Shown here: piece after piece, positions 1-64,000 of the stretch | How the letters are laid out: each line of letters opens with the position of its first letter | Numbering within the stretch: position 1 is the stretch's first letter | Assembly: GCA_026770705.1 (NCBI GenBank) | Contig: JANJGN010001343.1 | Location: 1-64,000 of the forward strand | Direction: 5' to 3' | DNA from: Isurus oxyrinchus | Lineage: Eukaryota | DNA length: 64,000 nucleotides | Position numbers and translations under genes: made by a program | The notes under the pieces: model-generated | The model's database searches: none | What the model saw: the letters and a program-made list of their open reading frames with translations, nothing else | Told to the model about the DNA's origin: nothing

Positions 1-13220: not shown

Positions 13221-13469
13221 TTGAAGCATCCTCACAGGCTGCAAGTGTCCCTCAGGTCAGAGTTGGTTCCACTGGAAAATCCTGAAGAGAAAGAAAGCGA
13301 ATTCTGTGCCGCTCTGAGCAAACTGAAGAAACAGTTGGCAGGGAAGACCCAACCATGTCCAATGTTCCAGGAGGAAGGCAAGAGATACAAGGAAGAGACT
13401 GAAGAGCTGAAGATTCAGCTGAATGAAACCAAAGAGGCAGTTACAGTATCACAACAAGTTTACAGTGCA

Positions 13470-13748
13470 GAAGGAGGCCATTCAGCCCGTCGAGCCTGTT
13501 ACACAGGAACAGAAGGGGGCCATTCAGCCCCCTCGAGACTGTTACACAGGAACAGGAGGAGGCCATTCAGTCCCCTCGAGCCTGTTACACAGGAACAGGA
13601 AGAGGCCCATTCAGCCCCCTCGAGACTGTTACACAGGAACAGGAGAAGGCCATTCAGCCCCCTCAAGACTGTTACACAGAAACAGGAGGAGGCCATTCTG
13701 CCACTTATGTCCGTTATACAGGAACAGGAGGAGGCCATTCAGCCCCTT
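13470..13748. repeat. 43-44 bp minisatellite (CATTCAGCCCCCTCGAGCCTGTTACACAGGAACAGGAGGAGGC)
   Basis: Tandem units; a larger array lies at 39440-40630. Confidence 0.9.
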
Positions 13749-14134
13749 GTAGGGTGTGGTGGTGTGTGTCAGCTTCACCTGCGACTTCTGAGCCGTCTGA
13801 ATCGCTCCCACTCCCTGGGTTCTAGACCTTGGACTTATTCGGGGCTTGTCACAAAGTGCAGCAGACAACTGGTTTTGGTGCAAGACAAAAACTGAGTTTA
13901 CTGAAGTCACAAATGAACTTCTAACATTAGGATGACACTGAGATTATACAGACTTACAAAGTACACTGAGTTAAGAATGGGGAACACACGGCATAACGAG
14001 GGAGAATCACGCTACTAATGCCCTTACCCTTGTCCCACCCCCAAACCCTAACTAAATTGCACTAGGAGAGGTCAGGGGTCACGCTCACCAACCCAGGGTT
14101 CCTTGACAGTTGGAAATTTTGAGAACCCTTCAAG

Positions 14135-14790
14135 AGATGGGGATGGTTACAGGGGCTGGAGGAGGTTACAGAGATGGGGAGGGTTACAGGGGCTGGAGGA
14201 GGTTACAGAGATAAGGAGGGTTGTAGGGGCTGGAGGAGGTTACAGAGATAAGGAGTGTTGTAGGGGCTGGAGGAGGTTACAGAGATAAGGAGGGTTGTAG
14301 GTGCTGGAAGCTGTTCCAGAGATAGGGAGGGTTGTAGGGGCTGGAGGAGGTTACAGGTATAGGGAGGGTTGTAGGGGCTGGAGGATGACACAGAGATAGG
14401 GCGAGTTGCAGGGGTTGGAGCAGGTTGTAGAGATAGGGAGGGTTGTAGGGACTGGAAGAGATTACAGAAATAGGGAGGGTTGTGGTGGTTGGAGGATGTT
14501 ACAGAGATGGGCAGGATTGTCAAGGCTGGTGGAGGCTTGGGAGATTATTAGGGTTACAGTGGCTAGAGGAGGTGACATGTATAGGGATGTTGTCGGGCTG
14601 GAGGTTGTTACAGGGATAGGGAGGATTGTATGGGCTTGTGGAGGAGGTTACAGATATAGGGAGGGTTGTGGGAGGTGGAGGAGGTTACAGAGATGGGGAG
14701 GATTGTAGGGGCTGGTGGAGGTTACAGAGATAGGGAGGGTTGTAGGGGCTGGAGGAAAGGGACAGAGAGAGGAGGTTACAGATATAGGGA
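14135..14790 (-). repeat. 37-bp minisatellite (L2 3'-end derived)
   Basis: Reverse complement of CTCTGTAACCTCCTCCAGCCCCTACAACCCTCCCTAT. Confidence 0.9.
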
Positions 14791-14934
14791 GGGAGACAGT
14801 CAGAGAGAGAGCGACAGGGAGAGAGAGAGCGATAGAGAGATTGAGAGACAGACAGAGACTGAGAGAGGGAGAAGAGAGAAGGAGAGTGAGAGAGAGAAAG
14901 AACAAGTGTGAAAGATGGTGGAAGGGAAGAGTGG

Positions 14935-15290
14935 GGAGGTGTTGGCCTGATGGTATTTTCACTGGACCAGTAATCCAGAGACCCAGCGTAATGGTCCTGG
15001 GACCCTGGTTAGAATCTCACCACAGCAGTTGGTGGAATTTCAATTCAATAAAAACCTGGAATTAAAAGTCCGATGATGACCCGGAAACCATTGCTGATTC
15101 TTGTATTTGGGTCACAAATGCCCATTAGGGAGGGAAATCTGCTGTCCTTACCTGGTCTGGCCAACATGTGACTCCAGACCCACAGCAATGTGGTTCACTT
15201 TTAAAAAGTGGCCTCTGAACAAGGGCAATTAGGGTTGGGCAATAAATGCTGGCCTAGGCAGTGATGTCCACATCACATGAAAGAATGAAA
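14935..15290 (+). mobile_element. tRNA-derived SINE
   Basis: Degenerate A/B-box-like head (tggtatt..cactggac..ggttagaatctcacc), body ctgtccttacctggtctggcc, tail gggcaataaatgctggcc. Confidence 0.6.
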
Positions 15291-15879
15291 TAAAAGGACA
15301 GAGATGGACAGACAGAGTCGAGAGACACCCAGAATGAAAAAAACACAGTAAACACTGGAAAATAAACATTCTGGTCTGATCTGGTCTTGTATACCTTCAA
15401 ATGGAACACCAGTAAAACAGGGAAATAAGAGTACTGGGCCAAACTGTTAGAGAGGGTCACATTTAGAGAGAGAGAGTGAGAGAGAAAGAGGGAGACACTG
15501 AAAGAGATAAGGACAAGGAAAGAAAGAGTGAGAGAGAGAGACAGACAGAGACACACAAAGAAGTAGAAAGAAAGTGATAGAGATGAAGCAGGAGAGAATG
15601 AGGAGAAAGATAGATAGATAGAGAGAGAGGATGGTAGAGAAAGAGAACGAGAGGAAAAGAGACAAAGGCAGAATGTGATGGAACACTGAATCCTTGTCTA
15701 TGCGTTTTGAAATCCAGCCCAGAACTATCATTGGAAGATTCAGCGAGTGTCCAGTACAGGGGACCCAGCCCAACCTTCTCATCCTGACCTTCCCAGTGGG
15801 GCTGAAGAGGGCAGAGAGGAAACCTTCCTCTGTTATTCTGTTGTCGAATAAACACAACAATTCTGGAACTCTGCCCTTT

Positions 15880-16470
15880 CTATCTCACGGATTAGAATAT
15901 AAGGGGGCAGAGGTCATGCTTCAGTCTACATAAAGCCCTGGCTAGACCACACCTGGAGTCACTGTGAGACATTCTGGGCCCCACACCTTAGGAAGGATAT
16001 ATTGACCTCGGAGGGAGAGCAGTGTCAGTTTACCAGAATGAGACCGGGACTCCAAGGGTTAAATCACAAGGAGAGATTAAACACAAACTCGGCTTGTATT
16101 CCCTGGAAGTTAGAATGTTAAGCAGGAGATTTGATGAAAGTTCGCATGATATTAAGGGGAACAGATCGGGGGCGATAAAGAGAAACCATTTCCCCTGGTT
16201 GGGGGGAGTCTGGGACTCGGGGTCAGAGCCTAAAAAGGAATTAAATTAGGAAGTACAAAGGGTGGGAGAAATTTGGAACTCTCTTCCCCAAACAGGAACT
16301 GATGCACGATCAAGTTGTTCATTTTAAACCTGTGAGACTGATAGATTTTTATTATCCAAAGGTATTAAAGGAGATGGGACAAAGGCATATGGAGCTAGTT
16401 TGCAGATCAGCCATGAACTCTTTGAATGGTGGAGCAGGCTCGAGGGGCCAAATGGCCTCCTCCTACCCTT
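15880..16470 (+). mobile_element. Degenerate CR1 LINE 3' fragment
   Basis: Remnants of YKGAEVMLQ, LGLYSLE and the gagggccaaatggcctcctcct tail. Confidence 0.75.
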
Positions 16471-17444
16471 ATGTAATAGAAACTTACCTGTCAGAAGCCA
16501 GTTTATGTTGATGTGAGTCTGAGTCGATGACTGAACCCAGTCGGTAACTTGTTCCATACAAAGCAAGAACGTTCATGCCCTTCAATGTTCCTGGATAAAC
16601 CATTAACAAAGCTGGTGACAGACAGTCTCCACATGGTAAACACTGACCGATCAACACATGACATGGCTGTTAACCCCTAAACCTCAGCGTAAATCAGTTC
16701 CCCCTCGAGGCCCATTGTCCGAAATAAAAGCAACGCACACAATTTGTAAAATAGTAAGTGTCTGGCAGGAAGGAGGAGCAATGAGAGGAGTAAGGGGTTA
16801 GGGGGCGTGCGCTTCACCTGATTTGCCGACATAAGAACCAGCCCCTATGTTTTTGCTATGTTGTGTTGCATCAGTATGAACACATATTTGCACAAGGTGA
16901 AGGGCGTTGCGGAGGGACTGATAGTTCTCGGCGCCAGACAGTCAATGTCCCAGTGACCTTACTGCTGGTCCCAGGCCAGTGGGACAGGGAACATCGACAC
17001 TGCAATATCCAGAAATGGGTGTGATACCACACAGCAACCCGCCCCCGGCTGTCCCCTTCAAGTGTTTCAGGTATAAGAGCAGGAAGCTCCTCTAGTTACA
17101 AACCAAAGCATCAAAGCAGAGCCAGAAGATCAGAAGAGGCAGGCAGAGATGGGAAGCTCCCAGATGAAATGGCGACTTGTCTTGTTCACTCTGACTTTGC
17201 TGCTCTCCCTGCAGCTGAGTCACTTCTTCTCCTTGTCGAGGTTAAGCTAAGAGATGTCCCTCTGGGTGAGGTGTTTCTTGCACATGACTCTACGTCTACC
17301 ACCCAGATAGACTGGTCTCTTCCGCAGTTTGATATTATTAAGTTCGTGCCTTTAATATTGTCCCCCTCTATGAATTTAACATCATTTCCTTCTGTCGTTT
17401 CCCCTGAAATTCTCATTCTTGTTTTCAATCCCTCCTCAGCGACT

Positions 17445-18800
17445 CCCTATCTCTGTAAACTCCTCCAGCCCCTACAACCCTCCCTATCTCTGTAACCTCC
17501 ACCAGGCCTTACAACCCTCCCTATCTCTGTAACCTCCTCCAGCCCCTACACCCCTCCCTATCTCTGTAACCTCCTCCAGCCCCTACAACCCTCCCTATCT
17601 CTGTAACCTCCTCCATCCCGTACAACCCTCCCTATCTCTGTAAACTCCTCCAGCCCCTACACCCCTCCCTATCTCTGTAACCTCCACCAGGCCTTACAAC
17701 CCTCCCTATCTCTGTAACCTCCTCCAGCCCCTACAACCCTCCCTATCTCTGTAACCTCCTCCAGCCCGTACAACCCTCCCTATCTCTGTAACCTCCTCCA
17801 GCCCCTACAACCCTCCCTATCTCTGTAACCTCCTCCAGCCCCTACAACCCTCCCTATCTCTGTAACATCCTCCAGCCCCTACAACAATCCCTATCTCTGT
17901 AACATCCTACAGTCTCTACAACCCTCCCTATCTCTGTAACCTCCTCCAGTCCCTATAACCCTCCCTATCTCTGTAACCTCCTCCAGACCCGACAACCCTC
18001 CCTATCTATGTAACCTCCTACAGTCCCCACAACACTCCCTATCTCTGTAACCTCCCCCAGGCCCCACAACACTCACGATCACTGTAACCTCCTCCAGACC
18101 CTACAACCCTCCCTATCTCTGTAACCTGCTCCAGACCCTACAACCCTCCCTATCTCTGTAACCTGCTCCAGACCCTACAACCCTCCCTATCTCTGTAACC
18201 TGCTCCAGACCCTACAACCCTCCCTATCTCTGTAAAATCCTCCAGGCCCCACAACCCTCACAATCACTGTAACCTCCTCCAGCCCCTACAATCCTCCTGA
18301 ACTCTCCACACTATAACTCTCCCTATCTCTGTAACCTACTGTGGCCCCTACAGCAGTGTCTATTTTGGTAACCTCCTCCAGCCTCTACAACCCTCCCTAC
18401 ATCTGTAACCTCCTCCAGCACCCACAACCACCCCATCTCTGTAACCTCCTACAGCCCCTACACACCTCCCTACCTCTGTAACCTCCTCCAGCCCCCACAA
18501 CTCCCCCATCTCTGTAACCTCCTACAGCCTCTACAACCCTCCCTATCTCTGTAACTTCCTACAGCCCTTACAACCCTCCCTATCTCTGTAACCTCCTACA
18601 GCCTCTACAGCCCTCCCTATTTCTGTAACCTCCTCCAGCCCCTACAACCCTCCCTATCTCTGTAACCTCCTACAGCCTCTACAACCCTCCCTATCTCTGT
18701 AACTTCCTACAGCCCTTACAACCCTCCCTTTCTCTGTAACCTCCTACAGCCTCTACAGCCCTCCCTATCTCTGTAACCTCCTCCAGCCCCCACAACCCTA
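17445..18800 (+). repeat. 37-bp minisatellite array (CTCTGTAACCTCCTCCAGCCCCTACAACCCTCCCTAT)n
   Basis: About 36 tandem units. Confidence 0.97.
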
Positions 18801-18864
18801 CCTAAATCACTGGTCTGAGTCTCACTCCAGGGAATTCAGTCCCATAATGTAGATCAACGCTCCG

Positions 18865-19420
18865 TGCTGAGGGAGTGCTGCACTCTCAGAGGGTCAGTAG
18901 TGTGGAAGAGTTGCACTATTGGAGGGACAGTACTGAGGGAGTGCTATACTGTCGGAGGTCAGTACTGAGGGAGTGCTGCTGTGTCGAAGGGTTAGTACTG
19001 AAATAGAGCTGCACTGACGGAGGGACAGTACTGAGGGAGCGCAGCACTATCGAAGGGTTAATACTAAGGGAGTGCTGCAGTGTCAAAGGGTTAGTACTGA
19101 GGGAGCGCAACAATGTTGAATGAGACATTAAACTGAGTCCCCCGTCTGCCCTCTCGGGCGGGTGTGAAAGATCCCACAGCCACTATTTGGAGGAAGAGCA
19201 GGGGGTGTTCTCCCCGGTGTCCTGGGACCAATATTTATCCCTCAACCAACATCACCAAAAACAGATGATCTAGGCCATGATCACATTGCTATTTGTGGGA
19301 TCTTGCTGTGCACAAATCAGCTGCCACATTTCCTACAGTGTGAGTGCACTTCAAAAACATCCTTCAGTGGCTGTGAAATGCTTTGGGATGTGGTGAAAGG
19401 CGTTAGAGAAATGCAAGTCT
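18865..19420 (+). mobile_element. Deu-domain SINE with its internal 33-bp segment expanded
   Basis: 33-bp units run straight into gagacattaaactgag..gatcccacagccactattt..atttatccctcaacc..tgtgaaatgctttgggatg. Confidence 0.8.
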
Positions 19421-19519
19421 GTCCTCCTCCCCCTCTCTCTCCTGTACCTCTCTCTCTCTCTCTCCCTCTCCCTCAATCCTCCTCTCACTTTCTCCCTGAT
19501 AAATTCTTTCTTTTTGCAG

Positions 19520-19576
19520 GTTGACACTGCTTTAGGTTCTTCGACGATTGAGAAATCTGTGGATTCCCCGGACACG
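19520..19576 (+). CDS. Candidate isolated phase-0/0 micro-exon (VDTALGSSTIEKSVDSPDT)
   Basis: Long polypyrimidine tract plus tgcag acceptor, 57-nt open frame, acg|gtaggt donor. No homology check possible. Confidence 0.35.
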
Positions 19577-21109
19577 GTAGGTGGAAATTCATTCCTTATT
19601 TTAAGGTTTCTCCCTGCTCGTTTCTTCCACAGAAAGTTTTCTGATTTCAAGCTGATTTCAGTGGCAGTCTGTCTCGGTTATACTCAGGAGGCATGTTTGA
19701 AATCGAGCCCCCCCCTCCCCCTTTTTTTGCAAAGCTGGGAAGAGGCAATTCCAAGGAAGTGAACATATCCCCACAGGAATTTTAAATGTAACCCACGCCG
19801 GGAATAGTGAGAGGGAGACTGATCCAGCCTGGGAGTGGGTTAAAGAGAGGCTGGGAGTCGAGAGTCGGAGAGAGGGATGGAATGGGGGAGGGAGGGATTG
19901 GAAGAGAGAGACAGAGAGTGGGACGGGGAGGGGTGAAAGGGAAAGAACATAGGTGGGAGAGAGTGACAGAGGGAGAAATTAAAGAAGAGATGCAGAGTGA
20001 GGGAAAGTGAAAAGGGAAGAGAGATTGTCCAAGAGAGAGAAATTAACAGGAAAGGGAGAGTTACAGAGTGAGCGAAAGGTACAAAAATAGTGTGAGAGAG
20101 AGGGAGAGATACAGAGTGGGAGAAGGAGACAGGGGAGAGAGAGGGAGAGAGACAGGAAAAGGGAGAGAGGAGAGAAAGATTGGGAGAGAGGGCAATTGAG
20201 AGGAAGAGTAGGAGAGAGAGACAGGGAGAGGAGGAGTGGATGAGAGGAAGAGAGAGAGAGATATGGAGCAGGAGAACACCTCCTCCGGTCCCGATGTTCC
20301 TCCAAAATCTCTGACATTACTGCATCTCCCGGGTCCCCCTGATTCCCATCGCTCCACCATTGGCGGCCGTGCCTTCAGCTGCCTGGGGCCCTGAGCTCCG
20401 GAATACCCTCCCTTAACCTCTCTGCCTCTCTCTCTCTCTCCTTTAAGACGCTCCTTAAAAACTGACATCTTTGACCAAGCTTTTGGTCACCTAACCCTAA
20501 TATCTCCATATGTGACTCAGTGTTAGACTTCTCTCTGATTTACGCTCCGGTAATGTGGGCTGGGACATTTTGCAATGTCAGAGGCGCTGTGTGAATGCAA
20601 GTTGTGAGTGTTATGTGGAAGGGAGATCCCAGGCGGCAGTCAGTGCCAGAGACTGGAGTCATTGTGTACAGACCATATCTAATCTCTCCGAATGCACAAT
20701 CGATTTGACTGTCAGCCAAAGCACTTTTGATATTTGATCCTTCTACCTGTTTATAACCAGGCCTACATCATACACCGAGAGGCTGGTTAATCAACAGACA
20801 CCTTAGAGGATCGAGTGAAAGACAAAGAGGACTTGCATTTCTCTAGCGCCTTCCAACACATCAGGACGTCCCAAAGTGTTTCACAGACAATCAAGTGCTT
20901 TTTTCTTTCATGTGAGGTCACTGATGTAATGTGGGAAAAGAATCAGCCATTGGCGCACAGTAAGATCCCACAGACAGCAGCATGATAATGAGCAGCGCGC
21001 TCCCAGTACTTGCACTGCAAGTGTCAGTTCAGGATGTCTGCTCAATTCTCTGCGACTCTCATCTCCGAGTTAAAAGGACCACCAGGCGTAATTGAGGAAT
21101 TACCGAGCT

Positions 21110-21830
21110 GTCGGAGGGTCAGTACTGAGGGAGTGCTGCACAGTCGGAGGGTCAGTACTGAGGGAGTGCTGCATTGTCAGAGGGTTAGTACTGAGGGAGT
21201 GCTGCACTGTCAGAGGGTCAGTACTGAGGGAGTGCTGCATTGTCAGAGGGTCAGTCTTGAGGGAGTGCTGCACAGTCGAAGGGTCAGTACCGGCGGGGGG
21301 ATGCACAGTCGGAGGGTCAGTGCTGAGGGAGTGCAGCCTTGTCAGAGGGTCAGTTTTGAGGGAGTGTTGCACAGTCGGAGGGTCAGTACTGAGGGAGTGT
21401 TGCATTGTCAGAGGGTCAGTCTTGAGGGAGTGCTGCACTGTTGGAGGGTCAGTACTGAGGGTGTGCTACACTGTCAGAGGGTCAGTACTGAGGGAGTGCT
21501 GCACAGTCGGAGGGTCAGTACTGAGAGGGTGCTGCATTGTCAGAGTCAGTACTGAGGGAGTGCTGCACAGTCGGAGGGTCAGTACTGAGGGGGTGCTGCA
21601 CTGTTGAAGGCGCTGTCTTTCAGATAAGACATTAAACTGGGGCAACCAATCTGCCCTCTCAGGTGGATGTAGAGGATTCCATGGCCACAATTTAGATGAA
21701 GTGCGTCAGGAGTTGGGGGGTATGTGTGGAGGGGGTGGTGGGGGCTGGATGGGGTGGAGTTATGTCCGCTTTCCTGGGGCAAACATTTATCCCTCAACTG
21801 ACATTGGTAAAAAACTGAAAATGGTCACCA
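21110..21830 (+). mobile_element. 33-bp array continuing into a Deu-SINE body
   Basis: The array ends in gctgtctttcagataagacattaaac..ccctctcaggtggatgta..atttatccctcaac. Confidence 0.75.
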
Positions 21831-24574
21831 TTACTGAGACTAGCTTCGCATTCCAGAAGTCACATCCAGTCGTGGACAATTAAACTGGAGGAGGAGGCTC
21901 CACAAATATCCCCATCCTCAATGATGGAGGAGTCCAGCACGCCAGTGCAAAAGACAAGACTGAAGCATGCGCAACAAAATGTATCAATCAATTAAATTTA
22001 TTGATTAATCAAATTGAAATTCCTCCAGCTGCCGTGGTGGGATTTGAACCCGTGCCTTCAAAGCATTCACCTGGGCCTCTGGATCACTGGCCTAGTGCCA
22101 TTCCCATTGTGCGACTGTCTGCTATCATCATGGCTCTTTCACATCGATGTGGAAGTCCTGATAACAGAAGCATTGGACGAGGTACAGAAAGGTGACAAAT
22201 CAGGAGCTCCATGGCTCAATATGAACGGATAATAAAGATAAATGAACATAAACCTTCCAGTCGCTAATTAGGGAGTCACTGTGGAGCCCATGAGTCCCTC
22301 ACAGCGCTATTGCAACCTTCTGGATCCCCAGTAGGGGACTCGGGATGCAGCTGTGTCTTCCTCATCATTTGGAAAAGCCGGAATTGTTCGGGTGTCCCTT
22401 CAAACAGGCCGAAGATGCAGTGGGTGATGTCTCCCACAGGCCCTGGGAGACCTCCCCTGCCAATTTGTTTTGTAGCTTATTCTTCAACTGCGACATTGGA
22501 TCAGCTTGAAAAAGGGTGAGGCTGAGGCAATACCACCAGGTAAGCGTCTATCCCCTCCCACTTCACCCCCCCACCCCCGTAACCATCACAGTCCCTCCCA
22601 TCGTGCTGGAGGAGCATAATGTGCACATTCCCCTCCTTCCAATCAGTCTCCTCCCTTCCTCTCTAATCCTTGATCTTATTGTGTTGGGGGTTGACATGCC
22701 AGTCCTCCTCCCTAGACTGTCTGATGTTGACATCCCAATGCCCCATGTAGACCTGACCTCTCTCCAACTAGAGGCCCATTGTACTGTGACTTACAGAGAC
22801 CACCGGCCCCCCTCGATTCCCACGCCCACCCCTACTCTCTATATTACCTGCTCCCCACTGACAGGCTGCAGATGCCTCCCCTGACTGGGATTGTGCCACC
22901 TGCGGCCTAGTATCAAGCCACCCACCCCCAGGATGGACGTGTGTGAGGGACTGACCACGTCCTGCACACCATGCTGGGCACCACCAACCCAGGACTGCCA
23001 GGCTGTCCCCACCACACTGGACTGGGCCTAGAATAGGCGTGCCAAGCACAGCTCTCTAAATCGTGGCGCAGACCCACAGCACTCGCAATGTTTTGTGGCC
23101 CGAATCCTTGCTGAGGAACTGCCCAGCACTAAAATCAAAAAAACTGCAAATGCTGGAAATCCAAAACAGAAACAGAAATACCTGGAAAAACTCAGCAGGT
23201 CTGGCAGCATCGGCGGAGAAGAACTGAGGTAGTGCGGCACTGTCGGAGATTCAGTACTGAGGGAGTGCTGCACTGTCGGAGGGTCTGAGCTGAGGGAGTG
23301 CTGCACTGTCGGAGGCTCTGAACTGAGGGAGTGCTGCACTGTCGGAGGGTTTGAACTGAGGGAGAGCTGCACTGTCGGAGGGTTTGAACTGAGGGAGTGC
23401 TGCACTGTCGGATGGTTTGAACTGAGAGAGTGCTGCACTGTCGGAGGTTCTGAACTGAGGGAGTGCTGCACTGTCTGAGGGTTTGAACTGAGGGAGTGCT
23501 GCACTGTCGGATGGTTTGAACTGAGGAAGTGCTGCACTGTCGGAGGGTTTGAACTGAGGGAGTGCTGCACTGTCGGAGGGTTTGAACTGAGGGAGTGCTG
23601 CACTGTCGGATGGTTTGAACTGAGAGAGTGCTGCACTGTCGGAGGTTCTGAACTGAGGGAGTGCTGCACTGTCTGAGGGTTTGAACTGAGGGAGTGCTGC
23701 ACAGTCGGAGGGTCTGAACTGAGGGAGTGCTGCACTGTCGGAGGGTTTGAACTGAGGGAGTGCTGCATTGTCGGAGGGTCTGATCTGAAGGAGTGCTGCA
23801 CTGTAGGAGGGTCTGAACTGAGGGAGTGCTGCGCTGTTGGAGGGTCAGTACTGAGGGAGTGCTGCGCTGTCTAAAGAACATTGTACAAATTGCACAAAAT
23901 TGCATCTGATGCCTGTGTCTCATGCTAACATGAAGTTCATGCACACAACAGGAATATTTCTCGCTGTTTCTCTGCAGCAAGACAGCTTTGATATCACACC
24001 AGCCACTGGCAAATGTGTGCAGCTACAATGTGACATGTTTACATTGGAAATTTCTATTATAAAGATGGACAGAGGAATTCATCTGATTGGAAAACGTGAC
24101 AACATGAAGTAATGTCTTTGAGCCAAGAATTTTGCAGCAAAATAAGAATTTTAATCTTTAAATATCTACAGAACAGGCTGAGCATTTTAATCACTTGAGT
24201 TAATCAATGTAATTTTATTCATAAGCCAAATGCTTCTTACAATCTATCGCAGCATGAAAAAGGTGCAGCATTCAGAAAGCACATTCCAATCAGAGAACAG
24301 AGTTTAGCAACGTCACATTTCTGTTCATTCCTATTCGACCATGTTGGCTGCACACAGCCAGACAATGCTGTGGTTATGATGTGTCCACACAGCAGGACTG
24401 GGGAGCACCAGGTATAAGGAAAGGTTTCAGCTTGCTGAGGAGAAGAAGGAGAATCTCTCGTTCCAGGTTTCTCTCCGTACATTAAGAAGCAGGCATGCCG
24501 ATGTTTCATTGCACTCTGTCTGCTGATGGGAGTCCGCTTGGAAATTGCTGTTTGTGCTGATGGAAAGAATAAGC

Positions 24575-25170
24575 TTTTCATAAATTGAGGGATTGAGTAC
24601 AAACACAGGGAGGTTATGCTGAACATTTATAAAGCTCTGGTTAGGTCACAACTAGAGTATTGTGTCCAGTTCTGGTCTCCTCACTTTGGGAAGGAAGTGA
24701 GGGTCCTTGAGAGGGTGGGGAGGAGATTGAGCAGAATGGGTCCAGGGATGAGGGATTTTAGCTACAAGGTTGGGTTGGAGAAGCTGGGGTTGTTCTCCTT
24801 GGAACAAAGGAGATTGAGGGGGGATCTGATCGAGGTGTACAAGATGATGATGGGTTTAGATACGGTAGACGAAGAGAAGCTGTAGCCATTAGCTGATGGT
24901 ACAAGGACTGGGGGACACAGATTGAAGGTTGTGGGCAGAGGGGGGATGTGAGGAGGAACTTCTTTACACAGCGAGTGGTAATGAGCTGGAACTCGCTGCC
25001 TACGAGGATGGTGGAAGCGGAGACGATGAACGATTTCAAAAGGAAATTGGTTGGACACTTGAGGGGAAATAAACTCACAGGGATACGGGGACAGAGCGGG
25101 GGAATGGGACTGACTGGATTGCTCTACAGAGAGACAGCATGGACTCAATGGGCTGAATGGGCTCCCACTG
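24575..25170 (+). mobile_element. CR1 LINE 3' fragment (inverted twin at 46010-46600)
   Basis: YKALVRSQLEYCVQFWSPHF..LGLFSLEQRRLRGDLIEVYKMM. Confidence 0.92.
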
Positions 25171-25296
25171 TGCTGGAATGCCTCTCTGATACGAAGGTGA
25201 TTCTAACCAGGACACTGACCAATTTCATTACAACTTAACCCAACATCACACGTTATTTGTCCGCACTGACTGACCAGATTGTTGCTGTACAAAGCT

Positions 25297-25436
25297 TCAA
25301 ACAGTCTGTCGACTTCCTTTCACTGTTTGTCTCTCCCAGACACAGACTCCAGCAATAGTGATAACCACAGCCACAAGGAATATCACAGCTCGTATTCCCA
25401 GGATCAGGATCACGTGCAGAATCTCTCCTCCACTGT
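25297..25436 (-). CDS. Siglec-like gene B: terminal TM exon with intramembrane Arg and short tail
   Basis: Acceptor ttctctag, phase 1. (Y)SGGEILHVILILGIRAVIFLVAVVITIAGVCVWERQTVKGSRQTV*. This frame is not in the ORF track. Confidence 0.85.
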
Positions 25437-27141
25437 CTAGAGAACACACAGAAAGAAATCATCACTGACTCTCCGCTTTCAATCTCTCACTCTGGCTGAA
25501 CAATCAAGCTTCATATCACTACAACATTTGCTGTAATATTGACCCATCCACTGGGATTCAATGTGGAATGAATGTTTTCATTGTAAACACTCTAAGAGTG
25601 GACAATCGGAACTTTCCCCTTAGCGTGGAACATTGGTGAGAATGGATCATTGTGCTGTTGGACTCCCTGTCCAATGTTTCTCTCCATCGCTGTGTACAGG
25701 ATTGTGCTGTAGAAAATTCTGGAAACGTTTAGTGCAGCGTGGAAATCCATCTCGGACGCGTGTGCGAATCGGGCAGGATCGAGATGGACTCCCTCACGGA
25801 CTTACTCACCCCGCTTAATAAACAGTTCCAATCTTTACCCAGAGAGAGGGGAGAATGTGGAACTCGCTCCCACAGGGAGTGGTTGAGGTGAACAGTATCG
25901 ATGTATTTAAGGGGCAGGAGGGTCGGTAACCAGAGGGACACAGATTGACGAACCGGAGGGGGAGATGAGGAGAATTTGTTTTGATAGAGCGAGTTGTTGT
26001 GATCTGGAAGGTGCTGCCTGAAAGGGCGGTGGAAGCAGATTCAATAGGAACTTTCAAAAGGGAAATTGGATTAACACTTGAAGGAGGAAGATGGGGGCAA
26101 AGTGGAGTGGTGGTTAGTGGATCTGATTGGATAGAACATTGAAAGACCTGGCACAGGCACAATGGGCTGAATGGCCTCCTCCTGTGCTGTATCATTCTCC
26201 GCTTCTATGATCTCTCCCCCAGTTAGTAACCGCTCCAGATCCCTCTTGAAGGCAACAGAGAGACAGCAACCACCACACCCACTGACAGCACATTCCCGAG
26301 GATCCCTACTCTCTGGGAAAAGATGAACTCCCCAACATCCAGCCTATTCCTGCTTCCTGGAGAGTGTAAACCCTTCCCAGAGCGCGGATGAATCTTTCAA
26401 TAAACTGTATTATCAAATCTACCATTTGATATATAAGTTAATTTCGATGAACTTACAGCATGTGTTGCAAATTGTGAAGTGAAGTTGGCTGAAAAGCTGG
26501 GAGGTGCAAGGTTAAGCACCACAGTGCCATCACTGGTGGGAGGATGTAAAGACAGTGTGACGTTTACATATGTTGCCCCCATTATAAACAGGGTCATTGG
26601 ACATGATGGCAAAACTGAACACTGGAAAGGTGAGAAAATGAAGTAAGCTCTTCACTAACAGGAAATCCCTTCCTAAACTTCCTTATCTCTCCCTTTCTCT
26701 CAGATACACAAAAAATTTGTCACAGGGCATTATAAGGAGGAGTTAGGACAGGCAAGAGTTACGGATTAGGAAGCTTCTTAAAGGAGGAGAGAGATACACG
26801 GAGAGGTGGGGAGTATCAGTTGGAATCTTTGTGCATGTGAGTTTCTGGAATAGACTTTGTAATTTGGATATTCTTCGATAAATATGAATGGGAACACATA
26901 TCCCAGAATCCAGGAGAACTCTCCAGTGCAGTACTGAGGGAGTTCAGGTAACTCACAAGGGAGTGTGTACTACTGAGTTAGTGTGTGAGTGTGTCTTTCT
27001 GTGTGCTCATGAGTGTGGGATTGTGTGTGTGCATGCACTTTGGGTCTGTACATTTGTGAGTGCTTGTGTGTGTGTGCGTGGGAGAGCATCTGAATATTTG
27101 TGTTTGGAGATGAGAGAAATATTAAAGTCTGTGTAACTCAC

Positions 27142-27423
27142 ATTCCACAGTGATGGTTATGAACCCCTCCACTGCTCCATGTTCATTCTCTGCCACACAC
27201 TGATATTCTCCAGTGTCCCTGGATGTAACGTGAGGAATCACCAACCACAGCTCATTGTTGGAACTTGTTCTGTTCATTGGGACATTAAGATGTCGCCACA
27301 TCAGGTTAGAAGCTGGGAAGCTCTCGACAGAGCAGATTATCACTGCAGAATTCCCCTCAATTATATTGATCGATGAAGCGTTAATCATATCTGGAGAAGT
27401 AATTGAGAGATTCCGTGGTGCGT
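27142..27423 (-). CDS. Siglec-like gene B: second C2/I-set Ig exon
   Basis: 282 nt, phase 1-1, AG/GT. YAPRNLSI..EGNSAVIICSVESFP..W..DTGEYQCVAENEHG. Confidence 0.93.
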
Positions 27424-28289
27424 CTAAAAACAAATACAGATCAGTTAACTTACACTGACTGTGAAGCACTTTGAAAGACACTGAGAATGTGAAAGGTGTG
27501 ATGTCAATGTACGTTCTTTCACCACATAGCCCGTAATCCAGGCAGACACTTCAGTTCAGTATTGAGGGCGTGCTGCACTGTCAGAGGGTCAGTACTGAGG
27601 GAGTGCTGCACTGTCAGTGTGTCAGTACTGAGGGAGTGTGGCACTGCCAGAGGGTCAGTCCTGAGGGGATGCTGCACTGTCGGAGGGTCAGTAGTGAGGG
27701 AGATCTGCACTGTTGGAGGGTCATTACTGAAGGAGTGCTGCACTGTCAAATGTTCGCTTCTGAGGGAGTGCTGCACTGTAGGAGGGACAGGGAGTGCTGC
27801 ACTGTAGGAGGGACAGTACTGTGGGAGCGCTGCACTGTAGGAGGGACAGTACTGTGGGAGCCCTGCACTGTAGGAGGGTTACTGCTGAGGTAAAACTGCA
27901 CAGTCAGAGCGTCAGTTCTGATTGACCAGTGCAATGTTGGAGGAGCACTACTGAGGGATCATTACACTATTAGAGAGTCAGTAATGAGGGAGTGCTGCAC
28001 TGTAGAAGGGTCAGTGCTGAGGAGGCAAACACGCTGTTATGTGTGTACTATAGGCCTCCTGTGATAATGTGGAGTGCCAGGTACCTTTAAGAGAATACAA
28101 GTGGATAAACCATGTGACAGTACTGACCAATCACTGGACAGTGTGGGCCACTGGTTAACTGTAAGTCTAGAGCTGGAGGTGGCTGTGGGAGCAGGCAAGG
28201 ATTTAGTGCTCTGCCCTCTGTTACAATAAATAATCAGCTTGTTCTAATGTCGGTCTCTCTTGGTTATTGATAGCAAGCATCAGCTAAGA

Positions 28290-28495
28290 AGAACTCAGCA
28301 GGTCTGGCAGCATCGGGGGAGAAGAAAAGAGTTGATATTTCGAGTCCTCATGACCCTTCGACAGAACTGAGGTCATGAGGACTCGAAACGTCAACACTTT
28401 TCTTCTCCGCCGATGCTGCCAGACCTGCTGAGTTTTTCCAGGTAACTCTGTTTTTGTTTTGGATTTCCAGCATCCGCAGTTTTTTTGTTTTTATC
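28290..28495. repeat. Palindromic Penelope-type terminal-repeat remnant (hairpin)
   Basis: Inverted arms ctcagcaggtctggcagcatc..gagtcctcatgacc / ggtcatgaggactc..gatgctgccagacctgctgag. Relatives at ~11135-11215, 23140-23222, 39225-39430 and 42915-43045. Confidence 0.75.
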
Positions 28496-28574
28496 AACTA
28501 ACAAGTGTATATGAAGGAGTGCAATTCGAGTTTACTCAACCAGTGAACTCATAGACTCAAGATATAAAACCAAC

Positions 28575-30300
28575 AAACAGTCAGGGAGAGATGGACAATC
28601 CAACATGTGATCACATTTCAGAGATGTGTAAGAATAATAAAGCAGTAATACTCAGGGATTTTAACTACCCAAATATTAACTGGGACAGCTTTAGTGAGCA
28701 AGGTAGGGAGGGAGAAAAATTCTGAAGTTGCATCCAGGAGAAGATTTTTAGCCTGTGCATAGAAAGCTCAACAAGGGAGGGGACAGTTCTGGACCTAATA
28801 TATGGAAAAGCGCCGGGGAAGTTGGAAAGCGTATCAGTAGGGGAGATAGTGACTGGAACTCAATTGGATTTAGGACAGTTATGGAGAAGGATAAGTTTGT
28901 GCTGGGAATAAAAATTCTAAACTGGGGAAAGGCTAATTTTACTAAGATGAGATATGATTGGGCCCAAGTGGACTGGGAGAAGCTATTTGCAGATAAAACT
29001 GTGTCAGAGCAGTGGGAGGCATTCAAGGAGGGAATAGCGAGAGTACAGAGCAGATATCTTCCTGTAAAGACAAAGAGGGAGACCAAGTCTGGAGAACCCT
29101 GGAAGACAAGGAACATAAAGGTTAGGATTGAGAAAAAAGAGAAGCTTATGGCAGATACTGAGGGCTCAATACAGCAGAGTCCCTAGAGGAGTATAAATAG
29201 TGCAGAGGGGAACTGAAAAAGGACATTAGGAAAGATAAGAGAGTGCATGAGAAAGCACTGGTGGGTAGAATAAAGCAAAACCCAGAGGGGTTTTTTAAAT
29301 ATGTAAAGAGCCGGAGAATAACTCGGGAAAGAGTGGGGCCGCTTAGGGACCATCGAGGTAATGTGTGTGTGGACCTGGAAGACGTGGGTACAGTCCTCAA
29401 TGAATACTTTGCATCAGTCTTCACAATGGAAAAGAATGATGCAGGTATAACATCAGGGTGGAGGACAGTGAAATATGAGAGGAAATTAACACAGAGAGAG
29501 GAGGTACTAGTGGGTTTAGTGGCCTGAAAAGTGGATAAATCCACAAGCCTGGATGAGATGAATCCAAAGCTGTTGAGGGAGGAAAGGGAAGAGATATCAG
29601 GGGCCCTGGCAGTAATTTTCAAATCCTCTCTGGCCACAGGTGAGGTGCCAGAGGACTGGAGGATGGCTAATGTTGTCCCATTATTAAAAAAGGGAGGAAG
29701 GGATAGATCAGGAAATTACAGGCCAGTCAGTCTAACCTCGGTGGTGGGGAAGTTACTAGTAAGAATTCTGAAGGACAGAATGAATCTGCACTGGGAGAGA
29801 CAAGGATTAATCTGGGATATTCAGCATGGATTTGTTAAGGGAAGGTCATGTTTGACAAACCTGATCAAATCTTTTGAGGAGGTAACCAGGAGTGTTGATG
29901 AGAGTAATGCCTTTGATGTGGTCGACATGGGCTGAGGAAGGCTTTTGATCAGGTGCCTCTTGGCAGAGAGGCCAAGAAAGTAAGAGCCCATGGGATCCAA
30001 GGCAAAGTGGCACGTTGGATCCAATATTGGCTGAGGCAGGAAGCAGAGGGTGATGGTGGAGGGATGTTTCTGTGACTGGATGTCTGTTTCCAGTGGGGTT
30101 CCACAGGGCAAAGTGCTGGGGCACTTGCTGTTTGTGGTGTATATAAATGAATTGGACTTATATAAAGGGGAAATGATCACGACGCAAATGGAATTCAACC
30201 TGGAAAAATGTGAGGTGATGCACTTGGGGAGGGAGTTGCTGACCAGCATGGACATGATGGGCTAAATGGCCTCCTTCTGTCCTGTAAGTGTCTATGAGTC
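28575..30300 (+). mobile_element. Degenerate CR1 LINE ORF2 (endonuclease end and RT)
   Basis: DFNYPNINW, PEDWRMANVVPLLKKG..NYRPVSLTSVVGKLL, QHGFVKGRSCLTNL, SGVPQG; stops and frameshifts; tatgagtc tail repeats. Confidence 0.93.
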
Positions 30301-30479
30301 TATGAGTCCATGATGCACTATCGGAGAGTCAGTAGTAAGGATGTACTGCCTGTCAGGGCTCACTTTTTACCAGTTAAACACCAATGGTTTGTTTATAAAC
30401 AAAGTGCAGTATGTGGGAGCTTGCTGTGCACATTTGATACTATTCCAGCTAATGTAGATTGAAGGGTGTTTGTACTTAC

Positions 30480-30776
30480 ATAGCACAGTCAGTACGAGGG
30501 TCCGCTTCGATGAAACAGATGGATATCTCACTCTGCAGCTGAGAGTGTGTCCGTGGTGTTTGAGTGATGGGATCAGGGTCAGAACAGAAGTATAGGTCAG
30601 AGTGACACCATGCTGAGTTACAGTGTTTGAGACTGATCCAGGTACGTCAGTGGGAGTGTCCCAGGTTAAGACAGGTGCTGCTGTTCCATTGCACGTTGTG
30701 TTGAAGGTGCAGCTTACATCCACACGCTTTCCTGCAATAATTTCAGCAGGGAATATCGTGGGTTTATCTGTGAAAT
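30480..30776 (-). CDS. Siglec-like gene B: first C2-set Ig exon
   Basis: 297 nt, phase 1-1. KP.I..VSCTFNTTCNG..PVLTW..SVLTLIPS.KHHGHTLSCRVRYP, including the extra Cys for the Siglec inter-domain bond. Confidence 0.93.
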
Positions 30777-32091
30777 CTAACACACAGAGAATGGATCCTT
30801 TTAGAGAAATATAACGTGAAGCATCAGTTCAAATAGAAACCACAGTCCCACACGAGAAAGCACTTTTACAAGGATGATATCAGAACTGAGAGGTTACAAT
30901 GATCATTAAAGAATTGTCTATTTTTACACTTGTTGAATCTCTGTCACTCAGATTAATACACGCTCACTCAGTGACCCTTGATTTGACCAGACTGGGTGAG
31001 GGTGGAGGAACAGCTCACAGCTCGGGGAGAAGAGACTCAGCATTTGGAAAAGGATATAGAGACACTGGAGAGGGTGGTAAAAAGCTTCACAAGGATGATC
31101 TCAGCAATGTGAGGCTTTACCTATCAGGAGAGGCTGAACAGGCTGGGTCTCTGTTCTCTTGAACAGAGAAGGTTGAGGGGTGACCTCATTTGACCTTTGA
31201 AGTAATGAAAGGTTTTGATCGAGTAGACATGGAGAGAGTGTTTCCACTCCTCACAATGAACAAAACCAGAGGCTGACAATATAACATCCTCACTAATAAA
31301 TCCAATGGGGAATTCAGGAGAAACTTCTTTACCCAGAGAGTGGGGAGAATGTGTACTTTAAGAATTACTTCATTGGCTGTGAATTGATTTAGGATCGTCC
31401 TGAGGTGGTGAAAGGCGCTATGGAAATGTGAGACTTGCTTTTGTATTTTGAAAGCAGGTATCCAAGGATGAGATGGGAACTGAGAGGTAACAACAATCAG
31501 CAGCAACTTTCCTATTTTCAAACTTGGTGGGGAATGTGTCACTGAGCTGAATACACTTTCACTCCCAGACCCTTGACTTGACAACACCGGGGTGTGGGTG
31601 ATGGAGCAGCCCACAGCTCATGGAACCCTGGCTCATCATTCTCTCAGAGATCTGGGTCACTGATCCCATTGCTCTCTGTGGGAGCTTCCTGTGTACAAAC
31701 TCACTGCCACGTTAGACAGTGACTATACTTCAAGAATTTCTTCATTTTCTGTGAAATGATTTGAAGTTTGCTGAGGTGGTGTAAGGCGCTATAGGAATGC
31801 ACATCCTTCTTTTGTCAAATTGTTAGACTTTTAAAAAGCATTAGGGAGACTAATGGGAGTGGATAACCTGATAACATTGATGGACACAGTCAATACATTT
31901 AATCATTGATATTAAAGTGAGTATTAGAGGTTGCTTTAAGACTGAACTGGAAGCTATCACCAGGTTATTGAGAATCAGACAGTCTGTTATAATAAACTGT
32001 ATTTTGTGTTAATATGTAAACGTCACAGTTTGTGTTATTTCCCATTGAGTGTTGAATGTGAATTGTTGAGTAATTATAACACAGCACTTAC

Positions 32092-32460
32092 CAGAAACAT
32101 GAAGCCGGGTTACAGGGTAATAGTTATGGCTCGGACCATTGTCAAATTCTATTCTGAAAAAATAAGGTCCTGCATCTTCCCGTCTGATGTTGTTTATAAT
32201 CAGGGAACAGTCGCCATCTTTCAGGTCTCCAGACAGCCGGGTCCGATGGTGGAACCGTGGTAACTCGTGACTGTGATCCTTGGAGTGAAAGGCAATGGGA
32301 GCCCAGGGAATCTGTTCCTCATTATTAAACCAGACTCCACCTCGTTGTTGGTTTTCCAGACACGATGGATAATTGTAATGACATGGAATCTGTACACACG
32401 AACCTTCCTGCGCTGTCACCTCTCGTGGAGTTTCACCTTTCCACTCTTGTGACAGTCCAA
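32092..32460 (-). CDS. Siglec-like gene B: V-set exon with essential Arg
   Basis: 369 nt, phase 1-1. EW..AQEGSCVQIPCHY..W..RTRLSGDLKDGDCSLIINNIRREDAGPYFFRIE. Confidence 0.94.
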
Positions 32461-33324
32461 CTGTGGAGAGAAATATCAATATTTAACCCTGGATCCTCAT
32501 TGTCTAGGGGATTATTTCTGATCCAAACCCCATATTGTTGTATTGTTGATTCCGATGCAGCATTGTAGACTGACTTGTCCCCAAGCTCAGCACTGACCCT
32601 ACTCCAGCAGACACTGTGAAACACACTAACAAAGCGCCTCTAACCTGAGCTCTGCATGTGTCAAGAGAAAGACAAATATACAAACTGAATATTGACACCT
32701 TTACACACGGACAGCTTTACCTTCCTTCTCTCTTTCAGTTATCTTGCTCCCTTATTGAAGTATCTAGCAAGGTGAGAATGGACAGGAAGTGTGACACTGA
32801 ACAGCCTGTCTATTCTAGGAGCTGCTGTGTTGTCTTCATGGGAAATTCTGACCAAAATCAGCAAAAGACACTAATTTCAGACCATTGCTGTCAGAGTCCT
32901 AGCCACAAGATAGACTTCATCCCCTGAATTTTGTGTCCAATTTTCCACTCAAGCTTTCACCTCCGCACACACCCACCCCGACCCCACAAGTCACTCGCTG
33001 ACCTACACTGGCTCCCAGTCCAACAACACCTCGATGTGATTATTTTCACACTTGATTTCCAATCCCTCCATCACTCCGCTCCACTCCCTGTCTCTGTAAC
33101 CTACTCAAACCTACAACCCTCTGTGATCTCTGCACTCCCCCAATTCTGCTGTCAGACAGGGAGTCAGTGTATATCAGGGAGCACAGGGGTGATGGGTGAA
33201 TGGGAGTTGGTGTGAGTTTGTGCACTGGGTCACTGCTGAATTGGTTCCGAATCACAGCTCAATAAGAATGATCTTTTACGAAGACTACTAACCATAAATC
33301 TGTCTGAGCTGACGATCATATTAC

Positions 33325-33364
33325 CTTGGAGAAGTGACAGGAGGCAGTAATATTTCCCAATTAT
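33325..33364 (-). pseudogene. Gene B leader exon with the start codon mutated ATG>ATA
   Basis: ggacaATAattgggaaatattactgc..caag|gt versus ggacaATGatcggg (49152) and ggacaATGgtcggg (41322); in-frame TAA upstream in the same exon. Confidence 0.8.
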
Positions 33365-33814
33365 TGTCCACTCCCAGATATTCCTTTAGCTTCTGACTCT
33401 CAAACTCTGAAAGAGAAAGGAGTTAATGAGACCTCACCTCTTGTCCGACAGCTCTCGAGAGATCAGAACTGCTTTTAGACAATGTCCTCTGAGACTAATT
33501 TGGTTCTCTGTGGGATGACAGGTGCTCTGCAGAGAGTTAAAAAGCTTTAAAAAAATAAATCAATGAAGGACTTGCATTTCTATAGCACCTTTCACCACCT
33601 CAGGATGTCCCAAAGCTCATGTCCCTGCACTTCCATCATCCCTTGAGCTAGAAAGATGTTCTGTACAACAGACTTGAGCCTCACACCCAGATCTCAATAA
33701 TCAGTAGAAATCTTTCAAAGGCATCAATCATTGGAATCTGTCTTTATAAAGTCACAACATCAACAAAGGACGGTGTTGGTGGTGGAAGTGAATTCCAATC
33801 GTTCCGTTACTTAC

Positions 33815-33955
33815 CCAGGACCTGTCCGACTGCTCGCCTGGGGAGGAACTGCCCACACGCTCTGCTTGGGCTGAATGACCTCTTCCTGTGCTGCTCCCTC
33901 TGTGTATTTAATGAGAAAGGGTTGATGTGTCACTGTGAGACAAAATGAAGAAGTT
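33815..33955 (-). promoter_or_regulatory. Gene B copy of the shared promoter / non-coding first-exon module
   Basis: Near-identical to 40731-40871, 48561-48701 and 62215-62352; ends in a gg|gtaagt donor; ETS core here is AGAA instead of GGAA. Confidence 0.65.
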
Positions 33956-34494
33956 GCATCAAAGTGACAGAACAGCTCGTGTTTTGAGTTTTTTGAAGCT
34001 GTTAACCCTTTGTGTTCTGGACTTGTGATGATATTTCTGCTCAAAAGCGGAAAGTCATTGACCAGGAATTCTCCTGTGGGACACTGGATTTCGAACCCTC
34101 TCTCTCTCTGAGTGAGAAGGTCGTCAGTTCGAAATTCATTTGGCAAAATTCAGGCTGGCAAACCAGACCGGCACTTGGTGTCAGGACTGAGAGCCCTGCA
34201 CAGTCGGAGAGTCAGTACTGAGGGAGTGTTGCACTGTTGGACGGTCAGCACTGACTTAGTGCTGCACTGTCGGAGGGTCTGTACTGCGAGTGTTGCACTC
34301 TGGGTGTGCCAGTGCTGAAGGAGTGCTGCACTGTCAGATGGTCAATGCTGAGGGAGCGCTACACTTTTCGAGCATCAGTACCTAGGGGCTGCTGCACTAT
34401 CAGGGGCTCATGACTAAGGGACCACTGCACAGTCGGAGGGTCCGTACCCAGGGAATGCTGCACTGTCGCAGGCTCAGTACTGAGGGAGTGCAAA

Positions 34495-37160
34495 CTAAAG
34501 TAGTGACAAGGGTTGAATAAACTGGTGATGAGGTGAAAAACAAGGAAGAAAAATCAAGGAATGAGAGCAAGGGAACTGAAATCGGGCTGTGCCTCACGCA
34601 GTGATTATAAATGTAATTTCCATCCTAATAACTGATGCAGCACCCCTCGAAGAATGCTGCAGTTTGGAAGAGTTGATCCTTTCGACCCAACGGTGGGCGA
34701 TTGGTCTCATTATGGTGAACTCCTCGCGTTCTTTTTCCAAGTGAATGACATTGATGGGGAGGAGAAGAGGCGAGCGACCCTCTTATCCACGTGTGGCAGT
34801 AAGATTTAGGGATTGATGCGAACTTTAATGCCACCCGGTGCCATGGATTCAAAAAGTTTAGATGATATAGTGAACCTTGTGAAGATTCCTTCCCAGCCCC
34901 AGCCCTCGGTAACGATGCAACGGTCCAAATTTAACTCAAGAAATAGAGTCCCAGGGGAGGCAGCTGCATGTTATTTGGAAAGTCTGAAACAGTTAATAGG
35001 ACATTGTGAGTTTGGTAAATCTATAAATGATATGCTGAGAGATCAACTGGTGTGCAGTATAAATGAAGATTCGATTCAGAAGAGATTACTGTCTGAAACA
35101 GATTTGGATATTCAGAAAGCTCTGGGAATAGTGCTGGCTATGGAAAGAGCAGTGAGGGACTCGAAAAACATATGGAGAGTGCAAAATGTCACCGTCCTCA
35201 TGTTGGGTGAGGAGCATCAGCCAAGAAGTGCGGGAAAATGTACAGCTCTGATGAGAAGCGGGAAACCTCCACCACTAGCAGCAAATAAAAAGGAATGACT
35301 TAGCAGAGAAAACATGGAATAATGTGAACAGAGGTGAAGCAGACAACCTCGTAGTGAATGGAACTTTAAAAAAACAATTGTTTTTACTGTCATCGAAACA
35401 GAGAGCCCATGAGAGATTGCAAGGATAGAATCAGGCAGAGTTTCAACCAAGAGAGAAAACCCTGTGAGATCCATAACATAGAAGAGCCTGAAGTAACAGA
35501 TTCAGATAGTTATTCATTGTATAATTTAAAGGTAGGAAGAACAGAGCCAATCTATGTAACAGTGAGGGTGAATGATAGAGCTCTCAGAATGGGGGTGGAC
35601 ACAGGAGCTAACACTACGCTAATTGGTGAGCATACTTTCAAATACTGGAATCATGGGGAAAGTCAATTAAATTTGGAAGAAACAGATGACTAATTGAAAA
35701 CTTACACGGGAGAAGACATTCAAGCCAAAGACATAAGCAGGGTTGTTATACAGTATGGAAGTCAATCAGTAAAATGACCCTTGATGATGGGAGCTGGTGA
35801 GGGACCAAGCCTCCTTGGACGAAACTGGCTGAAAGATATTAAACTGGATTGGTCTGAGATCTTCCAACTGAGAGCCAGTGGGCTACCTGAGCTACTACAA
35901 AAATACATCTCAGTTTTCCAAGATGAACTCGGGGAGATCCAGGGGCTGCAAGCAAAAATTCATGTGGATCCAGACTCTATTCCTCTGATTTATGAAGGCA
36001 CGGCCAGTACCTTATGCAATGTGGGAAAAGGCAGATGCTGAATTGGGCAGGTTCTAGAAACTGGGAGTGATACAATCTGTGCTGTCCTCAGAATGGGCAG
36101 CACCAATAGTCCCTGGACCTGAGCCTGGCCAAAGTGTTTGTGGAGATGACAAGAATTGACTGGAACGGCCTACACGGAGCTGATATGAGCCATGCTTATC
36201 AACAATTGGAGTTCGAGAAGGCCTCCCAGAAGTTTGTCACAATTAATACACACAAAGGGTTGTATCAATAAACCGGTTTGCCTTTCAGAGTCTCCTCTGC
36301 AGGATCACAGAGTCTTAATGGCACAGCAGGAGGCCATTCAGCCCATCGTGTCTATCCCAGCTCTCCAAATGAGCATCATGACCTAGTGTCATTGCCCTGC
36401 CTTTCCCCATGCCCCTGCACCTTTTCTCTATCCAAATAACCATCTAATGCCCTCCTGAATGCCTCGATTGAACCTGCCTCCACAACACTTCCAGGCCGTG
36501 CAATCCAGGCCCAAAACTTAGTTGTGTGAAAAAGTTTTTTCTCACGTCACATTTGCAACATCAGTCATGCTAAATGTCAGCGGGAAGGTGGAAAGGAGTC
36601 CAGGAAGACAGGAAACTGGACATGACTGGCATAGTCATGACAGGAAGCTGACCGTAGGAGAGACGGTATATGTGAAGGATTTTATAGAAGGGCCAAAGTG
36701 GTCACCGGGTGAAATAAATGCAGCGATTGGAACTCTTTCTCGCCATGTGAAAGTGGAAGACCGAGTCATATGGAGACATGTGGGTCATATAAGGAGGAGA
36801 GAAACAAAGTACCAAGAAACAATCCCACCAGTCTTCACGGCTGCGTCTATGTCTCCTGTTGAAAGAACTCAGCTGAGAACAGATGTGTCTGAAGGGTCCG
36901 TTGTACCTGCAAGAGTTGAGGAAACAGGTTTGCAGGTGTCCACCGAAGAAGCTGGTGTTGGGACAACATCAGAAAAGGAGACTCCTGACAAAGCATCTGA
37001 AGCTGTGGATCTGAGACGTTCCAGACGCATAAGGAAACCCCCCAGAAAGACTGAATTTGTAAATTACTGATCTGTGTTAATCATCTGATACTTTGAGAAA
37101 ATGGTAAAAGTAAGTGTAAAATGTATTTCTGAGTAAAGGGGGAGGGTGGTGGTAATCTGA
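34495..37160 (+). mobile_element. Degenerate Gypsy LTR retrotransposon (gag-protease-partial RT-integrase end) with an internal CR1 piece at ~36305-36555
   Basis: PBS-like aactggtgatgag; QRSKFNSRNR..MLRDQLVC..IQKRLLSE; VDTGA; PSLLGRNWL; LRRSRRIRKPP; polypurine tract aaagggggaggg. Confidence 0.88.
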
Positions 37161-37986
37161 TGTGTGATGTACCTTTAAGAAGAAGGTTACAATGGAAGAT
37201 AACATGAGCTCAGTGTTGTGGTGTGTTCTCAGAATCAACCTCAGGCCTGGCTAAAAACAGAACTCTACCCATTACAGGGAAACCATCTTTTTTGTTCACA
37301 GAGTTAGTCACGTACACATTGGGTTATTTAAATTCAAATCTTGTCAGTACATAATCACATAATAAGCATATGTTCCCAGTCCCAGGTACATATCTGCTCC
37401 TTACCCAAGCAAGAACTGTTTATCTCGTTTTAGCCTGGTGCTGTTTGCCTTTACCTTATCTGTTTACCCTCAGCATCTCTTTATGTCACTTCTCGAGTTA
37501 ATCCCTCGTGAACTTCAAGGCCTTTCTGGAGAGTTCTGCTGATGTCAGCCCCATGGTGCACAAGGTTCACCTGGAGAATTCTGCTGACCTTTGGTTTTCA
37601 CTAATAGAAGTCCCTGTTTAACTCTTATATCAGTGTCCAACAGCCGAGTGGCGCAGGTACCTCAGTAGTCGGTCACCTTTGGTTAGAGCCTGTAATGCGG
37701 AGACAGGGCTTGAGTTGAAAGCACACAAGTGTAGCTGCTGAGTTCCTTTGTAAATAAGCAGAATGTGTTTCATCTAAGAACTGTCTGCTGATCTACTCTG
37801 TCTATTGTACCTACTCAGCCTCTCCAAAACAAGCCTGGATCCATAAGTCCCAACAAACTCGTGAGCAGCATCCAACAGTATCAATAATTAATGTATCTAT
37901 TGTGGGTGGAATTTTTGATTTGGATCAATAATACTAAACACTGATCACTCTGAATGTCACTCTGATCATTTCTGTTTCTATTACAG

Positions 37987-38103
37987 AAGAAAGATGAGAA
38001 GGATCTGGAAATGAAATCTAACCGCGGAGTCAATCCTGATACAGATGATGATCTTTACGCAAACTGTGAATTTGCCAAGGATTCTGTTTATGGGAATTTA
38101 TAA
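37987..38103 (+). CDS. Orphan terminal cytoplasmic exon with Tyr motifs (DLYANC, SVYGNL*)
   Basis: Acceptor tttctattacag, phase 0, 38 aa then TAA: KKDEKDLEMKSNRGVNPDTDDDLYANCEFAKDSVYGNL. Paralogous to the exon at 62864. AATAAA at 38877. Confidence 0.75.
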   Translation, partial: KKDEKDLEMKSNRGVNPDTDDDLYANCEFAKDSVYGNL

Positions 38104-39439
38104 ACTGAGCAAGAATGAGACACACACAGTGTGGGGAGAATACAGAACGGGAGAATCATTCAAAACTCCAATTTACCTTCCTAATATCCACAGGAACTCA
38201 CTCCCAGGAAATAGATTTAAACCTCTTGTTACAATCTGATGGAATTTCTTTGGAATGATCTATCCAGGATGATTGTCTGTGGGTTTCAATTCGAACATCC
38301 TCCTTCAGAATTGTCCCTCACTGTTGGAAACATCCTTCTCTCCAATCTGATTGTAAATGTCTTTAGATATCGTTCGATGATGTACCAGGACAGAACGGAC
38401 AAATTCAATCCCGTGTCCTTGATTATGAGTTAATTTTCATTCTGTTATTCACCTTCCTGTCTGTCAGTGTTTACAGAATATTCATCAGCCAGTGTAGACT
38501 TCAGGGAATGCAGGATCGGTGGATAATTGGAGCAGAAGAGATTGGTAAAATTTACTCAGCATTTTGTAGTCAAATGTATTTTCAGATATATATTTGGATT
38601 TTACACTTCATCGTTAAAGAGCAAAACCATCAGCAATCCCGGAAACAGGGAAACAATTTGATTGGAGATTTGAGAAATTCTCTGCAGCTCAGAGGATAAC
38701 AGATGTGCTACAGTGCCACCACTGGTGGCAGGACATCATTTCAGCGTGACATGTTTACATTGATGTTGCCAATGAACATAGGAAATTATGATGTGAAAAA
38801 TTGGTTGCAGGTTTACCTTCTTCAATATGTCATGGATGGATGAGACAGCTTTGACAACAGAATGAGATATAGCTGCAATAAACCATCATTTTAGTCTTTC
38901 ACACTTGGAGAGTACAATGAGCATCCATCCTGAAGGCTGAGTGGATGGGTGGACTGTGCGATGTGTTACAGATCACAGAGACCAACATCCTTGATCCTGG
39001 TTCTGCTCTGTGTTTGATGAGATACTTGGATAAAAGATTGGGAAAGTAAATAATCCTCCGGCATTAACCTGTAACTGGTCTCTCCTTCTGTCAATGTCCT
39101 GAGGACAGAATTGGGTTCGAGGTCCAAAATCAGACATTCTTTGACTGCCCATTGAATAGGAACAGGAGGAGGCCATTCAGCCTCCTCGAACCTGCTACAC
39201 AGGAACAAGAGGGCACCTGATACAAAAACAGAAAATGTTGGAGAAACTGAGTAGGTCTGGCAGCATCTGTGGAGAGATAAACGGAATTAGCATTTTGTGT
39301 CCTTATGACCCTTCTTCAGAGTCTATAAGCAAGAAGTCTGTTTCTCTCTCCACAGCTGCTACCAGACCTGCTGAGTTAATGCAGCATTTTCTGTTTTTAT
39401 TTCAGATTTACAGCATCTGCAGTATTTATTTTTAATGAC

Positions 39440-40630
39440 AGGAGGACATTCAGCCTCTTGATCCTGTTACACAGGAACAGCAGGAGGCCATTCAGCCCCC
39501 TCGAGCCTGTTACACAGGAACAGGAGGAGGCCCATTCAGCCCCCTCGAGCCTGTTACACAGGAACAGGAAGAGGCCCATTCAGCCTCTTGATCCTGTTAC
39601 ACAGGAACAGCAGGAGGCCATTCAGCCCCCTCGAACCTGTTACACAGGAACAGGAGGAGGCCCATTCATTCCCTCGAGCCTGTTACACAGGAACAGGAGG
39701 AGGCCCATTCAGCCCCCTCGAGCTTGTTACACAGGAACAGGAGGAGGCCCATTCATTCCCTCAAGCCTGTTACACAGGAACAGGAGGAGGACCATTCAGC
39801 CACTCAAGCCTGTTACATGAGGACAGGAGAAAGCCCATCAGCCTCTTGAGCCTATTATACAGGAACAGGAAAAGGACATTCAGTCCCTCAACACCCTTCC
39901 ACAGGAACAGGAGAGAGTCTCAGCTCCTCGAGCCTGTTACCCAGGAACAGGAAGAGGACATTCAGTCTCTCAACCCACTTACACAGGAATAGGAAACCCA
40001 TTCAGTCCCTCGTGCCTGTTACACAGGAAAAGGAGGAGGCCCATTCTGTTCCCTCGAGCCTGTTACACAGGAACAGGAGGAGGCCCATTCTGTCCCCTTG
40101 AGCCTGTTACACAGGTACAGGAGACCCATTCAGCCTCCACAAGCTTGTTACACAGGAACATTAGGGGCTCCATTTAGCCCCATCAAGCCTGTTACACAGG
40201 AACAGGAGGAGGCCCATTCAGCCACTCAAGCCTGTTAGATAGGAACAGGTGGAGGCCCATTCAGCCCCATGATGCTGTTACACAGGAACAGGAGGAGGCC
40301 CATTCTGTCCCCTTGAACCTGTTACACAGGAACAGGAGGCGGCCCATTCAGACCATCTAACCTGTAACACAGGAAAACAAGGAGATCCATTCAGCCTCTT
40401 GAACCTGTTACACAGGAACAGGAGGAGGCCTATTCGGACACTCGAGCCTGTTACACAAGGACAGGGGGAGGGCATTCAGCACCTGGAGCCTGTTACACAG
40501 GAACAGGAGGAGGCACATTCAGCCCTGCCAAAGACTGTTACACAGGAACAGGGGGAGGCAAAATCAGCCACACAATCATGTCACACAGGAACAGGAGGAG
40601 GCCCAGTCAAACCCTCGAGCTTGTTGCATA
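39440..40630. repeat. 43-44 bp minisatellite array (CR1 3'-tail derived)
   Basis: About 27 units of cattcagcccc(c)tcgagcctgttacacaggaacaggaggaggc. Confidence 0.95.
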
Positions 40631-40730
40631 TGAACAGTCGATGGCCCTTCAACCACATTATTGGCACGCAAAGGGTTAACAGTTTTCTAACAGTGCGAGG
40701 CAAAGAGATGCTTTCTCACTTGGTACCAAG

Positions 40731-40871
40731 CACTTCCTCATTTTGTCTCACAGTGACACATCAACCCTTTCTAATTAAATACACAGAGGGAGCAGCACAG
40801 GAAGAGGTCATTCAGCCCAAGCAGAGCGTGTGGGCAGTTCCTCCCCAGGCGAGCAGTCGGACAGGTCCTGG
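40731..40871 (+). promoter_or_regulatory. Gene C promoter / non-coding first exon with PU.1-type site
   Basis: CACTTCCTCATTTT (reverse complement AAAATGAGGAAGTG) at 40731-40744; donor gg|gtaagt at 40871. Confidence 0.65.
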
Positions 40872-41321
40872 GTAAGTAACGGAACGATTGGAATTCACTT
40901 CCACCACCAACACTGTCCTTTGTTGATGTTGTGACTTTATAAAGACAGATTCCAATGATTGATGCCTTTGAAAGATTTCTACTGATTATTGAATTCTGGG
41001 TGTGAGACTCAAGTCTGTTGTACAGAACATCTTTCTAGCTCAAGGGATGAGGGAAGTGCAGAGACATGAGCTTTGGGATGCCCTGAGATAGTGAAAGGTG
41101 CTATAGAAATGCAAATCAATCATTGTTTGTCTTACTTAAAGACTTGTAACTCTCTGCAGAGCACCTATCATCCCACAGAGAATCAAATTAGTCTGTGAAG
41201 ACATTGTCTAAAAGCAGTTCTGATCTCTCGAGAGCTGTCGGACAAGAGGTGAGGTCTCATTAACTCCTTTCTCTTTCACAGCTTGAGAGTGAGAAGTGGA
41301 TGGAATATCTGGGAGTGGACA

Positions 41322-41361
41322 ATGGTCGGGAAATCTTATTTCATCCTGTCACTTCTCCAAG
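41322..41361 (+). CDS. Siglec-like gene C: leader exon (MVGKSYFILSLLQ)
   Basis: Acceptor at 41281, ATG at 41322, phase-1 donor caag|gt. Confidence 0.8.
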
Positions 41362-42064
41362 GTAATATCATCGTCAGCTCAGACAGATTTATGGTTAATA
41401 TTCTTTGTAAAAGATCATTCTTATCTCTTTATCTCTGTAACCTCCTGCAACTCACCCAAACAACTTCCCAGATCTCTGTGTTACTGCAATTCCGGCCTCT
41501 TGACCATCCCCCGATTCCCATCACTCCAATAGTGGCGGCCGTGCCTACAGCTGCCTGGGGCCTGAGCTCTGGAATTCACTCCCTAAACCTCGGGGATGGA
41601 GGAGATCAGAGGGTTTCATTTTACTGAGAATCACCACGACCACATCACAGCTGCAGTCAGAATAGACAGAGAGTCCAGCCCTCGCACTTCCTGCACAGTT
41701 TCACCATAGCAACCACAATATGGAAATTTAAAAATACTGAAAGTTAAACTGAAGCTCAAACCAGTCAGTGTAGAGAGATGAGATGTTTACACAGTTTCCC
41801 TGTGTATCTTGTAGACACTGTGTTGGGTGGAAGACTGGCTTCACTAAACAGGGTCCTGAGGACCATGAGCCAATGTAGAATGAACTTGTCCACTCCTGTG
41901 TCCAGGATTCTCTTCCCTCCGTTGTGAAACCTTGGGGAGTTCCTTGTGTGTCCTGTAGATGGTCCTCACTGCAGCCACTGTGCCCCAGTGATGGAGGGGG
42001 TGGATATCGAGTCTAGTGGATCTACAAACCTTCCAGAGTTAAATATTGACATTTCTCTCCATAG

Positions 42065-42440
42065 TTGGACTGTCACAAGATTGAAAAGGCGACACTTCAC
42101 GAGAGGTGACAGCGCAGGATGGTTCGTGTGTACAGATTCCATGTCATTACAGTTACTTATCAAATTTCATAGGGAGATCACGTGTCGGAATCTGCTTGAA
42201 AGGAATAGATGGGAACCCACAGCCGAAATGGTCTATAGCCTTTCATTCCGAGGGTCACAGTCACAGGGATCAAAGATTCCACCATCGGACCCGGCTGTCT
42301 GGAGACCTGAAAGATGGCGACTGTTCCCTGATTATAAACAACATCAGACGGGAAGATGCAGGACCTTATTTTTTTCAGAATAGAATTTGACAATGGTCCG
42401 AGCCATAACTATTACCCTGTAACCCAGCTTCACGTTTCTG
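42065..42440 (+). pseudogene. Gene C V-set exon, inactivated
   Basis: TGG>TGA at 42082-42084; one extra T in the poly-T of YFFR (~42370) shifts the frame; conserved C-strand Trp replaced by Cys. Confidence 0.92.
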
Positions 42441-42912
42441 GTAAGTGCTGTGTTATGATTACTCAACAATTCACATTCAACACTCAATGGGAGATAACAC
42501 AAACTGTGACGTTTACATATTAACACAAAACGCAGCTTATTATAACTTGCTATCTGATTCTCAATAACCTGGTGATAGCTTCCAGTTCAGTCCTAAAGCA
42601 ACCTCTAATACTCACTTTAATATCAATGATGAAAAGCATTAACTGTATTATCAGGTTATCCACTCTCATCAATCTCTCCTGTCCTGTTTAAAAGTCTGAC
42701 GTATCGATAAAAGAAAGATGTGCATTTCTGCAGCGCAATTTACCACCTCAGGAGGATCCAAATCCCTTCACAGCCATTGAAATTATTCCTGAATTGTAGT
42801 CACAGATGTAAAACACAGCAGGCAGTTTGTGCACAGCAAGATCCAACAAACCACAAGGTGATAAATCACCCAGATCACTGAGGAAATGAGAAGCCAGTGA
42901 ACTCAAACCTCT

Positions 42913-42950
42913 GGTCTGATGAAGAGTCATACGGACTCGAAACGTTAACC
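42913..42950 (+). ncRNA. Minimal hammerhead-ribozyme-like motif in a Penelope-type repeat remnant
   Basis: GGT-CTGATGA-A-GAGTC-atacg-GACTC-GAAA-CGTTA-ACC. Confidence 0.55.
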
Positions 42951-43299
42951 CTGTCTTCCTCTCCACTGATACTGTCAGACCTGCTGAGTCTTTCCAGCAA
43001 TTTTTGTTTTTGTTTCAGATTTCCAGCATCCGCAGTATTCTGCTTTTAACTCCAATCTCTGGTCTGAGCCTCTTCTCTCATCCAGTGTTCTCAATTCACA
43101 TGTCTCGGAGTGAACGTGTATTAAGCTGAGAGACAGAAACACTACTGCCAAAGAGCAAGAAAATCTCTCCTGATCATTGTAACCTCTCAGTTCTGATATC
43201 ATCCTTGTAAAAGTGCTTTCTCTTGTGGGACTGTGGTTTCTATTTGAACTGATGCTTCACATTATATTTCTCTAAAAGGACCCATTCTCTGTCTGTTAG

Positions 43300-43596
43300 A
43301 TTTCACAGATAAACCCACGATATTCCCTGCTGAAATTATTGCAGGAAAGCGTGTGGATGTAAGCTGCAACATCAATACAACGTGCAATGGAACAGCAGCA
43401 CCTGTCTTAACCTGGGACACTCCCACTGACGTACCTGGATCAGTCTCAAACACTGTAACTCAGCATGGTGTCACTCTGACCTATACTTCTGTTCTGACCC
43501 TGATCCCATCACTCAAACACCACGGACACACACTCAGCTGCAGAGTGAGATATCCATCTGTTTCATCGGAGCGGACCCTCGTACTAACTGTGCAAG
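43300..43596 (+). pseudogene. Gene C first C2 exon (open frame, within a pseudogene)
   Basis: 297 nt, AG/GT, nearly identical to the exons at 30480 and 58882. Confidence 0.9.
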
Positions 43597-43919
43597 GTAA
43601 TTACATACACCTTTCATTCTACATCAGCACTCCCTCAGCGCTGACCCTCTGACAGTGCAGCCCGTTCTCAGTGTCCACATTCTCAGACCTCTCAAAGTGC
43701 TTCACAGTCGATTGAAGTTAATTGATCTTTATTTGATTATTGCTGAATAAAGAGACAAGCTGTCTAAAGTTTACATCTCGCACACACCATTCTCCATGGC
43801 AACACGTCCACCTATCAGAGACCACTTGCCAACCAATCAGCACTCTCTTCCCATTAAGTATAAATTGTGGTTCACTTTCTGTTGGTAATCCTGCGAACGG
43901 GCTTCTTGATTCCTGCCCT

Positions 43920-44072
43920 GACATCTTAATGTCCAAATGAACAGAACAAGTTCCAACAATGAGCTGTGGTTGGTGATTCCTCCCATTACATATCGGGACA
44001 CTGGAGACTATCAGTGTGTGGCAGAGAATGAACATGGAGCAGTGGAGGGGTTCATAACCGTCACTGTGGAAC
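43920..44072 (+). pseudogene. Gene C second C2 exon, 5' part and acceptor replaced by a foreign ~185-bp repeat (43735-43919)
   Basis: Homology resumes at gacatcttaatgtc (HLNV) and runs to gaac|gt. Confidence 0.88.
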
Positions 44073-45743
44073 GTGAGTGTACACAGACTTCAACATCTGT
44101 CTCAGATTCAAACATTGCACAAACACACACAAATATACAGAACTAAATAGACACATGCAGACACACATGTATGAGCAATTACAAAGACACACTCACGAAC
44201 AAACACACTAGCACACACTCCCCTGTGCCTTACCTGAGTACTGCACTGGAGAGTTGGCCTGGATTCTGGGATTTGTGTTCCCAATCATGTTTATGGAAGA
44301 ATATGGAAATTACAAAGTCTATTACAGACACTCAGATGCATAGAGACACTCACAGATACTCTCTGCCTCTCCAACTCTCTCTCTCCCTTTAAGAAGCTTC
44401 CTGAAAGCTAACCCTTCGAACAATCACCGGCCCCAACTCCTCCTTATCTGATTCTGTGTGATTTTGTTTGTGTATCTGAGAGTAAGAGAGAGGTGGAGAG
44501 GTTTAGTTAGAGAATTCCTGCTGGTGAAAACCTTACATCACTTACTCACCTTTCCAGTGCACATATTTCCCAGTATGTCCAATGCCCCTGTTTATAATGA
44601 TGACTGCCTATGTAAACATCACACTGTAGTTACAGTCTCCCACCAGTGGTGGCATTGTAGCACTTAATCCTTATGTTTCCCAGCTTTTCAAGCAACTCCA
44701 CTTCCCAGTTTGCTACACAAGCTGTGAGTTCATCAGAATTAAATTATTTCTCAAATGATAGATTTGATCATTCATTTTATTGAAAACTTCCTCAGTGCCT
44801 CCCTGAAGGGTTTACACTCTCTGGGAAGCAGGAATAGGCTGGATGTTGGGGAGTTCATCTTTTCCCAGAGAGTAGGGATCCTTGAGAATGTGCTGTCAGT
44901 GGGTGTGGTAGTTCCTGTTTCTCTGTCGCCTTCAAGAGGGATCTGGAGCGGTTACTGACTGGGGGAGAGATCATGGAAGCGGAGAATGATACAGCACAGG
45001 AGGAGGCCATTCAGCCCATTGTGCCTGTGCCAGGTCTTTCAATGTTCTATCCAATCAGATCCACTAACCACCACTCCACTTTGCCCCATCTTCCTCCTTC
45101 AAGTGTTTATCCAATTTCCCTTTTGAAAGTTCCTATTGAATCTGCTTCCACCGCCCTTTCAGGCAGCACCTTCCAGATCACAACAACTCGCTCTGTCAAA
45201 ACAAATTCTCCTCATCTCCCCCTCCAGTTGGTCAATCTGTGTCCCTCTGGTTACCAACCCTCCTGCCCCTTAAATACATCGATACTGTTCACCTCAACCA
45301 CTCCCTGTGGGAGTGAGTTCCACATTCTCCCCTCTCTCTGGGTAAAGATTGGAACTGTTTATTAAGCAGGGGGTGTAAGTCCGTGGGGGAGTCCATCTCG
45401 ATTCTGCCCGATTCGCACACGCGTTCGAGATGGATTTCCACCCTGCACTAAACGTTTCCAGAATTTTCTACAGCACAATCCTGTACACAGCGATGGAGAG
45501 AAACATTGGACAGGGAGTCCAACAGCACAATGATCCATTCTCACCAATGTTCCACGCTAAGGGGAAAGTTCCGATTGTCCACTCTTAGAGTATTTACAAT
45601 GAAAACATTCATTCTACATTGAATCCCAGTGGATGGGTCAATATTACAGCAAATGTTGCAGTGATATGAAGCTTGATTGTTCAGCCAGAGTGAGAGATTG
45701 AAAGCGGAGAGTCAGTGATGATTTCTTTCTGTGTGTTCTCTAG

Positions 45744-45883
45744 ACAGTGGAGGAGAGATTCTGCACGTGATCCTGATCCTGGGAATACGAGCTGTGATAT
45801 TCCTTGTGGCTGTGGTTATCACTATCGCTGGAGTCTGTGTCTGGGAGAGACAAACAGTGAAAGGAAGTCGACAGCCTGTTTGA
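45744..45883 (+). pseudogene. Gene C TM exon with intramembrane Arg (intact frame)
   Basis: SGGEILHVILILGIRAVIFLVAVVITIAGVCVWERQTVKGSRQPV*; inverted twin of 25297-25436. Confidence 0.85.
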
Positions 45884-46009
45884 AGCTTTGTACAGCAACA
45901 ATCTGGTCAGTCAGTGCGGACAAATAACGTGTGATGTTGTGTTAAGTTGTAATGAAACTGGTCAGTGTCCTGGTTAGAATCACCTTCCTATCAGAGAGGC
46001 ATTCCAGCA

Positions 46010-46600
46010 CAGTAGGAGACCATTCAGCCCATTAAGTCTATGCTGTCTCTATGTAGAGCAATCCACTCAGTCCCATTCCCCCGCTCTATCCCCGTATCCC
46101 TGCATGTTTATTTCCAAGTGTCCATCCAATTTCCTTTTGAAATCGTTCATCGTCTCCACTTCCACCATCCTCGTAGGCAGCGAGTTCCAGCTCATTACCA
46201 CTCGCTGTGTAAAAAAGTTCCTCCTCACATCCCCCCACTGCCCACAACCTTCAATCTGTGTCCCCCAGTCCTTGTCCCATCAGCTAATGGCAACAGCTTC
46301 TCTTTGTCTACCGTATCTAAACCCATCATCATCTTGTACACCTCGATCAGATCCCCCCTCAATCTCCTTTGCTCCAAGGAGAACAACCCCAGCTTCTCCA
46401 ACCCAACCTTGTAGCTAAAATCCCTCATCCCTGGACCCATTCTGCTCAATCTCCTCCCCACCCTCTCAAGGACCCTCACTTCCTTCCCAAAGTGAGGAGA
46501 CCAGAACTGGACACAATACTCTTGTTGTGACCTAACCAGAGCTTTATAAATGTTCAGCATAACCTCCCTGTGTTTGTACTCAATCCCTCGATTTATGAAA
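46010..46600 (-). mobile_element. CR1 LINE 3' fragment (inverted duplicate of 24575-25170)
   Basis: Same translation and same junctions as the first copy. Confidence 0.92.
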
Positions 46601-48560
46601 AACTTATTCTTTCCATCAGCACAAACAGCAATTTCCAAGCGGACTCCCATCAGCAGACAGAGTGCAATGAAACATCGGCATGCCTGCTTCTTAATGTACG
46701 GAGAGAAACCTGGAACGAGAGATTCTCCTTCTTCTCCTCAGCAAGCTGAAACTTTTCCTTATACCTGGTGCTCCCCAGTCCTGCTGTGTGGACACATCAT
46801 AACCACGGCATTGTCTGGCTGTGTGCAGCCAACATGGTCGAATAGGAATGAACAGAAATGTGACATTGCTAAACTCTGTTCTCTGATTGGAATGTGCTTT
46901 CTGAATGCTGCACCTTTTTCATGCTGCGATAGATTGTAAGAAGCATTTGGGTTATGAATAAAATTACATTGATTAACACAAGTGATTAAAATGTTCAGCC
47001 TTTTCTGTAGATACTTATGGATTAAAATTCTTATTTTGCTGCCAGATTCTTGGCTCAAAGACATTATTTCATGTTGTCACTTTTTCCAGTCAGATGAATT
47101 CCTGTGGCCATCTTTATAATGGAAATTTTCAATGTAAACACGTCACATTGCAGCTCCACACTCCTGCCAGTGGTGGTGCCATTCCAAAACTGTCTTGCTG
47201 CACCAACACAGTGAGAATTATTCTCGACATGTACATGATGTTGTTGTTACACAGACATCAGGCGGAATCTTGGGCTGTGCCTAGAATGCACTTAGGACAT
47301 TGCAGACCACGCACAGAACTGACAGTGCAGCGTTTCCTCAGTGCTGACCCTCCGTCAGTGCAGCGCTCCCTCATTACTGTCCCTCTGACAGTGCTGCACT
47401 ACCTCATTATTGACCCTTTTCAAGTGCAGCACCCTGTCAGCACTGACCTTCTGACAGTGCAGCACACCCTCATGGCTGACAATCTGACAGTGCAGCACTC
47501 CCTCAGTACTCATCCACCCACAGTGCAGCACTCCCTCAGTACTGATCCTCTGACACTGTATCCCTCCCTCACTACTGACCTTCCGACAGTTCAGCACTCC
47601 CACGGTACACACCTTCTGACAGTGCAGCACTCCCTCAGTACAGACTCTCTGACAGTGCAGCACTCCCTCAGTACTCACCCTCCCACAGCGCAGCCCTCTC
47701 TCAGTACTCACCCTCCCACAGTGCAGCACTCCCTCAGTACTCACCCTCCCACGGTGCTGTTCGAGTTGATTCAATCAAGACTGGTGCCCAAAGAGGGAGG
47801 TTTCAATGCTAAATCATTGAATCGGTGAAAATTATTTTTAGGCTTACGGGAACAAGACTTAGTTCCTCAAATCCTTTCTTTTGCAATAACACACAGTACA
47901 AGAATTCTGTTTAAATAAATTCCAGTTAAACTTTGCCATGAAAGGATATCTTCTCACACTCGGCTCTACCTCAGTACTAACCCTCCCACAGTCCGGCACC
48001 CCCTCAATACTGACCCTCTGACTGTGCGGAACTCACTCAATACAGACCCGCCGACAGTTCAGCACACCCACATTACTGACCCTCTGACAGTGCAGCACTC
48101 CCTCAGTACTGAACCTCTGACCGTGCAGCACTCCCTCATTACTGACCCTCTGACAGTGCAGCACTCCCACATTACTGACCCTCTGACAGTGCAGCACTCC
48201 CTCATTACTGACCCTCTGACAGTGCAGCACTCTCCCATTACTGACCCTCTGATAATGCAGCACTCCCACATTACTGACCCTCCCACAGTGCAGCACTCCC
48301 ACAGTAGAGTCCCGCTGACAGTGCAGCACTCCCTCCGTAATGATAACAGGGGTCGTTGAAATGTATCATACGGCCCGAGACCTGTATTGGGGACTCTATC
48401 GCCTGAGTTTCAGCCTCTGTGGTGAGGGGGAGGAGTCTAATCCCACGGAGCCAATGGAGAAGCTTCATGACTACAGCTGCCCAAATATGAGCTGACAGAT
48501 CACACATGGTAAACGTTTTGCTGAGAGCACAAAACATCCTCGATCTTCTCACTGATTACC

Positions 48561-48701
48561 CACTTCCTCATTTTGTCTCACAGTGACACATCCACCCTTT
48601 CTAATTAAACACACAGAGGGAGCAGCACAGGAAGAGGTCATTCAGCCCAAGCAGAGCGTGTGGGCAGTTCCTCCCCAGGCGAGCAGTCGGACAGGTCCTG
48701 G
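48561..48701 (+). promoter_or_regulatory. Gene D promoter / non-coding first exon with PU.1-type site
   Basis: CACTTCCTCATTTT at 48561; donor at 48701. Confidence 0.65.
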
Positions 48702-49151
48702 GTAAGTAACGGAACGATTGGAATTCACTTCCACCACCAACACCGTCCTTTGTTGATGTTGTGACTTTATAAAGACAGATTCCAATGATTGATGTCTTTG
48801 AAAGATTTCTACTGATTATTGAGATCTGGGTGTGAGGCTCAAGTCTGTTGTACAGAAAATCTTTCTAGCTCAAGGGATGAGGGAAGTGCAGGGACATGAG
48901 CTTTGGGACGTCTTGAGGTGGTGAAAGGTGCTATAGAAATGCAAATCCTTTAATGTTTTTCTTTCTTAAAGCCTTGTAACTCTCTGCAGAGCACCTATCA
49001 TCCCACAGAGAATCAAATTAGTCTGTAAAGACATTGTCCAAAAACAGTTCTGATCTCTTGAGAGCTGTCGGACAAGAGGTGAGGTCTCATTAACTCCTTT
49101 CTCTTTCACAGTTTGAGAGTCAGAAGCTTATGAAGTATCTGGGAGTGGACA

Positions 49152-49191
49152 ATGATCGGGAAATATTACTGCCTCCTGTCACTTCTCGAAG
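49152..49191 (+). CDS. Siglec-like gene D: leader exon (MIGKYYCLLSLLE)
   Basis: Acceptor at 49111, ATG at 49152, phase-1 donor gaag|gt. Confidence 0.8.
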
Positions 49192-50189
49192 GTAATAACG
49201 TCGTCAGCTCGGACAGTTTTTTGGCTAATAGTCTTTGTAAAAGATCATTCTTATTGAGTGTGATTGGGAACCGATTCAGCAGTGAGCCAGTGAACAAACT
49301 GACACCAAGTCCCATTCATCCATCACCCCTGTGCTCACTGATATACACTGACTCCCTGTCTGACAGCAGAATTGGAGGAGAATAGAGATCTCAGAGGGTT
49401 TTAGGGTTGGAGGAGGTTACACAGATAGAGAGTGTAGAGGGGGGATGGTGGGGTAAGAACTCGATGATGAGAATTTGAAATTTGAGTCATTGCTGGACTG
49501 GGAGTCAGTGTAGTTCAGCCAGTGACAGGGGAGCGATCCGCTGAATAGAGAATCAGGAATACCAACTGGGGGATGAGGTCTATCCTGATGCTGGGACTCG
49601 GATAACAATGTCCTGAAATTTTGTGTCTTTTGCTGATTTTGTCAGAATTTCCCATGAAGACAACACAGCAGCTCCTAGAATAGACAGGCTGTTCAGTGTC
49701 ACACTTCCTGTCCATCCTCACCATGCTAGAAACTTCAATAAGGGAGCAAGATAACTGAAAGAGAGAAGGAAGGTAAAGCTGTCTGTGTGTAAAACTGTCA
49801 AATATTCTGAGTTATCATGATTGTTTCTGATCTGCTGCAGAGTTTAAAGTTCTCAGAACATTAGCACTTTGCAGCTCAGAGAGAGACCATTGACTCACTG
49901 CCTGAAAGGGCGGTGGAAGCAGATTCAACAGGAACTTTCAGAAGGGGAACTGGATAAATACTTGAAGGGGACATTTTGCAGGGCTGTGGAGGAGAGAGCA
50001 GAGGTTAGAGTGGGACTAATTGGACAGATCTTTCAAAGGCCCAGCACAGGCTCGATGGGCCAAATGGCATCCTTCATTTCCGGATCATTCTACAATCTGA
50101 TAAATTAAGCCCCACATCAGTAACTCTTCAGGCTCCTGCTGCAGGGATGGATCTTTGAGAAGGACAGGGAACAAGAGGTTCCTGGTATC

Positions 50190-52555
50190 ATTTGCATATT
50201 TCTTGACAATTATATAAGTGTATAGATCTGTTGAATATTTGAGTCTCTAAAGCGTAGAGGTAATCTGCTGTTATATCGAGATCTTGTGGTGGCAAAATTG
50301 TCTGGAGGTTTCTTTAATTGCTCACATTGATCTGTGGGATTGTCATTCTTCGATGTTGTCCCTGGTTTCAATTGACATTACACCCTTGATGCAACTGAGG
50401 AGGCTTTAAACTAATATGGCAGGGGATCGGATCCCGAGAGGAGGTTCAACAGAGAGAGATGCACGGCCAAAATTAGAAGAGAGAGCAAATGAAACTGGAA
50501 GGCATAGAAATTATTGGCCATTTAAGGCTCAAGATAGCGTGGCAAAGTTGGATTGTATTAATTTTAATGCAAGGAGTCTGACAGACTTGCATTCTCCTGC
50601 AGGTGTAATGTTGCAGCTCCCTTGAACCTGCCAATATTGTTGAATCTTTCTGCATATTTCAATGTTATGTCATGAACTGAGCTGATGGGATAGTTTCTGA
50701 GACTGGGACAGACATAAATCCATTGGCTTTCGGCCGGACCGGACAATCATGGAAGTGGGTGGGGCCAGAAAATCCCACCCCTATGGGAACATTTTCAGTT
50801 AATTTGATGTGCCCAGAGAGATCAATAAAGACCACAATCCACAATTTATTGGCAAGCCACGTCAGGATATGTGTGAGAGGTGGAATATCGATCACCGCTC
50901 CTAGTCTCGTCGTGTACATCATCGCCATTTCCTGGTTTGTCAGTCACCACATGTATATGTTCCTGATGGGATAGCGGATGGTCATTCTTATTGCTTGAAG
51001 GTTCCCCGTTGTGCAGGGTTTGATTGGATCAGCGCACGGCTCTTTGTAGCTGCATCAGCCTTTGCTCTCGTGCCCTGCCGCTGTCAATGGCCCTTTCTGC
51101 CACAAGCCTTGCAGGATTGGTGGAAAGCTGGGCATTTCCTTAGAGCCTGCAGAAGGCCACACCTTCCACACGACTCACTAGGTTTGGATGTTCTAGTGAG
51201 TGTGTCAACAATTGATGTTGTACTGAGGACCTGTAAGCTTCGTTGACCTGCGAGGATCACTTCATATTTATGTCCATCCTTGAGTAGCTCTTCAATGCTA
51301 TAGGTTTTGGTCTTATCTAGCAGATCTTTCTGGAAGGCTTCCATGGGAGTGGATGCGATCACCAACTCAACAACTCTGTCTGCAGGCTCTGTGTTTGAAA
51401 TCACAGTGCGTACCCTTTTCTCTACATCGGCTGATGAAGTGGTCTATGGGTTGTGTAGGCTGATGAAATGACATAAACTCTAGTTGATGAATATGGAGTT
51501 TCACCTGATTCTGAACCTGTCTTCCAATATCGTCCGTATCTATTGGGGATCCTTTCGCTCTTCTGCTGTTAATCCTGACGTGTTCAGCCTGTGTAGACCT
51601 TCATTCCCAATCGCGAGGTGAATTTTTATGGGTGGCTCGTCTGGTTCAGTCACACCTGAATCAGGAAACCAGAGCTCTGTACGCTGTTTAAACATTCTGA
51701 ATTCAGATAGTCGGTCAGCTACATCCCAGTTCAAACTGGGGAATTTCGTGGACATTCTGACAATATTCCTTTGACCTTCCTTCTCCTACAGGATCTGGGA
51801 TGAGTGTCGCTTTAGCCCCTTTCGTGTGCTTTTCCGAAGCTCCGCCCACAAAGACGGGTTCTGGCAGGAACACACCACGGAGTAATGGAGTCTTTGTTTT
51901 TTATTCAATTTGCTGTTCAGCAATCTCGAAGCCGCCCGTTATAATCACTAACTTCTCTGGGCTGATTTTTATAATGGTTTTTGTGTGTTTGACTCTCCCT
52001 CGCTCACTATCGATCCAGCCCACACCCTGGTCACTCGCCTTCCCTGACTGAGCTAACCCGCTGCTGGTCCTGGCGATACACACTGTCCCACTCACTGACC
52101 TACAGGCCGTGTGCTGTAATCTCACCACGAGGGATCCGTCTGCTCCCCAGCTCTTTACTTGAGCTCTTTCCCGTCACTGTGTCTTCAAAGGTTTCCTGAG
52201 CAGTCAGTACACTGCGATTTCAACCCTGTCTGATGCTGTGTCTCTGTTGTGGTCTGACCAAAGCGTCGAGGGTCGTCTCATGTCATGTAGCTCGATCTCA
52301 GGCTGTTCACCACGTCATACCTGTACTGAATCTTGCTGCCAGAATGTTTGGCCACCACTGATCACCATGTTGTGTTTTTATAATGATATAAAGGCACCAG
52401 CCACTGATATGGAATTGGGTAAATACATTGTGGGTTCAGTTATTTAGAACAGGGACATGAGAACAGATATACAGGATAGAAAGCTGGGAGACACCTGCAG
52501 CCAAACTGTGAGCTGTGTTCTGCTCACAGGCCAAAGTGAAACTTGGACTGGATGG
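50190..52555 (-). mobile_element. Internally deleted Gypsy-like LTR retrotransposon
   Basis: gag FPSLNWD..EFRMFKQRTELWF; CGRCG..CPAF..CKACGRKGH knuckles; LTR/PBS junction acaacatggtg near 52360-52372; integrase-end TRSR..P.RF near 50270. Confidence 0.75.
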
Positions 52556-53800
52556 TGTTACCATCCCAGCTGATGTTACTACTGGGCAAGTCAGATCCCA
52601 GGGTGGAGCTCAGCTTGATAGGTCCTAACTTTTATTTTTTATTTAGGAATGTGGAGTGCGGCTACTGAACAGAGTCACAGGAGTCATCTGATGAACGTCT
52701 AACAAAAGAATAAAACATTTATTAAACTAGGAAAGACAAACTATATGACATTACTCCTTCACCCAGACCTATACCTTTACAGATACATAAGTAGAACACA
52801 AATTACGATAACTATCTTATATTCTCATGTTCACACTAAGTACACAGTCCGTGTAAATCAATAGACGACCTGTGGTCAGGGACACAACATTCTGAAAGCA
52901 AGTGGCAGAGCCCACTTGAAACAAATTCTATGTCTCATCAGACCCCAGACGCTTGTTACACTGTGAGCCAACCAGTCTCACTGAACTGAGATATCCATAT
53001 GAGGATTTCCAATCTCCACTCTCCAAGAACTCGCTTTGGAATCTTCTCCAACATGACACTTTCACTCAGACACCTTCCACAAGGGTCCACTTTCACTATT
53101 TCAAACTCTCCTTCCCATGTTCCTGCCCCCTGGATCGCCACGTGCATTCAGCCTTCCTTCCACGCCCTGTCTCTCCAATGCTCAGCCGTGTCAATGGAAC
53201 ACCATGGCTTCACATGGCCGTAGTAATGAGTCACCAACCTGTGGTGTCTCCTAGGATCTTCTGGCTTCTCACAAGCCTATTTTGCTTTAGGCCTGTGTCC
53301 TGCTGCTTTCTCCCTTTATGCTTGAAGCCTTCTTCTGCTCCTCACTCTTAACTTCACTTAACAGGGCCTTTTCCAGATTTGACTAGAACGTCTTCTTGGG
53401 CCCTTTCTCCTGTCAAACTCTATAGTTTTGGCTTCTTCTTTACTTTGGGACTGACTATCTGTCCCGCTCCTTTGCTGCTTCTCCTGGCAACTCCTTTCAA
53501 CAGAACTGAAAGTATTTTTCTGTTTTTCTCTGTCTCTGTGGGTCTTTCCCTCTGGATCACTGTTGCTAGGCAACAGCACAGTTTCTTACACCTTGTATTT
53601 GTTTTGACTTCCCTTCAACAGTCATAAAACCTCAATGGAATGCTGGCTTCTTTTTAACTCAAGTTCCCCCTTTTCTCAACACCCAAATACAGAAATACAA
53701 ACTAAACTTGAACTTAAAGATAGATCTTTTGCCTAACACACACAAATACACATAGAACTTACTTAAGCGAACACCAGTTCCTAAAAATAACATGACACAC
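52556..53800 (-). mobile_element. Probable solo LTR nested in the preceding element
   Basis: TGT..ACA-like ends, non-coding, poly(A)-signal-like motifs; no TSD recognised. Confidence 0.4.
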
Positions 53801-54472
53801 TTCCCCTCGAGTGATGTCATGCTGCTGTCCCTGAAAGGCATATTACAACAGTGTTATCACTTGGCAGGTGATGTGTGCCAGGCAGACCAAGTCCATGAGA
53901 GAAACCTGGTCACACTATCATAATGATTTTGCAATTTGTATTTATTATGAGATGTGTGCACTTAATCCAGAAGCAATAACTCCACCAATACCTTTAGAGA
54001 TTTAAAACAATAAATTAACATATTTGTCATCAAAATAAAGGATTTCAAGCACATACGTAACTACAAGACTGCTATCATAACTCCTAAAATTCCTAATTAA
54101 CCTGACTCCCAGTTACAGTCCCTTAAAGGCAACAGACCAAAAATAGATGTTAGATTTAAAACAAAATCAGCAAGTTAACCCAATGCCCCGGACAGTGGAA
54201 TTCCAAATGCATTGTCCCCAACTTCAGTTCTGTTGGAGAGCAGGCTTGTGCACAAACAGGGTCCTGAGGACCATGAACCAATGTAGAATGGACTTTTCCG
54301 CTTTTGTGTCCAGGATTCTCTTCCATCTGGTGTGATACCTTGTGGAGTTCATTGTGTGTCCTGTAGATGGTCCACACTGCAGCCACTGTGCCCCAGTGAT
54401 GGAGGGGGTGGATATCGAGTCTAGTGGATCAACAAAACATCCAGAGTTAAATATTGATATTTCTCTCCCCAG

Positions 54473-54693
54473 TTGGATTGTCACAAGAGTGGAAAGGTGA
54501 TACTCCACGAGAGGTGACAGCGCAGGAAGGTTTGTGTGTACAGATTCCATGTCATTACAGTTATCCATCAGATTTGGTAAAGAAACCACATGTCGGAATC
54601 TGGAAAATGAGAAGGTACATATGGAACAAATGGTCTAAATGGTCTATAGCCTTTCACTCCAAGGGTCACAGTCACGAGTTACCACGGTGTTAA
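54473..54693 (+). pseudogene. Extra truncated Siglec V exon (D') in gene D intron
   Basis: Intact acceptor ctccccag. VGLSQEWKG..CVQIPCHY..SHELPR, then homology is lost at ~54688 and TAA follows. Confidence 0.88.
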
Positions 54694-54849
54694 CCAGCGT
54701 CACTATTTTTAATGATTTGTCTATTTCTGCTCCCAGATCCATGAGCTTATTGTGTGTGATTGAATCCACATCATAGCTGTAATGTAAACCGAGCTGAGGG
54801 GTAATGACACCTCCCCCCTGAGTGAAGCATTTCCTCCCCACTACACCTT

Positions 54850-56410
54850 TCACCCCTCACACTGTCCGTGTAAACCCCCGTCCCATCTCCAGCCTCTCGT
54901 TCCCCTCCAAAGTCCTTGAACGTGTTTCCATCTCCCGAATCCGTTCCCATCTTTCCCGGAACTCCATGTTTGAATCCCTCCAATCAGGTTCCCACCCCAG
55001 CCACTGTGCTGAAACAGCTCTTATCAAGGTCACAAATGGCATCCTGTGTGACTGTGACAAAGGTCAACTTTCCCTCCTCCTCCTTCTCGATCTGTCTGCA
55101 GCCTTTGACACGCTCGACCACACCATCCTCCTCCAACACCTCTCCACTGTCGTCCAGCTGGGTGGGACTGCTCTCCCCTGGCTCCATTCTTATCCATCTC
55201 ATCGTAGCCAGAGAATCACTTGCAATGGCTTTGCAGCATCATCTGAACAGTGTTAGTTTTCACCTGTCCACTGAGGATCCCCAGCTCTACCTCACCACCA
55301 CCTCTCTCGACTCCTCCACTGCTGCTAAATTATCAGGCTGCTTATCCGACATCCAGTACTGGATGGGCAGAAATTCCCTCCAATTAAATATTGGAAAGAC
55401 TGAAGCCATTGTCTTCATTCCCCGCTCCAAACTCTGTTCCCTCGCTACCAACTCCATTCCTCTCCCTGGCAGCTCTCTGAGATTGAAGCCAATCTGTTCA
55501 CAGCTTTGTTGTCCCATTTGATCCTGAGATGAGCTTCCGGCCTCATATCTGCGCCCTCACTAACACCGTCTATTTCCACCTCCGTAACATCGCACGACAT
55601 CACCCTGTCTCAGCTCATCCGCTGCTGAAACCCTCATCCACACCTTCATTACCTCCAGACTCGACTGTTCCAACACACGGTCTACACTCCATAAACTTGA
55701 GGCCATCCAGAACTGCTGACCACGTCCTTATTCACACCAAGTCCCGTTCCCTTATCACCCGCTCTGCTCGATGACCGAGACTGGCTCCTGGTCAAGCAAA
55801 GTCTCAATGTCCAAATTTTCATCTTTGTTTCCTCATTATCCCTGTAATCTCCTCGTCCTCCTCCAGTATCTGCAACCCTCCCATTCTCTTTAACCTCTTC
55901 AAGTCTCTACCACTTCCCTATATCTGTAAATTCATCCTGCCAAAACAAACCTACCAATCTCTGCAACCTCCTCCAGCCACTACAACCCTCCCTATTTCTG
56001 TAACTTCCTCCTGCCCCTAAAAGCTTCCGTATCTCTGTAGCCTGCTCCAGTCCCGACAACTTTCCCTGCCCCTGTAACCTGCCCCAGTCACTACAACTCT
56101 CCCTACCTCTGCAAACTCCTCCAGACCCTACACTCTCCCAATCTCTCTTAACTTTTCCAGCCGCTACAACCCTCGCTATCTCTGTAACTCCTCCAATCAC
56201 TACAACCCTCACTGTCTCTGTAATCTCCTCCAGACCCTACACTCTCCCAATCTCTCTTAACTTTTTCAGACCGTACAACACTTCCTATCTCTGTAACCTC
56301 CTCCAGTCACTCCAACCCTCTGAGGTCTCTGCGCTCCTCCAATTCCAGCCTCTTGACCATCCCCCGATCCCATCACTCCAACATCGGCAGTTGTGCCTTC
56401 AGCCTTGAGT
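54850..56410 (+). mobile_element. L2 LINE RT fragment with its 3' 37-bp segment tandemly expanded
   Basis: RPISSLSFPSKVLER..QSG..ETALIKVTN..LLDLSAAFDTLDH; LQLNIGKTE; degenerate 37-bp units at 55860-56320. Confidence 0.9.
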
Positions 56411-56934
56411 CTTATTTTTGAGGGAATGTACAACATCCTTAGATTTCTGACCAAAATGTCATTTGATTATTTTTATTGAGCGAATGCCAAGCCCCGATAC
56501 CGAGCGAGAGCCTCCTCATTTGCTGAGTTTAAGGTGATGAGTCAGCCCCTTAGCCCGTAGAGGGGATTCTCCTCGGTAATGTGCAGCCTTGTTTGTGTCT
56601 CTCCACAAGCGCATGAGGGGTTTGTACAGAGGCTGCAGCACTGGAGGGGGTCTGCACAGGGGTCCTGGCCTGTCCTGAGCCGGTTTTAGCAAGGACCACT
56701 CTGGCCATGGCAGCTGAAAGCCAGCCATTGGACAGATGGGGCCTGTCACAAGGAGCCTGTTAGTCACTCCCCACCGTGTCTCCTGTGCTCGGATCCAGAC
56801 CATGTTGGCTGGTGGATCTGGCTCAGGAAGGGTCCTCCCCATGGGACCCCCAGATGGAAGGTGGGCCGAGCGGGTCAGTCACTTCCATGTTTATTCTGCA
56901 GCTTTAATATTTTAAGAAGGTAAGAATGTAGGAA

Positions 56935-57660
56935 CATAAGATATAGGGACAGGAGCAGGCCATTCGGCCCCTCGAGCCTGCTCTCACTGATCTGGTGGTG
57001 TCCTTAACTCCATTTTCCTGCCTGTCCCCCAAACCCTTGACTCCCTTCTCGATCAAAAACCTGCCTCACTCAGCCTTGAGTCTATTCAATGGCCCAGCCT
57101 CCAATGCTCTCTGGGGAAGAGAATTCCACAGGCTAGCGCCCCTCTGAGAGAGGAAATTCCTCCTCATCTCAGTCTTAAATGGGAGAGTCCTCATTCCGAA
57201 ACTGTGCTCCCTGGTTCTAGATTCCCCCACGAGGGGGAAACATCCTCCCAGCATCCACCCTGTCAAGCCCCCTCGGAATCGGATATGTTTCAATAAGGTC
57301 ACCCCTCATTCTTCTAAACTCCAATGGATACAGGCCCAACCTGCTCAACATTTCCTCACAGGACAAACCCTTTAATCCCAGGAATCAGCCCAGTGAAGCT
57401 TCTCTGAACTGCCTGTACACAATGATCCTGTTACAATCTCACTAACGCCCTGTGCAGCTGTTGCAAGACTTCCCTCCTTTTATACTCCATCCCTTTGCAA
57501 TAAAGGCCAACATTCCACTTGCCTTCCTCATTCCGTGGTGTTCCTGAATGCTGACTTTCTGTGATTCATGTACAAGGACACCCAGATCCCTCTGTACTGC
57601 ATTCTGCAGCCTCTCTCCATTTAAATAATATTCTGTTTTTCTATTCATCCTGCCAAAATA
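56935..57660 (-). mobile_element. CR1 LINE 3' fragment
   Basis: YYLNGERLQ..QRDLGVLVHESQK; FKTEMRRNFLSQR..WNSLP. Confidence 0.88.
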
Positions 57661-57777
57661 ATTTGTTGCCATTCTCCTCAGTATTAACCATCCTCTAAAT
57701 TCTGTCTCATCTGTAAATATCGGGTTCAGTGGATCCACAAAACATCCAGAGATAAATATTGAGATTTCTCTCCACAG

Positions 57778-58143
57778 TTGGACTGTCACAAGAGTGGAAA
57801 GGTGACACTCCACGAGAGGTGACAGCGCAGGAAGATTCCTGTGTACAGATTCCATGTCATTACAGTTATCCATCGTGTCTGGAAAACCAACCACGAGTTG
57901 GAGTCTGGTTTAATAATGAGGAACGGAGAACATTGTCTATAGCCTTTCACTCCAAGGATCACAGTCACGAGTTACCACAGTTCCACCATCGGACCCGGCT
58001 GTCTGGAGACCTGAAAGATGGCGACTGTTCTCTGATTATAAACAACATCAGACGGGAAGATGCAGGACCTTATTTTTTCAGAATAGAATTTGACAATGCT
58101 CCGAGCCATAACGTTTCCCCTGTAACCCAGCTTCACGTTTCTG
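57778..58143 (+). CDS. Siglec-like gene D: V-set exon with essential Arg
   Basis: 366 nt, phase 1-1, open. CVQIPC, GDCSL, DAGPYFFRIE. Confidence 0.94.
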
Positions 58144-58881
58144 GTAAGTGCTGTGTTATAATTACTCAACAATTCACATTCAACTCTCAATGGGAAATAA
58201 CACAAACTGTGACGTTTACACATTAACACAAAACACAGCTTATTATAACACACTGTCTGATTCTCGATATCCTGGTGATAGCTTCCAGTTCAGTCCTAAA
58301 GCAACCTCTAATACTCACTTTAATATCAATGATTAAATATATTGACTGTGTCCATCAATGTTATCAGGTTATCCACTCCCATCGATCTCTCTAATCCTAA
58401 TCTCTAATGTCTCGAAGCCTGACATATCGACAGAAGAAAGATTCACATTTCTATAGCACCTTTCACCACCTCAGAACGTACCAAATCACTTCACAGCCAA
58501 TGAGCTGATTCCTGAATTGTAGTTACTGTTGTAATGTGAGAAACACAGCAGCCAATTTGCGCACAGCAAGCTCCCTCAAATTGCAAAGTAATAAATGGCC
58601 CAGATCGCTGAGTGAATGATGGGGTAGTGCACTCCAAACTCTGGTCTGCTCCTTCACCCTCACCCACTATTATCAGTTCAAGTGTCTCGGAGTGAACGTG
58701 TGTTAAGCTGAGAGACAGAAACATCAAAGTGTCAAAGCAGGAAATGCTCTCCTGATCATTGTAACCTCTCAGTTCTGATATCATCCTTGTAAAAGTGCTT
58801 TCTCTTGTGGGACTGTGGTTTCTATTTGAACTGATGCTTCACGTTATATTTCTCTAAAAGGATCCATTCTCTGTGTGTTAG

Positions 58882-59178
58882 ATTTCACAGATAAACCCAC
58901 GATATTCCCTGCTGAAATTATTGCAGGAAAGCGTGTGGATGTAAGCTGCACCTTCAACACAACGTGCAATGGAACAGCAGCACCTGTCTTAACCTGGGAC
59001 ACTCCCACTGACGTACCTGGATCAGTCTCAAACACTGTAACTCAGCATGGTGTCACTCTGACCTATACTTCTGTTCTGACCCTGATCCCATCACTCAAAC
59101 ACCACGGACACACTCTCAGCTGCAGAGTGAGATATCCATCTGTTTCATCGGAGCGGACCCTCGTACTAACTGTGCAAG
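58882..59178 (+). CDS. Gene D first C2 exon
   Basis: 297 nt, phase 1-1, open. Confidence 0.93.
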
Positions 59179-59922
59179 GTAAGAACGGACACCCTTCCAT
59201 CTACATTAGCTAGAAAGCTCTACATAGTACACTGCAAGATCCCACAACTGCATTGTGTTTAGCAACAAATCAATAGTCTTTAACTGATACAAATTCGCCT
59301 CTGACACTGCAGCAGTCCCTAAATACTGAATCTCCAACACTGCAGCACTCCCTCAGTTCTGAACCTTCGATAGTGCAGCACTCCCTCAGTACTGACTCTT
59401 CAACAGTGCAGTGCTCCCTCAGTACTGGCCCTCCCACACTGCAGCACCCCCCGAGTTCTGACCCTCCAACAGTGCAGCACCCCCTCTGGACTGACCATCA
59501 GACAGTGCAGCTGTCCCTATGTACTGAACCTCTGACAGTACAGCACTCCCTCAGTACTGACTCTCTGACAGTGCAGCACTCCCTCAGTACTTACCCACCA
59601 ACAGTACAGCACTCCCTCAGTAATGACCCTCTGACAGTGCCGCACTCCCTCAGCACTGAACCTCTGACGGTGCAGTGCTCCCTCAGTACTGACTCTCTGA
59701 CAGTGCAGCACTCCCTCAGTACTGACTCTCTGACAGTGCAACACTCCCTCAGTACTGACCCTCTGACAGTGCAGCACTCCCTCAGTACTGAACTGAAGTC
59801 TCTGCCTGGATTACGGGCTTTGTGAAAATGAACCTACATTGAGATCATATCTTTCACATTCTAAGTGTCTTTCAAAGTGCTTCACAGTCAGTGTAACTTA
59901 ATTGATGTTTATTTGTTTATAG

Positions 59923-60204
59923 ATGCACCACAGAATCTCTCAATTACTTCTCTTGATATGATTAACGCTTCATCGATCAATATAATTGAGGGGAATTCTG
60001 CAGTGATAATCTGCTCTGTCGAGAGCTTCCCAGCTTCTAACCTGACGTGGCGACATCTTAATGTCCCAATGAACAGAACAAGTTCCAACAATGAGCTGTG
60101 GTTGGTGATTCCTCACGTTACATCCAGGGACACTGGAGACTATCAGTGTGTGGCAGAGAATGAACATGGAGCAGTGGAGGGATTCATAAACATCACTGTG
60201 GAAC
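59923..60204 (+). CDS. Gene D second C2/I-set exon
   Basis: 282 nt, phase 1-1, open. DTGDYQCVAENEHG. Confidence 0.93.
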
Positions 60205-60229
60205 GTGAGTTACACAGAATTGAACGTTC

Positions 60230-61270
60230 TCTTATTATTAGCTCATGGGATGTGAGTATTGTTGACAAGGCCAGAAATTATTGCCCATCTGTAACTGCCC
60301 CTTGAGAAGGTGGTGGTGAGCTGCCTTCTTTAACCACTGCAGTCCATGTGGTGTAGGTACACCCACAGTGCTGTTAGGGAGGGAGTTCCAGGATTTTGAC
60401 CCAGAGACGGTGAAGGAACGGCCGATATAGTTCCAAGTCCCAGGGCAGACCACCACCTCAAGTTCGCCTCCAAGTCACACACCTCACTGACTTGGAACTG
60501 TCTTGGTGGAAGAGGTTAAGGGTTTGGAAGGTGCTGTCGAAGGAGCCTTGGTGAGTTGCTGCAGCGCATCTTGTACATGGTGCACACTGCTGCCATTGTG
60601 TGCCAGTGGTGGAGGGTATGAATGTTTATGCTGGTGGCTGGGCTGTCGATCAAACAAGCTGCTCCTGGATGGTGTCGAGCTTCTTGAGTGTTGTTGGAGC
60701 TGCACTCATCCAGCCAAGTGGAGATTATTCCATCACACTCCTGACTTGTGCCTTGTCCGATGGTGGACAGGCTTTGGGGGGTCAGGAGTTGAATTACTCA
60801 CTGCAGAGTTCCCAGCCTCTTACCCGCTCTTGTAGCCACATTATTTCCTGTTGCTGGGTTGTTGCCAGGGCCAATAGCCTTTGCTGTATCCAGTATCATC
60901 AGCTGATTCCTGATGTCACGTGGAGTCAATCGAATTGTCTGAAAGCTGACATCTGTGATGCTGGGACCCTCTGGAAGAGGCCGAGATGGATCATCCACTC
61001 AGCACTTCTGGCTGAACATGGTTGCCAATGCTTCAGCCTTGTCGTTTGCACTGATGTGCTGAGCTCCCCCATCATTAAGGATGGGGATATTTGTGGAACA
61101 TCCTCCTCCTGTTAGATCCTTATTGTCCATCACCATTCATGACTGGATGTGGCAGGACTGCAGAGCTTAGATCTGACCCGTTGGTTGTGGGATCGCTTTG
61201 CTCTGTCTATAGCATGTTGTTTCCGCTGTTTGGTGTGTATGTAGTCCTGTGTGTCACCTCAGCAGCTTGG
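60230..61270 (-). mobile_element. Fragmented LINE (CR1/L2 group)
   Basis: WNSLPNSTVGVPTPHGLQ..KKAAHHHLLKG 3' end; IRLTPRDI..LDTAKAIGP. Confidence 0.8.
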
Positions 61271-61468
61271 CACCTCTGTTATATGTGAATCCTCCTTATA
61301 GAAACCTGCATGTACATGGATATTATCAATAAATATTACATAGATAAATGTTATTTGTATAGACCTTTCATGCATAGACAATATCACTTCACAAGTTCAG
61401 AATTACTACATGTACATAGGGAACCATTCTCAAACTGTACCGGAGTCATTCATTGGCTGATTTTACAG

Positions 61469-61565
61469 GGCGAGATTCCAATGAATGGAAAGCAGGATTG
61501 CTTGGAGCTGGAATCTGTTTGAGTGTTGGACTGAGTGGATTCTTCATCTTCAAGTGTGTGAGAAA
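61469..61565 (+). CDS. Gene D TM exon, uncharged core, spliced onward
   Basis: Acceptor attttacag, phase 1. (R)RDSNEWKAGLLGAGICLSVGLSGFFIFKCVR, then the canonical aa|gtaagt donor (phase 2). Confidence 0.78.
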
Positions 61566-62214
61566 GTAAGTGTGAAGGTTTAATTGGTTGTTTTTGAAAA
61601 TGTTTTCTTCAAACTTCTCTCCTTATAGAAAGAACTTGCATTTCTATAGCACCTTTTACAATCCAAAACCCTTCGCAGTCCCTGAAGAGTTTTGATGTTC
61701 ACCTAGAGTTTAACATCTCATCCAACACTCACTGTTTCACAACTCAGTCCTGTAACTGGCAGTGTTGACCCGGACCATAAAATAGCTTCTGACCTCCTGA
61801 GTTTGTGAATGCTGCTATACAAATAAAAACCTTTCTTTTGTTAGTGAATGCAATCTCTTTCCATTTTCCATGATTCATTCACTCTCTTATCGCCACTAAT
61901 GCACGCCTTCTCATTCTCTCTCTCATTCACTCTCTCTCCTATCTCCACTAATGCTCTCCTTCTCATTCTCTCTCTCGTCCTCTTACACGTTGTTCAGTAT
62001 CTCACATTTTTAAGGAGTGCTGAGCAACATCTGCTCCTTCAGAAGATCCACCTCAACACCTGGAGTGAGCAGTGAAATGAAACTCGCTCAACGACTGCTC
62101 AGCTTTACACAGGAATCACGTCATAGAGTCAGGACACAAAGGGTTAACTGTTTGCTTACAACACAACACTAAGGCCCTACATTTCAATGAAAGTGTTTTC
62201 ATAATTGTTCCCCA

Positions 62215-62516
62215 ATTCCTCATTTGACTCACAGTGACACATCCACCCTTTCTCATTAAATACACAGAGGGAGCAGCACAGGAAGAGGTCATTCAGCCCA
62301 AGCAGAGCGTGTGGGCAGTTCCTCCCCAGGCGAGCAGTCGGACAGGTCCTGGGTAAGTAACGGAACGATTGGAATTCACTTCCACCACCAACACCGTCCT
62401 TTGTTGATGTTGTGACTTTATAAAGACAGATTCCAATGATTGATGCCTTTGAAAGATTTCTACTGATTATTGAGATCTGGGTGTGAGGCTCAAGTCTGTT
62501 GTACAGAACATCTTTC
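62215..62516 (+). promoter_or_regulatory. Fourth, truncated copy of the promoter / first-exon module
   Basis: Matches 48561-48865; donor at 62352; breaks off into a CR1 fragment before any leader exon. Confidence 0.7.
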
Positions 62517-62863
62517 TGGTTAAATTGTGCAGACAGGTTACACACAGTCTACGATTATATTCCCTCGGGTCTAGAAGATTAAGGAGGGATCTAACTGAGG
62601 GGTTCAAACTGATTAAACACTCGATAGGGTCGATAGAGAGAAGCTATTCCCTCGGGTGGGGGTGGGTGGTGGGTGTCGGGTGGAGTCCAGAACAAGGGGG
62701 CTGGAACTTCAGATTGGAGCCAGGCCGTTCAGGGGTGATGTCAGGAAGCACTTCTTCACACAAAGGGGAGTGGAAATCTGGAACTCTCTCCCCAATAATC
62801 AAACCCAACACCGAATACACATCATGTTGATTGTCACTCTGTCCATTTCCATCTCTATTACAG

Positions 62864-62944
62864 AAGAGAGGAAAGGGGAAAGCAGGAATCAAATCGAACC
62901 ATCGTGTTGATGAACATCGAAGTCCTGTTTATGAAAACTGTGAG
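62864..62944 (+). CDS. Tyr-motif cytoplasmic exon (KRGKGKAGIKSNHRVDEHRSPVYENCE), 3' end replaced by a LINE fragment
   Basis: Acceptor ctctattacag and KSN..Y.NCE align with the 37987 exon; homology stops at ~62944. Confidence 0.68.
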
Positions 62945-63099
62945 CGTGGTTGGGCTTTGAGGAATCAGGTGAGTCACACGCCACAGGATCCCCAGTCTCT
63001 CAGCTGCTCCAGTAGCCTGGTTATTGATATGGCTGCTCCAGTCCTGTATCTGCAATGTTTTATACAGTCACTCCCAAACCCAACCAAACTCACACCCAA

Positions 63100-64000
63100 C
63101 ACCATTCAGAATCAATAATCAAACCCCGTTCAGAATCAATAATCAAACCCCATTCAGAATCAATAATCAAACCCCATTCAGTATCAATAATCAAACCCCG
63201 TTCAGTATCAATAATCAAACCCCGTTCAGAATCAATAATCAAACCCCGTTCAGAATCAATAATCAAACCCCGATCAGAATCAATAATCAAACCCCGTTCA
63301 GTATCAATAATCAAACCCCATTCAGTATCAATAATCAAACCCCGTTCAGTATCAATAATCAAACCCCGTTCAGAATCAATAATCAAACCCCGTTCAGAAT
63401 CAATAATCAAACCCCGTTCAGAATCAATAATCAAACCCCATTCAGAATCAATAATCAAAACCCATTCAATATCAATAATCAAACCCCATTCAGTATCAAT
63501 AATCAAACCCCGTTCAGAATCAGTATTCACACCCCATTCAGTATCAATAATCAAACCCCATTCAGAATCAATAATCAAACCCCATTCAGAATCAATAATC
63601 AAACCCTGTTCAGAATCAATAATCAAACCCCATTCAGTATCAATAATCAAACCCCGTTCAGTATCAATAATCAAACCCCGTTCAGAATCAATAATCAAAC
63701 CCCATTCAGTATCAATAATCAAACCCCGTTCAGAATCAATAATCAAACCCCTTTCAGTATCAATAATCAAACCCTGTTCAGAATCAATAATTAAACCCCG
63801 TTCAGTATCAATAATCAAACCCCCTTCAGAATCAATAATCAAACCCCGATCAGAATCAATAATCAAATCCCGTCCAGAATCAATAATCAAACCCTGTTCA
63901 GAATCAATAATCAAACCCCGTTCAGAATCCATAATCAAACCCTGTTCAGAATCAATAATCAAACACCGTTCAGAATCAAAAATCACACCCCGTTCATTAT
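63100..64000. repeat. 24-bp minisatellite (CAGAATCAATAATCAAACCCCGTT)n
   Basis: About 37 units; explains the FRINNQTP and LIIDSERG periodic ORFs. Confidence 0.97.

Follow-up and report, generated by a model that had tools for sequence, protein, structure and literature searches.

The closest described counterparts of the shark receptors reported here are the paired Siglecs of primates (Siglec-5/14 and Siglec-11/16), which carry a V-set domain with an F-strand Arg together with C2 domains. An activating form with a basic transmembrane (TM) residue and no ITIM stands beside an inhibitory form with an ITIM and a TxYxxI motif, and the V domains are common to both. Human Siglec-14 pairs with DAP12 by means of an Arg that sits in the N-terminal half of the helix. 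Its binding of DAP12 is described in PMC4042635; the basic residue of DAP12-coupled Siglecs is given as 'lysine or arginine' in PMC6890642 and PMC9404585. A second set of receptors couples to FcRγ: FcαRI, GPVI, NKp46, LILRA and OSCAR, with XFL and SLAM-like receptors in Xenopus, are reported to have an NxxR motif in the TM, an upper-helix Arg, an acidic C-end and TM plus short tail in one exon, the same TM type lying under unrelated Ig families (PMC6557307, PMC2413239, PMC4536121). In Xenopus, according to these reports, one activating TM type is common to the LRC, FCRL and SLAM families. Finally, a macaque activating KIR is described that acquired its TM from KIR2DL4 by recombination, an Arg-bearing TM exon having been swapped in to give the activating form, and that binds FcRγ, not DAP12 (PMC8102735).

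The shark family shares with the primate pairs each of the ectodomain, TM and motif features listed above, but differs from them in number (~200 activating-type exons against two genes), in the tandem V exons of many of its units and in a TM exon related to that of a SLAM-like gene, while the mammalian forms use DAP12. It resembles the NxxR-TM receptors in the placement of its Arg as counted from the cytoplasmic edge, its acidic C-end, its exon structure and the use of one TM type over unrelated Ig families, but has no Asn at −3. As in the macaque KIR, an Arg-bearing TM exon would make the activating form; there the exchange took place within one family, whereas that of the shark exon would cross families and chromosomes.

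The window, that is, the whole stretch of 64,000 nucleotides that was analysed, contains one gene of this type on the minus strand (gene A) and a second copy of its TM exon in gene B:

24167..24556, minus strand, untranslated last exon of gene A, with AATAAA at 24219 and ATTAAA at 24191; a contig of run X5 joins it to the TM exon, and its 3' end is only the end of that contig
25275..25436, minus strand, TM and short-tail exon of gene A, coding at 25436-25297, Arg codon CGA at 25392-25390, stop at 25299-25297, donor after 25275; contig pieces cover 25275-25438, with the joint 24556/25275
27142..27423, minus strand, second C2-type Ig exon of gene A, open, AG/GT, phase 1
30480..30776, minus strand, first C2-set Ig exon of gene A, open, AG/GT, phase 1, Pfam C2-set_2 (E 6e-9); joint 30776/32092 in 4/4 runs
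32092..32460, minus strand, Siglec-type V-set exon of gene A with an F-strand Arg (YFFR), Pfam V-set and Ig_CD22; top PDB match Siglec-5 (E 3e-14), Arg aligned
33325..33406, minus strand, leader exon of gene A, with ATA at the start codon (33364-33362), no ATG anywhere in it and a stop in frame upstream; joint 32460/33325 in 3/4 runs
45744..45905, plus strand, second TM exon copy, in gene B, 98.8% identical to the gene A copy; its end is inferred from the 162-nt length of that copy

Splice joints were taken from Logan contigs of six runs, which are presumed to be RNA and are not recorded as such; spliced joints alone were used, and the contigs cannot be pinned to one array copy, gene A included. 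An AG acceptor in phase 1 precedes 25436-25297, and the frame stays open through LGIRAVIF to the stop. The GT-AG intron from 25275 to 24556 is spanned by contigs of runs X1 and X5, which come from two studies (2/4 runs). The stop lies 22 nt upstream of this last splice junction, so the short tail is real: it runs 13 residues past the last Trp, contains no Tyr and has no in-frame tail exon downstream. A longer spliced tail for gene A was ruled out, because the stop precedes the donor. The exon does not appear in the stop-to-stop ORF list with its 80-aa minimum, as expected from its small size, and it gave zero matches in PDB and Pfam. The LGIRAVIF exon is the spliced TM exon of a shark CD33-like Siglec family.

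Around the Arg, the apolar run spans 26 residues from His-8 to Trp+18, and the Arg falls inside all top-four Kyte-Doolittle windows (19, 21, 23 and 25 residues). Counted back from the cytoplasmic Trp, it is at position 5 of 23; in the best hydropathy windows (19-25 residues, starting at −7 or −6) it is at position 7-8. Upstream, the exons 32460-32092, 30776-30480 and 27423-27142 and the TM exon, joined by coordinate, form a single open V-C2-C2-TM frame, all in phase 1 with AG/GT borders. Among the contig joints listed, none links the second C2 exon to the TM exon; one X5 contig runs from the first C2 exon to the TM exon and on to the last exon, which corresponds to a V-C2-TM form. Among solved structures the V exon comes closest to Siglec-5, MAG, Siglec-8, Siglec-7 and CD33, with the F-strand Arg aligned, Siglec-5 (E 3e-14) and MAG (E 9e-14) scoring alike. 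Gene A has the build of a Siglec, with an N-terminal V-set domain bearing the essential F-strand Arg, then C2-set domains and a type I TM, and we infer that the shark CD33-like family would bind sialic acid. The initial annotation had proposed, from the letters of the TM exon, a TM Arg with a Tyr-free tail on a Siglec-type ectodomain. The acceptor, open frame, stop and tail bear out the first part, and the V-C2-C2 exons with their best PDB match and aligned Arg the second; its placing of the Arg in the TM's N-terminal portion agrees with the count from the cytoplasmic Trp but not with the hydropathy windows, and depends on where the helix starts.

The gene A leader has ATA where its paralogues have ATG. 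The same ATA leader occurs in 4/99 other array units and is thus not a one-off error. Judging by this start codon, translation of the gene A copy is improbable, though it might begin at a non-AUG codon or in an alternative first exon. The V exon of gene B holds a stop and a frameshift. A further gene on the plus strand (gene D, 57778-63058) has an open V exon, C2 exons at 58882-59178 and 59923-60204, an uncharged TM near 61469-61566 and a Tyr-bearing tail exon near 62864-63058; its nearest ATG leader is at 49152, with a truncated V exon at 54473 in between. The exon just upstream of each leader (33905-33816 on the minus strand; 40781-40870, 48611-48700 and 62260-62352 on the plus strand) is homologous to the first tail exon of gene D after its uncharged TM, and homologues of it are coding in the tails of several sharks' gene models; by homology it seems to serve as a 5' exon in some units and as a tail exon in others. 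A diverged V-set exon at 11745-12110 (plus strand), 28% identical to the gene A V exon, stands apart from the other genes and resembles the sialoadhesin-like N-terminus of protein P0034.

Across the genome, the TM exon has 218 matches to a 27-letter pattern with a free Arg codon (control 0), and CGA is the Arg codon in 213. Units were sampled from the first 100 of the 218 matches listed, at 10 kb each; one proved to be a SLAM-linked copy, which leaves 99. Leader, V, C2 and TM are all open in 10/99, while in another 26 V, C2 and TM are open and the leader lies beyond the 10-kb range. Three units have no open C2 and 60 are broken, and in most the second C2 exon is missing its 5' part. Of the 36 open units, 25 show two or three V exons that are open inside the range; together the open units have 67 open V exons, which comprise 56 distinct sequences and keep the essential Arg in 63 cases. 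Two to four tandem V exons precede one C2 in many array units (L035-L134), and V variation in the array is concentrated in a middle loop region, with pN/pS 0.50 over full 369-nt V exons (22 distinct).

For the inhibitory partners, a guessed ITIM DNA pattern gave 3 matches against 1 in the control, in unrelated places, and was dropped for a protein search. All 150 scored matches to the ITIM-tail exon (of 408 candidates) lie on the same contigs as the TM exon, two of them on the contig of the window, and both Tyr motifs are present in 2 of the 6 loci examined. This is a large paired-receptor array, in which ~200 activating-type exons are interleaved with at least 150 ITIM-tail exons, the latter counted by protein search and both counts possibly including allelic copies: 16/99 units have a neighbour at least 99.8% identical over 1.3 kb, on another contig in 9 of these, and FCER1G turns up on two small contigs. 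Inhibitory counterparts with similar ectodomains sit in the same cluster, as in other paired receptors. Among array copies of the TM exon there is no sign of purifying selection (pN 0.025, pS 0.010, 22 distinct sequences), so the 213/218 CGA codons mostly reflect recent duplication, and the constancy of the Arg within this genome was rejected as proof of selection.

The Arg is there in every one of the 27 stored proteins carrying the flanking motif, which represent 8 further shark species (Carcharodon, two Scyliorhinus, Mustelus, two Chiloscyllium, Hemiscyllium and Rhincodon); 19 were reached through a V-domain search or cluster look-up and 8 through a TM profile that itself contains the Arg. 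In these protein sequences the Arg is kept across four shark orders' worth of data, having been read directly in three. The V-domain search gave 99 homologues, all from sharks and rays, 77 with a TM window, 8 of these of the Arg type. Among the other 69, the best TM window holds K/R in just one, so the TM Arg of gene A is more than chance, and 45 carry ITIM/ITSM-like motifs. In a tree of 33 V domains (3 incomplete rows skipped), Arg-type rows are scattered among uncharged-TM rows, and supported pairs combining the two types occur in catshark and bamboo sharks, the TM labels being those of gene models. Against 1.84 billion representatives, the TM profile had 9 matches (E<=0.001), all in galeomorph sharks; absence from squalomorphs and rays is weak here, since clusters hide members. 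A word-based search with the TM region returned 3 white-shark proteins only and missed known catshark relatives.

The same TM exon occurs outside the Siglecs. A diverged copy lies on a 118 Mb contig (G000 C21) behind the V and C2 exons of a SLAM-like gene, whose relatives are named SLAMF9-like and whose top PDB matches are SLAMF6 and CD2; its V exon holds a stop in this genome, and a neighbouring SLAM-like paralogue has an uncharged TM and Tyr motifs. SLAM-like genes stand in tandem at 89.405-89.458 Mb of this contig (L155-L158, L035): one whose TM is uncharged and which has Tyr motifs, another that bears the Arg TM and the V stop, and a third with a broken V. Elsewhere, at least 13 near-identical matches, 33-38% identical to the SLAM-like C2 exon, are spread over many small contigs (L145-L154), which suggests another expanded Ig family. 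SLAM-like proteins ending in this TM are found in Mustelus and S. torazame, and CD22-like and sialoadhesin-like proteins ending in it in Chiloscyllium, Hemiscyllium and Rhincodon. TM sequences are of low complexity and outside this genome the relatives come from predicted gene models, so that convergence or mis-annotation might be thought to account for the sharing. We consider this very improbable: the SLAM-linked and array copies are 77% identical across 92 nt of the exon, with identity still at 67% across 303 nt of the intron upstream (E 3e-13), the arrangement is repeated in Mustelus and Scyliorhinus proteins, and a Heterodontus SLAM-like gene model matches the exon in a shifted frame. The Arg TM exon is homologous to the TM exon of the SLAM-like gene, not to the Siglec inhibitory TM. 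Transfer by duplication of exon and intron together is the simplest reading of these similarities, and the TM exon likely moved between families in this way. It is probably a cassette independent of the NxxR exon, as no bony-vertebrate protein appears among the 9 TM-profile matches. The catshark versions (P0002, P0029, P0043, P0070, P0099) have a Glu-Asn-Leu near the beginning of the exon; compared with the Asn-Leu of NxxR TMs it is seven residues more distant from the Arg, and it may be coincidence or a remnant of common descent with them.

As for signalling, the conserved Arg of intact family members would dock with the two aspartates of an FcRγ or CD3ζ dimer, and this dimer would supply the activating signal missing from the short tail. 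We think such coupling of the shark Arg-TM Siglecs reasonably probable, the adaptor's identity and the activating function both being read from sequence. FCER1G is present on two small contigs; two FcRγ TM exons with Cys and Asp (L032, L033) have FcRγ as top PDB match, and a second zeta-family TM exon with Cys and Asp (L031) is read as CD3ζ. In shark FcRγ and CD3ζ alike the first basic residue comes 16 after the Asp, and counted from the cytoplasmic edge the receptor Arg sits 3 residues above the adaptor Asp. This matches the offset of 3 between the Arg of FcαRI (position 3) and the Asp of FcRγ (position 6) in PMC1440944, where a preference of FcRγ for Arg and of DAP12 for Lys in type I receptors is also reported. 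All TM rows have the Arg and no Lys in the helix, and the central Lys of DAP12 partners is absent. An acidic C-end residue and a TM and tail in one exon, reported for FcRγ-type TMs (PMC6557307, PMC2413239), are both present in the shark exon: the first charged residue downstream of the Arg is at +19 in 16/18 rows and is acidic (Glu). Gln or His at −5 in 5/18 rows suggests that the hydrophobic core starts near −4, and the conserved F+4, T+11 and G+14 point no more than 40 degrees away from the Arg face. Against FcRγ/CD3ζ, position 7-8 by hydropathy falls in the 7-12 range given for DAP12 partners (PMC1440944), the NxxR motif is absent, with Leu at −3 in 18/18 rows, and human Siglec-14 pairs its Arg with DAP12. 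The predicted complex of this TM with the shark FcRγ TM dimer scored 0.14 against a mark of 0.34, and the controls did not fold, so the score counts neither for nor against pairing; an ITAM family search of the genome found no match there or in its controls.

The same hydropathy windows and the missing NxxR would suit receptors that are activating but coupled to DAP12 (or DAP10), like primate Siglec-14, with a helix from about −7 and the Arg near mid-membrane. Activating mammalian Siglecs, as far as described in the cited literature, use DAP12 via Lys or Arg, and NKG2D is reported to pair a central Arg with DAP10 (PMC13107469). We nevertheless judge this unlikely, because 18 residues separate the Arg from the cytoplasmic-edge Trp and leave it high in the helix, the polar residues at −5 oppose so early a start, a Lys-to-Arg change is reported to cut KIR-DAP12 assembly to 15% (PMC1440944), and the homology to a SLAM-like TM exon means that the habits of mammalian Siglecs need not apply. 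A DAP12-like TM pattern had 3 matches in the genome against 1 in the control, none a convincing exon. The sole family-search match for DAP10 contains a stop and is not an adaptor. Loss of the Arg in orthologues, which the initial annotation named as refuting its reading, was not seen in the 27 related proteins. Its likening of the Arg to that of FcαRI, GPVI, NKp46 and LILRA, as opposed to DAP12-coupled Siglecs, fits the register from the cytoplasmic edge but not the missing NxxR, and since DAP12-coupled Siglecs can use Arg, the residue by itself does not decide against DAP12.

The Arg might also snorkel to the outer head-groups or serve retention or self-association, the receptors then being adaptor-free decoys or adhesion molecules. 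The Arg is perhaps just five or so residues inside the core, a large share of the array is broken, and the case for an adaptor is built on sequence. This reading is quite improbable in our view, given an Arg invariant over 8 species and three ectodomain types, and a short tail with ITIM-bearing partners, described as the standard paired-receptor pattern (PMC13358205, PMC2413239).

Taking FcRγ/CD3ζ coupling as the preferred reading, we tentatively propose, at somewhat less than even confidence for the whole, that galeomorph sharks evolved their own portable FcRγ/CD3ζ-docking TM exon, unrelated to the tetrapod NxxR exon, which moved among SLAM-like, CD22-like and CD33-like genes and, in the lineage of the present shark, seeded a multi-megabase array with ~200 activating units and no fewer than 150 inhibitory ones; these would be the first Siglecs to signal via FcRγ/CD3ζ. 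Shark proteins of this kind are present in NCBI under automatic Siglec names. Among titles and abstract openings of the shark Siglec and adaptor literature outside subscription journals, none concerned this array or exon, and supplements of genome papers could list the array.

What makes the case interesting is the family and the sharing of the exon, less so the start-less gene A copy itself. If the proposal is true, sharks would join Xenopus as a second example of a single activating TM exon in unrelated Ig families, and the rule on Arg position could be tested cleanly on a helix that lacks NxxR and is far from mammals, from which sharks are separated by ~450 million years. The paired Siglec arrays of sharks would far exceed the mammalian cluster in size, and a swappable exon, not a fixed link to DAP12, would determine which adaptor a Siglec uses.

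Follow-up and report, generated by a model that had tools for sequence, protein, structure and literature searches.

Our analysis indicates, with a probability that we put at roughly 0.6, that the window (the whole 64,000-nucleotide stretch of Isurus oxyrinchus DNA analysed here) is part of a lamniform shark multigene cluster of Siglec-type receptors with interchangeable 3' modules, in which receptors ending in an arginine-bearing membrane exon (Arg-TM) would activate and those ending as gene D does (D-type) would mainly dampen signalling. The original prediction was of a paired activating and inhibitory receptor system. Its near-identical ectodomain exons and unrelated ends stand; however, both Arg-TM copies found in the window look defective, and the activating/inhibitory pair is not intact there. 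The genes follow a common plan, in which a leader is followed by a single V-set exon bearing the Siglec arginine, by one C2 exon or two, and by one of several interchangeable 3' modules, two of which occur in the window. Module (i), in genes B and C, is a single exon coding for a membrane span whose outer third bears an arginine and for a tyrosine-free tail of 12 residues. Module (ii), in gene D, comprises an uncharged TM exon, a first cytoplasmic exon, an optional YENC cassette and a terminal exon that in homologues carries LYANC and SVYGNL.

Results

Sequence and predicted structure support the assignment of the ectodomains to the Siglec type. Pfam places V-set and Ig_CD22 on the V domain, C2-set_2 on C2-1 and Ig_3/I-set on C2-2, and a phmmer search of the PDB with the V domain returns Siglec-5, MAG, Siglec-8/7 and CD33 as best matches (E from 3e-14 to 1e-11). 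For an AF2 model of the gene D V domain (pLDDT 87), each of the best 47 Foldseek matches to PDB entries is a Siglec, with TM-scores of 0.77-0.88; by sequence and predicted fold together, the best PDB matches are Siglec-5, MAG, Siglec-7/8, CD33 and sialoadhesin. In Siglecs a strand-F arginine binds the carboxylate of sialic acid, and the arginine of YFFRIE, present in genes B and D, aligns with that of YFFRVE in Siglec-5. Across 40 shark homologues R101, W6, C21, C26 and C83 show little or no variation, with R101 kept in at least 90%. Siglec V domains contain a B-E intrasheet disulfide plus one cysteine linking to domain 2, and a three-cysteine pattern is seen here in SCVQIPC and GDCSL, C26 and C83 being invariant and C21 nearly so. 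Sialic acid binding by these receptors stands as a prediction.

Gene D, on the plus strand, carries the tyrosine-motif end. Its V-set exon (57778..58143), C2-1 exon (58882..59178) and C2-2 exon (59923..60204) are followed by a TM exon (61469..61565), an 85-nt first cytoplasmic exon (62268..62352, GSSTGRGHSAQAERVGSSSPGEQSDRSW) and the YENC cassette exon (62864..62968, KRGKGKAGIKSNHRVDEHRSPVYENCERGWALRNQ; phase 0-0, donor GTGAGT). The TM exon reads RRDSNEWK-AGLLGAGICLSVGLSGFFIF-KCVRK and has a GTAAGT donor in phase 2; it is 100% identical to Carcharodon P0250, as is C2-1 to Carcharodon P0236. Contigs from four RNA studies give the order V, C2-1, C2-2, TM, 85-nt exon, YENC, KKDE, with GT..AG at all joints: 58143>58882 in runs X5, X6 and X8, joints on both sides of C2-1, 60204>61469 in X1, X5 and X6, 61565>62268 in X5, X6 and X8, and 62352>62864 in X5. 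The uncharged span, the splice donor and the downstream YENC exon had all been anticipated and are all seen, but the 85-nt exon between TM and YENC had been missed, and splicing TM straight to YENC would shift the frame. Past 62968 the RNA contig carries an 11-letter loose end, AAGAAAGATGA, which corresponds to KKDE, an exon beyond the window. The YENC exon is skipped in Carcharodon isoform P0251, which marks it as an optional cassette. Over the sites that distinguish B from D, C2-2 contigs from X5, X6 and X8 show 0 mismatches to gene D; in the expressed V contigs, positions 57835, 58031 and 58099 differ from gene D, so that some contigs derive from paralogues or other alleles. The sole leader upstream of gene D is an intact exon at 49152..49191 (plus strand, MIGKYYCLLSLLE), probably its first coding exon, which would be joined to it across 8.6 kb that contains inserted elements.

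Gene B lies on the minus strand and has the Arg-TM end. Its Siglec-type V-set exon (32092..32460), with the arginine in YFFRIE, has an open frame, AG/GT boundaries and phase 1-1, matches PF07686 and PF24518, and aligns to Siglec-5 at E=2.8e-14, arginine included; the C2-1 exon (30480..30776) matches PF08205 and the C2-2 exon (27142..27423) is of the Ig_3/I-set type. The last coding exon (25297..25436) reads SGGEILHV-ILILGIRAVIFLVAVVITIAGVCVW-ERQTVKGSRQTV-stop, with arginine in the outer third of the span; the tail, ERQTVKGSRQTV, is free of tyrosine as claimed, but has 12 residues and not 11. Both membrane peptides that had been quoted are present in the window, ILILGIRAVIFLVAVVITIAGVCVW at two sites (25336-25410, minus, and 45770-45844, plus) and AGLLGAGICLSVGLSGFFIF at one (61492-61551, plus), the latter having no charged residue. 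The gene B leader (signal peptide) exon (33325..33364, minus strand, donor G|GTAATA), aligned to MIGKSYFLLSLLQ of shark homologues, has lost its start codon: ATA stands at 33362-33364 at the position where the leader copies at 41322 (gene C) and 49152 have ATG, and an in-frame TAA lies eight codons upstream. With no usable start codon, gene B looks defective as read here.

Gene C (41322..45883, plus strand) is a pseudogene. A leader with ATG (41322-41360) precedes a V exon at about 42064-42440, in which a TGA and a 1-nt (+1) frameshift break the frame just ahead of the Siglec arginine; an intact C2-1 exon (43300-43596), the 3' half only of a C2-2 exon (43925-44071) and an Arg-TM exon (45744-45883) of the same module type as that of gene B follow. 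The TM region of gene C (44118-47757) is an inverted copy, at 88.8%, of 23402-27068. Since gene C is a pseudogene and gene B lacks a start codon, gene D is the sole clearly working gene in the window. An orphan terminal exon (37987..38103, plus), KKDEKDLEMKSNRGVNPDTDDDLYANCEFAKDSVYGNL-stop, bears a YxN motif plus the ITIM-consensus SVYGNL and matches the final exon of Carcharodon P0244 at 87% identity; it has no TM exon upstream. A truncated V exon (54454..54693, plus) retains the 5' half only and ends at HELPR, where inserted sequence begins. Orphan copies of the first cytoplasmic exon of gene D occur at 33815-33899 (minus), 40787-40871 (plus) and 48617-48701 (plus), with 0 differences among the four copies when that of gene D is included. 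Orphan exons of this kind occur throughout the window, alongside V exons cut short and inserted elements.

About 25 kb separates genes B and D, which are on opposite strands. They agree at 96 of 98 amino acids in C2-1 (99.0% of nucleotides) and at 88 of 93 in C2-2 (97.5%), so the claim of nearly the same ectodomain holds for these two domains, the six differences in 94 residues previously counted in C2-2 falling to five in 93 once a split codon is left out. However, the V domain is only 87% identical (106/122 amino acids, 93.2% of nucleotides) and is the least similar ectodomain exon; its differences are concentrated in the C-C' loop (NNEEQIPWAP vs NNEERRTLS) and the G strand, with the ligand-binding loop as the point of greatest divergence between B and D. 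Their membrane exons bear no relation to each other, as had been claimed, with homology ending 14 bp past the C2-2 exon. Between equivalent exons the introns mismatch at 11.5-16.4%, while exon dS is far lower, at 0.013, 0.032 and 0.072. This likeness exceeds chance or plain duplication. In per-exon trees of V and C2-1, which have 98-122 columns and weak support, the rows group by taxon and not by tail type, tail type needing 14-15 changes (shuffled mean 16-17.6). The low exon dS against the intron divergence, together with trees that follow taxon, points to exon-centred gene conversion that homogenises the ectodomain exons of genes with unlike 3' modules.

The exon that closes gene B also closes RefSeq models P0163, P0166, P0188, P0006, P0022, P0183 and P0186, and the Arg-TM end is found in models of Carcharodon, Scyliorhinus torazame, S. 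canicula and Chiloscyllium; the D-type end, TM-cyt1-(YENC)-KKDE..LYANC..SVYGN[LV], is found in models of Carcharodon and Cetorhinus. Both end types recur in models of several shark orders, these models being automatic predictions, some of them plainly chimeric (P0161, P0162, P0250). The gene family and its arrangement are already visible in the automatic annotation of other sharks.

Could the window nevertheless hold no working pair, but a decaying birth-and-death cluster, in which B and C are dead or dying products of an inverted duplication and their likeness to D reflects recent copying and neutral conversion instead of selection for a matched activating and inhibitory pair? The stop, frameshift and half-deleted exon of gene C, the ATA of gene B, a B-D dN/dS of about 0.7-0.85, which is near neutral, and the scattered debris described above would all fit. 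However, the frames of all four domain exons of gene B are open and their splice sites are kept, the Arg-TM exon, tail included, shows 80-95% conservation in three shark orders and is seen in use in RNA, and the white shark has intact Arg-TM models (P0163, P0166, P0188). We consider this explanation unlikely.

With regard to the D-type tail, we use the ITIM consensus signature given in PMC7226832. The YENC exon, on which the tyrosine-motif end of gene D had first been recognised, carries no ITIM: PVYENC departs from the consensus at the -2 and +3 positions, its motif is YxN, and the exons of gene D inside the window contain no ITIM. The tyrosines of the D-type tail (VYENC, LYANC, VYGNL) all three fit YxN, and its only ITIM-consensus motif is SVYGNL, which fits S-x-Y-x-x-L and lies on the terminal exon in homologues and in the orphan copy. 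Because the terminal exon of gene D is outside the window, we infer its ITIM from homologues and from the 11-letter loose end. The tail pattern of CD33-related Siglecs (LxYxxL ... TEYxE[IV]) occurs neither in gene D, whose tail is of another type, nor elsewhere in the window; other sharks do have sister genes with an ITIM plus TEYxxI-type pair (P0004, P0020, P0011), which end LLYANINF...TEYAQIRFQ.

These motifs leave some room for a tail that is not inhibitory, its three YxN motifs acting as Grb2/PI3K-type docking sites, in which case the ends would not be opposite in sign and the label "paired receptor" would be misplaced. Only one of the three tyrosines fits the ITIM consensus, the YENC exon is optional, and several homologues read PVYVNV or AVYGNI at the distal motif, both of which fail the -2 rule. 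However, SVYGN[LV] and SIYENV in lamniform and ray homologues meet the consensus, and the motif is C-terminal, the usual place of ITIM and ITIM-like motifs in Siglec-type receptors, so that we regard such a tail as quite improbable.

RNA had been expected to join C2-2 to the TM exons. The junction to the gene D TM exon is present, as described; among the RNA matches listed for the source species none joins C2-2 to Arg-TM, but one X8 contig joins C2-1 directly to ACAGTGGAGGAGAGATTCTGCACGTGATCC, the Arg-TM exon, so that both D-type and Arg-TM junctions occur in run X8. That contig ends in CAAG, as do genes D and C and not B, which would suit a single gene whose D ectodomain exons lead into the D-type TM in some transcripts and into an Arg-TM exon farther downstream in others, the two ends being isoforms and not paired genes, but this is very unlikely given that B and C, on opposite strands, have their own V and C2 exons beside their own Arg-TM exons, and that the contig is accounted for just as well by gene C or by a V-C2-1-TM paralogue such as Carcharodon P0166.

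Discussion

In paired receptors, the genes are closely linked, have much the same ectodomain and are both expressed, ideally in one cell type; the activating member has a basic TM residue, a short motif-free tail and an ITAM adaptor, while the inhibitory member has a cytoplasmic ITIM. If the window is, as we propose, part of a Siglec-type cluster with interchangeable ends, the Arg-TM form would team up with an acidic ITAM adaptor inside the membrane and would activate upon ligand binding, the position of the arginine favouring an FcR-gamma/CD3-zeta-like partner over DAP12. The phosphorylated D-type tail would recruit SHP-1/2 via SVYGNL, and possibly Grb2 via its YxN motifs; its main effect would be to dampen signalling. 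A 2014 survey reported the FcR-gamma chain to be absent from cartilaginous fish (PMC4016189). The 3' modules are old and conserved across shark orders, while the ectodomain exons are homogenised by conversion.

Paired Siglecs are a standard example of a host-pathogen arms race and, to our knowledge, have so far been worked out in primates. The shark cluster, with its lectin-type V domain, conserved Arg-TM end and tyrosine ends, would be a second, distant case of this design. With it one could address whether such a design is ancestral or convergent, and which ITAM adaptor is employed in cartilaginous fish. The weight of the case is bounded by the prior presence of the genes in automatic annotation and by the predicted nature of all function assigned here. 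More generally, we raise as a tentative possibility, one that may well prove wrong, that elasmobranchs have an old, concertedly evolving three-way Siglec system, in which Arg-TM, YxN/ITIM and CD33-like ITIM plus TEYxxI ends are shuffled over lineage-homogenised lectin domains. In that event the origin of paired, fast-evolving CD33-like Siglecs would lie at the base of the jawed vertebrates, and not within tetrapods or mammals. The claim that such Siglecs are missing from fish would then be contradicted, and sharks would be expected to possess a matching ITAM adaptor with an acidic TM. In bony fish CD33-related Siglecs are held to be absent, and in the literature that we searched the fish repertoire is taken to be limited to Siglec-1, CD22, MAG and Siglec-15, inhibitory CD33-related Siglecs being absent (PMC7226832).

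Among known genes, the Siglec-like RefSeq genes of white and basking shark (XP_041037180.1; mates P0163, P0166, P0188, P0244, P0157) resemble those of the window at 87-100% identity per exon and have the same three architectures, the YENC and orphan terminal exons being the least identical. These models are named by best match as Siglec-10/12/13/14, CD33-like or MAG-like; in the literature that we searched, no paper was found that reads them as a paired system, and nothing on shark Siglecs past a gene-family mention (PMC8455134). Like the Xenopus CEACAM and FcR-like families, the shark genes show lineage-specific expansion and would carry activating/inhibitory ends on co-evolving ectodomains (PMC5112662, PMC2413239), although the Xenopus receptors belong to other ectodomain families and have no lectin-type V. 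As in mammalian CD33-related Siglecs, the shark genes are clustered, fast-evolving V-C2 receptors, and the sister-gene tail LLYANINF...TEYAQIRFQ, a type absent from the window, resembles the CD33-related pattern of ITIM plus ITIM-like motif.

Human Siglec-5/Siglec-14 and Siglec-11/Siglec-16 differ from the shark genes in several respects. The ligand-binding domains of Siglec-5/14 are their most alike part, whereas the shark V domain is the least conserved; unlike both human pairs, the shark family has three tail types and not two, its tyrosine tail has three YxN motifs with one ITIM-consensus site, and its putative activating copies in the window are defective. The likeness within the human pairs is kept by gene conversion (PMC5701461, PMC13358205). 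With these pairs the shark genes share a Siglec V domain with the essential arginine and a neighbouring arrangement of near-identical ectodomain exons with differing ends, one end having a basic TM residue and a short tail and the other tyrosine motifs.

Results

Our map of the window, which rests on a six-frame peptide search, ORF listing, self-BLAST and splice site inspection, places three Siglec-like receptor genes in a sequence with runs of N at 4043-4187 and 6298-6545. Gene B lies on the minus strand, with its leader exon at 33325-33364, V exon at 32092-32460, C2-1 at 30480-30776, C2-2 at 27142-27423 and last coding exon at 25297-25436. Gene C, on the plus strand, consists of a leader (41322-41360), a V exon (about 42064-42440), C2-1 (43300-43596), a C2-2 remnant (43925-44071) and a TM exon (45744-45883). 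Gene D, also on the plus strand, runs through V (57778-58143), C2-1 (58882-59178), C2-2 (59923-60204), TM (61469-61565), a first cytoplasmic exon that we call cyt1 (62268-62352) and the YENC exon, a cassette exon carrying PVYENC (62864-62968). The Ig exons have phase 1-1 and AG/GT boundaries throughout.

The original prediction held that B and D carry nearly the same ectodomain exons on unrelated TM exons, and our exon-by-exon comparison confirms it: 96 of 98 amino acids are identical in C2-1 (99.0% of nucleotides), 88 of 93 in C2-2 (97.5%) and 106 of 122 in V (93.2%), where the differences concentrate in the C-C' loop and the G strand. The two membrane peptides lie exactly where they had been placed, and the TM exons are indeed unrelated. 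That of B and C, the Arg-TM exon, bears an arginine in the membrane span and a short tail without tyrosine, and gives SGGEILHVILILGIRAVIFLVAVVITIAGVCVWERQTVKGSRQ[TP]V-stop; that of D gives RDSNEWKAGLLGAGICLSVGLSGFFIFKCVRK and then a splice donor. In self-BLAST, homology between B and D stops 14 bp past the C2-2 exon, and the 3' region of gene B (23402-27068) is an inverted copy of 47757-44118 in gene C, at 88.8% identity.

What could keep the two ectodomains so alike? Segments between the same exons mismatch by 11.5-16.4% between B and D, whereas exon dS, on small counts, is 0.013 in C2-1, 0.032 in C2-2 and 0.072 in V. Such low exon dS beside high intron mismatch fits exon-centred gene conversion rather than purifying selection on the protein; dN/dS of the exons is about 0.7-0.85, again on small counts. 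The likeness is more than a simple leftover of duplication.

Arrays of a 33-bp satellite, one frame of which reads HSLSTDPLTVQ, accompany each gene copy, both within introns and in the flanking DNA (5373-5800, 21108-21610, 23220-23871, 27556-28022, 47319-47757, 47963-48343 and 59298-59793), and they may be substrates for unequal exchange. Retroelement-like ORFs of reverse transcriptase and gag/zinc-knuckle types (28755-30265, 34813-37070, 49300-54250 and 54720-57700) break up the C2-1/C2-2 intron of B, the spacer between B and C, and the 8.6 kb between a leader at 49152 and the V exon of D.

Gene C, originally counted among the receptor genes, is a pseudogene: its V exon is interrupted by a TGA and a frameshift, and C2-2 has lost one half. 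The leader of gene B reads ATA where other leaders read ATG, and since an in-frame TAA stands eight codons upstream, no upstream start could rescue the gene. Possible causes of the ATA are a null allele, recent loss and an assembly error; as a polymorphic null, B would parallel human SIGLEC14 and SIGLEC16.

The V domains are, by sequence matches and predicted fold, well supported as Siglec-type, with sugar binding only putative. Pfam, searched one exon at a time, assigns the V exon to V-set and Ig_CD22, C2-1 to C2-set_2 and C2-2 to Ig_3/I-set (a search of NCBIfam, a prokaryote-oriented library, found nothing, as expected). Among PDB sequences, the V exon best matches Siglec-5, MAG, Siglec-8, Siglec-7, CD33, Siglec-10 and sialoadhesin, and its YFFRIE aligns with Siglec-5 YFFRVE, which holds the sialic acid-binding arginine. 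Aligned with one another, 38 shark homologues and the B and D V exons show little or no variation at this arginine, at the tryptophan of strand A and at the three cysteines. The AlphaFold model of the D V exon has a pLDDT of 87, and the PDB structures that Foldseek ranks as its 47 best matches are all Siglecs.

Two further V exons were seen. One of a second Siglec-like kind (11790-12107, plus strand) matches the N-terminus of the white shark "MAG-like" RefSeq models P0244 and P0251, in which the canonical arginine position reads YYFYV; it diverges past DSDVYY, where the gag-like ORFs of an inserted element start (12085-13895). The other, a half exon at 54454-54693 (plus strand) inside the presumed first intron of D, keeps an open frame behind a good acceptor and is cut at HELPR. 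Tandem V exons are common among RefSeq models of the family.

To examine splicing we aligned Logan contigs from four sequencing runs of four studies (X1, X5, X6 and X8) to the D region, 57700-63100. The RNA nature of the runs was only guessed by the tool; the GT..AG skips at predicted exon borders show that the runs contain spliced transcripts. V is joined to C2-1 (58143>58882) in X5, X6 and X8, and C2-1 to C2-2 (59178>59923) in X1. Spliced contigs from C2-2 into a TM exon are present for the D TM exon (60204>61469) in X1, X5 and X6; contigs cover the C2-2 of D without mismatch at sites where B differs. One X8 contig runs from the end of a C2-1 exon into ACAGTGGAGGAGAGATTCTGCACGTGATCC, the Arg-TM exon, a two-domain form as in the white shark homologues P0163, P0166 and P0188. 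Expressed V contigs have non-D letters at three sites, so that paralogues or other alleles contribute. In some contigs a C2-2 exon end is joined to another C2-2 exon start (59923 and 60203); such contigs derive from paralogues in which C2-2 is present twice in tandem, an arrangement also found in P0158 and P0244.

The end of gene D differs from the one first modelled, which missed the 85-nt cyt1 exon. TM is spliced to cyt1 (61565>62268) in X5, X6 and X8, and cyt1 to YENC (62352>62864) in X5; homologues use cyt1 as well. Past 62968 the contigs read AAGAAAGATGA, which encodes KKDE, the residues with which the terminal exon type begins. A direct joint from TM to YENC (61565>62864) appears in X1 only, and shifts the frame to KREERGKQESNRTIVLMNIEVLFMKTVSVVGL-stop, a tyrosine-less tail. 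As the main form of D it is rejected because of this frame shift. A phase-0 donor, GTGAGA after FIFKC, goes unused: transcripts, like homologues, take the GTAAGT donor and cyt1. PVYENC in the YENC exon is a YxN motif and no inhibitory (ITIM) motif. The only ITIM-consensus motif of the D-type tail is SVYGNL, in the terminal exon, which for D lies beyond the window; the only SVYGNL terminal exon inside it, at 37987-38103, is an orphan that no TM exon precedes. A 24-bp tandem repeat (one frame NQTPFRIN) fills 63098-64000, from after the YENC exon to the end of the window, and so stands between that exon and the presumed terminal exon.

Cyt1 exists in four identical copies, at 62268-62352(+) and at 33815-33899(-), 40787-40871(+) and 48617-48701(+), the last three being orphans, each of which precedes a leader exon by about 450 bp. 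In the RefSeq isoforms P0161, P0162 and P0250 of basking and white shark, cyt1 continues out of frame into the leader of the next gene. These observations suggest that transcripts read through or are chimeric, or that the unit of duplication starts inside a tail.

A full HMMER scan with the D V exon returned 226 proteins at E <= 1e-10, the nearest being shark and ray RefSeq predictions, which NCBI has named after their best hits (Siglec-10/12/13/14, CD33-like or MAG-like). Exon by exon, white shark proteins come closest, with identities of 87-100%, which places the window in Carcharodon or a close lamniform relative. Three 3' architectures recur among homologues. The Arg-TM exon and tail are 80-95% conserved in Carcharodon, Scyliorhinus torazame, S. 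canicula and Chiloscyllium, and one stingray model has an Arg-bearing TM of a different kind. The D-type end, in the order TM, cyt1, optional YENC cassette and terminal exon (KKDE...LYANC...SVYGN[LV]), is that of Carcharodon P0244/P0251 and Cetorhinus P0157/P0158; many sharks and rays carry variants of it. The third, CD33-like end (LLYANINF...TEYAQIRFQ) is absent from the window. To trace where the Arg-TM exon came from, we searched with residues 226-270 of P0188, which matched only white shark family members, and with phmmer against the PDB, which gave nothing; a search with the D-type tail (P0157, residues 363-463) returned only shark family members, with no link to CD22 or other tails.

In maximum-likelihood trees of the C2-1 and V domains, rows cluster by taxon, and tail type requires 14-15 changes, near the mean of 16-17.6 obtained by shuffling. 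The ends are therefore old and the ectodomains homogenised within lineages, a reading drawn from short alignments with weak branch support and some chimeric RefSeq models.

Discussion

How might the two ends signal? The arginine of the Arg-TM exon is roughly residue 7-8, in the outer part of a 25-residue span; mammalian receptors with an arginine placed in this way are more often partnered by FcR-gamma or CD3-zeta than by DAP12. In cartilaginous fish a 2014 survey found no FcR-gamma chain (PMC4016189). Through SVYGNL the D-type tail could engage SHP-1/2, and through its YxN sites Grb2; given these possible partners its sign is likely, though not certainly, inhibitory.

RefSeq already predicts such Siglec-like genes in at least 15 elasmobranch species. 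We found no paper on shark Siglec pairs in the searchable literature, where shark Siglecs are mentioned only as a gene family (PMC8455134). Fish are described as lacking inhibitory CD33-related Siglecs and as regularly having only Siglec-1, CD22, MAG and Siglec-15 (PMC7226832). Human Siglec-5/14 differs from B/D in that, in the shark pair, the ligand-binding domain is the least alike part.
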